From Lytechinus pictus (Eukaryota), in the NCBI RefSeq assembly GCF_037042905.1, contig NC_087257.1:15748001-15812000 (forward strand): a stretch of 64,000 bases of DNA, in the 5' to 3' direction. Positions 1-64,000 of this stretch are shown piece after piece. The stretch's first letter is position 1, and each line of letters begins with the position of its first letter. The position numbers were made by a program, and so were the translations under genes. The notes under the pieces were generated by a model. That model searched no databases and had not been told where the DNA came from. It saw only the letters and a list, made by a program, of their open reading frames with translations.

Positions 1-199
1 ACAAAAGTTGATCTTCCACGAGGCCCTGGATAACAAACAATACAGCTATATACAATTTAAAAACAATCAATGGTGATAATACATAAACAATCATCAGATC
101 ATATGATATTGCTGAAATACAGACGTATAAAGTGACAACAGCATTATATAAAGTAATACATCAAAAAAGAGATGATAGTTAAAAGCATCAATCCTGAAA

Positions 200-845
200 G
201 GGGAATTGGTATTGCATCCCAATTGATCAGCCTAGGCAAGATTGAGGAGATGTCTTTTAACAGAGAGTTTGAAATTATTTAGGGTTTTAACACTTTTAAC
301 ACTTTGGAAGATACTATTCCATAGAACGCAGCCATCATAACATAAAGCAGTTTTATAATAATCTGTATACGGCATTTACATACACTGTTAAAAAACCCTG
401 ATCTTACAGAAAAAGATGATTTTGCAGAAAGCAATAACAGAATCATTCTGTAAATTCATAAAACAGGAATTTTTCTGCAATTTAACAGAACAGGTCTGTT
501 TAAAAAGGGGAAAAGGGTGTTTTCTTTAAGGAAATGTGTAAGGTTCCATACACCAAATACCAATTTTTTGTAAGATTACGCAATCTGGTAAGATTACAGG
601 TGTTCTCGAGACTCTGCTGCAGGAACTTCTTTTAGGATAAATTTTCTAACAGTGTATAACTAAATCATGATGAGCAATTTGTGGAGTATTTACATTATGA
701 ACTTTATAAATTTCTTTGAAAACATTTTTAAAACAATCTGCTGATAAATCATGAAGACATTTATAAATAAATATACACCTGAAGTATTCTACTCTTTTCT
801 TAAAAGGCATCCATCTTAAACGAGTACACATTTCATTAGAGAGTG
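200..845 (-). mobile_element. Degenerate 3' end of LINE ORF2 (L2/CR1/Crack-like)
   Basis: RLRWMPFKKRVEYFRCIFIYKCLH..VHNVNT and downstream ..VLWNS..FK, typical LINE ORF2 C-terminus; interrupted by a MITE. Confidence 0.65.
383..654. mobile_element. Non-autonomous DNA transposon with CACTG..CAGTG ends (EnSpm/CACTA-like), TA flanks
   Basis: ta|CACTGTTAAAAAA ... TTTTCTAACAGTG|ta. Confidence 0.6.
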
Positions 846-888
846 TATATATATTACAGTTTAAAATAAATCTCGTTGCCCTGTATAA

Positions 889-1169
889 GGAGCGTTGTGG
901 CCCAGTGGATTAGTCTTCGGACTTTGAAACAGAGGGTCGTGGGTTCGAATCCCAGCCATGGCGTAATTTCCTTCAGCAAGAAACTGATCCACAGTGTGCT
1001 GCACTCAACCCAGGTGAGGTAAATGGGTACCGGTAGGAAGCAATTCCTTAATAAAAAGCTGTGTGCGCTATGAACGCCTAGCTTAGCCGGGTAATATAGG
1101 AGCGCCTTGAGCACCTAACAAGGTGGATATGTGCGCAATATAAATACCCTATATTATTATTATTATTAT
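889..1169 (+). mobile_element. tRNA-derived SINE
   Basis: A box TGGCCCAGTGG, B box GGTTCGAATCC, shared core, (TAT)n tail; homologous to 9596 and 11134 copies. Confidence 0.88.
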
Positions 1170-1539
1170 AATACTGGGGAGGGAGGGCGATCGCCCCATG
1201 AAGATATTGGGGGACAAACATATCGATTTGCTCCCCAAAGAATGTTGACACCGAGAAAATTCTACATGTTTCAATGCAAAAATAGGATGTCTGAAAAATC
1301 ATCGGAAAGTACTATAAAACCATTATATTAGACATTTGAATATATTATATTTGAAATTGTCAAATTTTGGACGCACTGTAGTGCAAACATTCTCACATGT
1401 CGACAATTTTGGAGTCTCTCCCCCCCCCCCTCCATCCGAAACATGCATCGACATCTCTGACTCTTAATTTAATTTACGTTGATAACTTCAGCCTCGGTCA
1501 GGGAGAATGTTGCTACCGAACCATTTTTTTTAAAGAGAG

Positions 1540-3395
1540 ATATTTATCCTAACTTAGATCCAAACTTTCAAGGTTGTGATAGAAATTCAACAAATAATCC
1601 AATCATGGTCAAAGTTCATTGACCCTATATGACCTTGACCTTCCTTTGTGATGTGACCTGAAACTTAGGCAGGATATTCAGTGATACACCATTACCCTTA
1701 TGTCTAAGTTCACAAACTTTTCAAGTTATGACGAAATCTCAAAACTTGGTTAAGATTTCGATGTTGATTCCCCCACCATGGTCTATGTCAGTGACTCCAA
1801 ATATGACCTTTGGTCATGTGACCTGAAACTCAGGCAGGATGTTTAGCAATACTTGATTACCCTTATGTCCAAGTTCATGAACTAGGTCCATATATATACT
1901 TTCTAATTTATTATGACATTTCAAAAACTTAACCTTAGTTAAGATTTCATGTTGACGACGCCGTCGTCGGTAAAGCGGCGCCGATAGTCTCGCTCTTATC
2001 CAGTGCGTATCAACAAAAACAAAACGGGACAGTTTTGAAGTCTATCGAAATTTTGTTTTAAATTTTGATGACTTTATTTGATGTTAATAGATGCTCTTAG
2101 GACTTATCTTTAAAATGCCATTAAAAAAAAATGAGTTTCGTTCATTCCTGAGTGAACACGAAACGTTTTTAAAAGGCTTGCGCCAAATGGCACAAAATTG
2201 AAAAATATTGATCATCAGACTTCTTGCTAGTTTCTATTCAACTTGCTCTCATTTCTTTATTGCTGCATCAATTACGTTTAAACTTAGTAAATATGTTTCT
2301 AGGGTAATACCACATATGTAACCAAGAGACTGATGAGGTCGAAGGTCATCTAGGGGTGAAGAGGTAAATGATATGTGGTTATGTCCATCCTTTAAAAAAA
2401 AAGTTTTTGTTCAACTTGCTCTCATTTCTTTATTTCTGCATCAATTGTGTTCACACTTGGTACATATGACACTTCACTTGGGTAATACTACATGTGTATC
2501 CAAGAGGATAATGGGGTCAAAGGTCATCTAGGGGTTAAAAAATTATACATGTATTGCATATTTGAATTATCGCGAAATCAGGCGAGACTCATGATTCGCC
2601 AACCACCTTGCTCATTAAAATATGTTATCTTTTAGCATTGAATATTCTTTGATAAGTAAGAAAATCAAACTCTTTTGTCAACCTAAGCAAGAGGAGATTT
2701 CCATTATTAAAGGGAAAGCTTGTAATTTATCCATATCCTTTTATTAAGTGCAACAAAGGTTATGGTGCCTCTGAAAAAACATGAATCCTATTGTCAAGGG
2801 GACATTGATTCCTTGAACAAGTCAAATTGTGTGACTCATGTCTTTCAAAGGCACCATATCCTTTGCAGTACACAAAAAAAAAAGATTTGATTAAATAACA
2901 AGCTCTCCTACTCATAATGCGAATCCCCTTACTTGGGTTGAGAATATTTTTTACCTTTTACTTATGAAAAAAAAAAACACTGCTAAAAGATACCATATTA
3001 TACAACAGCACAATTCAAGTAAATGAGTAGATTTGTCAATGGATTTTGACAACATAATTCGAAAATTATGGTAAAGATGATAAATAAAAATTGAAGAAAG
3101 TTTGTTGATGAGATTCAGATTTATTTCCAACAGAACAAAGAATAAGCAATTAGCAAGAAGTCTGATGATCAACATTTTATGCCATTTGGCGCAAGCCTTT
3201 TTTTGAACCCCTGACAAAAGTTTTTTGGTGTTCGCTCAAGCATGAATGAAACTCATTTTTTTAAATAGCATTTGAGAGATAAGACATCAGAGCATCTATT
3301 AACATCAAAATAAAGACATCACAATTTGAAAAAAATTTAGACTTTTTAAAACTGTCCCGTTTTTTTTATACGCACTGTATGCAGGCGAGACAAAA
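1540..3395 (-). mobile_element. Partial Helentron-type HINE element, interrupted by a Tc1/mariner MITE
   Basis: Same TGACCTTTGACCTT tandem units and AGTCTCGCTCT..TATGCAGGCGAGACAAAAA end as 24532-25670; end split by insertion 2001-3377. Confidence 0.65.
2001..3377. mobile_element. Non-autonomous Tc1/mariner-type element with about 230-bp TIRs
   Basis: CAGTGCGTAT..ATACGCACTG|TA; extended inverted similarity about 2001-2230 vs 3150-3377. Confidence 0.7.
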
Positions 3396-5825
3396 AACGG
3401 ATATAACCCAAAGCGGCCTTCAGTAATTAAAGACATAAATGGGGTGGATCAGACACCAAAACAGTTACAAAGAAAACAAGGGGGCAAATGAGGTAGATAA
3501 TATAAAGTCACAATGAAAAGAAACACCTCTTCGAGGGGGGGGGGGGCAATTTGACTAGAACATTTAATTTGATCGCTGTTGATTGGCAAAAATACCCCCG
3601 GCTGTAATGAAATTCCAGTAAGACACCCGAGATAAGACTCCATCTGATAACCATGGTATCTCCCGCCATCTCTGCAAATTCCCCCTCTCCCTCAGTCTCT
3701 CCGAGGCTCACGTTATTTATCCATCTTTCCTCATTCTTTTCTTTTTTCTCCATTTCACACCTGCATTTCCATCAGAGAAAGATAAAAAAAATCTACACCA
3801 TTGTTCTCAGTGCATGTGTAAGTGTGGGGAGAGAGAGAGAGATGGGGGGGGGGGGTCTATCAGCATACTTGCAGAAGTATAAAGAAGAGCAAAACGATTG
3901 AGATGAAATTGTACATGGAGGGAATGAAGAATGATTAAAATTACAAGATAGGGCAAAGATGGATAGGAAAGAAAAATGGTGCAAAGAACAAAAGGTATGT
4001 GGAGACAAAAAATTGGGGCAGTTGGAGAAAGTGAGAGGTAAAAATTGAGGGGAAAAGGTGACAGAAAAGGCAAGAACAGGTGGAGAATTGTAGTACGTTT
4101 TGAATGCAACAATATAAATGACTACGTCATCTCAAAATGCAGTTCATAAATACCTGCTAGTTCCAAAGCAGTGGTGGTTTTTCAAAATTTTATTCATTTT
4201 TTTTTAATTCACTTCCTTTGCCATTCTAATTGTACACATCATCGGGAGTAAAAAAAAACCACATAAATAAAGGGGGAAAAAAGGAAGAAATGCAAATATC
4301 TCATTTCATCAAGGTACAGGGGGGGGGGGCAAAATATAAAAATATGCCAAATATTCCATGACACAATAGGAGATAAATTTACACAAACATAATGAAACTC
4401 CAGTTTCAGTCACATTCTGAGAGGTTAATTTGTGAATGGCCGTCAAAACATAAAAATAAGAATATGAATGCAGCCTTAAACTTAATAATTACACTGCAGG
4501 TCACTAATATGAGAAGTAAGGCTGATGTATCAAACTGTATCTAAAACAAATACAGTATATAATAACTTGACTTTCAAAGTGTTCAATGTATTTCCTTGTA
4601 TTAATAGAGTGATTAACTCATGCCCAATGGAGCAATATCTGATTATTCAAAATAATAATAGTAAATGACACTGTCCAGTAATTTTCAATCAGCTGTCATG
4701 TTAGCAGAAATAAAAATATATGATATACATGTAACTATATCATATTGAGAGCATTGTAACACAGCATGGTAGAAGATAAATTATTTCACTTTTAAAGTAT
4801 TAACACTCAATAAAAAGGTAAATACATATTTGTTTATATGGGGGTTGTAAAAATAAGTAAAATAGTATACATCCTGTGAAAACAAGGAAAAACTCAATTT
4901 TTTTCTAGTACATGATCAATTATGGTGAAAAAAGTGTCCAAATTACATGTCAATTTTGATTGAGGTATGTATATGTTTTAAGTCTGTAACAGACTTGTTA
5001 AAGTAATATTGTATTCCTTGTGTACAATTACAATGAACATTATAGAGCCACACACATATAAACTTGTTCAATTATATAGGCATCATGATTTTCATATTTC
5101 TAGGGTGCTATTCCTTTGTATTGCTCAGTAAAATAGTTTAAAAAGGACGTGATATTCTGTTTAAAGCGTTCTGAGCTGAATTCGACATTCACATGTACAG
5201 GAAAAAAAAAAAGATGAATACAAAAGTTGAAGTCTTTGGAACTCCCTCTCCATACACCACACGAATACTGACAAGAAACATGTACTGACATTTCTAAACC
5301 AAATACATGCTACTGGGCAGAGACTGTTTCTGCATACAAACTGCTATAAAATTGTACAAAAAACAAACAAACAAAATGATTAGGTATGCTCTGTTTCCTG
5401 GAAATTCACCGAATAAGCTGCCAGTACTGCAAATATACATAAATAGTGATGATAATGATGTGATGCTTTCTTCACTCCCAAGTGTGTGTCCCTTTAAATC
5501 TCATTATTCTGATTCACTTGTAAGTATATGACGAGAGGTATTTCTGCTCCTAGAACAAACAAATGATAGACACTGATTTTTTGTACTGAATATACAATTA
5601 TATACATGTCAAATACAATTTTTTTTGTAACAATATCCAAGTCCTTTGGAAGAGCATAGAGACGTTATTTATGTGCTATGCGCTATACAAGAACTGACTA
5701 TTATTATTATTAAATACGAGCAACAGATGCATTGTGAGATTTCAAAAGTTTTATTCCAGGGCTCCGTTACATAGAGGGTTGCAATCACCGAGTGTGATGT
5801 GTACTTTATTCAAAACTCTGACCAA

Positions 5826-6097
5826 GGGCCCCGTCTTACAAAGAGTTATGGTTGATCCGATCAATCGTAACTATGGAAAACCAGCAACGTCAACATCTAA
5901 AATACATGTTTGTCCAAAATATTTTCTAGAAATGACGTATACTCATACATACACTGATTTCTTGACATTTCAGTATGCTTCTCTCTGTTTTCAAAGGACA
6001 TTGAGCAATTTTCCGGAAGAAAAAGTTATAACATTTATGGATTTCCATATACTTGAGACTGATCGGATCAATCGTAACTCTTTGTAAGACGGGGCCC
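5826..6097. mobile_element. PIF/Harbinger-like MITE
   Basis: TIR GGGCCCCGTCTTACAAAGAGTTA; second copy at about 36664-36926. Confidence 0.7.
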
Positions 6098-6156
6098 AGG
6101 AAACCATCAGAGTAGTTGTTTCATATTTAAAATTCATCACAAACCTTTTTGTTAAA

Positions 6157-6322
6157 GGGGCCCATTTCATAAAGCTGTTCGTAAGTTAAGAACGACTTCA
6201 AGAACGACTGAAGATCCTTTCTTGTGGTAAATGATATTCACCTTTAAGTGTTCATTGGTGATTATGGCACATAAGAAAGGTTCACCAGTCGTGCTTAACT
6301 TACGAACAGCTTTATGAAACAC
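6157..6322. mobile_element. Palindromic MITE (Harbinger-like)
   Basis: TTTCATAAAGCTGTTCGTAAG..CTTACGAACAGCTTTATGAAA; second copy about 35810-35980. Confidence 0.65.
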
Positions 6323-7347
6323 TCTCCTCGGCTCCAAACTCTTTGCATTAAAAACAAAAACGAAAATGAAAACATAACCAGCAGTCGTGCAAAACAGCTG
6401 CTTACAAAATACAATAGAAAACAAATAATCAGAGTTAAATAGTCCGATTCTGGAAACACACAGATGGGTTATTGACATCCAGAAGGCATTAACGCAAACA
6501 TTTATTTTTTTAGTTTAGAGATACTTCATGATTTTGGTGATCTAGTTGATTTGCTTCGCCAGTGATTGGAAGCTGAATGAAGATATGGCTTCATGATTTT
6601 CAGTATCTGCAGAAGTTGCTTTAAAATTTGATTTAAAAATATTTTAAAACTTTGTTAAAAAGTAACTTATCCTCCTCCTGTTAGTATACCCTTGATATGC
6701 ACATGTAATTCAAACCATTAATTGTACAATCAAATGTATAAAAAAAAAAAAAAAAAGGGAAAAATCCTGAAGATCACTAATCAATATTCTGTAATTTTAT
6801 AAAAAGAAAGGGTACGATAAAAAAAAAGTGAGAATAGCCAATAACAAACAGTATAATACATTATAGATATCGTAATTTTTTTTCCATTACCTCTTCGAAT
6901 TTATGCTGTCATTTTCTCTTAGAGGTCTAAACCGCAAATGTACCTCAACCTCACCACGTGAAAAAATGTACATTACAAAGCACCTTTTTTTCTATAGAAA
7001 TATTAATTAATCAGAGAAAAATTATTCCGTCATGAATTTTTGATATGTCAGAGGAATTCATTTCCTCAAAATGAAGCAATATACATTTATATCAATTTCA
7101 ATTTCTAAAACATTATCAAACCAACATTCAAGGCCCCCAACCATAAAAAAAAATATTCGAGCAGACTACATTTGGGACCTTCTGCCTGGCTAAAAAAGAA
7201 AAGACACCAGCTAACATTTTACATCATAATTTCCAACATTTGACATCCTTATTTCTATACACAAAATGTACAAATAACAATATCTCAAACATTTCTTCTG
7301 CCAGACCAAACTTTTTCATGGATTTAAAAAAGATGCATTCTATAAGC

Positions 7348-7551
7348 CGGTCACACGACATTTGCTCCTACAACAATTGCTCTCGGCTTAATATCATCTA
7401 AGATGTAGGGTTAGGGTTAGGATCGCAATAGGGTTTTATGTTAGGTTCATGAGAGGGTATAGTGTGTAAACCCAGGGTTGAAGTTGGTCATTCAATTAGT
7501 GTGTGGATTCAGAGCAGAGCAATTGTCGCAGGACCAAATGTCATGGAACCG
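7348..7551. mobile_element. MITE containing short TTAGGG-like repeats
   Basis: Imperfect TIR CGGT..ACATTTG..CAATTGCTC / GAGCAATTG..CAAATGTC..ACCG around TAGGGTTAGGGTTAGG. Confidence 0.55.
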
Positions 7552-8438
7552 TGCAAAGCCTGCCTCATACTAAGCAATCTGCAGCACAAAGAGTTACAAC
7601 CAAACGCAAAACCAAATTTTAAACGCAACTTGATTTCAGCCAACCTGGAAGTGGGTATTTTGGATTTGGGATTGATTTTTCGAGCTACCTACAATGTTGC
7701 ATACAACAACTTGGTAGTACTTTGCTCTGAAAATTACAAAATTCATTAGATTAAATACAATACATACAAAAATGTGCTCGATGCAGATTGCATAGTTTGA
7801 GGCAGGCTTTAGAAAGCACATACATGTATCTGGTGGTCTATCCAAAAAAAAAAAAAAAGAATACCATTTGGTAGATCCATTAAAAGAGAGAGAGAGAGAT
7901 ACAGTGCCATTTCATGGAACTCTAATAACTTACACTGTGGGTTATTGAACACTGCAAAATTTCCCATCACATTGAATTGAAATCCAGTTGTTTTAAAATA
8001 CATTTTCAGCGGAATCCCTAGTCTAATTTATAAATCAAAATAACAATATATCACTGAAATTGTAAATTATTTGTCAGAATACCAATATTAATAGCTATTT
8101 TTTGTATTTGTAACCTATATAAAGTTCCATGAAGTGACCTACGCATTGTAGACTCTTTAAATACACTATAGGTGGAAACAATTGGGTTAGTGTACAGAAT
8201 AAATTGTTGCCTGACTGACATGAGGGCATTAGGATGCATACATGTACGTCGATTCCCATTCCTGATATTCAAGCAGGAGGGTGTTAACTCACTTATGCAA
8301 AGAACATTTGGCATTTTGCGTAGTGCGCAACTGAGCTAATGCTCTCATGCCAGCTGTGCCGGAATCGAAAAATCGCCGCACATGCCCATCCTTCCACCCT
8401 TCCATTGGCCAGGCAACAAAATATCATTATAGCCTCTA

Positions 8439-8731
8439 TCAGCGGGGTTCGGCTTTAATGCGCATCTGTCCGTTCGACTCGGCACTCGCCTTGGGCGGCG
8501 CAGGCACTTTCGTCGCCATGACCTTCAAGTACTGCAGTGCATTGTGGGATGCCGTTTCCATGGCGTCGTTGCGGGAGAGGCCGTTGGCGAAGCAGACGGT
8601 GACGGGTGCGGTGTGGAGCCTGACGAAGCACTGGTAGTGGCCGGCCTTGGTCTGCTCCTCGATGGGGACGTGCTCCACTTTGAAGGATTGCTCCTGGCCA
8701 AGGTCTTGGAGCATGCTGGAGTAGGAGGGAT
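8439..8731 (-). CDS. TARBP2/PRKRA: Coding exon 5 (dsRBD3, stop codon)
   Basis: ctctctag acceptor; DPSYSSMLQDLGQEQSFKVEHVPIEE..ALQYLKVMA..EPR*; GC-rich coding composition. Confidence 0.93.
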
Positions 8732-11700
8732 CTAGAGAGGGGTGGAATGTAGAGGTGTTCAAGTTGAAAATATTAACTCTTTGTATATTTTGACGTTATA
8801 AAAGGAATTCAGAGCTTCCTTTGACACCTGAATGAAACACAATGATTTAATGACCAAGAAAACAAACTGGGCGAGTAAAGAATCAATGCAATTAGTCCTT
8901 ACATGTAGTGATGTATAACCAAAATGGAATTTTATTGTACATTTCACAAATTGCTTTGTTATTCCAAGCCGACTTTGGTGAAAAACAACACACACACAAA
9001 CACAAAAACAGTTCTGCTCTCAGATAGACTAGCCGTTTTGCCTTTTTACAGGAAACTAATATTTTGCTTCTTCCTTAATTTTGTCAAATTCTAAATGTTA
9101 GGAACCAGGCCATTAATACATTGACTTCAATAGGGCTAATTATGTATTCATGAGGTCATTTCTCAGGCCCCCATAGACCAATTCCCATCAAATTTTGAAA
9201 GTTGGAGTTTTTCATCATGCTCTACCAAAATATGGTATAAAAAAACACTGAAATGCAAAAAAAAGTTTTTTGTAACGTCATCACTTCGGTACTCTATTGT
9301 CGCCACGGCAAATGTTACGGAACCGTGCAGAATACTTACCTGGGAAATTGAGAGCGTTCATTTTGAGGCTACGGATGAAGTTGCCTTCAGCTTGAGGTAG
9401 ATTTTTGATGGCAAGTCGATGAGGCCCAGGCATCTTCGGGTGCTTTTGCTTGAAAATTGAAGGAAAAAAAAGATAAACACACAAAGTTATTATCATGAAA
9501 TCATCCTGCTTAGGAATCTAGCATTAAAAAATTTGATTGATTTGTTTGTATTGCGGAATGTCAACTAGCTCAACAAAGGCAATTTGGACCACCATGGAGC
9601 GTTGTGGCCCTGTGGATTAGTCTCCGGACTTTGAAACAAAGGGTTGTGGGTTCAAATCCCAGCCATGGCGTAGTTTCCTTCAGCAAAAAAAATTATTCTC
9701 ATTGTAATGCACTCGGGTGAGGTTAATAGGTACCTGGCAGGAATTTATTCCTTGAAATGTACTGAGCGCTGGAAGGCTGCTTGAGTTACAGCCAGGTAAT
9801 AATATCCAAGTCCTTTGGAAGCGCATAGAGACGTTTTTCATAATGTGATATGCGCTATAAAAGAACTGTCTATTATTATTATTATCACATATCACGTAGG
9901 AGATTTCATATTGGCTTTCATAACACCTCCCCCCTCCATCAGTCGTTTATAAACCTGAAATGGATGGGTTAGCACCATACCGTAAGTCAAGGTATTGTAC
10001 TTCATTTTTTTGCAACTGTTACATTACTCATGCAAAAACACCCAACCCTTTCCCACATTTTTATGATGATGTGAGGTTGCATACTGAGCTTCAGGAGACA
10101 CATTTTTACATGTAATCCTCAGGCGAAAAATTTATAATAAAAAAAAAACATCCAAGAGCTACTCTTTGAGTTCACCAGTCAAAATTACTACATAGTAATT
10201 TTTTTTTTTTTAGTTGCCAGGGCTCTTGGGGCATTTTGGGGCAAAAAAGCCCAAAGCTCCCACATATTATATTTCCATTGGTACCCCTCTGGAAAAATAA
10301 TCTGGTTTCATAAACCTTCGAATTTCATTAATTCATATTCTGACCGAAGGTAGGAGATAGATTAAATCTTAAAGAAATGGCAATTTGTAAATTTCACTTT
10401 TAAATACCCAACACCTATTTGTGATCAGGCAACATTAAAATTCACAAAAAAGAAAAAAAAAAACATCATTAGTTAAAAATCCTATCTAAAAGAGGATATT
10501 CTTAGCCGTAAAATGATGTTTGACTTGCTAACTGTCTTTACAGATCAGCTCACTTCCATATACATGTACCAGATACTTTTGATAAAAATGATAAATAAGG
10601 GATTAAAGTTTACCGATCTATTGGAATACACTTTATGCACTTCCCCTTCCACCATTGTGCAGAGGTTGACAAAGGGATTACAAATCAATGAAGTTTCACA
10701 AAAGAAGTCCTTGAATTACCCAAAAGTTGGCACACTAATTAAGCACATCCTAATCATTGTCAAGAATAAGTAGCAATGCAAGAGCTTCTACATTCTTGGA
10801 AGCAAAGTGGTGATTTGTCTCATTACATTTTGGTTCAGACATCTCTTGATATTAATAATAATAGGCATAATATATAGCGCCATCGATCTAGAAATATTCC
10901 ATTCCGAGGCGCGTTGTTATTATCATTATAACCCCGGCTTTAGCTCGAGCTGCCTTTCAGCGCTCATGCATTCAAGGAATTAATCCTGCCGGATACCCAT
11001 TCGCCTCACCTGGGTTGAGTGCAGCACAATGTGGATAAATTTCTTGCTGAAGGTAATTACGCCATGGCTGGGATTCGAACCCACGACCCTCTGTTTCAAA
11101 GTCAGAAGACTAATCCACTGGGCCAAAATGCTCCATGATCCAATACTCACTTGGTCTACCTGTTATTAATACCTTGGTCACATTTGATCTACGGCGGCCG
11201 TACGGCGAGTCCAAAACAGCCGTTTTGTTAATTTTAATTCAAACCACCTATATGCAGCTGGTACAAAAAATGTTAAAACGACTGTTTTCAACTCGCCGTA
11301 CGGCCGCCGTAGATCAAATGTGACCAAGGTATAAGTCTCATGTCTAGATGGTCTAATTACTGCTTGGTCATCTTATTAATTTGTATTTTGTCAAGTCAAA
11401 AATTGATTCAAGAAGAGTTCATCATGTATTGGTGTTAGAGAAATTGGATAATACGCAGAATAGGCAGAAATTGGAAGATAGGCATATGATTAAACCAAAT
11501 ATTCAGACTAGGAATACAGCATGCGGGATGGACAAAATGAAATAAAACAAAGTGGGTGTAGACCGAATGGCAATTTACCATTCTACCAATTGTTCCCTTT
11601 TTCTGTACCATATTTTATGCATGAACATTCATCCTTCTAAAGGACATCAGAGAAAGCATCATGACATTGCATATTTGGCAAATTAGACCATCTGATCATT

Positions 11701-14700
11701 AGACTGAATTACAGGCTACATAATGGTGGAACCAAACAGCAATTAAACCAAATTGACATAAGATCAAGTGGATACTGGTTGCCATGTCAGGCAAGGCACC
11801 ATTGCCTTGTTTTGACGTCACTGTGCATATCACATACATTTTGCTCTTTTTCAATGGAAATGTTCCTTTGTTACTTGCTTCCTTCTACATAGTGAAAACA
11901 AAATAATCTGCTTCCAGATAGAACTTAATACACTGGAGCAGCTTCTTTAATAAGTTCTTGACAGATACATGTAGTGTTACCACTTCAACCATTTCAATGA
12001 AAAAACAAGAAGAAAATTCTGCAATACCTTAGGCTTTCTGTTGATGAGGCCAGGGTTGATGTCAGCGGGCAGCTTATGAAGGACTTCCAGCATGGTGGTA
12101 GCAGCCGCTCGTTTTGCAAGGCGTTTACTCTGATCAACACCTGTACAGAAAAAGATAGAAATTTCTGTCAAAACTTAGGCAAATTTTCTTCAAAGAAGAA
12201 TGTAGATGAAGAGCAAACAAATATGCAATTTCAATCCAACATTATGTACTACAAGTAGAAAAACTATTTGTCTCTTTGGTCAGTAGTCTAAAGTTTTAAA
12301 TTTTGTTGTTGTTCTTGTTAAATGGAGTTGGCCTAACCCACCTCACAGGAATCACCATTAAACCCTACCAGTACCCCACTTTGCATGATCCTGTGTATCC
12401 TCTGTCATAAACCAACCCTTCTACTCTCTTCCTCTACTTGCTTCTTCCATGAATTACAAACATGTTATGTACCACAGAATAAAAGGAATTCCATATGCCA
12501 GAAATATAACGACAGGGGTGTGAGTGGTCACAAATAAAAAGATCTGAAAAAAGCTGAAGAGTGTTATAAAAAAAAAGTCTGAAATAGAAAGAGCTCCCAT
12601 ACTTTTTACAGAGGAAAGCTGAAAATAGGCTGAAATTAAGCTAAAAAAAAAAAAAAAAAAAAATCTGAAATCAGCTAAAAATCTGAACTCTCACACCCCT
12701 GATATTGACTTCACCTACATGTACATGTAGGTCAAGCATAAGCAATGACTTTGACTATGACAGTTGGGATATTTTGTATAATAAGCCAGCCAGCCAGCCA
12801 TTATTATTATTATAATAATTTTTTTTTTTTTTTTGGGGGGGGGGGGAGGGTTGCATGCAGATACTCCAGGCCAGAGCAACAGAATGATAAAGACAGGACA
12901 TTGGGGTTTCTGGGCATTTCTATCATTCTTTAATTTCCAGGTAAGTGTAAAGTCAAATTTGACTCTTCTAAAGAAACGCTGGCTGGGTCTGTACATGTAC
13001 ACTCAATGGAAGCAGTCATCATTACAAACCTTGCTCCTTGTACTTGTCGACGGAAACGGCAATGACAAAACGTCTGTTGTGTGGTGGTCCGCTCTCCTCC
13101 AAGGCGTCGTATTCTGGCTTCCTCCATCCTAGAAGTGTTACCAACTCCTGCAGCTCACCCACAGGGTTGTCTTTCAGAGACCTGGGGTGTTAAATAAAGA
13201 GATAGGATTGGTTTTTATGATTAAAATTCATTGTAACTATTTTGCTTTTTTTTTCCCATAGACTTACAATTACAGTATTGCTCAGAATAAAGTAGACACA
13301 TTACCGCCCTGTACTGCGTAAGTCGATGTGAAATCGGGTCTCGCAGTACTACATGTACCACCAGCAGATTCCCATCGGCGGTAGTCATGTGACCAGCCAG
13401 CTCAGACAGAAATAACCATGGTAATGTACCACAAGATTTTTATAGGAAAATTTCGTGAATTTTTACTGCGGTAATTACCCCCAACCTTCGCCGAAAGAGG
13501 GACGGATGTTTATTTTGTAGGGAATCATATGTTGTGATAAATGTAAACTCTGGTACAGGAACAACAAAAAAGTTATTTTGGGCTACTTCATTCCATAATT
13601 TGAACCTGAAGTCTAATGAAAATTCTGATGATTATTTCATGATTACTTCCATGTTAATAGCTCAATGTCCATCTCCAATTTTTCACATTTTGGAGCTCCT
13701 ACTTTACTAATGAAATCCATATGGTACTTACATGTACATGTATGATAGTATACAAAAACAAATTCTGTCAGGAACACATCAAGCATTCCACAACTGAATG
13801 AAATTTAACATATATGCCAGTCATTTTCTTAATGTCTGGACCTTTGAAAGAAGCTAAAATACATTAAAGTCTTGCATGTGCTTTACAATAAAAAGCCTGA
13901 CGAGGCCTGAAATGGGAAGACAGCATTGTCTGAAATTGGGTAAAATTCCCGAGGTAAAAACATGCATCTCTCAATTAATTTGGCTGAATGTACATGTACA
14001 TGTATGTACATGTAATTGTCAATGCAATGTGCTTTTAATAAGTTTGGATAAATCATCAAACCCATTAATATCTAGGATGATTAAGTGACGGTGAGCAATA
14101 TGTCTGAAAGTGTAGGAGTTTGCTTCTGCGTCTCTAATAGCGAAATTGTTTATGCCTACATGTAGCTGCCATTATCTATTTGCCACCACATACATGTACA
14201 TACTCCTGTGTGCAACATTAATCTTAGTATGCAACCTTGGAAAGGGGTTCTGCATAAACTCTCCTTAATCAACTTGTAATGAAAAATAAAAATGTGTAGC
14301 AATACCATAGAAATAAAAATTATCCTGAAATAGCATTGTTTTTATGTATGATATCCTATATCTAACTAAACATGTACAATCTACATTCAAGTTCTTGTTA
14401 AAAATGTATGCCTATTTTATCTATTTTTAAAGATAGTTTATTCTAAAGATGTTATCCATTTAGCTTTCATTATACCAATGTCAAGTCTTGAAGGTAAATA
14501 CCTGTACTGACCAAACAGAAACGTTGTTAGGCTCACAATGCGCTAAGAGAGGTCCTGTTATAACCGGTAACGTGGCAGCGATGCCTAATGTTACAACAAT
14601 CCATTTCTTACACATTGAAATAAATATTTTGATTTCACAATCCCAAAGATGTGACTGGGCTTAATGTTTATAGCGCTCTGTTAGGCTAACAATGAGCCTT

Positions 14701-17700
14701 TTCACACATGAATCTTGAATCATTATTGTAATGATAATTGCAATTCGTCTTTAGAATCGTCTGACCTTTCACACGCAAAATTTGTACCATAATTTGAGTG
14801 AAACTTAATTGGAATTCACCTCCAGAGTAGAATTTAAATTTGTGATTGTGATTAGCGTTTGTGATTGTAGTTTGATTTCACACGTGCTAAAAATTTGTCA
14901 CTAGCCTTATTTTTCACTGGAATCATCATTTGAATTATGATTTTTTTTACCATGCGAAAAAGGTGTGTTTCTGTGCGGCTGGCACTGGCAATTTAGGATT
15001 TAATGATGCTTTCAATAAAGAGAAGGCCAACAATAACCTAAACACCTATTCATCTATTCATAGTAACTTGCCACCCTTTCACACGGTAATTTTTTTTTGT
15101 AATTTGAATGATGATTCTAGTGAAAAATACGGCTAATGACGAATATTTAGCACGTGTGAAACCAAACTAGAACATGATTAGAATCACGAACGCTAATCAC
15201 AGTCACGATAACAATCGAAATCATCATTACAATGATGATTCAAGATTCACGTGTGAAAAGGCCCTTAGTGTTTCTTGAATAGACCTCCCTTCTATTCAGA
15301 GTACTCTGGGTACATCTGAATAGACTTCCTGTCTATTCATAACTTTGATGCCTCTTTTGCTGTATGAAAGTATCACCTTGTGTCATTCTTTTTTTACAAG
15401 CAAAGCTGGACAAGCTATTAGAATTGAACGGAATGAATAGAAGAGGTTATTGATTTTTTCCCCAATATAAATGGCCAATAGGTGAGTCTTGAGCATAATG
15501 TAAGCCTGTAACAAGTGTACAAAGTTATGTCTTGAACTTGTAGAAAGCTGTTGTAAAATGATTTCAATCCACAAGAACTTGTAGGCCTACATTGAAAATA
15601 AGAAGTAGGAGCCGTCCTAGTTCATCAGAATTTTTCCAAAGGCAATTAGAAATTACATTTATTTCTTGAATTACTTCAAATTAAAGGAGAATGAAACTCT
15701 TGGAGCAAGTTAGCTTTTGTGAAAGCAGAAAAATCAAAGAAGATCAACAAAAGTTTGAGTAAAATAGGACTAGCAATAACTTGCCACCCTTTCACACTAG
15801 CAATAGAAGAGTTATGAGCATTTGAATGTCGAGATCACTAATGCTATGGAGATCCTCCCATTGGCAATGCGACCAAGATCTATGATGTCACAGATGAACA
15901 ACTCTCCCCTTTTGGACACTGAAAATATACCCCAAAACATCTCTTTTTGCTCATTCTAATCATATGACAAAAGATTCGTCAATGATATAATGTTTTGAAA
16001 CCTCTGTACTTGTCCTCTCATAAAGAGAACACCTCACCTTGTGATAGACTCTATAAAAGTGAGAATATAAGTGAAATAAGTACTAAAGTAATGAGGGAGC
16101 TGTACGTGTGCGACATCACAGATCTTGGTCGCATTGCCAATGGGAGGATCTACATGGCATTAGTGATCTCAATATTCAAATGCTCATAACTTTCTTATTA
16201 TTCATTCAATCTTCCTCAAACTTTCAACAATATGTTTCTTTGATTTTTCTCTTTGATAATATATGGATTCAACTGGTTTCAAGGGTTTCATTCTCCTTTA
16301 AACAGCCTCTGTGTAAGGACACTGTATTATACAATGTGATGCGCTTTACACTAGTGCAGACCTGCCAGCCTCTGGGAATGAAAAAGTGTATTCTGTGATT
16401 AAAAAGTGTTTTTTCCCCAAAAAAGTGTATTTCATAATAAAATGTGTGGCGCACTCGCTCATCGCGGCGCTCAAGCTGCATACAAACAAAAATACGCACT
16501 GCTCTTGCAGATGAAAAAAACAAAACATTTAAACATGTGTATATCTCACCCTGGTTTTAACAAAATGATTGAAAAAAAAAGTTACCTGAAATTACATTGA
16601 TCTAATAACCATATTTGTGTAAGTTTTATGAAATAGAGACATATTGAGATGATTTTTCTCAATAAATTACGATTTTGTAAAAAAAAAAAAAAAAAAAAGG
16701 ATTCTTAAAAGCAATTTTGGTTGCAAAAACGTACTAAATACGCCAAAAACGTACTGGTTGGCAGGTCTGCTAGTGTATATTATTAAACATCATCCTTATA
16801 AGTTGGTTTTAGTAAAAGCAGAAAAATAAAGAAAAATATTGAAGATATCCATGATGGTGTAGGACTGTTATTTTGACATTTGGTTTCCTTTAATAGTTTA
16901 GTTATTCATAGTTCAAGCTTTAGTATTTAGTTCAGCTTTGTTTACATTCTTCGTGCTTCTGTTGTCATCCATTTACATTTGACTTTCAACCTACTCCTGT
17001 CATTCCTTTCCTATTCAGATGTGTTCATTCATTACATTCCCACATCTGATTCTTTTGTTCAACATTCTTATTATGTAATCATCCCAACATCTTATTCATC
17101 TCCATCCACTATCTCTTATTGGTAAATTTTAGGAATTAGACTTTTCCACTTTCAGTTGGCTTCTCCATTCTCTCTTTATTTTCATTGGTTGATTTTGTGT
17201 ATTTTAAATATATGCTAATTTTGTAATGCAATTATGAGTTTTACTGAGGCAATGAAGCCCAGCAAATAAAGCAGTGCACTACCAGACTTCATCGAGTTAA
17301 GTTCATTATTTTGTTCCTGTGTCTTCATAGTTAAGTTCCATCTTCTCCTCTCCATTTGCTTCTGTTTGATGTGTGATTGAGCTTCTATCCCTTCTTCAGT
17401 TAAACACTTAATTCCCTTAAAGTTGAATTAAGAAGGGGGTGAGTTTCCATAAATATAGGTTCTACACACAATATATAGTATATATAAGTTGTTCAAACAG
17501 ATAGCATGTCACAAAAATCCTCTGCCTTCTCGATATTTTGCTTTGAAAGTCTATGAAATTAGCCACCTGTCAGAGCCCGAGAGACGAGTGTACAGAAAAG
17601 TCACTCGGAGTGTGACGTCACCGGGGGGAATTTAGTATAGGAGGTGCCTGAATGTCATACAGAAATGCTATGCAGAGAGAGAAAGATATTTTACAATTTT

Positions 17701-20700
17701 TTTTCAAAGCAACTCAAATCAAACAAATAGGACTGATATGTACAAATCTTTACTTTCCTTGTATAAAAAACAGTATGAATAACCATCATGAACTCTTCAA
17801 TCATGATGTAAGATAGCAAACAGTGAGTTATTGAATGATATTTTCACTATTTCTCATTTATTTTATCACGATGTTCAATCAAGTGAATAGCTGGAAAGTA
17901 ATTCCGGCGGCTAGCTCAGCTCTCGCTCAGCGCGCGCTGAACGCATAATACTAGTACACACAACACCCAGGCATTGAGTGTACTGTTATGGTCTGGTATG
18001 TCGACTTAGTTCATGGCCGTGCAGCGATCCCCTGGCGTTTTTCTTCTTTTCTTTTGTCTTTGACTCCACTTTTATATCCTCTGGATCATTTCCACTCATA
18101 GCTCATTCCACAGAACAATCTTGAACCAAACATATTATTCTTTCTCGGCCTTCTGAGTTGTTTTCTATATTTAATTACGCTAGGGGTCACCGTCACACAT
18201 ACAAACGCAATTCGCAAGTGAGTTGAAGACAGAGAGATATATAGTTATTAGTATACATGTCTATGGTTGAAGACAACAAGAAAGGTATGCGGTACGGTAG
18301 CTCGACAGCTAGCTGCGCCGGAGCGGGCGGCCGGTCGGCACAAAGCAATTCCGCAACCAACTGTGTTTTTTTGCAAGAGCCGCGTCACACGCGGATAAAT
18401 ATGTCATAATAACACGTCTGCTACGTTATCGACTGGTGAGAAGATCTCGATCAAATTTCATATTATTCACCTTGAAATTATTCCTTTAGGGTCTATGGTA
18501 TCATTCTGAGGAAATTTACATGTTTGGAATAATAGTACTTTTAATCATTTCCTCTTTGCAAGTTCTATGGCTCGCAGATACAACTTCTACTGCAGTTATT
18601 CCATATGAAGGCGTACGTGCATAGTACACAAAGCGGCACTGCCTTACTACACCGGGACCGAATACCCCCCGGTGACGTCACACTCAAAGAACACCCGTCT
18701 CGGTAGGCATTGCAGGAGCGAACTCAGGGAAAATGGGTAGGGATAAATCGTTCAAATTCACTATTTTGAAAAAAGAAAATGGGGGGTCGAATCACCTCTT
18801 AGTGTTTGGGGGTTGTAAGGTTGCTATTAATGTAAAAATCTCAATATTTGGAATCGTCTTCTTAATTCAACTTTAAGACTTGTATTATTTTTAACTCCAC
18901 AACTGTAGGACTGTTATTTTGACATTTGGTTTCTTTAACAGTTTAGGTATTTTTAGTTCAAGCTTTGGTATTTAGTTCAGCTTTGTTTACATTCTTCGTG
19001 CTTCTGTTGTCATCCATTTACATTTGACTTTCAACCTGTTTCTCCTGTCATTCCTTTCCTATTCAGATGTGTTCATTCATTACATTCCCACATCTGATTC
19101 TTTTGTTCAACATCCTTATTATGTAATCATCCCAACATCTTATTCATCTCCATCCTCTATCTCTTATTGGTTATTTTTATGAATGAGACTTTTCCACTTT
19201 CAGTTGGCTTCTCCATTCTCTTTATTTTCATTGGTTGAATTTGTAAATATATGCTAATTTTGTAATGCAATTATGAGTTTTACTGAGGCAAGGAAGCCCA
19301 GCAAATAAAGCAGTGCACTACCAGACTTCATCGAGATAAGTTCAATTTGTTCCTGTGTCTTCATAGTTAAGTTCCATCTTCTCCTCTCCGTTTGATGTGT
19401 GATTGAGCGTCTGTCCCATCTTCAGTTGAACATTTATTTCCCCCTTAACCCTAAATAAACTGGGCTATTTTGATGCCTACGACTGGGGGGGGGGGGGGGG
19501 GGGGGGGCTGATTCAGCCCCCCCTATGATCTCGGCTGTCGACCCCGCGATCGCGAAGAAAATTGGCACGTGCATTACCCATGGCAAAATCTCCAAGACTG
19601 TAGTGTAGGATGAAATTTTCCGAAAAATCTCATAATTCATTAATTATGCTAATTTATGCGTAAAATCAAATATTTGCTCTAGTTAACTAAATAAGGCCTC
19701 TAAACTGCTAATCTTTTATTCACAGACTCTTTGAAGGATTCTGATCAAATGTACTTTAAAAAAAATTCAATATCACAATTCTTTTCTTATGTATTTTATT
19801 GTTTTTAAAATTTCTTATGTATTTCTTTGTTTTTTCGACTTTTTGTTTTTATTGTTTTTTCAATGGAAATCGTCCGCTACTTTATTCTGACCTTAAACAA
19901 GATAAAATTAATTGAGTTTGATTAGTAAAATTGAAAATAATGATACATTTATGAATTTTGGCTAAAAACACAATTTGCTTTGGATTTGTACACCAATTCA
20001 CGTTTTTGAGCAATTTCGGGTCAACATGCACTTACAAAATGTTGCATAATTTTGGAACCACGTACCCGGGCGTCGCAAATTTGGTCTCAAAAGTTGCGCA
20101 AGACTTGAAAGAAAAAAGTTATGGAACGGCGCAGCGCCAGCTTTTCGCGTTACAGATTTATCGCGAAAAATGTCGAGGGGGGGCTGAATCAGCCCCCCCC
20201 CCCCCAGTCTTTTTAGGGTTAAGACTTGTATTATTTTCAACCCCACAATAGAAAAAAATAACAAAATCACGAATTAGTAAGGTTTTTATTTTTTTATGTC
20301 ACAGACGAGCAGTTCCTCCGTATGTCGTGTGATAAACTGGAAATGCCAATTCCTTACAAAAATAAGAATCAAGGTGATTTTATTTGTGTGCAGGATACAT
20401 CATCAAACACATCTTTCCATACCCCATTCAATAAGATAATACAGAAGATGTTGATCATCGTGGTAGTATAGAATTGGTAAAGGAAATAATCTGTTGTCTC
20501 ACGATGTGGCAAACTGAAATTGCAATGTTTCGACTGCACCTTCTAGTCTTCGTCAGGCAATAAGGTGGACATGTGTGTGTATTTGAGTTTTGTCAGACGT
20601 GTATCAATCAGATATGATTATTTACGTCTGGGACCGACCTTTAGCGTCACCATCCGAAAGACGTGACCAGGGCTCGAACCTCGAACCTCTGCATCAATTT

Positions 20701-21867
20701 GTAACTTCCCCAAAGCTTGGATTACAGGCAATCCTTGGATTACAGGACAATCGCTGCATGCGCCTTTTATACTGTAAGCTGCGTGCTGTCGGTGCCGGAA
20801 CCGCCGCGCTATGATTGGTCGGAGCAACTGACCAATCAGAAGCCACGAGGAGCGATCGCTGGTGGGCATGCAGACGTAGGGGAAATCCCGACGGCTGCAG
20901 GCGGTCTCGATGAGTATCGGGCGGTCGTAGGGGGCACATGCCGGCGAATGGTCGGAAGCCATTCCTCGGGGATGTAAATGCCGTTATCCCTGTTAACATT
21001 ATTCGGATGTAGGCGGATTGGATAGCCTATTTAACACGCCGTGTGTACCAATGCTTATCCCGCGCTATGCAGCTTACCACGTCCCAATTGGGAGGGCGAT
21101 CTGCATTCCAAGCATGCTCTGCTACTGCTGAACTATCTATGCGCCGGTGCTTGACATCACGGCGATGTTCTAGCATTCTTTCGCTAATGGGTCTGCCCGT
21201 GTCCCCGATATATACCTTGTCACAAGCCACGCATGGTATCTTGTAGACAACGCAATCGAGTCTGCTGGGCAGCGCGGGATCTTTGGGGCGCACTAGCTGT
21301 TTACGGATGGTAGTATCGGAAGAAAGATAATATTATGTATTATTATTCACATTCCATTTAACAAAATGAAATTTATGGAACTGAACATTGCGTGATGAAT
21401 GTTGGGAGCTGCTTGCATGTGGTGCCCACAATTGAGAAGTTAAAAAACAATCATGTCTCTCCTTCTTTGACGGATTTTCATCAAACGTTCACCATTATTT
21501 GTCAGTTTCTATCAAAATCAAAGTCATATTATCAGGGTAAACTTCCCCTTGAATTGATGATTCGTAAAATGTAGAAGGGTGCGCAGCCCCCCCCCCCCAA
21601 CCGGTTCATGCCTTCTCACCTTCCTTCATCTTCCACAGCAGGGACTTCAACATCAAGCTGCTGAAGAACGTCCTCCGCTGCTGACTGCTTGGCAACCTTC
21701 TTGCTCGACCCCTGCCCGTTACCAACGACATCCCCCGCAGTGCAGCGAATGGTGAATTTTGGCTGGTGGGACGCCCCCTCCTGGCCAATGGTGTCGTAAA
21801 CCGGTGTCACTCCCTTCTTGGCGCAGAGTTCCTGTAGGATACTCACTGGGGTTTTGCAGTTAGCCAT
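8439..21867 (-). CDS. TARBP2/PRKRA: dsRNA-binding protein with three dsRBDs (TARBP2/PRKRA-PACT/Loquacious family, Dicer cofactor); join complement(21620..21867,13030..13181,12028..12140,9340..9448,8439..8731), 304 aa
   Basis: Exons splice in frame with GT-AG (248+152+113+109+293=915 nt). dsRBD1 KTPVSILQE..HQPKF..GSSKKVAKQSAA, dsRBD2 NPVGELQE..GPPHNRRF..SKRLAKRAAA, C-terminal type-B dsRBD QCFVRLHTAPVTVC..ASHNALQYLKVMA like PACT/TRBP. Cannot tell TARBP2 from PRKRA; likely co-ortholog. Confidence 0.93.
9340..9448 (-). CDS. TARBP2/PRKRA: Coding exon 4 (linker between dsRBD2 and dsRBD3)
   Basis: QKHPKMPGPHRLAIKNLPQAEGNFIRSLKMNALNFP; strong donor CAG|GTAAGT; phases 0/1 fit; in-frame alternative acceptor 6 nt downstream possible. 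Confidence 0.8.
9596..9885 (+). mobile_element. tRNA-derived SINE (intronic)
   Basis: Same head and core as 889 copy; (TAT)n tail. Confidence 0.85.
10851..11134 (-). mobile_element. tRNA-derived SINE (intronic, inverted relative to 9596 copy)
   Basis: Reverse complement of A/B boxes and core. Confidence 0.85.
11170..11331. mobile_element. Harbinger-like MITE with TAA TSD
   Basis: About 38-bp perfect TIR TACCTTGGTCACATTTGATCTACGGCGGCCGTACGGCGAG; TAA both sides. Confidence 0.8.
12028..12140 (-). CDS. TARBP2/PRKRA: Coding exon 3 (dsRBD2 helix 2 and linker)
   Basis: Polypyrimidine tract + cag; (G)VDQSKRLAKRAAATTMLEVL..RKPK; donor GTATTG. Confidence 0.9.
13030..13181 (-). CDS. TARBP2/PRKRA: Coding exon 2 (dsRBD2 N-terminal part; not in the ORF track in this frame)
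   Basis: cag|G TCT CTG.. translates SLKDNPVGELQELVTLLGWRKPEYDALEESGPPHNRRFVIAVSVDKYKEQG; donor GTTTGT; phases 2/1 fit neighbours. Confidence 0.92.
14694..15264. mobile_element. Palindromic Harbinger-like MITE
   Basis: GCCTTTTCACAC.TGAATCTTGAATCAT..ATGATTCAAGATTCACGTGTGAAAAGGC. Confidence 0.65.
15685..16297. mobile_element. Kolobok-like non-autonomous element
   Basis: TTAA|AGGAGAATGAAAC..GTTTCATTCTCCT|TTAA with internal inverted blocks. Confidence 0.8.
16357..16769. mobile_element. hAT-like MITE with 6-bp TSD
   Basis: CTAGTG|CAGACCTGCCA..TGGCAGGTCTG|CTAGTG. Confidence 0.75.
17421..18872. mobile_element. Kolobok-like non-autonomous element
   Basis: TTAA|AGTTGAATTAAGAAG..CTTCTTAATTCAACT|TTAA; internal inverted GTGTGACGTCACCGGGGG. 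Confidence 0.8.
19449..20218. mobile_element. piggyBac-like non-autonomous element
   Basis: TTAA|CCCTAAA..ACTGGG ... CCCAGTC..TTTAGGG|TTAA; subterminal GGGGCTGA.TCAGCCCC palindromes. Confidence 0.82.
20521..20562 (-). ncRNA. Degenerate minimal hammerhead ribozyme motif of the Penelope element
   Basis: Minus strand ATTGC-CTGACGA-AGACT..AGTC-GAAA-CATT-GCAAT: core boxes, stem II GACT/AGTC, stem I ATTGC/GCAAT. Confidence 0.65.
20521..21320 (-). mobile_element. Penelope-like retroelement 3' remnant (GIY-YIG endonuclease, pseudogenised)
   Basis: RPKD..VVYKIPCVACDKVYIGDTGR..RMLEHRR..SAVAEH; stop at the conserved KEA position; downstream NRD.G motif. Confidence 0.9.
21620..21867 (-). CDS. TARBP2/PRKRA: Coding exon 1 (start codon, dsRBD1)
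   Basis: gccATGg Kozak context, in-frame TGA upstream, acceptor tttcag at 21895-21900, donor AG|GTGAG at 21619, phase 2. Confidence 0.93.
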
Positions 21868-24085
21868 GGCGATCAGTCTGGATCATGCAATCACCTGAAA
21901 CAAATTGAGATACATTACACAAACTTTTACAATATTGTTGAATACACATCAGAATGGTCAGAATGAGTAAATAATAGGCTATCATACTACCAATAATGGT
22001 GAACTTGCATATTGCAATGAAAAAAGAGCACTTACAATAAATAGAAAAAAGGGGGAAAATGGCTAATTCCACTACAAGCAACGGATTAATCACAACATCG
22101 AGGTTGGTATAGACTACAGACATTCAACACTGTGCAATTAATTTTCTTCAATATTAGGGTCTACATAGATCTACCGTAAGTAATGGTCTATTAACGCACC
22201 TTTTCCTCAGCGGGATAGAAGCAAAAGTTGGGGGTGCGGTTTATAGTCTGTTACTTATGGTAACTTTTTATCTCTAAATTAACTCTTCTAGTAGTCATGC
22301 AAATTGGTTGGTTTAATCACCAATCGACAAACAAAAGTAAAATAACTGAATGTAAACAATGTCTGGAAAACCATTTCCCACTGGCAAATCCTGAAATTAA
22401 ACATATAAAAATGCATTTCATTGCGAATCGCTAAACCAAGAGTTTTCAGGAACCGTGAGAAAAATTGGGCAATGCTTATGATGCCTTGTCATGGAAAGCA
22501 GTACACAGTCATCATGGTCATACGTGGCTCATCACTGGGCCCGATCACTCGGATCAGCCGGAGATCAAAACACTGCCTGGCTTCTATTGTCTGGCTGGTG
22601 ATCAGCTCAATGATTGCGCATAAAATTACTCTTCAAACACCTCCTGCATCATTCGTGGCTTGTGAACTAATGAGAAGCATGAGAAAATGATGTACGACTT
22701 GGTTTATTAAAGTCCAAAAGGGTCTCAAATAAGCCTTAGCGGGAAAATAGGAGGAGTGCAGAAAAAAACCCTAGAAAAACCCCAAAGGGAATGGCCGAGC
22801 AATCGACCATGATGATCAAGGCAAGAACAAAATGAATAAAGGGGAATGGACAAGCAAGGATACCATATCCCAGGCCATACATTCAGGGGCGCTATTCAGT
22901 TGCGCACTGGCCACTTATCAGGATACCTCACCACCAGTAATTGTTCACAAATGTAATTTCAAGTGATCCAATCACATTTCAAGGTCATTACGCCCACCAC
23001 TTTTCACCATAGGTTTTCTGAAAAAAGGAATTTTTAATCAATTTTCATCAAATTTCATTGCCTGCATGTTCTCCTTCCATCTAGCAACCGAAGCGGCCAA
23101 GCCAAATCGCAAGGCAGCACACGCCTAGTATGAGTAGAGGCGCTGGTCAGAAATTGGGAACGTTCCAGTTTACAGCCTAGTACAGGGACTGTCACAGTTT
23201 TCAAAGATTTCTCCACACAAGAAATCTAGGAAAGTTCATTCTCCTGTCAAGTGCCGACAGCAATCAAGTGCGCCTTGTCGCAGTAGACAGCTGCACATTA
23301 TTTTTTTAAAAGAGTGCCCCTTACGATAGTAAGGCATTATTTTGTTTAATTTTTGATTTTTTTATACATATTTTGTTAAATAGCGCTTTTTACGTCAATT
23401 ATGAAATTACTATCACAGAGTATGTTTTAATTGTAGTGATGTATAAAATATCATACAATATTTTATTCTATATATATTTCATAATAAAATTTATAATTAT
23501 TGACGTCTTACAAGAAGGATAAGCGACTGATCAGGTGACGAGTACGCGTATCACGTGATCTGAAAATCAGCTTCGATTGCACTCCACGGTGACCAGACCA
23601 GACCTGCTAACCTCCGGGAATGAAAAATTGTATTCCTTCGATAACAAAAACTATATTCCCCCCAAAAAAAAATTCATTAAAAAAAATGCGCGGAACACGC
23701 AAAGGGGGGGGGGGGAATTGTCCTCCCCTCCCACAGTAGGGACCTTTTTTTAAAGCTGGAAAAAGGGTCATTTCTTGCATGTTTTGTCATTTCTTCCACA
23801 CATGTCAATCAAAAACTAATAATATCATACAATAAAAATACTAAGTTCATTGACCTTAAAATATCCTTTGACCTTAATCAGATGGCCTGAAACTCATGCA
23901 AAATTATGAGTGATAATTGATTACTCTAATGTCTGAGTTTCATGAACCAATATAAAACTAACTTTTTTTACTTTCAAAGTTGTGACATTTCAAAAACTTA
24001 AAAAGATTTGTGAAAATTGTTCAGATATTCTGAAGAGTCGATCAAGTACTGCCTTCACATAAATTGTGATTCACATGTAGCTTAC

Positions 24086-24420
24086 GCTAGACTCCATTTG
24101 CACAACACGGCCACGGAGCCAGTGCAGTGCAGCAGCGCGATCATCAGGGCAGGCAAGTCTTATCTTATTGAATGGATATTGTGCGCCCCTCGATCACCAT
24201 TATCCGCCATCTTACTACCCCACAATACATCGCCGTATACATAATGTTGGAACAACAATTACATGTACAGCAGCCACGTGTTTTTATAGGACACAAAATG
24301 GCGGCAGACCGTTTATTTGCGGCGTCAGGGCCCGCGTCAGGGACTGTGGGGCGTTTAGCGTGTCAGTTTGCGGAAGTGCCGATCTATGCCAGTGCCACTG
24401 AGCTTCGAAATCGCTTTATA
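24086..24420 (-). promoter_or_regulatory. Probable promoter and non-coding first exon of the dsRBP gene
   Basis: CpG-rich patch with YY1-type motifs in both orientations (CCGCCATCTT 24204-24213; AAAATGGCGGC 24295-24305) and a minus-strand donor GTAAGC at 24085. TSS not determinable. Confidence 0.5.
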
Positions 24421-24531
24421 GTATGGAACGCCAAAATCGCAAATATATTTTTTTTAACGTAAAAAACATATATTTCTTAACTTGAAAAATAATATTAAAT
24501 TACAGAAAAATCGTATGCCCGTATTTTAATT

Positions 24532-25670
24532 AACAAGTGGAACGCCTCTGGCAGTCTCGCCTGCATTACGCGATTTAATATAGCAGCAGTGCTAACTTTG
24601 AAAACTACTATAAAATAATCATTCACAAAAACTCCATTCATATAATGACATAATACCACGTTCATTGACCATAAATGACATTTGAACGGTGACTTAAGAC
24701 TTGTCAACTACATCCATGTCCACATTTCAATCACTCTATCTATAAACTTTCAAAGTTATGATGGCAATTCAACAATTACCCCAACATGGCCTAAGTTTAT
24801 TGACCTTAACTGACCTTTGACCTTGTGACCTGAAACTCACAGGGGATGTTCAGTGATACTTGATTACTCTTATATCCCAAGTTTTATGAACTAGATCCAT
24901 AAACTTTCAGAGTTAGGATGGTAATTTAACAAATACCCCCAACACGGCCAAAGTTCATTGACCTTTAATGACCTTTGACCATGGTCATGTGACCTGAAAC
25001 TCGTACAGGATGTTCAGTGATACTTGATTACTCTTATGTCCAAGTTTTATGAACTAAATCCGTAAACTTTCAGAGTTAGGATGGTAATTTAACAAATACC
25101 CCCAACACGGTCATGTGACCTGAAACTCGCACATGATGTTTGCTAATACTTGATTAACCTTATGTCCAAGTTTCATGAACTAGATCCATAAATTTTCAAA
25201 GTTATGATAGTAATTCAACAAATACCCCCAACTTGACCAAAGTTCATTGACCCTAAATGACCTTTGACCTTGGTCACGTGACCTGAAACTCGAGCAGGAT
25301 GTTCACTAATACTTGATTGACCTTATGCTTAAGTTACATGAACTAGGTCCATATACTTTCTAAGTTATGATGTCATTTCAAAAACTTAACCTTCGGTTAA
25401 GATTTTGGAAATAATTCTCATAACATGGTCAAAGTTCATTGACCCTAAATGACCTTTGACCTTGGTCATGTGACCTGAAACTCAGGCAGGATGTTTAGTA
25501 ATACTTGATTAAACTTATGTCCAAGTTTCATGAACTAGGTCCATATACTTTCTAAGTTATGATGTCATTTCAAAAACTTAACCTTAGGTTAAGATTTGAT
25601 GTTGACGCCGCCGCCGCCGTCGGAAAAGCGGCGCCTATAGTCTCGCTCTGCTATGCAGGCGAGACAAAAA
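24532..25670 (-). mobile_element. Helentron-associated interspersed element (HINE) with internal tandem array
   Basis: Minus strand begins TTTTTGTCTCGCCTGCAT..GCGAGACT (subTIR + hairpin) and ends GCAGGCGAGACT..CCACTTGTT; several internal units with TGACCTTTGACCTT. Confidence 0.75.
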
Positions 25671-26318
25671 TCATACTAAATACGGGAAAATTGTACTGGT
25701 TGGCAGGTCTGGCAGACCAACTGCCAAGAAAAGCTGGAAATAGGACTCAAATGTAAGTTTCCCTTTATTTCATTTTCTATATTTAAAGTAATGCCAAAAT
25801 GAGTAATAACAATTAAAAATTAAAGCAATCATAAAAGGAAAAGGAACAGACCTGCACACAACTCGTATTTAGTGATATCACTAAATACTTGGGTATTTAG
25901 TGATATCACTAAATACTTGGGAAGTTGGGTGCAGGGAAACCGGTATTAATGCGGTATTGTCCCCTAACGTTAGTATGAGGTCCATATATGTTAATGTTTG
26001 GACCTCATATTGGTCATATGTTGGTACTTGGTACTACTAGACTAGGAGTGGCAAGGGTCAGGGGTAAGTGAAAAAAAAACTGTCCCCATAAACAGGGACA
26101 ATCTCAATAACATGAATAAGGCATGATTTGTCATGTTTTATGAATATGAGGATATCCTTGTTTTCTGGGACAATCCCACTCACTCTATGAACAAGGTTAT
26201 GGTAATATAACATTGGGACAATCCCAATGTTTGGACCAGCGCCTCTTCTGACGCCAGTCATTTTCAAAATATTCAATTTCATTCCCTCACCATACACTGC
26301 CATATTTCGGCGCTAGTG

Positions 26319-27114
26319 TAGTTTCGCACGTCCCCGTTTAATGCTTTTCAAACATGTACAATCTCACCCTGAATAATTCACAACCTAAAATACTTGCATC
26401 TGAGCCTCCAAAGTCCAGTAGAAGTTGAATATTTGCCGTTTTGACACTTTTTTTACAAAGTTTTACACCTATTTCGGAATTACTCGGTCGCTTGAAGCTC
26501 AGCGCTGCACATAAGCAGTCGGTAGGCGTACAGTACGTACCACCTAGTGAAGTGCAAGAAGAGCGAGTTTTTCTATGGTATCTCCAAAAAGATTTTTTCC
26601 CCCTCTTTCAGCTTGCACCAAGTATTACGGTAGTGGTTGTGCAGAGTGGTTGATGTTTGTTGTGTGAAGGTGTGTGTGGGGTGTGCGTGTGTGTGCTTGT
26701 TTGAATGAAATAAGAAATGTGAAAAATGTAAATCACACACACGCACACCCCACACACATACCTTCACACAACAAACATCAACCACTCTGCACAACCACTA
26801 CCGTAATACTTGGTGCAAGCTGAAAGAGGGGAAAAAATCTTTTTGAAGATACCATAGAAAAACTCGCTCTTCTTGCACTTCACTAGGTGGTACGTACTGT
26901 ATGCGTACCGACTGTTTATGTGCAGCGCTGAGCTTGATCAAGCGACCGAGTGATTCCGAAATAGGTGTAAAACTTTGTAAAAAAAGTGTCAAAACGGCAA
27001 ATATTCAACTTCTACTGGACTTTGGAGGCTCAGATGCAAGTATTTTAGGTTGTGAATTATTTAGGGTGAGATTGTACATGTTTGAAAACCATTAAACGGG
27101 GAGGTGCGAAACTA
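26319..27114. repeat. Near-perfect about 800-bp palindrome at the left end of the foldback element
   Basis: Arms 26319-26695 and 26734-27114, 38-nt spacer; mirror ORFs 26441+ and 26992- are near-identical. Confidence 0.9.
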
Positions 27115-27517
27115 ACTGCTGGCTAGCGACCGACGGGTTTCCATTCTCGGCCGTTCTCTGATTGGTCAGTTAAGACAGTGCGGTGTCTGTGTGTTCCGTG
27201 TGTGTATGTGTGATGCGAAGCGTGCTGTACATGTGTTCACTGGATTTGTGGGCATAGACTAGATACCCAGTCGTTTTATTGATTTTAACCTTACAATTAA
27301 TAACAACGATCAGGGATATTTTGTTGCTGTGTGTGCATGTGAAGGATAGAAGTTTCTTACAGCTCTTAATTAACTGACTCTCTTTCCAAGCTTAATATTT
27401 AAATGATAGTTGCTACATTCCAAGTTTTTGGAAAGGGTCTTTATTCTTTCCTCAGTCTATTAATTTTCCCATTACATCAATTAAAGAGAGTATTATACAA
27501 AAAAATGTCCACTGTAC

Positions 27518-28190
27518 ATGGAAACCTGCCATTCAATTGACTATATGTTTCAGTGTATAATGAAAATGGAAACATGCCGGTCAATTGACCAGTGTATAAT
27601 GAAATGGAAACATGCCGGTCAATTGACTATATGTTTCAGTGTATAATGAAACTGGAAACATGCCGGTCAATTGACCAGTGTATAATGAAATGGAAACATG
27701 CCGGTCAATTGACTATATGTTTCAGTGTATAATGAAAATGCATGGAAACATGCCGGTCAATTGTTTCAGTGTATAATGAAAATGGAAACATGCCGGTCAA
27801 TGGACAGTGTAAATGGAAACATGCCAATCAATTGACCAGTATAATATGAAAATGGAAACATGCCGGTCAGTTTACCATATTTTACTGTATAATAAAAATG
27901 GAAACATGCCGGTCAATTGACCAGTATAATATGAAAATGGAAACATGCCGGTCAGTTTACCATATATGTTTCAGTGTATAATGAAAATGGAAACATGCCA
28001 GTCAATTGACTATATGTTTCAGTGTATAATGAAACTGGAAACATGCCGGTCAGTTTACCATATGTTTCAGTGTATAATGAAAATGGAAACATGCCGGTCA
28101 GTTTACCATATGTTTCAGTGTATAATGAAAATGGAAACATGCCGGTCAATTGACCAGTATAATATGAAAATGGAAACATGCCGGTCAATT
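27518..28190 (+). repeat. Minisatellite array (about 36-46-bp units, core AATGGAAACATGCCGGTCAATTGAC); inverted counterparts at about 30010-30191 and 32373-32630
   Basis: Direct inspection of repeated units. Confidence 0.9.
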
Positions 28191-30191
28191 CTGTTCATTT
28201 TCTCTTTCTCTTTTGTTCTTTCTCTCATTGTCTATCTACTACAGACATATGTAATGAAGATCAGACGCATGGGGATTTTTTTTTTTTTACTTGTTAATTT
28301 TATTTATTTATTTCCGTTTCACAATTTTATGTTCTTTGAAAAACAGAAAGTGACAAGAACGTTTTTCATCAGCTAGATCATGATGCATGTATTAATTATT
28401 CATTAAGATTTCACATTGTGAAGAAATGTGCAAATTGAAAATCGCAATTTAACAGACAAATGAACTTCATTCTTTCATTTTTTCAATAAATTTTGTTTGT
28501 TTCATTTATTCACCATGCAACACAAAAATAAAACGTCAGAAATATAGTATACACATTGATATAATGATACATATAGGAGGAGCTGAACATAAACAAAATA
28601 TGTTTGAAGTGCAGATAGCATCATAGGTAAATAATTCGAACTAAACCATTGGCTCTCTATATAAGCATTCATTAAAAAACCCAAAAATAATGCCCTATAG
28701 CATGTATATCATCTTGAATAAAATTTCAAAAACATGCATCAACTATATCTCAAAGAGGAAAAGTATACTAAAAAAAATACAGTATAAATCCATACAAATT
28801 TCAGGATATTTTTATGATGAATTGGGGAGTGTTAAGGGGAGGGGGGGGGGGCATCATGCCCCAGCCCAGTTTGGGGTTAAGAAAGTGTAAAAAAAATTTC
28901 AGTAATTAATACCCATTTCATTGCCTTGACAAATTATTGGATATATCTTTCAATAAAATGACAAATATTTTTTCCATATTTTCAACAACAAGTATTGTAA
29001 AATCAGAACAGCTTCGGATCGATAGAAATATCACTTCGCTTACTTTGGAAGTAGTATCTATTGCATTGCAATTAGTAATCCATATATATGTCCCATTTAA
29101 ATTCTTTTGTATTTTATTATATGAAATTAGGTTTAGTCAAAAAATTTCTACCAAATTAAGAACTAAAACAATGGGATTGACTGATTGCGTGCATTAGTTA
29201 TTGCCGCAACTTTCATCTTATGGAGACACATCATTTACACATGTATGAAAAAATGAAACATATATGACTTCATGTAATACATAAGAAAAAGGAAAGTGGA
29301 GATTTGACATCATCAGCCCACTATATGAATATTCATGACGATGTGCATAACTGTTTTCACAAAATATTGATAAACTTTAAAATTCAATAACTTCCTTATC
29401 TGTTATCCAATTTTAAATTTTCAACATTTTGCTCAGTGAATTTTATTACATTTACTTTATAACAATATCAAAGTAATGTGGAGGTTCCGGTCTGCAAACT
29501 TCTCTGTTGAGACTCCTCCTATACACAAAAATATAAGTAAATGAAAAAAATAATAGGCATAAACATTCCGAATTAAACCTTTCTTTAAATAAAGCTAGGG
29601 AACAGCTAGGTGTTTAGAGGGAATATACATTCGCTGATATCCATCTAAGAAGGCAAATTACTCTTCTAATAAATAAGTCCCTGAATAAAATATGCTTTCT
29701 CCACAAAATACCCCCCCCCCCCGCGATACCCTAACACAATAATGGTGTGTTAATCCCTTGTACTCAGTATTGATTTTAAGGTCATAGTCAGAGTCTCGAG
29801 GGAATTTAAAAGGGGATTACAGCGTGAAAGTTCCTTTTGATTAGTCCCATATCAATGACATATGGATAGTAATTAAGTCCCTTTAATAGTAAACTTGTCA
29901 GACATATCCTGCCATAATCAACAAGTATATACAGTCAATATAAAAAAAACGTCCAACTATTATGCTTTATACAGGCAACCCAAACGTCCACATTTTGCAA
30001 TGAAACTTGTTGACAGGCATGTTTCCATTTTCATTATACAGTGAAATATATGGTCAATTGACCGGCATGTTTCCATTTTCATTATACACTGAAATATATG
30101 GTCAATTGACCGGTATGTTTCCATTTTCATATACACTGAAACATATGGTCAATTGACCAGCATGTTTCCATTTTCATTATATACACTGAAA

Positions 30192-32189
30192 CAACCAAAA
30201 AATTACACGGGGGCGGCGGGCGAATTCGCCCCGGAAAGTCCAAAAAGAGCCCTGGAAAAGGGCTAAAAACATTCACACGAGGGCGACTGCAAAACTCACA
30301 ATCGCCCCCGTCAACTAGGCTTGGGAGCCAGCGCCGGGTAATCGAGTCTACCCGATTCTCAATGCCAGAGTCGGGAGTCGACCCTGATCTCTGGAGACTC
30401 GAGTACCAAGCGGCGGCGGTTCTGAGATAAAGGGACTCGAGTCTTTGCCATGCTCTCTCATTCATGGACGAAAATCGGCCCCAGCGCCGACTCCAAGCAC
30501 TGAGATAAAATAAATGTAGAATTTGGAGCCGAGGAGTCATATACTTCGAGCAGAACGTTTCTCTGCTTGTGTGCTTTAGGCTCAGTGTGACTGCATGTGG
30601 TATGGGGATGCATCGTGTGCATTGTGTGTAGTGTGTATTTCTGTGTGTGTGACTGTAAAATGCCAGTAGAGACCACGTGCGCATGTGTTGAGCGACACTT
30701 GTGATTGTATCATGAACTGGGATTTGTGTGTGGATTGTGTGAGAAGTTTGGTGAAGGTGTAAGATTTTGGGCGACTTGATAGATGATTGCTCCCCCCCCC
30801 TCCCATTTATCTAGCCCCATGTCGAGCTGCATGCTGCAGCCACCCATCTTGATCCTTCCCCCCAAAGCTTGTCTCTCCTCATTCCTTCTTTTCTTCCAAA
30901 CTTTATTTCCCTATTATTCTTGTTAATTTCTCCTTTTACAAGTTGTAATTCACTACGAACTTCATTATAATTTTAATGAAGTGTTTATCACCTCTTGTTT
31001 GTTTTTAAATATTTTTATATCTCTGTTCAAAACAAGAGTCTCGTCTATCCCTTTTAAAAAAATCACGCTTTGATTTTTTTTATTTCATTCTAGTCTTAAA
31101 TGGGAGTCTTAAATTGCCTTATTGGAATATTGGCAAGAAGTTAATAAAAAAAATGATGTTATTGTTCTGTCAGTAATAAAAGTAGAGATTCAACTATGGA
31201 TATTTTTCAGTCATATTTCATTTAATCTTCGTTATTTTAATCCAAACATTCATTTTTTTTTCAATGATGTATTTCACCTTTGGCCAGTTCGCCATACTGA
31301 AAACGTAGACTAGCCCCTTAATTCAGGGACATCAACCCTCGGCAATTTGTTTACATAACTTTCTTTGTCTCCGTCATGTATTGCACAATCTTGAGAAGCA
31401 CATGTTTGGAAATCTGATATTCTTGTGGTGGTGGTGGTGGGGGGGGGGGGGTACGAGATTGCCGCCCTTTTCATTCTGTTTTGGTTTGGCTGCCACATGG
31501 CCTCTCTCACTGTGTGGAGAAATTAGGTCAGGTAAAATTTGCAAAGACGTGGATAAGTTCATTTCAATTAGAGGCTGTGCATTGTGCAAGGCTAGGCATT
31601 CATGATGGATGATGGAAATTGCGAGTTTTGGTTCTGGTAGGCCTTTTTGTCATGAATCTGTGTAACTGATACGAACGCTTAACAATTCAATGACCTTTAT
31701 GACTTATATCATTATTTTGTATGAATAATTTTAAGTCTTTTTTAAAAAGTGTCATTTAAATAACTTTCAGTCAAATATGTACGAAGGATATTTGTTCAAC
31801 TTCATAACATTTGCAGGTACCTAATACCTATATTGTATGATAAAATAAATTACCTCAGAATTGTACAAATTCAGAACTTTCTTTTTCTTTTACATTGTCT
31901 TTAGACACGAATACAGATCTTTCTAGATTAATTTGACAAATGGGCTATAACACTAAATAGTAAACACGCAAAGCTCACGTCAACCAAGTATCAAACATTC
32001 AAACTTGGATTAATTCATGGAGGTTCTACCTCCATGATTTAATCTGAATGAATCAACTCAGATATCGTTCAAGCATCAAAATCCATCTATCATCACAACA
32101 CTAAAATCATAAACAATCACTTCGAAGAAACAATGCGAAGGTCAAACCAGGGAAGTGTTATACTTCCCTGGTATATGCTAGCTACCGTG

Positions 32190-32231
<42 letters not shown>

Positions 32232-32372
32232 CAAAAAAGCCGCGAAATAGCTCCAGAAATTGTAGCCCTGGAAAGTGGAAAAAGAGCCCTGGAAAATGAA
32301 AAAGTAGCCCTGGAAAATTTTTAAGTTTCTCCAAAAAGAGCCCTGGAAAGAAAAAAAGTAATTTTTTGGTTG
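30192..32372. mobile_element. 2.18-kb non-autonomous DNA transposon (hAT- or P-like) nested in the foldback right arm
   Basis: Perfect 15-bp TIR CAACCAAAAAATTAC; 8-bp TSD CACTGAAA; subterminal AGCCCTGGAAA repeats. Confidence 0.82.
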
Positions 32373-35300
32373 CACTGAAATATATGGTCAATTGACCGGC
32401 ATGTTTCCATTTTCATAGTACCGGTTAATTAACCGGCATGTTTCCATTTTCATATTATACCGGTTAATTGACCGGCATGTTTCCATTTGCATATACACTG
32501 AGCTGAAACATATGGTATACTGACCGGCATGTTTCCACTTTCATATTATACTGGTCAATTGATTAGCATGTTTCCATTTTTATAATACACTGTCCATTGA
32601 CCGGCATGTTTCCATTTTCATTATACAGTGGACATTCTATAATGTAATGAAACACAAGTGAAGACTCTTTAATTGATATGTAATGGGAGAATTTTCTAAA
32701 ACAAACCAATCAATTAATTGGAATTTAGCAATTATCATTAAAATTTTAAGCTTGGAAAGAGAGTCAGTTAATTAAGAGCTGTAAGAAACTTCTAGCCTTC
32801 ACATGCACACACAGCAACAACAAAAAAACAATCCCTGATCGTTGTTATTGTAAGGTTAAAATCAAGAAAACGACTGGTTATCTACTCTAAGTCTCTATGC
32901 CCACACGTCCAGTGAACACATATGTACCGCACGCTTCGCACCACACATACACACACGGAACACACAGTCTTAACTGACCAATCAGAGAACGGCTGAGAAT
33001 GGAAACCCGTCGGTCGCTAGCCAGCAGTGCAGTCGAAACTACACTAGCGCCCATATTTCTCATGTTTCTGACTCTGAGAGTGAGATCAGAATAATAAATA
33101 AATGAATAGGCCTAGCCTAGGGCCTAATATTAATGAATATATTTGTAATAACTAGTAACTACTAGATTGTGCAGGGTAAGTGCACTTCCTCGCTTACAAT
33201 ATGAAGTGGTTTAGATCTAGACCTAGGGCTAGGCCCTACGCCAATTTTCAAGGAAACTGATCCACCAACAATAACGTACCTGGCCTGGTACTTACACATT
33301 TTTGCTACATGTGGGACCGAATGATAAGTGAGGCGAGGTAACGTGGAATGAACACACGGCAATTTAAATCGAAATTAACAATAAAAGTTGTATTATCAAA
33401 TTACAATGCACGAAATAATAAATTTAGATTATGAAAATTGTATTGCTACAAATTTAAAACATCACATTATAGCAATAACGTCTGAGATGGCTAATAATGT
33501 TTACCTGAATTCAGGAAGGCATGCACAAAGAAAAGAATGTAGCTAGCAGTCAATAACCGGCGCGCCGCCGTTGAATTACCTGTATACTGTAGCCTCGAAG
33601 ATGAGAAGCAACCATAGATATATACTAGTAATATTTCTCTATGGAAGCAACATACTTTTTGTATTGAACATAATATCACGACTTGTATGGAAATTACGAT
33701 ACAAATTGTTAGAAACTATGGTCAGGTTATCGGAAACGACATCCTGGCAATCGAGAAGGTGCAAACAAGTGAGAAACATCATGGACCTATGGAAATATAC
33801 AGAAAAAAATATGTATAACTTAGTGAAAGATCCTCCATCTTCAATAATGAAGACGGTATCGTCATATTTTCTCTCTCCAATCAAAGCATCAGCAGAGACG
33901 ATTATGAAGGCGCAAGAACGTGGGGAAGCGACCCTGTCCATAGGCGGATTTTATTTAAGACATTGCAAGGAAAAGGAAAATGTTCTGTCCCCAATCCCCC
34001 TTATAAAACCCCACATGGATCCACCCGTTTTTTTCAATGAAATAAATACTTTTTTGTTTACTAGCTTGTTCTGACAATGGGCGATTACACGACCGCGGTG
34101 CCTGGGCATGAGCGCGACGTTTTAAAAGAATTATCCATTATTATATAAATGGGCCTATTTTCCTTTGGGGGAGCCGGGGAGGGGGTAAGTTACTAAAGAA
34201 TAATTTTTTTTTAAAGGTTATGGAAATATGCTTATCATGTATGCTTCATAGTGCAAGTTAAGAGGATTTCCATTATTCTATTCAGAAATACAAGCTGCCC
34301 CCCCCCCCACTGTCTTGAATTAGAAAAAAAAATAAGTTCATGACATTCAAATAATATACTTCAACAAGTCAAATGTGATATAAATGACATTTTTATTACA
34401 TAAAATAGAATTATCGACATTAATCATAAAAATTTTGATGTGAATCATCTGAAAAAATAACAATGTTTCATCAAGTTTATACAAACAGTCGTTACTCCTT
34501 TTTTAAGTAAGTTTGTGCATTGTATATATTTTGTGCTTGTGTCAGGACCATAATGTAAAACAGCCTCGGCTGATCATGTTTTATCTTTATCCTGAATAAA
34601 TATGTTACAATAAAAAATAAAAATAAAAAAATACAACTTGGCTAATATGATTGTTATTTATATACATTAATTCATAGCGATGTCAAGCAAGATATAACAT
34701 TAATTTTTACATACCATCTATAACATTTCTCAATTAGCATGTTTTTATCACGAAAGTGTAGTTCATAAAGCTATACAAAAAACCCAATGCGTTTAAATAC
34801 AAAATCAAGATGATTATAATTATTTTACATGAAATGTCATATAAGAAAATGAATCATTGAGACCCTTAATCCCCCTTCCCTAAATCAGACATAAACAAAC
34901 TAAGAATGTAATGACTAAACCTCTAACGATGGCGGTCTCCTGCATTCATTTAAACTGTTATTTTCTTTTAATTGAATATTGCTTCTTGTTGATATTTATT
35001 TGTCATTGCTTTATTATGACTATTGCTTTATTGTTTTGTAAAACTTAAATGCATCCCCTAAATGTTATGTTGCATACTTATCTTGAATGCAGTTCTAAAC
35101 ATAATAAAATCAATCAATAAAAAAACACGAAACCACTGTTATAAAGTCTTGAAATACAATGAAAAAAATCATAGAAGTTGTTGGCCAAGGGAAAGGGATT
35201 GCTGGGTAGGGTTATATGTTATGTCATATTTTTTGCACCTTATTCACCGTCAAAATATAGCGTTCATCTGCTTATAAAAGGTCGGAGATGAGAACTGAGT

Positions 35301-36213
35301 GAATATAATAGCAATTGATGAAAATGAAAGCAGGGCCAACTCCACAAAAACCATGGAAACCCTGTCAATCTTTATATCATCATACATGTCATAGAAATCA
35401 AGTTCACCCCAAGAATAGCTAGAATATTAATAGAATTCTGTAGCAAAAGGAAAGTTATGACATTTTAAAGTTTCGCTTATTTGCCCAAAATGGTTTAAAT
35501 ACAAATTATAGGCAGCAAGGAGATGAGAGAGCAGAATACGTCGAACACTCACTATTTCTTTTGCAAGTTATGCAATATGAGACGACGTCAATTAAGTAAA
35601 TTATTTTCTCAAAAAATCTGAAATATTATTGGTTTCATTATGAAAGGTGTAAAAGCATTGTAATTTTGTCATGACTTTATAGAGATCCAGTCTTCTATAA
35701 TATTACCAAATCTATATAACAAAATGAATCAATCTATATTTCATATAATGGAATTCAAAATAACAGTGAGCGTGTGACATAATCGGCTCCCTCATTTGCA
35801 TACAAACCAGGGGGCCGTTTCATAAAGCTGTTCGACTTTAAGAACGACTGGTGAACCCTTCTTACGCGCTAAACCATAAACTATCGCCAATTAAATATAC
35901 CATTTTACTACCACAAGAAAGGATCACCAGTCGTTCTTTAAGTCGCTCTTAACTTACGAACAACTTTATGAAACACCCTCCTGGATGTATATTGTTAACA
36001 TAATTTGAACAACGCTGTTTACTGGGTGAATCGCACAGTAGTTTTAATATAGTTTTAAATATTTAATTGTCAATAATTTAAGCATGGTTGATTAAGATTT
36101 TAAACACTTGCTTAATCTGTTTAAACAACTACTGTGCGATTCACATAGTAAAGAGCGTTGCTTAAAATATTTTTAACAGTGGTATACGTAAAATTGGAAC
36201 AGAGGTGAAGAGC

Positions 36214-36646
36214 CACTAGCGTACCTAAGGGGGAGGGGGGCAGACTGCCCCCCCTGACGAGTCACAACTCATGCAGGGGACGTATCCCTGCCCCCTGACG
36301 AGTCACAACTGATACAGGGGACAGACGTATACCCCCTCTTTTGAACCTGATGCCCCTTTTTACCTTCTTTTTTTGCTTGTAAATTTTTTTTTGGGTAAGG
36401 AATCCTTTTTTTTTGGTTGAAGACCCTTTTCTTTTTTGGCTTGTCAAATTTTTTGTGTGGTAAGAAATCCTTTATTTGTGGTTGAAGACCTTTTTTTTTA
36501 CTTGTCAAATTTTTTTCAAGTAAGGAATCATTTTTTTGGTTGAAGACCCTTTTTTTTTTTTTTTTTTGGCTTGTCAAATTTTTTCGCGGACGAACTATCC
36601 TCCAAAAAATTTGCCCCCCTTCTGGAAAATCCTAGGTACGCCAGTG
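36214..36646. mobile_element. hAT-like MITE with internal T-rich tandem units
   Basis: CACTAGCGTACCTA..TAGGTACGCCAGTG; 8-bp TSD TGAAGAGC/TCAAGAGC (1 mismatch). Confidence 0.7.
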
Positions 36647-37708
36647 TCAAGAGCCATGCACCTGGGCCTGTCTTACAAAGAGTTACGATTGATCCGATCA
36701 ACCTAAAGTATATGAAATTCCATCAATGACATTATTTTTTTTGTTCAGTAGGAAGTTGCACAATGTCATTTGAAAATCAAGAGAAGCAAGAAAACAGTGA
36801 ATGTATGGATATTTTTATCTAAAACATATTTTGAACAAACATGTCTTTTAGAAAATTTTGACATTGTTGGATTTCCATAGTTGTGAGCGACTGGATCAAT
36901 TGTAACTCTTTGTAAGACGGGACCCAGTAAATAACCAGTTGCCCCTAAGGAATTAACAAGCAAAAACCAAATGGTTGGCGGGGTGGAGGTGAGGGTTCCT
37001 AGCCCACTCGGCCATGTCAGCTATCTCTGGATCCACCCTGGCCTTTGTGGCGCCAATCCTCAAACAAAAAAGAGAGTCTTTCGAACGTAGTCCTAAACAG
37101 GGGAAAAGCGTAACGACAGAATCACTTTTTTTTTTCAAGAGATGAATAGGCTTGAAATTAGCACTATTAACCGATTAAAAAGTAGTTTAGTAGACCAACC
37201 CAAAAGTAAATTTACAGCAGTATAATGTAATTGCTTGATATGCCAGACTTAAAAACCTATAACATTTTTTATACCTTTTTTGCCAAATAAATATATATTC
37301 GACATGGATTAAAAAAACAAAAAAGCTCCGTTTCCGTAGTAAAAAAATAGCATGTTGTTTAAGCTTGTCACTCTAGCAACAAGTTTTTGTAATTGTTTAA
37401 ACTCTTTAAACAACTTGTTAAAAAATTCAAATAGTTCTTTAAAAGGTTTAAACAATATAGTGGTTAGAGAGACGGGCTTAAACAACGTGCTTAAAATTTT
37501 AAGCTGCGTTTTTGCAGTGCCCAATATCATAATAAGAGTTTTTTTTTTCTTTTAGTTCATTACAATCTCTTCCATAAACATAGACATAATTTTTAAACAA
37601 ACATTATTTACCTGAGAGAAGTCATATTCTCCAATTTCGTCCACCCTCAGAGGCCCGTTAGAAAAAAGATTTGTTACGATTTGCGGTATACAACTCTGGC
37701 ATTCTGTT

Positions 37709-37885
37709 CAGGGGTCGCGGAACGGTTTTCAAAGTGGGGGGGCTGAGCCAAAAGTGGGGGGCTGACCATGCAAAAAATCACAATCCTACGGTCATTTTTA
37801 CGTTTTTGTACACGGTTTTGGAAAAAAGTGGGGGGGGGGGGGCTGAAGCCCCACAGCCCCCCCCCCCCCACTTCCGCGGCCCCTG
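37709..37885. mobile_element. Small MITE with 5-bp TSD CTGTT
   Basis: CTGTT|CAGGGGTCGCGGAA..TTCCGCGGCCCCTG|CTGTT. Confidence 0.65.
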
Positions 37886-38176
37886 CTGTTACCTATACCA
37901 TGATCAGATGATGATACAAGGGCTGCAACAAGTTTAAAATTAAGTTTTCCATGGTAGTTACCATGACGGCAAGGTTGCAATAATTGAAGAATGATTATGA
38001 AACGGGTCACTTAATTGTCATGCTTCTTTAAAAGAAAGTAGTCGGCACTCCAGTCGACACACTTGTTGAAATCGGCAACCATGGTTATTTTTTTAAACGT
38101 TATCGCTGCCTTTCCTCTTATACCTATTGTCAGTCATGTCAGGAGAGAATATAGTAGCAGGCATGGCAGGGGGAAT

Positions 38177-39350
38177 TGTAAGATTTAGAAAGTGTATTTT
38201 TTCTTTGAAATATTTAACATGACGTCAGAGACGTTAATTGAGTTGTAGCTAGCATCATTTATCTGGGTCGATAGAGGGCGTTGGAAATTTGCCTTGCCAA
38301 GATCAACAAAGATTTAAAGTTCAGCCCGTCGTGACTTTACAGTAGAATTCAAGATAATCGGTTCAAGTCCAATGTTGTAAGTAAAAGGACCTTTATATTT
38401 CCGTAATGTAATGTTTAACTGAATATATGGAACCAAAATTAACTTGAGACGATAATTAATTTGTTGTTAATTTAGCTCATAACTTTGGTGAAAGTGTTTG
38501 GAGTTTACGTATAGAATACACGTGTGATAAACGTATATTGACATTGTACATTGATAGGTAATTGGACATGCACATGAAGAGTGTTGCGTAATAGCATATC
38601 GGTACGGTACTGTGTGGTAATCTCGCACACAGTGCATAGTAGGCTATTCATGTTCAGAGTTGTAAACGAAATGGAATGTCAAATAAACAAATGTTGTTCT
38701 TTGTTAGCTACATTTGGTTCTAGTTGTTGAAAAGGATACAGTATATGTATGAGTTTGGAAATAAGGCATTAAAGCCAGTTTTTGGTGCATTTTAAAGCCC
38801 TGATAATTACAAATAACACATACAGTGAAGGTGAAATAAAAGCCTAGTTATTGGTTTGAGTAAAGTTATTGCTAGTCAATAATGCCTCAGAGTATATAGT
38901 TTAGAGGCAAGGTAATATTTAAGTATCGTAGTTGATATAAAGGACAAATGAGACAAAGTAAAGGTTTTGTTTATTTAACCGCATATAGCAAAGGTTATTC
39001 AAGGTCATTTGAATACATTGACAGAATTTGATAGGTAAATTTGTTACAGGAAACCAGAATATTTATTTAATGCAAGATTCAAACGTCACAAATAATTTGT
39101 GCAATACATAGACTATTTATTTTATCTCATGCAAGTACATAAATGTAACTGCATATACAGATGCTTATTATTGTTTGTTTATATTTTTATGCTACAGATT
39201 GAACATGCTCGATGGTATGCTCGATGGTATGCTCGATGGTATGCCCAGATTGTATACTTGATGCATCGTATGATAACTGGAAATTCCGCGTCACCGAGTC
39301 TTTTGTTTGAGTACTGTCTACTGTCAAGTCACTAGTAGTTATAAGTCACA
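38177..39350 (+). repeat. BEL LTR, subfamily A (5' LTR, 1174 bp)
   Basis: TGTAAGA start matches copies preceded by the PPT; end GTCACA defined by several independent junctions. Confidence 0.88.
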
Positions 39351-39391
39351 TAAAGTTCAATAACATTCGTCACCGTCACAGAACAGTCGCC

Positions 39392-41621
39392 ATGAGTGGA
39401 TCATCTGAAAGTATCAAGTCCGAGGACTCGGCCAGCCAAGGTGGTAAGAGTTCAACAGCGTCATCGAGGATAAAGACGAAGGCCAAGAAGGCAGCCCTGG
39501 CAGCAGAGCTAGCATCCTTGAAGGAACAGCATGAGTTAGAGCTTCAAGAGTTTCAACTACAGCAAAAGAAGGCAAAGTATATGTTAGAAACTAAGCTCAA
39601 AGTTACAGCAGCAGAAGAGGCTGTATATGAACAATTTGATCAGCATCCCAGTCAACTCGACGTTAAGATAGAACCCACAAGTGAAGAACTTGGTCAACAG
39701 CAGCAGCCTGTTCAGCCACAGATTCAGGCCAGCGAGCGTGACAACAATGTACCGCACGAGAATTTGGAAGACACAATGCCATACCCGCAGCACAACCAAG
39801 ATTTGTATCAGTATCAGCAAATACAGCATCGTTTGTTGGAAGCAATAAGCCTGTCAAATGTGGAAATCATGAAGTTTAACGGTAACCCTTTACACTATCA
39901 TGAGTTCATGGCATGTTTTGATAATTTGATAGGCTCGTCTACACTAGACAGAGGGACAAAGCTCATGAAGTTGTATCAGTGCTGTGAAGGGGATGTAAAG
40001 AACATCATACAGTGTTGTATGGTAATGGATCCAGTGCTAGGATATCAACGCGCCAGAGAATTACTGAGAGAACGCTTTGGCAGTAGATTTAAGATAGGAG
40101 AAGCATGGATTGAACAGATAACTAATGGTTCAGCACTTCATGCAAATGATAGAACTGGACTACGCAAGTTTGCTGACGAATTACAGGTATGTCTTGAGAC
40201 TCTTAAGGCATTGAATCTGACAAAGGAAATCAGCAGTAACAGAGAGCTGGTCAAACTGGCAGAAAGACTACCATTTCATCTCAAAGCTAGATGGTTGAAA
40301 GTAGTGAGAGACATTAGGCAAAGAGGTCGATCTCCAGATATCACTGACATGGTGAAGTTTGTATCTGATGCCGCCGAAGAAGTTAACGATCCAGTCTTCG
40401 GTGAGCTGACTGCGACTTCTCCAAGATCAGCATCTAAACCAAGCTTCAACAAGCAACATTCAAAGAGCAGCTACTCTACAGCAGTCACTGATAATTCAAG
40501 CTTTCCTAAGCCCAAGAAGTGCTTCAAGTGTTATCAAGACCATACCTTGTTTGGTTGTGACAGCTTTAAGTCCATGACACCTGATGAGAGATTTAAATTT
40601 GCACAAGAGAACAGACTATGTTTCAATTGCTTGCAACACGGTCACACCAGCAGATTTTGCAAGTTGAACAGAACATGCTCAGTTCCAGGATGTCAGAGAA
40701 AACATACAAAGTTCCTCCACTTATTTCGGGAAAGCTCATCACCTGTAAGAGGTACTCCGCATCAAGAGATAGAGAATAAAGCTCGACCAAATAAACATTT
40801 GAGATCTTCTTCCACTCAAACGCCATTTGATGAAATCCAAACAGCACAGAATAGCTTCATCAAGAAATCGGTCACGGGGGCCGGTAGGTGTGTACTCCCC
40901 ATTGTACCAGTGAGGGTGAGAGCTTGTGGCGAGGGTAATGCTGTTGAAACCTATGCACTCCTGGACAGTGGTTCTACTAGCACCTTTTGTACAGCATCCT
41001 TAGCTAGGCAGCTTCATGCAGTGGAAAGGAAACAAAGTCTCAATCTGACAACACTGGAAAGGTCTAACAACATGGTAGATACATCGGTCGTGAGCCTAAT
41101 AGTAGATACTGGTCCAGATACAGAGATTGTGAAGCTACCATGTGTTTATACTAGAGAGTCCATAAACATTCATGATTCCCATATTGCTAAAGTAGATGAT
41201 GTGACAGGATGGCACCACCTAGATGGAATCAACGTCCCTATCGTCACACAACATGAAGTTGGACTTTTGATCGGGCAAGATGTTCCCGGAGCATTGATTC
41301 CCATGGAGGTTAGAGCAGCCGATGATGGCCCATACGCCATAAGAACCAAATTAGGATGGGCCGTGAGTGGTCCTGTTCAGTCTAAGGTGCTACATAACAT
41401 ACATAAAGCTTCTGCTAGCTTTATTGATAGTAATAGCGAGCTTGAAGATCAACTTCAAAGATTCTGGAAAATTGAAGGCACAATCATTCTTCAGAGGGAC
41501 AAGGATATGTCTTTGAACGACAGAAAGGTGTTGAAATTCTGGGAGAATAGTATTGAAAGAGATAATGGTCATTATCAATTGCCAATACCGTTCAAGGAAA
41601 GGCCACCAAATCTACCAGACA
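39392..41621 (+). CDS. gag-pro: BEL/Pao polyprotein N-part of subfamily A: Gag (DUF1759-like, 3 zinc knuckles) + aspartic protease; truncated by an inversion before RT
   Basis: CFKCYQDHTLFGC, CFNCLQHGHTSRFC, CSVPGCQRKHTKFLH; ALLDSGS; LLIGQD; PYAIRTKLGW. Confidence 0.93.
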
Positions 41622-43717
41622 CAAAGAGTCAATAAACCTTCATCGGTAAGTGTCTGCTGTTTGACCACGGCACTCAAGACCTTCTTTGTCGTTCTAATTT
41701 GTCTTTCCCAAGCTCCACCCATATGAGAAGCAGTGGGTGGGTTAAACTTCCAGTCTATTCCTTCTTGAAGTAGGCGACCCTGGATTCTTTGTTGGTTCCA
41801 CCGCTTCAGTCCTTCTCTCAATTCACGTTCAGCACCCACAAAGTTGGTGCTATTGTCCGACCTGATAATCTCTGGTTGACCACGGCGGGAAATAAATCTG
41901 TTGAGTGCATTCAAAAATGAATCTGTCTCTAATGAATGTAGTACTTCTATGTGAACAGCTCTAATAATCAAACAGGTAAAGATACATCCATATCTTTTTA
42001 CCAAATTTCTTCCTTGCTTTATCATGTATGGTCCAAATACATCGACTCCAACGTAGCTGAAGGGAGGTTTGCTAGGTAACACTCTATCTGATGGCAAATC
42101 AGCCATTTTCTGTTCCACTGGACTGGCACGTAGTCTTCTACATGTAAAGCAGTTGTGTAATACTTGCCGTACTGCTTGCCTTCCCTTGAGTATCCAGTAC
42201 CTTTCCCTCAGCAGCGAAAGCACGTGTTCCTTTCCTGAGTGCCCGGACAAGGAGTGATAATGTTGTATCAAGAGTTTCACAACATGATGCTTTGGTGGCA
42301 GGATAACTGGATGTTTTGTCTGCTCGTCCAGAGGCGAATTTTGAAGCCTTCCTCCAACACATATTAGGCCTCCGTCTGTAAACTGGACATTCAATTTGGA
42401 AAGCGGACTGGAATTGGCTACTTGAATTGCTGCATCTCCCTGCACAGCCGTGCTTTGCTGTAAGGCCTTGTATTCCTTGGAATATGTCTGTTGTTGGATG
42501 TACCTCACAATAGCCTCTTCAGCTTTACTCATATCGCTAGCATCAAGTGAGCTCCTTTCATCACATGTTTGTCCTTTCGTCTTGTTCAACAAGTGTTGTC
42601 TCACTCGAAGGATCCAGGCAACTACTACCTTTAGTTTGTGCCATGACGAGTAGTGTGTTAACAGGCTGTCTACTGTATTGGATTGGTCGGTGTCAGTCGT
42701 AAATACCTGAGTATCCTTCCTCCTTTTCACCTCTGGGTCATTCTCTTCAACAGTCTCAGTTGTAGTAGGATCATCTGGCCATTCATTTTCGTTTTGCTGG
42801 ATGAAATTTGGACCTACAAGCCATCTAGAATTTGCCTTTAGCTCATCAGCCGTCATACTTCTCGTGACATCATCTGCTGGATTACACTGAGTCTTGATGT
42901 AATGCCACTGACTTGGCACTGATTGATCTCGAATAGCTGCTATTCTATTGGCCACGAAGGTATGAAACCTTTTGTCCTCGTTCCTAATATACTGCAAAAC
43001 TATAGTGCTATCGGTCCAGTACACCGATCGCTTGATGGGTATTTCCAATTCCCTTCTCAGAAAGGCATCCAATTTTACTGCAAGAGCGGCCGCCATTAAT
43101 TCAAGTCGAGGGATAGTCATTCTCTTTAGTGGGGCGAGGTGTGATTTGGCAATGATCAACCCACTATAACTCTGGCCAGTTGCATTCTTCAACACTAGGT
43201 AAGATGAAACTCCATATGCCATCTCTGAAGCGTCTGCAAAGTGGTGTACTTCATATTCCTTTACTTCACCAAAATTATGAGGTTTAACGCATCTGTTCAC
43301 TTGAAAATCGGCCATCTTGGGTAGATCAATTAACCATTCATTCCACTTTTCCATTTCGGTCACCGGAATTATCTCATCCCAACCAAGGTTAAGTCTGGTC
43401 AATTCCTGCAGAATTATCTTAGCCCTCAAAGTGAAGGGGATAATGTAGCCAAGAGGGTCGTAGATTGAAGACACTATACTCAATATTCCTCGTCTTGTGG
43501 GTGGTTTGTCTCTGGGTCTGAACTTGTACAGCAAGCAGTCCATCTCCACATCCCAGGTTACTCCAAGTGCTCTTTCGACAGGTAATGCATCTCGATTAAG
43601 ATCTAGACCCTTGATGTTTTTAGCTCTCTCTTCTTCGGGGATTGACTGCAATACAGATGGATTGGAACTGATCCATTTATGTAACCTGAATCCACCATCT
43701 CTGAGTACATTCATCAA
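41611..43717 (-). pseudogene. pol: Inverted pol fragment of A: RT C-terminal tail, RNase H, integrase zinc finger and DDE core
   Basis: GGFRLHKW, YDPLG, FADASEMAYG, PRLELMAA, WTDSTIVL, NPAD, HYHSLSGH..CFTC, GVDVFGP, RSDNSTNF, GGAWERQI. Confidence 0.93.
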
Positions 43718-44267
43718 GGGTCTAGATCTTAATCGAGATGCATTACCTGTCGAAAGAGCACTTGGAGTAACCTGGGATGTGGAGATGGACTGCTTGCTGT
43801 ACAAGTTCAGACCCAGAGACAAACCACCCACAAGACGAGGAATATTGAGTATAGTGTCTTCAATCTACGACCCTCTTGGCTACATTATCCCCTTCACTTT
43901 GAGGGCTAAGATAATTCTGCAGGAATTGACCAGACTTAACCTTGGTTGGGATGAGATAATTCCGGTGACCGAAATGGAAAAGTGGAATGAATGGTTAATT
44001 GATCTACCCAACATGGCCGATTTTCAAGTGAACAGATGCGTTAAACCTCATAATTTTGGTGAAGTAAAGGAATATGAAGTACACCACTTTGCAGACGCTT
44101 CAGAGATGGCATATGGAGTTTCATCTTACCTAGTGTTGAAGAATGCAACTGGCCAGAGTTATAGTGGGTTGATCATTGCCAAATCACACCTCGCCCCACT
44201 AAAGAGAATGACTATCCCTCGACTTGAATTAATGGCGGCCGCTCTTGCAGTAAAATTGGATGCCTTT
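43061..44267. repeat. Fold-back inverted repeat: 556-bp arms (43061-43616 / 43712-44267), 95-nt spacer
   Basis: Arms are reverse complements with one substitution seen (LPK vs LPN); CATCAA at the junction. Confidence 0.93.
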
Positions 44268-44276
44268 GCATCGTTT

Positions 44277-44888
44277 AGTTCAGCCCGTCGTGACTTTACA
44301 GTAGAATTCAAGATAATCGGTTCAAGTCCAATGTTGTAAGTAAAAGGACCTTTATATTTCCGTAATGTAATGTTTAACTGAATATATGGAACCAAAATTA
44401 ACTTGAGACGATAATTAATTTGTTGTTAATTTAGCTCATAACTTTGGTGAAAGTGTTTGGAGTTTACGTATAGAATACACGTGTGATAAACGTATATTGA
44501 CATTGTACATTGATAGGTACTTGGACATGCACATGAAGAGTGTTGCGTAATAGCATATCGGTACGGTACTGTGTGGTAATCTCGCACACAGTGCATAGTA
44601 GGCTATTCATGTTCAGAGTTGTAAACGAAATGGAATGTCAAATAAACAAATGTTGTTCTTTGTTAGCTACATTTGGTTCTAGTTGTTGAAAAGGATACAG
44701 TATATGTATGAGTTTGGAAATAAGGCATTAAAGCCAGTTTTTGGTGCATTTTAAAGCCCTGATAATTACAAATAACACATACAGTGAAGGTGAAATAAAA
44801 GCCTAGTTATTGGTTTGAGTAAAGTTATTGCTAGTCAATAATGCCTCAGAGTATATAGTTTAGAGGCAAGGTAATATTTAAGTATCGT
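44277..44888 (+). repeat. Internal fragment of A-type LTR (starts at LTR nt about 142)
   Basis: Carries A-diagnostic variants GGTTCAAGTCC, AACTTGAGAC. Confidence 0.88.
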
Positions 44889-44933
44889 TTTTAAGTTAAT
44901 TTTGGTTCCATATATTCAGTTAAACATTATTAT

Positions 44934-47900
44934 TGTGACGTATAACTACTAGTGACTTGACAGTAGACAGTACTCAAACAAAAGACTCGGTGACGCGGAA
45001 TTTCCAGTTATCATACGATGCATGAAGTATACAATCTGGGCATACCATCTAGCATACCATCGAGCATACCATCGAGCATACCTTTCAAATTCTGTCAATG
45101 TATTCCAAATGACCTTGAATAAACTTTGCAATATGCGGTAAATAAACAAAACCTTGACTTCGTCTCATTTGTCCTTTATATCCACTACGATACTTAAATA
45201 TTACCTTGCCTCTAAACTATATACTCTGAGGCATTATTGACTAGCAATAACTTTACTCAAACCAATAACTAGGCTTTCATTTCACCTTCACTGTATGTGT
45301 TATTTGTAATTATCAGGGCTTTAAGATGCACCAAAAACTGGCTTTAATGCCTTATTTCCAAACTCATACATATACTGTATCCTTTTCAACAACTAGAACC
45401 AAATGTAGCTAACAAAGAACAACATTTGTTTATTTGACATTCCATTTCGTTTACAACTCTGAACATGAATAGCCTACTATGCACTGTGTGCGAGATTACC
45501 ACACAGTACCGTACCGATATGCTATTACGCAACACTCTTCATGTGCATGTCCAATTACCTATCAATGTACAATGTCAATATACGTTTATCACACGTGTAT
45601 TCTATACGTAAACTCCAAACACTTTCACCAAAGTTATGAGCTAAATTAACAACAAATTAATTATCGTCTCGAGTTAATTTTGGTTCCATATATTCAGTTA
45701 AACATTACATTACGGAAATATAAAGGTCCTTTTACTTACAACATTGGACTTGTACCGATTATCTTGAATTCTACTGTAAAGTCACGACGGGCTGAACTTT
45801 AAATCTTTGTCGATCTTGGCAAGGCAAATTTCCAACGCCCTCTATCGACCCAGATAAATGATGCTACAACTCAATTAACGTCTCTGACGTCATGTTAAAT
45901 ATTTCAAAGAAAAAATACACTTTCTAAATCTTACACTCCGGCCCCTTAAATGCATAGACACAACGGAGCATTTATCAATTTTTTCTTTCACGATTAAAAT
46001 TTACACTGTATCTTGCTTCCCTTTAATCATTTGAACTGACTGGTAAGTAAGAATACACTAAACTCCAAATACCTTTAAATTGCATGTACCTGTATATAAA
46101 TAATAACATGCACTATTTGCTTTAGTACACATAATTGGCTTTGACAACAATTGAAATCGACAACCCTTTCCAATATGGCAGTCTAGAAAATAATTTGATA
46201 TAAACTTTAAATGCTTGTGACCTAGAGACATTCAGTTATGCTCAAGAAAATAATGAATTGCCTTTTTCCTGCAATCATCTATAAAACATTGTCCCTTTAA
46301 AACATAAATTAACATCTATGTCCTATTATTTTTTACAAACATTGTGTTCCCTATTACACAATATCATATCATTTTCTGGGTCTTCACAGATTAAATTCAA
46401 ATTCTAGCTGAGCATACAGTATATACACAAAGTATAAATCTAACGTTATGTATCTTCAATCCTTACAACTCTTTGAATATTTCCAACTATTCTTTTCTTG
46501 CAAAAACACTTGAATTGAGTCGGTGTTTAAACTCAAAAGTGAACCTGTTTTTTGTCTCCTCTTAATCAGCAATGACAATATCAAACTCTCTGCATCAAAT
46601 CTGGCACCTTTGTAAGAATAGTCTTGTTTGAATAACATACTTTATCAACTGTGATCATCAAATATGCCTTTTAGATCACAAAATACACAAAAAATACATC
46701 CTGAGGATGAGATACATTTACTAGATTAACTAGTCTCTTATCAAGTTGAAATATCCCTTTTATATAGTCTTTCTTCAATCCACAATTTAATAAACGTTTT
46801 AATGAATTTCGGAACTTATTATGTCCATCATCTTGAAATTCAAAGTTCTTCATGTTGTCGTCAATTTCAAACTGTTCATGTTGTAACTCATGATTCATTA
46901 TAGTCTTGTTTTAAGTCTTGAATGTTTCTAAACTTTCCATTCTTTAAGAATGATTTGCTGCTTGGCTGAATGTCGTCGTGATAAACTGCTTGAAAATGTC
47001 CTCCACTCTAACAGTCATTCATCTCGAAACAATGAGAATGATTGGTTTCAAATTTTTGAACATTCCTTTGAGCATTTCAAAACAATTCTTGATAACTGAT
47101 GCAAATTCCTTTTCCTTGATTAGCAATTCCTGCTTTTGCTGTGCTATCAAATTATCAATTTTCAATCGACCTGGTACCACACTAATCGTCTTGTATTGTT
47201 CTATAAGAGCAAATTCAATATAAAGAAAATTTTACTCACTAATTTTAAACTTTCTGCTATTTCCAAAAATACGATTTCTGAACTGGTCCTTTTTGGATCT
47301 CACCTGCTACATTTTTACACTTTCACCACAATGAGAAATATATCTTTGTAGTGCCTTAAATTCAAATATTTTCTCTAACAAAATACATATGTATCAGATA
47401 ATTTTTATGACCAAACATGTACGTGTACAGATTCAACCGTATCCCTTTTCTGAATTTCTTTGTTTTACAATGTACGGTGTGAAACTGTCAACTCCAAAAT
47501 ACATGTAGCCAAATAAAGGTTTACCAGGTGACACTCTGGGCAGATTGGCCAGGTCCGGCCCCTGTGGAACCTTGTCAGGTAATGCTTCTTCATTATGCTT
47601 TGCCACACAATCACTAATAACTTGTGGACTTATGATTAAATGGTGAGGTAAGTACAATGAGGTTATATCTTCTAATTGTTCTGTCTTATTAACTTTCATT
47701 ATAGAGTAGTTACTTAGCATATGTTCTACGTCCACTTGGTGTTTCTTCTGAAGTGTATCATCTATCAGTAATCTCTTGGGTGACGACTGCAAACGCTGTT
47801 CTGCAGTCAAAATGTCGTCTGGTAGTTTTGGCGTTTTCTTCTCAAACGACGTTGGCGATAGGTTGTGAACTCCATCCTTTTTACCACTACTCTCCCGGAA

Positions 47901-50900
47901 AGCTGACGCATTACTAACATTGATGGACGAAACCTTGTCCTTCTGAAGAACTTCTGAGCTTTCATTCTTCCTGAATATCTGAAGTCTGCCATCCTCCAGT
48001 TTGATGTCGCTACCAACAAAGCTTGTAGTAGCTGTGTGTATGTCTTCTGGCATCTTGGGCTGGACAGGACCACTTACTGCCCATCCTAATTTGGTTCTTA
48101 CAGCATAAGGTCCATCCTCGGATGCTCTAATTTCTATAGGTATCAATGCTCCAGGCACATCTTGTCCGATCAAAAGTCCAACTTCATGTTGTGTGACGAT
48201 AGGAATGTTGATTCCTTCTAGGTGGTTCCATCCTCTGATGTCTTCCATCTTGGCGATGTGAGATTCTTTGACGTTGATTGACTCTCTTGTATATACACGT
48301 GGTAACTTCACTATCTCTGTATCTTTGCCTGTGTCTACTATGAGGCTAACAACTGATGTATCTACTGTGCTGTTAGATCTTCCAAGTGTTGATAGATTTA
48401 GACTTTGCTTCCTTTCCACTGCATTAAGTTGTCTGGATAGGGCTGCTGTACAAAACGTGCTGGTAGAACCAGTATCTAGGAGTGCGTAAGTTTCAACAGA
48501 CTGGCTCTCGTTGTGTGCCCTTACCCTAACTGGAACGATGGGAAGTACACACCTACCGGCCCCTGTGACCGACTTATCAATGAAGCTATTCTGAGCTGTT
48601 TGGATTTCATCAAATGGCGTTTGAGTGGAAGATGATATCAAATGTTTATTTGGTTGAGGCTGATTCTCTATCTCTTGATGCGGAGTACCTCTTTCAGGTG
48701 ACAAGCTTTCCCGAAATAAGTGGAGAAACTTTGTATGTTTTCTCTGACATCCTGGTACTGAGCATGTTCGGTTCAACTTACAAATTCTGCTGGTATGACC
48801 TTGTTGCAAGCAATTGAAACATAGTCTGTTCTCTTGTGCAAATTTAAATCTCTCATCAGGTGTCAGAGACTTAAAGCTGTCACAACCAAACAAGGTATGG
48901 TCTTGATAACACTTGAAGCACTTCTTGGGCTTAGGAAAGCTTGAATTATCAGTGACTGCTGTAGAGTAGCTGCTCTTTGAATGTTGCTTGTTGAAGCTTG
49001 GTTTAGATGCTGATCTTGGAGAAGTCGCAGTCAGCTCACCGAAGACTGGATCGTTAACTTCTTCGGCGGCATCAGATACAAACTTCACCATGTCAGTGAT
49101 ATCTGGAGATCGACCTCTTTGCCTAATGTCTCTCACTACTTTCAACCATCTAGCTTTGAGATGAAATGGTAGTCTTTCTGCCAGTTTGACCAGCTCTCTG
49201 TTACTGCTGATTTCCTTTGTCAGATTCAATGCCTTAAGAGTCTCAAGACATACCTGTAATTCGTCAGCAAACTTGCGTAGTCCAGTTCTATCATTTGCAT
49301 GAAGTGCTGAACCATTAGTTATCTGTTCAATCCATGCTTCTCCTATCTTAAATCTACTGCCAAAGCGTTCTCTCAGTAATTCTCTGGCGCGTTGATATCC
49401 TAGCACTGGATCCATTACCATACAACACTGTATGATGTTCTTTACATCCCCTTCACAGCACTGATACAACTTCATGAGCTTTGTCCCTCTGTCTAGTGTA
49501 GACGAGCCTATCAAATTATCAAAACATGCCATGAACTCATGATAGTGTAAAGGGTTACCGTTAAACTTCATGATTTCCACATTTGACAGGCTTATTGCTT
49601 CCAACAAACGATCCTGTATTTGCTGATACTGATACAAATCTTGGTTGTGCTGCGGGTATGGCATTGTGTCTTCCAAATTCTCCTGACGTACATTGTTGCG
49701 ATGCTCGCTGGCCTGAATCTGTGGCTGAATGGGCTGCTGCTGTTGACCAAGTTCTTCACTTGTGGGTTCTATCTTAATGTCGAGTTGACTGGGATGCTGA
49801 TCAAATTGTTCATATACAGCCTCTTCTGCTGCTGCAACTTTGAGCTTAGTTTCTAACATAAACTGTGCCTTCTTTTGCTGTAGATGAAATTCTTGAAGCT
49901 CTAACTCATGCTGTTCCTTCAAGGATGCTAGCTCTGCTGCCAGGGCTGCCTTCTTGGCCTTCGTCTTTATCCTCGATGACGCTGTTGAACTCTTACCACC
50001 TTGGCTGGCCGAGTCCTCGGACTTGATACTTTCAGATGATCCACTCATGGCGACTGTTCTTGACGGTGACGACTGTTCTTACGGTGACGATTGTTATTGA
50101 ACTTTTTGTGACGTATAACTACTAGTGACTTGACAGTAGACAGTACTCAAACAAAAGACTCGGTGACGCGGAATTTCCAGTTATCATACGATGCATGAAG
50201 TATACAATCTGGGCATACCATCTAGCATACCATCGAGCATACCATCGAGCATGTTCAATCTGTAGCATAAAAATATAAACAAACAATAATAAGCATCTGT
50301 ATATGCAGTTACATTTATGTACTTGCATGAGATGAAATAAATAGTCTATGTATTGCACAAATTATTTGTGACGTTTGAATCTTGCATAAATAAATATTCT
50401 GGTTTCCTGTAACAAATTTACCTATCAAATTCTGTCAATGTATTCCAAATGACCTTGAATAAACTTTGCAATATGCGGTAAATAAACAAAACCTTGACTT
50501 CGTCTCATTTGTCCTTTATATCCACTACGATACTTAAATATTACCTTGCCTCTAAACTATATACTCTGAGGCATTATTGACTAGCAATAACTTTACTCAA
50601 ACCAATAACTAGGCTTTCATTTCACCTTCACGGTATGTGTTATTTGTAATTATCAGGGCTTTAAGATGCACCAAAAACTGGCTTTAATGCCTTATTTCCA
50701 AACTCATACATATACTGTATCCTTTTCAACAACTAGAACCAAATGTAGCTAACAAAGAACAACATTTGTTTATTTGACATTCCATTTCGTTTACAACTCT
50801 GAACATGAATAGCCTACTATGCACTGTGTGCGAGATTACCACACAGTACCGTACCGATATGCTATTACGCAACACTCTTCATGTGCATGTCCAATTACCT

Positions 50901-51127
50901 ATCAATGTACAATGTCAATATACGTTTATCACACGTGTATTCTATACGTAAACTCCAAACACTTTCACCAAAGTTATGAGCTAAATTAACAACAAATTAA
51001 TTATCGTCTCGAGTTAATTTTGGTTCCATATATTCAGTTAAACATTACATTACGGAAATATAAAGGTCCTTTTACTTACAACATTGGACTTGTACCGATT
51101 ATCTTGAATTCTACTGTAAAGTCACGA
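44934..51127 (-). mobile_element. Non-autonomous BEL element B, nearly complete (5' LTR 50107-51127 lacking its first about 150 nt; 3' LTR 44934-45935 with about 162-bp deletion; PPT 45936-45947)
   Basis: LTR-ORF-3'UTR-PPT(AAGGGGCCGGAG)-LTR on the minus strand. Confidence 0.92.
47433..50048 (-). CDS. gag-pro: 871-aa Gag-protease ORF of element B with decayed RT/integrase tail
   Basis: Zinc knuckles, ALLDTGS; tail LYLPHH..QGPDLANLP fused to RVSPGKPLFGY..GVDSFTPY. Confidence 0.92.
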   Translation of the reverse strand: MSGSSESIKSEDSASQGGKSSTASSRIKTKAKKAALAAELASLKEQHELELQEFHLQQKKAQFMLETKLKVAAAEEAVYEQFDQHPSQLDIKIEPTSEELGQQQQPIQPQIQASEHRNNVRQENLEDTMPYPQHNQDLYQYQQIQDRLLEAISLSNVEIMKFNGNPLHYHEFMACFDNLIGSSTLDRGTKLMKLYQCCEGDVKNIIQCCMVMDPVLGYQRARELLRERFGSRFKIGEAWIEQITNGSALHANDRTGLRKFADELQVCLETLKALNLTKEISSNRELVKLAERLPFHLKARWLKVVRDIRQRGRSPDITDMVKFVSDAAEEVNDPVFGELTATSPRSASKPSFNKQHSKSSYSTAVTDNSSFPKPKKCFKCYQDHTLFGCDSFKSLTPDERFKFAQENRLCFNCLQQGHTSRICKLNRTCSVPGCQRKHTKFLHLFRESLSPERGTPHQEIENQPQPNKHLISSSTQTPFDEIQTAQNSFIDKSVTGAGRCVLPIVPVRVRAHNESQSVETYALLDTGSTSTFCTAALSRQLNAVERKQSLNLSTLGRSNSTVDTSVVSLIVDTGKDTEIVKLPRVYTRESINVKESHIAKMEDIRGWNHLEGINIPIVTQHEVGLLIGQDVPGALIPIEIRASEDGPYAVRTKLGWAVSGPVQPKMPEDIHTATTSFVGSDIKLEDGRLQIFRKNESSEVLQKDKVSSINVSNASAFRESSGKKDGVHNLSPTSFEKKTPKLPDDILTAEQRLQSSPKRLLIDDTLQKKHQVDVEHMLSNYSIMKVNKTEQLEDITSLYLPHHLIISPQVISDCVAKHNEEALPDKVPQGPDLANLPRVSPGKPLFGYMYFGVDSFTPYIVKQRNSEKGYG

Positions 51128-51749
51128 GTAGTTATACGTCACTTCATGCATCGTATGATAACTGGAAATTCCGCGTCACCGAGTCTTTTGTTTGAGTACT
51201 GTCTACTGTCAAGTCACTAGTAGTTATACGTCACAAAAAGCTTACTTTGTGTATATACTGTATGCTCAGCTAGAATTTGAATTTAATCTGTGAAGACCCA
51301 GAAAATAATTTGATATAAACTTTAAATGCTTGTGACCTAGAGACATTCAGTTATGCTCAAGAAAATAATGAATTGCCTTTTTCCTGCAATCATCTATAAA
51401 ACATTGTCCCTTTAAAACATAAATTAACATCTATGTCCTATTATTTTTTACAAACATTGTGTTCCCTATTACACAATATCATATCATTTTCTGGGTCTTC
51501 ACAGATTAAATTCAAATTCTAGCTGAGCACACTAATCGTCTTGTATTGTTCTATAAGAGCAAATTCAATATAAAGAAAAAATACACTTTCTAAATCTTAC
51601 ACTCCGGCCCCTTAAATGCATAGACACAACGGAGCATTTATCAATTTTTTCTTTCACGATTAAAAGAAAAAATTGATAAATGCTCCGTTGTGTCTATGCA
51701 TTTAAGGGGCCGGAGTGTAAGATCAAGGTTATCAAGATCTTGCCTTTTT
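51127..51749. other. Patchwork junction of at least 7 short element-derived fragments in both orientations
   Basis: LTR end, 3'UTR and PPT pieces joined at AGAAAAT, AAAGAAAA and similar; includes a 61-bp-arm hairpin 51594-51723. Confidence 0.85.
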
Positions 51750-54700
51750 TGTGACGTATAACTACTAGTGACTTGACAGTAGACAGTACTCAAACAAAAG
51801 ACTCGGTGACGCGGAATTTCCAGTTATCATACGATGCATGAAGTATACAATCTGGGCATACCATCTAGCATACCATCGAGCATACCATCGAGCATGTTCA
51901 ATCTGTAGCATAAAAATATAAACAAACAATAATAAGCATCTGTATATGCAGTTACATTTATGTACTTGCATGAGATAAAATAAATAGTCTATGTATTGCA
52001 CAAATTATTTGTGACGTTTGAATCTTGCATAAATAATATTCTGGTTTCCTGTAACATACCTATCAAATTCTGTCAATGTATTCCAAATGACCTTGAATAA
52101 ACTTTGCAATATGCGGTAAAATAAACAAAACCTTGACTTCGTCTCATTTGTCCTTTATATCCACTACGATACTTAAATATTACCTTGCCTCTAAACTATA
52201 TACTCTGAGGCATTATTGACTAGCAATAACTTTACTCAAACCAATAACTAGGCTTTCATTTCACCTTCACTGTATGTGTTATTTGTAATTATCAGGGCTT
52301 TAAGATGCACCAAAAACTGGCTTTAATGCCTTATTTCCAAACTCATACATATACTGTATCCTTTTCAACAACTAGAACCAAATGTAGCTAACAAAGAACA
52401 ACATTTGTTTATTTGACATTCCATTTCGTTTACAACTCTGAACATGAATAGCCTACTATGCACTGTGTGCGAGATTACCACACAGTACCGTACCGATATG
52501 CTATTACGCAACACTCTTCATGTGCATGTCCAATTACCTATCAATGTACAATGTCAATATACGTTTATCACACGTGTATTCTATACGTAAACTCCAAACA
52601 CTTTCACCAAAGTTATGAGCTAAATTAACAACAAATTAATTATCGTCTCGAGTTAATTTTGGTTCCATATATTCAGTTAAACATTACATTACGGAAATAT
52701 AAAGGTCCTTTTACTTACAACATTGGACTTGTACCGATTATCTTGAATTCTACTGTAAAGTCACGACGGGCTGAACTTTAAATCTTTGTCGATCTTGGCA
52801 AGGCAAATTTCCAACGCCCTCTATCGACCCAGATAAATGATGCTACAACTCAATTAACGTCTCTGACGTCATGTTAAATATTTCAAAGAAAAAATACACT
52901 TTCTAAATCTTACACTCCGGCCCCTTAAATGCATAGACACAACGGAGCATTTATCAATTTTTTCTTTCACGATTAAAATTTACACTGTATCTTGCTTCCC
53001 TTTAATCATTTGAACTGACTGGTAAGTAAGAATACACTAAACTCCAAATACCTTTAAATTGCATGTACCTGTATATAAATAATAACATGCACTATTTGCT
53101 TTAGTACACATAATTGGCTTTGACAACAATTGAAATCGACAACCCTTTCCAATATGGCAGTCTAGAAAATAATTTGATATAAACTTTAAATGCTTGTGAC
53201 CTAGAGACATTCAGTTATGCTCAAGAAAATAATGAATTGCCTTTTTCCTGCAATCATCTATAAAACATTGTCCCTTTAAAACATAAATTAACATCTATGT
53301 CCTATTATTTTTTACAAACATTGTGTTCCCTATTACACAATATCATATCATTTTCTGGGTCTTCACAGATTAAATTCAAATTCTAGCTGAGCATACAGTA
53401 TATACACAAAGTATAAATCTAACGTTATGTATCTTCAATCCTTACAACTCTTTGAATATTTCCAACTATTCTTTTCTTGCAAAAACACTTGAATTGAGTC
53501 GGTGTTTAAACTCAAAAGTGAACCTGTTTTTTGTCTCCTCTTAATCAGCAATGACAATATCAAACTCTCTGCATCAAATCTGGCACCTTTGTAAGAATAG
53601 TCTTGTTTGAATAACATACTTTATCAACTGTGATCATCAAATATGCCTTTTAGATCACAAAATACACAAAAAATACATCCTGAGGATGAGATACATTTAC
53701 TAGATTAACTAGTCTCTTATCAAGTTGAAATATCCCTTTTATATAGTCTTTCTTCAATCCACAATTTAATAAACGTTTTAATGAATTTCGGAACTTATTA
53801 TGTCCATCATCTTGAAATTCAAAGTTCTTCATGTTGTCGTCAATTTCAAACTGTTCATGTTGTAACTCATGATTCATTATAGTCTTGTTTTAAGTCTTGA
53901 ATGTTTCTAAACTTTCCATTCTTTAAGAATGATTTGCTGCTTGGCTGAATGTCGTCGTGATAAACTGCTTGAAAATGTCCTCCACTCTAACAGTCATTCA
54001 TCTCGAAACAATGAGAATGATTGGTTTCAAATTTTTGAACATTCCTTTGAGCATTTCAAAACAATTCTTGATAACTGATGCAAATTCCTTTTCCTTGATT
54101 AGCAATTCCTGCTTTTGCTGTGCTATCAAATTATCAATTTTCAATCGACCTGGTACCACACTAATCGTCTTGTATTGTTCTATAAGAGCAAATTCAATAT
54201 AAAGAAAATTTTACTCACTAATTTTAAACTTTCTGCTATTTCCAAAAATACGATTTCTGAACTGGTCCTTTTTGGATCTCACCTGCTACATTTTTACACT
54301 TTCACCACAATGAGAAATATATCTTTGTAGTGCCTTAAATTCAAATATTTTCTCTAACAAAATACATATGTATCAGATAATTTTTATGACCAAACATGTA
54401 CGTGTACAGATTCAACCGTATCCCTTTTCTGAATTTCTTTGTTTTACAATGTACGGTGTGAAACTGTCAACTCCAAAATACATGTAGCCAAATAAAGGTT
54501 TACCAGGTGACACTCTGGGCAGATTGGCCAGGTCCGGCCCCTGTGGAACCTTGTCAGGTAATGCTTCTTCATTATGCTTTGCCACACAATCACTAATAAC
54601 TTGTGGACTTATGATTAAATGGTGAGGTAAGTACAATGAGGTTATATCTTCTAATTGTTCTGTCTTATTAACTTTCATTATAGAGTAGTTACTTAGCATA

Positions 54701-55801
54701 TGTTCTACGTCCACTTGGTGTTTCTTCTGAAGTGTATCATCTATCAGTAATCTCTTGGGTGACGACTGCAAACGCTGTTCTGCAGTCAAAATGTCGTCTG
54801 GTAGTTTTGGCGTTTTCTTCTCAAACGACGTTGGCGATAGGTTGTGAACTCCATCCTTTTTACCACTACTCTCCCGGAAAGCTGACGCATTACTAACATT
54901 GATGGACGAAACCTTGTCCTTCTGAAGAACTTCTGAGCTTTCATTCTTCCTGAATATCTGAAGTCTGCCATCCTCCAGTTTGATGTCGCTACCAACAAAG
55001 CTTGTAGTAGCTGTGTGTATGTCTTCTGGCATCTTGGGCTGGACAGGACCACTTACTGCCCATCCTAATTTGGTTCTTACAGCATAAGGTCCATCCTCGG
55101 ATGCTCTAATTTCTATAGGTATCAATGCTCCAGGCACATCTTGTCCGATCAAAAGTCCAACTTCATGTTGTGTGACGATAGGAATGTTGATTCCTTCTAG
55201 GTGGTTCCATCCTCTGATGTCTTCCATCTTGGCGATGTGAGATTCTTTGACGTTGATTGACTCTCTTGTATATACACGTGGTAACTTCACTATCTCTGTA
55301 TCTTTGCCTGTGTCTACTATGAGGCTAACAACTGATGTATCTACTGTGCTGTTAGATCTTCCAAGTGTTGATAGATTTAGACTTTGCTTCCTTTCCACTG
55401 CATTAAGTTGTCTGGATAGGGCTGCTGTACAAAACGTGCTGGTAGAACCAGTATCTAGGAGTGCGTAAGTTTCAACAGACTGGCTCTCGTTGTGTGCCCT
55501 TACCCTAACTGGAACGATGGGAAGTACACACCTACCGGCCCCTGTGACCGACTTATCAATGAAGCTATTCTGAGCTGTTTGGATTTCATCAAATGGCGTT
55601 TGAGTGGAAGATGATATCAAATGTTTATTTGGTTGAGGCTGATTCTCTATCTCTTGATGCGGAGTACCTCTTTCAGGTGACAAGCTTTCCCGAAATAAGT
55701 GGAGAAACTTTGTATGTTTTCTCTGACATCCTGGTACTGAGCATGTTCGGTTCAACTTACAAATTCTGCTGGTATGACCTTGTTGCAAGCAATTGAAACA
55801 T
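51750..55801 (-). mobile_element. 5'-truncated element B (complete 3' LTR 51750-52914; ORF remnant 54412-55801 from zinc knuckle 2 onward)
   Basis: Direct repeat of 44934-48822 (internal offset 6979). Confidence 0.92.
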
Positions 55802-56275
55802 TTATTGACTCTTATGTGTCTGGTAGAGTCAATTGTAAATGGACGTCCAGTAACCACTGTCTCCGACGATGCCCGAGATGCTGAGCCCCTTACACCCAAC
55901 CATTTGTTGCTCCTGAGGTCAAATAATCCCCTTCCGCCTGATGTATTTCAGAAGCAGGACTTGTATGGACGTCGGCGCTGGAAACAAATCCAATACTTAG
56001 CAGATGTTTTCTGGCGGCGGTGGGTAAAGGAGTATTTGCCTACCCTACAGCAACGTCAAAAGTGGCAAAAACCAACAAGAAATCTGGTTGAAGGTGATAT
56101 TGTATTGATAATGGATGATCAACCTAGGAACAAGTGGCTAATGGGAAGGGTGACAGAGACCTTCCCTGGTAAGGACAAGCTCGTCAGATCTGTAAAGGTA
56201 AAGCACAGCAGTGGGACCCTAGAACGACCTGTTCAAAAATTATGCCTTTTGGAGGCAACCGGATTAAATGTTTAA
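55802..56275 (+). pseudogene. pol: Integrase C-terminal fragment of A (DUF5641-like)
   Basis: LLTLMCLVESIVNGRP..PLTPNHLLL..FWRRWVKEYL..GDIVL..LVRSVKV..RPVQKLCLLE*. Confidence 0.92.
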
Positions 56276-57713
56276 GCGAGAGAGTTAAAATCGCAGTGTC
56301 TAAACTCCCATTTCCCTGGTCTAAGTGCATTTAACAAGCAATTTGTGCGGAATATGGATTTGATAAAAGGATAAGGAGTAAATTCATATCTGAGATTTAT
56401 TTGTCAAATCTGTTTAAAATTTTCTTTATATTGAACTTGCTCTTATAGAACAATACAAGAAGATTAGTGTGGTACCAGGTCAATTGAAATTGATAATTTG
56501 ATAGCACAGCAAAAGCAGGAACTGCTAATCAAGGAAAAGGAATTTGCATCAGTTATCAAGAATTGTTTTTGAAATGCTCAAAGGAATGTTCAAAATTTTG
56601 AAACCAATCATTCTCATTGTTTCGAGATGAATGACTGTTAGAGTGGAGGACATTTTCAAGCAGTTTATCACGACGACATTCAGCCAAGCAGCAAATCATT
56701 CTTAAAGAATGGAAAGTTTAGAAACATTCAAGACTTGAAACAAGACTATAATGAATCATGAGTTACAACATGAACAGTTTGAAATTGACGACAACATGAA
56801 GAACTTTGAATTTCAAGATGATGGACATAATAAGTTCCGAAATTCATTAAAACGTTTATTAAATTGTGGATTGAAGAAAGACTATATAAAAGGGATATTT
56901 CAACTTGATAAGAGACTAGTTAATCTAGTAAATGTATCTCATCCTCAGGATGTATTTTTTGTGTATTTTGTGATCTAAAAGGCATATTTGATGATCACAG
57001 TTGATAAAGTATGTTATTCAAACAAGACTATTCTTACAAAGGTGCCAGATTTGATGCAGAGAGTTTGATATTGTCATTGCTGATTAAGAGGAGACAAAAA
57101 ACAGGTTCACTTTTGAGTTTAAACACCGACTCAATTCAAGTGTTTTTGCAAGAAAAGAATAGTTGGAAATATTCAAAGAGTTGTAAGGATTGAAGATACA
57201 TAACGTTAGATTTATACTTTGTGTATATACTGTATGCTCAGCTAGAATTTGAATTTAATCTGTGAAGACCCAGAAAATGATATGATATTGTGTAATAGGG
57301 AACACAATGTTTGTAAAAAATAATAGGACATAGATGTTAATTTATGTTTTAAAGGGACAATGTTTTATAGATGATTGCAGGAAAAAGGCAATTCATTATT
57401 TTCTTGAGCATAACTGAATGTCTCTAGGTCACAAGCATTTAAAGTTTATATCAAATTATTTTCTAGACTGCCATATTGGAAAGGGTTGTCGATTTCAATT
57501 GTTGTCAAAGCCAATTATGTGTACTAAAGCAAATAGTGCATGTTATTATTTATATACAGGTACATGCAATTTAAAGGTATTTGGAGTTTAGTGTATTCTT
57601 ACTTACCAGTCAGTTCAAATGATTAAAGGGAAGCAAGATACAGTGTAAATTTTAATCGTGAAAGAAAAAATTGATAAATGCTCCGCTGTGTCTATGCATT
57701 TAAGGGGCCGGAG

Positions 57714-58877
57714 TGTAAGATTTAGAAAGTGTATTTTTTCTTTGAAATATTTAACATGACGTCAGAGACGTTAATTGAGTTGTAGCATCATTTATCTGGG
57801 TCGATAGAGGGCGTTGGAAATTTGCCTTGCCAAGATTGACAAAGATTTAAAGTTCAGCCCGTCGTGACTTTACAGTAGAATTCAAGATAATCGGTACAAG
57901 TCCAATGTTGTAAGTAAAAGGACCTTTATATTTCCGTAATGTAATGTTTAACTGAATATATGGAACCAAAATTAACTCGAGACGATAATTAATTTGTTGT
58001 TAATTTAGCTCATAACTTTGGTGAAAGTGTTTGGAGTTTACGTATAGAATACACGTGTGATAAACGTATATTGACATTGTACATTGATAGGTAATTGGAC
58101 ATGCACATGAAGAGTGTTGCGTAATAGCATATCGGTACGGTACTGTGTGGTAATCTCGCACACAGTGCATAGTAGGCTATTCATGTTCAGAGTTGTAAAC
58201 GAAATGGAATGTCAAATAAACAAATGTTGTTCTTTGTTAGCTACATTTGGTTCTAGTTGTTGAAAAGGATACAGTATATGTATGAGTTTGGAAATAAGGC
58301 ATTAAAGCCAGTTTTTGGTGCATCTTAAAGCCCTGATAATTACAAATAACACATACAGTGAAGGTGAAATGAAAGCCTAGTTATTGGTTTGAGTAAAGTT
58401 ATTGCTAGTCAATAATGCCTCAGAGTATATAGTTTAGAGGCAAGGTAATATTTAAGTATCGTAGTGGATATAAAGGACAAATGAGACGAAGTCAAGGTTT
58501 TGTTTATTTACCGCATATTGCAAAGTTTATTCAAGGTCATTTGGAATACATTGACAGAATTTGATAGGTATGTTACAGGAAACCAGAATATTATTTATGC
58601 AAGATTCAAACGTCACAAATAATTTGTGCAATACATAGACTATTTATTTTATCTCATGCAAGTACATAAATGTAACTGCATATACAGATGCTTATTATTG
58701 TTTGTTTATATTTTTATGCTACAGATTGAACATGCTCGATGGTATGCTCGATGGTATGCTAGATGGTATGCCCAGATTGTATACTTCATGCATCGTATGA
58801 TAACTGGAAATTCCGCGTCACCGAGTCTTTTGTTTGAGTACTGTCTACTGTCAAGTCACTAGTAGTTATACGTCACA
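57714..58877 (+). repeat. BEL 3' LTR preceded by PPT (57702-57713)
   Basis: AAGGGGCCGGAG|TGTAAGA ... GTCACA; B-type variants. Confidence 0.9.
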
Positions 58878-58909
58878 AAAAAAAAAACATTTTTTAAAAA
58901 TTTGTTTAG

Positions 58910-60073
58910 TGTAAGATTTAGAAAGTGTATTTTTTCTTTGAAATATTTAACATGACGTCAGAGACGTTAATTGAGTTGTAGCATCATTTATCTGGGTCGA
59001 TAGAGGGCGTTGGAAATTTGCCTTGCCAAGATCGACAAAGATTTAAAGTTCAGCCCGTCGTGACTTTACAGTAGAATTCAAGATAATCGGTACAAGTCCA
59101 ATGTTGTAAGTAAAAGGACCTTTATATTTCCGTAATGTAATGTTTAACTGAATATATGGAACCAAAATTAACTCGAGACGATAATTAATTTGTTGTTAAT
59201 TTAGCTCATAACTTTGGTGAAAGTGTTTGGAGTTTACGTATAGAATACACGTGTGATAAACGTATATTGACATTGTACATTGATAGGTAATTGGACATGC
59301 ACATGAAGAGTGTTGCGTAATAGCATATCGGTACGGTACTGTGTGGTAATCTCGCACACAGTGCATAGTAGGCTATTCATGTTCAGAGTTGTAAACGAAA
59401 TGGAATGTCAAATAAACAAATGTTGTTCTTTGTTAGCTACATTTGGTTCTAGTTGTTGAAAAGGATACAGTATATGTATGAGTTTGGAAATAAGGCATTA
59501 AAGCCAGTTTTTGGTGCATCTTAAAGCCCTGATAATTACAAATAACACATACAGTGAAGGTGAAATGAAAGCCTAGTTATTGGTTTGAGTAAAGTTATTG
59601 CTAGTCAATAATGCCTCAGAGTATATAGTTTAGAGGCAAGGTAATATTTAAGTATCGTAGTGGATATAAAGGACAAATGAGACGAAGTCAAGGTTTTGTT
59701 TATTTACCGCATATTGCAAAGTTTATTCAAGGTCATTTGGAATACATTGACAGAATTTGATAGGTATGTTACAGGAAACCAGAATATTATTTATGCAAGA
59801 TTCAAACGTCACAAATAATTTGTGCAATACATAGACTATTTATTTTATCTCATGCAAGTACATAAATGTAACTGCATATACAGATGCTTATTATTGTTTG
59901 TTTATATTTTTATGCTACAGATTGAACATGCTCGATGGTATGCTCGATGGTATGCTAGATGGTATGCCCAGATTGTATACTTCATGCATCGTATGATAAC
60001 TGGAAATTCCGCGTCACCGAGTCTTTTGTTTGAGTACTGTCTACTGTCAAGTCACTAGTAGTTATACGTCACA
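58910..60073 (+). repeat. BEL 5' LTR of the next element B copy
   Basis: Complete TG..CA copy 32 nt after the preceding LTR. Confidence 0.9.
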
Positions 60074-60131
60074 AAAAGTTCAATAACAATCGTCACCGTA
60101 AGAACAGTCGTCACCGTCAAGAACAGTCGCC

Positions 60132-62747
60132 ATGAGTGGATCATCTGAAAGTATCAAGTCCGAGGACTCGGCCAGCCAAGGTGGTAAGAGTTCAACAGCG
60201 TCATCGAGGATAAAGACGAAGGCCAAGAAGGCAGCCCTGGCAGCAGAGCTAGCATCCTTGAAGGAACAGCATGAGTTAGAGCTTCAAGAATTTCATCTAC
60301 AGCAAAAGAAGGCACAGTTTATGTTAGAAACTAAGCTCAAAGTTGCAGCAGCAGAAGAGGCTGTATATGAACAATTTGATCAGCATCCCAGTCAACTCGA
60401 CATTAAGATAGAACCCACAAGTGAAGAACTTGGTCAACAGCAGCAGCCCATTCAGCCACAGATTCAGGCCAGCGAGCATCGCAACAATGTACGTCAGGAG
60501 AATTTGGAAGACACAATGCCATACCCGCAGCACAACCAAGATTTGTATCAGTATCAGCAAATACAGCATCGTTTGTTGGAAGCAATAAGCCTGTCAAATG
60601 TGGAAATCATGAAGTTTAACGGTAACCCTTTACACTATCATGAGTTCATGGCATGTTTTGATAATTTGATAGGCTCGTCTACACTAGACAGAGGGACAAA
60701 GCTCATGAAGTTGTATCAGTGCTGTGAAGGGGATGTAAAGAACATCATACAGTGTTGTATGGTAATGGATCCAGTGCTAGGATATCAACGCGCCAGAGAA
60801 TTACTGAGAGAACGCTTTGGCAGTAGATTTAAGATAGGAGAAGCATGGATTGAACAGATAACTAATGGTTCAGCACTTCATGCAAATGATAGAACTGGAC
60901 TACGCAAGTTTGCTGACGAATTACAGGTATGTCTTGAGACTCTTAAGGCATTGAATCTGACAAAGGAAATCAGCAGTAACAGAGAGCTGGTCAAACTGGC
61001 AGAAAGACTACCATTTCATCTCAAAGCTAGATGGTTGAAAGTAGTGAGAGACATTAGGCAAAGAGGTCGATCTCCAGATATCACTGACATGGTGAAGTTT
61101 GTATCTGATGCCGCCGAAGAAGTTAACGATCCAGTCTTCGGTGAGCTGACTGCGACTTCTCCAAGATCAGCATCTAAACCAAGCTTCAACAAGCAACATT
61201 CAAAGAGCAGCTACTCTACAGCAGTCACTGATAATTCAAGCTTTCCTAAGCCCAAGAAGTGCTTCAAGTGTTATCAAGACCATACCTTGTTTGGTTGTGA
61301 CAGCTTTAAGTCTCTGACACCTGATGAGAGATTTAAATTTGCACAAGAGAACAGACTATGTTTCAATTGCTTGCAACAAGGTCATACCAGCAGAATTTGT
61401 AAGTTGAACCGAACATGCTCAGTACCAGGATGTCAGAGAAAACATACAAAGTTTCTCCACTTATTTCGGGAAAGCTTGTCACCTGAAAGAGGTACTCCGC
61501 ATCAAGAGATAGAGAATCAGCCTCAACCAAATAAACATTTGATATCATCTTCCACTCAAACGCCATTTGATGAAATCCAAACAGCTCAGAATAGCTTCAT
61601 TGATAAGTCGGTCACAGGGGCCGGTAGGTGTGTACTTCCCATCGTTCCAGTTAGGGTAAGGGCACACAACGAGAGCCAGTCTGTTGAAACTTACGCACTC
61701 CTAGATACTGGTTCTACCAGCACGTTTTGTACAGCAGCCCTATCCAGACAACTTAATGCAGTGGAAAGGAAGCAAAGTCTAAATCTATCAACACTTGGAA
61801 GATCTAACAGCACAGTAGATACATCAGTTGTTAGCCTCATAGTAGACACAGGCAAAGATACAGAGATAGTGAAGTTACCACGTGTATATACAAGAGAGTC
61901 AATCAACGTCAAAGAATCTCACATCGCCAAGATGGAAGACATAAGAGGATGGAACCACCTAGAAGGAATCAACATTCCTATCGTCACACAACATGAAGTT
62001 GGACTTTTGATCGGACAAGATGTGCCTGGAGCATTGATACCTATAGAAATTAGAGCATCCGAGGATGGACCTTATGCTGTAAGAACCAAATTAGGATGGG
62101 CAGTAAGTGGTCCTGTCCAGCCCAAGATGCCAGAAGACATACACACAGCTACTACAAGCTTTGTTGGTAGCGACATCAAACTGGAGGATGGCAGACTTCA
62201 GATATTCAGGAAGAATGAAAGCTCAGAAGTTCTTCAGAAGGACAAGGTTTCGTCCATCAATGTTAGTAATGCGTCAGCTTTCCGGGAGAGTAGTGGTAAA
62301 AAGGATGGAGTTCACAACCTATCGCCAACGTCGTTTGAGAAGAAAACGCCAAAACTACCAGACGACATTTTGACTGCAGAACAGCGTTTGCAGTCGTCAC
62401 CCAAGAGATTACTGATAGATGATACACTTCAGAAGAAACACCAAGTGGACGTAGAACATATGCTAAGTAACTACTCTATAATGAAAGTTAATAAGACAGA
62501 ACAATTAGAAGATATAACCTCATTGTACTTACCTCACCATTTAATCATAAGTCCACAAGTTATTAGTGATTGTGTGGCAAAGCATAATGAAGAAGCATTA
62601 CCTGACAAGGTTCCACAGGGGCCGGACCTGGCCAATCTGCCCAGAGTGTCACCTGGTAAACCTTTATTTGGCTACATGTATTTTGGAGTTGACAGTTTCA
62701 CACCGTACATTGTAAAACAAAGAAATTCAGAAAAGGGATACGGTTGA
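60132..62747 (+). CDS. gag-pro: 871-aa Gag-protease ORF of element B (second intact copy)
   Basis: Identical to 47433-50048 product except one residue seen (IQHRL vs IQDRL). Confidence 0.92.
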   Translation: MSGSSESIKSEDSASQGGKSSTASSRIKTKAKKAALAAELASLKEQHELELQEFHLQQKKAQFMLETKLKVAAAEEAVYEQFDQHPSQLDIKIEPTSEELGQQQQPIQPQIQASEHRNNVRQENLEDTMPYPQHNQDLYQYQQIQHRLLEAISLSNVEIMKFNGNPLHYHEFMACFDNLIGSSTLDRGTKLMKLYQCCEGDVKNIIQCCMVMDPVLGYQRARELLRERFGSRFKIGEAWIEQITNGSALHANDRTGLRKFADELQVCLETLKALNLTKEISSNRELVKLAERLPFHLKARWLKVVRDIRQRGRSPDITDMVKFVSDAAEEVNDPVFGELTATSPRSASKPSFNKQHSKSSYSTAVTDNSSFPKPKKCFKCYQDHTLFGCDSFKSLTPDERFKFAQENRLCFNCLQQGHTSRICKLNRTCSVPGCQRKHTKFLHLFRESLSPERGTPHQEIENQPQPNKHLISSSTQTPFDEIQTAQNSFIDKSVTGAGRCVLPIVPVRVRAHNESQSVETYALLDTGSTSTFCTAALSRQLNAVERKQSLNLSTLGRSNSTVDTSVVSLIVDTGKDTEIVKLPRVYTRESINVKESHIAKMEDIRGWNHLEGINIPIVTQHEVGLLIGQDVPGALIPIEIRASEDGPYAVRTKLGWAVSGPVQPKMPEDIHTATTSFVGSDIKLEDGRLQIFRKNESSEVLQKDKVSSINVSNASAFRESSGKKDGVHNLSPTSFEKKTPKLPDDILTAEQRLQSSPKRLLIDDTLQKKHQVDVEHMLSNYSIMKVNKTEQLEDITSLYLPHHLIISPQVISDCVAKHNEEALPDKVPQGPDLANLPRVSPGKPLFGYMYFGVDSFTPYIVKQRNSEKGYG

Positions 62748-63117
62748 ATCTGTACACGTACATGTTTGGTCATAAAAATTATCTGATACATATGTATTTT
62801 GTTAGAGAAAATATTTGAATTTAAGGCACTACAAAGATATATTTCTCATTGTGGTGAAAGTGTAAAAATGTAGCAGGTGAGATCCAAAAAGGACCAGTTC
62901 AGAAATCGTATTTTTGGAAATAGCAGAAAGTTTAAAATTAGTGAGTAAAATTTTCTTTATATTGAATTTGCTCTTATAGAACAATACAAGACGATTAGTG
63001 TGGTACCAGGTCGATTGAAAATTGATAATTTGATAGCACAGCAAAAGCAGGAATTGCTAATCAAGGAAAAGGAATTTGCATCAGTTATCAAGAATTGTTT
63101 TGAAATGCTCAAAGGAA

Positions 63118-64000
63118 TGTTCAAAAATTTGAAACCAATCATTCTCATTGTTTCGAGATGAATGACTGTTAGAGTGGAGGACATTTTCAAGCAGTTTATC
63201 ACGACGACATTCAGCCAAGCAGCAAATCATTCTTAAAGAATGGAAAGTTTAGAAACATTCAAGACTTAAAACAAGACTATAATGAATCATGAGTTACAAC
63301 ATGAACAGTTTGAAATTGACGACAACATGAAGAACTTTGAATTTCAAGATGATGGACATAATAAGTTCCGAAATTCATTAAAACGTTTATTAAATTGTGG
63401 ATTGAAGAAAGACTATATAAAAGGGATATTTCAACTTGATAAGAGACTAGTTAATCTAGTAAATGTATCTCATCCTCAGGATGTATTTTTTGTGTATTTT
63501 GTGATCTAAAAGGCATATTTGATGATCACAGTTGATAAAGTATGTTATTCAAACAAGACTATTCTTACAAAGGTGCCAGATTTGATGCAGAGAGTTTGAT
63601 ATTGTCATTGCTGATTAAGAGGAGACAAAAAATACATCCTGAGGATGAGATACATTTACTAGATTAACTAGTCTCTTATCAAGTTGAAATATCCCTTTTA
63701 TATAGTCTTTCTTCAATCCACAATTTAATAAACGTTTTAATGAATTTCGGAACTTATTATGTCCATCATCTTGAAATTCAAAGTTCTTCATGTTGTCGTC
63801 AATTTCAAACTGTTCATGTTGTAACTCATGATTCATTATAGTCTTGTTTTAAGTCTTGAATGTTTCTAAACTTTCCATTCTTTAAGAATGATTTGCTGCT
63901 TGGCTGAATGTCGTCGTGATAAACTGCTTGAAAATGTCCTCCACTCTAACAGTCATTCATCTCGAAACAATGAGAATGATTGGTTTCAAATTTTTGAACA
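63118..64000. repeat. Fold-back inverted repeat in the B 3'UTR (left arm ends 63493, right arm starts 63625, 131-nt spacer, runs off window)
   Basis: 8-bp microhomology ACAAAAAA at 63625-63632. Confidence 0.9.

Follow-up and report, generated by a model that had tools for sequence, protein, structure and literature searches.

We found that a 34,801-bp block of BEL/Pao retrotransposon DNA in Lytechinus pictus consists of shuffled pieces in both orientations, enclosed by a single target-site duplication, and that many of its joints lie at landmarks of reverse transcription. The block begins within the window (the whole stretch of 64,000 nucleotides that we analysed) and runs past its end, and we number positions beyond the end as L001 (L001 8977 is 72977 in the extended numbering, ext). 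Our best explanation, to which we give roughly even chances, is that this is a real germline locus in which a pol-bearing element, which we call A, integrated once and had its reverse transcriptase (RT) and RNase H region replaced by aberrant cDNAs. We infer an extrachromosomal cDNA origin for the pieces, and also that A was a single element.

The left border is an exact LTR start (GGAAT, then TGTAAG, at 38176/38177). The right border had been predicted to be an LTR terminus followed by GGAAT, and this is what we found: the LTR ends at L001 8977 and the next five bases are GGAAT. So one integration scar encloses the whole block. (An identical 5-mer on both sides is expected by chance in 1 of 1,024 cases.) The outer LTRs are of the same type, with 1 mismatch in 1,170 bases. 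The one duplication spans more than one unit length, with authentic LTR termini at the outer ends; the preliminary description gave a size of at least 25.8 kb, which is what the window showed, but the full block is 34.8 kb, or three to five unit lengths. At the edges, 3.4 kb on the left and 4.1 kb on the right (6.6 kb if the piece preceding the tRNA is included) are A sequence, collinear and in one orientation, running from the 5' LTR to the protease on the left and from the integrase to the 3' LTR on the right. The scrambled interior has about 26 joints and about 25 shuffled pieces. None of the flanking host DNA is found inside the block, as had been claimed, but the block is not entirely free of host sequence: 75 nt of it (tRNA-Asp plus CCA) derive from the host. 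The right flank is unique in the assembly, as is the left flank except for a common ~180-bp repeat, and searching the assembly contigs with both flanks gave no empty site or second haplotype.

Table 1. Features of the block. Positions are in the window unless preceded by L001; R denotes reference coordinates.
Feature	Position	Strand	Details
Whole block	38177 to L001 8977		34,801 bp; ends 8,977 bases beyond the window end
Target-site duplication GGAAT, left copy	38172..38176	unstranded	right copy at L001 8978-8982, past the window
A-type 5' LTR (TGTAAG...GTCACA)	38177..39350	+	partner at L001 7808-8977
A leader and gag-protease frame, broken off at joint	39351..41621	+	ORF 39392-41635, with DUF1759 and aspartyl protease; at such identity, found only in the block (assembly search)
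11-nt microhomology joint TCTACCAGACA	41611..41621		sense protease end to antisense integrase end
A pol: RT end, Peptidase_A17 region, integrase zinc finger and core	41622..43711	-	RT front absent
Fold-back arm	43712..44267	+	reverse complement of 43061-43616; 95-nt loop; CATCAA microhomology; stops at the pol breakpoint that recurs
A-type LTR fragment, LTR positions 137-749	44277..44888	+	preceded by 9-nt filler; 0/612 mismatches to right outer LTR
Inverted 37-nt A-type LTR piece, positions 269 to 233	44893..44929	-	
B copy 1, exact 3' LTR end to 5' LTR position 148	44934..51127	-	deletions: ~175 bp in LTR at 45079, the family's 5380/8414, ~134 bp private to block; gag-protease ORF intact (871 aa, 47433-50048)
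Patchwork of eight short pieces (33-233 nt)	51128..51749	both	622 nt; includes the LTR's final ~95 nt plus AAAAG (51141-51240) and polypurine-tract pieces; 22 nt (51724-51745) matched to no piece
B copy 2, exact 3' LTR end (AAAAA adjoining) to gag position 2458	51750..55801	-	2 differences from B copy 1 in 3,875 nt
3' half, homologous recombinant of A, third-type, and B sequence	55802..58877	+	A-type, with the A-specific integrase tail (DUF5641), up to about R 4500; shares three variant sites with third type; B-type from R 4806 to exact LTR end
A/T-rich filler, LTR end to LTR start, head-to-tail	58878..58909		32 nt; first 4 nt are the post-LTR spacer, last 2 nt the polypurine-tract end
B copy 3, exact 5' LTR start to R 4862	58910..63632	+	ORF intact (871 aa, 60132-62747)
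B fold-back, R 4725 to 4253	63625..64000, on to L001 98	-	8-nt overlap ACAAAAAA
Minus-strand DNA start	L001 116-140		
Third type	L001 157-1197 and 1191-1580		
A fold-back	L001 1592-2413 / 2410-4821		
tRNA-Asp plus CCA	L001 4822-4896		
A integrase to 3' LTR	L001 4913-8977		

A window-wide comparison confirmed that the block is made of high-identity pieces in alternating orientation: 38177-64000 is filled with kilobase-scale direct and inverted repeats that are 99.5-100% identical, and the rest of the window has none. For instance, 46548-50393 and 59787-63632 form an inverted repeat of 3,846 nt, and 45077-48822 and 52055-55801 form a direct repeat of 3,747 nt; both are far beyond chance. Two subfamilies had been described, but there are three sequence types: A, B, and a third variant. 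The earlier labels of helper and parasite suit A and B well, as A is the only type with pol and carries Peptidase_A17, integrase, and DUF5641, while B is pol-less and has gag-protease alone. The A-type 5' LTR differs from the block's B-type LTRs at 14-17 positions. The two A copies of the block differ only next to the primer-binding site. Copies within the block differ at about 1 site per 1-2 kb, which exceeds what is expected from one round of reverse transcription of one master and counts against our best reading. In the 812-Mb assembly, neither the A pol nor the block's type of B occurs outside the block; the family's only pol sequence is the broken one in the block, and no unrearranged A was found.

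The family has the domains of BEL/Pao elements: a gag-like DUF1759, a Pao-type Peptidase_A17 region, an integrase (H2C2 and rve), and a DUF5641 tail. The nearest relatives of the block's pol are echinoderm BEL/Pao pol proteins, at 51-56% identity. When we searched other assemblies at the protein level for an intact A pol, nothing exceeded 56% identity except the window's own gene model. A domain search detected no reverse transcriptase in the block, whose copy is broken there, but the BEL/Pao assignment stands. LTRs of the form TG...CA with a 5-bp target-site duplication are found for the block and for all eight of the dispersed copies (three full copies and five solo LTRs), whose duplications are clean. 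None of the six dispersed LTR-bounded or solo copies that we inspected one by one encodes its own enzymes. (Two truncated relatives on C21, at ~90% identity, were aligned to the pol-less reference only and lie outside this enzyme check. We considered these two loci as further composites, but they are truncated copies beside satellite and have no bearing on the block.)

The joints at LTR termini that the preliminary description listed (44934, 51750, and 58877/58910) are all correct. Of its microhomologies, we found TCTACCAGAC(A) at 41611-41621, CATCAA at 43712-43717, and ACAAAAAA at 63625-63632, but AGAAAAT was not located. The first is 11 nt long when judged against the unrearranged sequence in another sample. 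A pol breakpoint, ...GGATGCCTTT, which is 2 nt before a purine tract, recurs in both A copies, and the breakpoint at the protease end was used twice, 8 nt apart. At four places (51235, 51750, 58877, and L001 120), a piece ends with the LTR end plus the 4-nt spacer, which is where minus-strand DNA starts, and at 58910 a joint lies at the exact LTR start. Head-to-tail joints of LTR, filler, and LTR occur twice in the block. In two-LTR circles, the LTR end is joined to the LTR start with a few bases gained or lost. The joints at 58877/58910 and 51750...51127 are similar, but unlike those of such circles or other extrachromosomal circular DNA, they are chromosomal and lie in stretches that exceed one unit. 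Because many joints are at landmarks of reverse transcription, the block may record how the copying of retrotransposon cDNA goes wrong. Many other joints, such as 55801 and 66410, lack any landmark and are equally compatible with template switching at the DNA level.

Two sequences in the block are otherwise expected only in processed RNAs: the CCA of the tRNA and a spliced ATTGAAC after LTR position 197. At L001 1191-1209, the first 197 nt of the LTR are followed by ATTGAAC, by TTTG, and lastly by the LTR end in inverted orientation. The LTR contains an intron (GTAAGT...ACAG), immediately after which come the 7 nt ATTGAAC, and the splice is visible in RNA reads of sample X27 and in one contig of sample X14. 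Because the spliced joint is complementary to the primer-binding site and the splice is seen in RNA, L001 1191-1209 reads as a copied primer-to-cDNA junction. This supports the idea that the family may prime from a spliced piece of its own LTR. Tf1 is self-primed: its primer-binding site pairs with the element's own RNA, not with a tRNA. In the block's family too, the primer-binding site would pair with the element's own RNA, and cDNA ends appear to carry primer remnants, but the putative primer, the complement of that site, would arise by splicing of the LTR intron. Single-stranded primer remnants at Tf1 cDNA ends take part in unusual joining (PMC11042837). The tRNA-Asp in the block is identical to the genomic genes at 72/72 positions, and the CCA is absent from the four genomic genes. 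After the tRNA come a 17-nt snap-back copy and then a 13-nt patch of pol. We also considered that tRNA-Asp might be the regular primer, but its 3' end finds no complement in the sequence that follows the LTR, which instead matches the spliced LTR junction. The LTR end plus 4 nt, the spliced primer joint, and the CCA-tailed tRNA support the earlier proposal that the pieces originated as cDNA.

Nested clusters of LTR elements are like the block in that several copies lie within one another at one locus. A nested copy, however, is a complete unit flanked by a duplication of its own. In the block, every inner copy has one end missing, and, as claimed earlier, there are no internal duplications (none of the 5-mers flanking 44934, 51235, 51750, 58877, 58910, and L001 120 match in any pairing), although each of the eight dispersed copies of the family is flanked by one. 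We therefore reject simple nesting. We also rejected insertion by integrase of two fold-back units (44934...51235 and 51750...58877), which lack duplications and have unprocessed ends. Alternatively, B and the third type might have inserted into a resident A and then been scrambled at the DNA level without cDNA, either by template switching of the kind seen in chromoanasynthesis or by inversions and duplications involving pairs of inverted copies. Such scrambling typically leaves microhomologies, short-loop fold-backs, and segments present in two or three copies, and duplication in place predicts that the three B copies would be nearly identical and private to the block, as they are. However, this would require at least two insertions into one ~10-kb element when the genome has only three other full copies, with none of the internal duplications surviving. 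The block contains more DNA of the family than all the dispersed copies combined, which is not expected from random nested insertion. Also, 55802-58877 was not copied from the right A end, and this account would leave unexplained why four breakpoints lie at the LTR end plus 4 nt and why the spliced primer junction and the CCA-tailed tRNA lie at joints. We consider this explanation very unlikely.

Chromoanasynthesis, or microhomology-mediated break-induced replication (PMC13065848), resembles the block in its serial template switches, short templated inserts, inverted duplications, and microhomology. In the block, however, a mature tRNA and the junction of a spliced RNA are among the templates; neither has a chromosomal template, and the block's type of B has no copy outside. 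The tRNA and the spliced junction point to a reverse transcriptase rather than a replicative polymerase. We propose that a pol-bearing A was inserted once by integrase, which would account for the matched A-type LTR termini and the one GGAAT duplication. The part of A between the protease end and the integrase would have been replaced, with RT and RNase H partly lost and partly kept in inverted form, by about 27 kb of aberrant reverse-transcription products from A, the pol-less B, and the third variant. These products may have been joined by template switches at microhomologies of 3-18 nt, by fold-backs, by read-through into primers and tRNA, and by end joining of unprocessed cDNA ends with short fillers. 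The filling may have preceded integration, with the A cDNA as its site, or have followed it, at a break in the A already inserted.

Another explanation is that linear cDNAs of A, B, and the third type, each formed separately, were first strung together extrachromosomally and that integrase then inserted the resulting 34.8-kb concatemer as one unit via two free A-type ends. This would also give one GGAAT duplication around the entire block, and unprocessed cDNA ends joined with fillers are what is found at two-LTR junctions. Furthermore, the contributors (A, B, the third type, and tRNA) are the only RNAs that would be expected in a particle of this family, and Ty1 cDNA multimers in yeast are a precedent (PMC7524711). 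But if the joining was random, it would be only by chance that the two free ends are both of A type, share a strand, and lead into collinear A; A-type termini are absent from the interior; and one integrase complex would have to hold both ends of 35 kb. We think that a concatemer is unlikely. The preliminary description had the block inserted as a single unit that was assembled beforehand. The one scar agrees with a single insertion, but the collinear A edges on the same strand fit an A that was patched in the middle at least as well as preassembly. Its second option, one insertion that underwent a chromoanasynthesis-like event with cDNA templates, suits the edges at least as well, as it too leaves a single A patched in the middle.

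We compared 41101-47100 with contigs or reads from samples X14, X10, X26, and X27, which are other animals and may be RNA. The X14 contigs pass 41621 and 43717 into unrearranged A, and at 41624 the X14 and X10 contigs continue into the native integrase end. An X14 contig also continues into RT sequence that has no counterpart in the assembly (two RT 30-mers from this continuation are absent). The RNA reads of X26 and X27 cover only the LTR exons. No X14 or X10 contig bridges the joints at 41621, 43664 (the hairpin), 44934, or 45079, and none of the five joints that we examined is bridged by contigs of other samples. As these are other animals and possibly RNA, the contigs show only that unrearranged A exists elsewhere, and they neither confirm nor refute the block. 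Since they read through two breakpoints and bridge none of the five joints, the block is private, polymorphic, or, less likely, an artefact.

If it were an artefact, chimeric reads (such as fold-back chimeras) would have been built into the contig. The unbridged joints would then be explained, and fold-back joints at microhomologies are the usual form of amplification chimeras. But both edges of the scramble coincide exactly with LTR termini flanked by a matching duplication, the scramble includes no flanking host DNA, and it uses element types that are missing from the rest of the assembly. The joints at biological landmarks also argue against an artefact, overlap assemblers join reads across kilobases and not across 6-18 nt, and we saw no such fold-backs in the other 29 kb of flanks that we examined. 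An artefact therefore seems quite improbable to us.

Our literature searches found no natural example of such a block in an animal, though this does not prove that none exists. In yeast, multimeric Ty1 arrays were reportedly described by Bryk et al. in 2001. Like the block, Ty1 multimers place more than one unit length of LTR-retrotransposon cDNA at one site, via cDNA recombination, but the Ty1 arrays are regular, head-to-tail, and of one element, while the block has three types, both orientations, about 26 irregular joints, and a tRNA. Ty1 cDNA is also captured at double-strand breaks (Moore and Haber 1996; Teng et al. 1996; Yu and Gabriel; summarised in PMC1976456), and the captured pieces there range from 140 bp to 5.6 kb, with one or two per event. 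These events share with our proposed locus the use of extrachromosomal cDNA as filler, the microhomology at joints, and sometimes more than one fragment. The block, by contrast, is set in an animal germ line and within a copy of its own family, and comprises about 27 kb made up of about 20 pieces. That the yeast events are far simpler is another point against our best reading.

Aberrant reverse-transcription products of LTR retrotransposons are usually studied in yeast or cell culture and are then lost. Here, primer read-through, strong-stop ends, template switches between helper and parasite, capture of a tRNA, and end-joined cDNA were apparently fixed in a chromosome. If the joints hold in raw reads, the block would provide base-level evidence of how aberrant cDNAs form in an animal germ line, and it would be indirect evidence that helper and parasite RNAs meet one reverse transcriptase. 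It is doubtful that the entire 35-kb composite arose from a helper RNA, two parasite RNAs, and a packaged tRNA in one runaway round of reverse transcription and end joining, followed by a single integration. If it did, then BEL/Pao helper and parasite RNAs share particles, and the integrase can insert DNA that is several unit lengths long.

In maize, Mu killer is a precedent for silencing by hairpin RNA. Similarly, the kilobase-scale perfect inverted repeats of gag-protease would, if the joints hold, make the block a candidate source of hairpin RNA that silences the family.

We added 20 kb of downstream DNA to the window (L001, whose first position adjoins 64000, and L002) and aligned all of it to R, a dispersed copy on C2 of the 812 Mb source assembly, read in sense. 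In that assembly, the window spans C13:15,748,001–15,812,000. The scrambled block begins at 38177 and ends at L001 8977, for a length of 34,801 bp. In a self-comparison of the window, 38177–64000 is packed with kilobase-scale repeats of 99.5–100% identity in both orientations, which bears out the preliminary description's very similar copies in alternating orientation. The left edge is GGAAT/TGTAAG. The right edge is GTCACA/GGAAT, which is the LTR terminus followed by GGAAT that had been predicted. The outer LTRs have one mismatch between them across 1,170 positions, and they differ at 14–17 positions from the five internal LTRs of type B (see below). Copies inside the block differ at about one site per 1–2 kb. 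Given how similar the outer LTRs and the inner copies are, the insertion and the scrambling are, at this resolution, both recent and near each other in time.

These repeats belong to a BEL/Pao LTR retrotransposon, whose reading frames match DUF1759 (gag), an aspartyl protease, Peptidase_A17, the integrase zinc finger and core, and DUF5641. Two subfamilies had been described in the block, but we can tell apart three sequence types: A, which bears pol; B; and a third.

Sequence types in the block and dispersed copies of the family. Bare coordinates are window positions.
Feature	Location	Length	Remarks
Type A	outer LTRs; 38177-41621; L001 1592-4821
Type A pol pieces	41505-44276; 55802-56274; L001 4713-6371
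Intron in A 5' LTR	38374-39198	about 825 nt	GTAAGT...TGCTACAG
Type B copy, pol-less	44934-51127		antisense
Type B copy, pol-less	51750-55801		antisense
Type B copy, pol-less	58910-63632		sense
Third type	L001 157-1580		matches neither A nor B
Dispersed copy R	C2	9,695 bp	single 883-codon gag-protease frame
Dispersed copies	C6 and C19	6.6-6.7 kb	LTRs 100% identical
Solo LTRs			n=5

A whole-assembly search found no A pol pieces outside the block, and A gag at 100% identity is also confined to it within the assembly. The three B copies share a deletion of ~134 bp and differ from each other at 1–8 sites. No LTR of their type is seen outside the block; among the dispersed copies the closest, on C19, differs at 6–7 LTR sites and at 105 sites overall. 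The segment 55802–58877 is A-type to about R 4500; from R 4806 onward, its LTR included, it is B-type, and it has three sites in common with the third type. This mosaic carries none of the variants peculiar to the right A end, so it is a homologous recombinant rather than a duplicate made locally.

The block might be an artefact, but we consider this improbable: the limits of the scramble coincide exactly with two LTR termini and their matching duplication, the scramble has no flanking DNA, it is built from sequence types that are missing elsewhere in the assembly, and its breaks fall on biological landmarks. We also compared contigs and reads from other individuals (possibly from RNA) across 41101–47100. 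In sample X14, a 798-nt contig continues beyond 41621 with the gag-protease frame still open, and another, of 2,572 nt, extends from the native integrase end past 43717 into more pol. X10 has the same read-through at 41624. No contig from these other animals, whose runs may be RNA, bridges 41621, the hairpin at 43664, 44934, or 45079. Two 30-mers that continue the X14 contigs are not in the reference assembly, so other animals carry unrearranged A and the assembly has broken A only.

About 26 joints are specific to the block, 18 of which fall within the window, and there are about a dozen switches of orientation. Overlaps at the joints are 3–18 nt and fillers are 4–32 nt; neither local alignment nor whole-genome searches, run with longer sequence than the fillers alone, gave a source for the fillers. 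In all pairings within the block, no internal LTR termini are flanked by matching 5-mers, which confirms the reported lack of internal target duplications.

The outer ends of the block are A-type, co-oriented, and collinear, and no A termini lie inside. We therefore favor, at about an even chance, that a single A element would have been broken in the middle and the gap taken up by aberrant cDNAs. This would be a form of cDNA capture at breaks (PMC1976456) or, alternatively, of cDNA multimer formation (PMC7524711). The preliminary description had offered either one insertion patched with cDNA, which fits the ends, or a concatemer of joined cDNAs that integrated as one unit. The latter, if the joining was random, seems unlikely: it does not explain why both free ends are A-type, share an orientation, and run into collinear A, or why A termini are lacking inside.

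Several joints have features of reverse transcription. In this family, a spacer (AAAA, TAAA, or CAAA) separates the LTR end from GTTCAATAAC. Precisely at this spacer, or one base beyond it, fall four of the joints (51235–51240, 51746–51750, 58877–58881, and L001 116–140). Furthermore, every full LTR of the block contains a consensus intron (CAATGTT/GTAAGT ... TGCTACAG/ATTGAAC), and the spliced sequence CAATGTTATTGAAC, with the junction CAATGTT/ATTGAAC, is the reverse complement of the primer-binding site, 4 nt past the LTR end. Among the other samples, three X27 RNA-seq reads and one X14 contig (depth 48) carry this splice. The intron and the complementarity are compatible with splice-dependent self-priming. 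At L001 1191–1209, LTR 1–197 is followed by ATTGAAC, TTTG, and an inverted LTR end, which is how a DNA copy of the spliced-RNA primer, joined to the first minus-strand bases, would look. This cannot have come from chromosomal DNA, because there GTAAGT follows LTR position 197.

Within 41101–47100, total-RNA reads from two 2026 runs fall on the two LTR exons only (45067–45740); A pol and the interior of B receive none. Expression of the family in these samples is weak, or chiefly in the form of spliced LTR transcripts.

In the right A copy, an antisense tRNA-Asp(GTC) (L001 4822–4896) takes the place of the RT and RNase H region. Its 72 nt are identical to genomic genes and are followed by CCA, where four genomic tRNA-Asp genes have other bases and a T run. 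Then come a 17-nt opposite-strand copy (snap-back), 13 nt of pol, and integrase. Two breakpoints are common to both A copies: one at the protease end (41613–41621; L001 4821), and one following ...GGATGCCTTT (44267; L001 4912). The latter stops 2 nt short of the purine run GAGAAGGGAA, a run that is possibly an internal plus-strand priming site. At the head-to-tail LTR joint 58877/58910, the 32 intervening nt begin with the 4-nt spacer and finish with 2 nt from the end of the polypurine tract. A second such joint is a 622-nt patchwork (51128–51749) that separates two antisense B copies. Both resemble end-joined ends of linear cDNA.

Could nested copies have been scrambled by DNA-only events instead? 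These would account for the microhomologies and for a B type confined to the block, but they leave unexplained the RNA-only sequences at joints and the four breaks at the minus-strand start. One 10-kb target would also have to be hit twice, in a genome that holds three full copies besides it. We think such a history has little probability.

More than 50 tRNA-Asp(GTC) genes, identical to the block's tRNA, lie in tandem at about 152-bp spacing on the same chromosome, 5.3 Mb downstream (G000:C13:21,151,700-21,173,100). A second tRNA-Asp, antisense and nearly full-length, lies in unrelated surroundings (L017, G000:C12:24173150-24173270). It follows TGG (that is, CCA), which suggests another reverse-transcribed tRNA-Asp.

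Clean 5-bp target duplications flank all eight dispersed copies (C2, C6, C19, and the five solo LTRs), and none of these eight references contains pol. We compared natural copies only and built no consensus element. In whole-assembly searches, the block's 34.8 kb of family DNA exceeds the ~29 kb in all dispersed copies combined. The family was mobile recently, as the C6 and C19 copies carry identical LTRs, and it must have been mobilised by pol in trans. Pol is missing from each of the three full-length dispersed copies with at least 96% identity (C2, C6, and C19). The C2 copy, the longest of the dispersed ones, has an extra 3 kb relative to the 6.6-kb copies (R 5380–8414, L005 and L006), with no open frame of at least 120 codons.

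Two older copies (~90–95% identity) lie 14 Mb apart on C21 (L018 3923–9995 and L019 4–6846). Both are truncated at LTR position ~978, share an insertion of ~1.9 kb at R 1525, and adjoin one and the same satellite. A segmental duplication is their most likely origin.

Immediately left of the block is a SINE- or MITE-like interspersed repeat of ~180 bp (37705–37890), with over 2,000 candidate copies genome-wide at 88–93% identity. Satellite-like tandem and inverted arrays also lie in the host DNA to the left (24738–25649, 27504–28190, 30010–30193, and 32373–32627).
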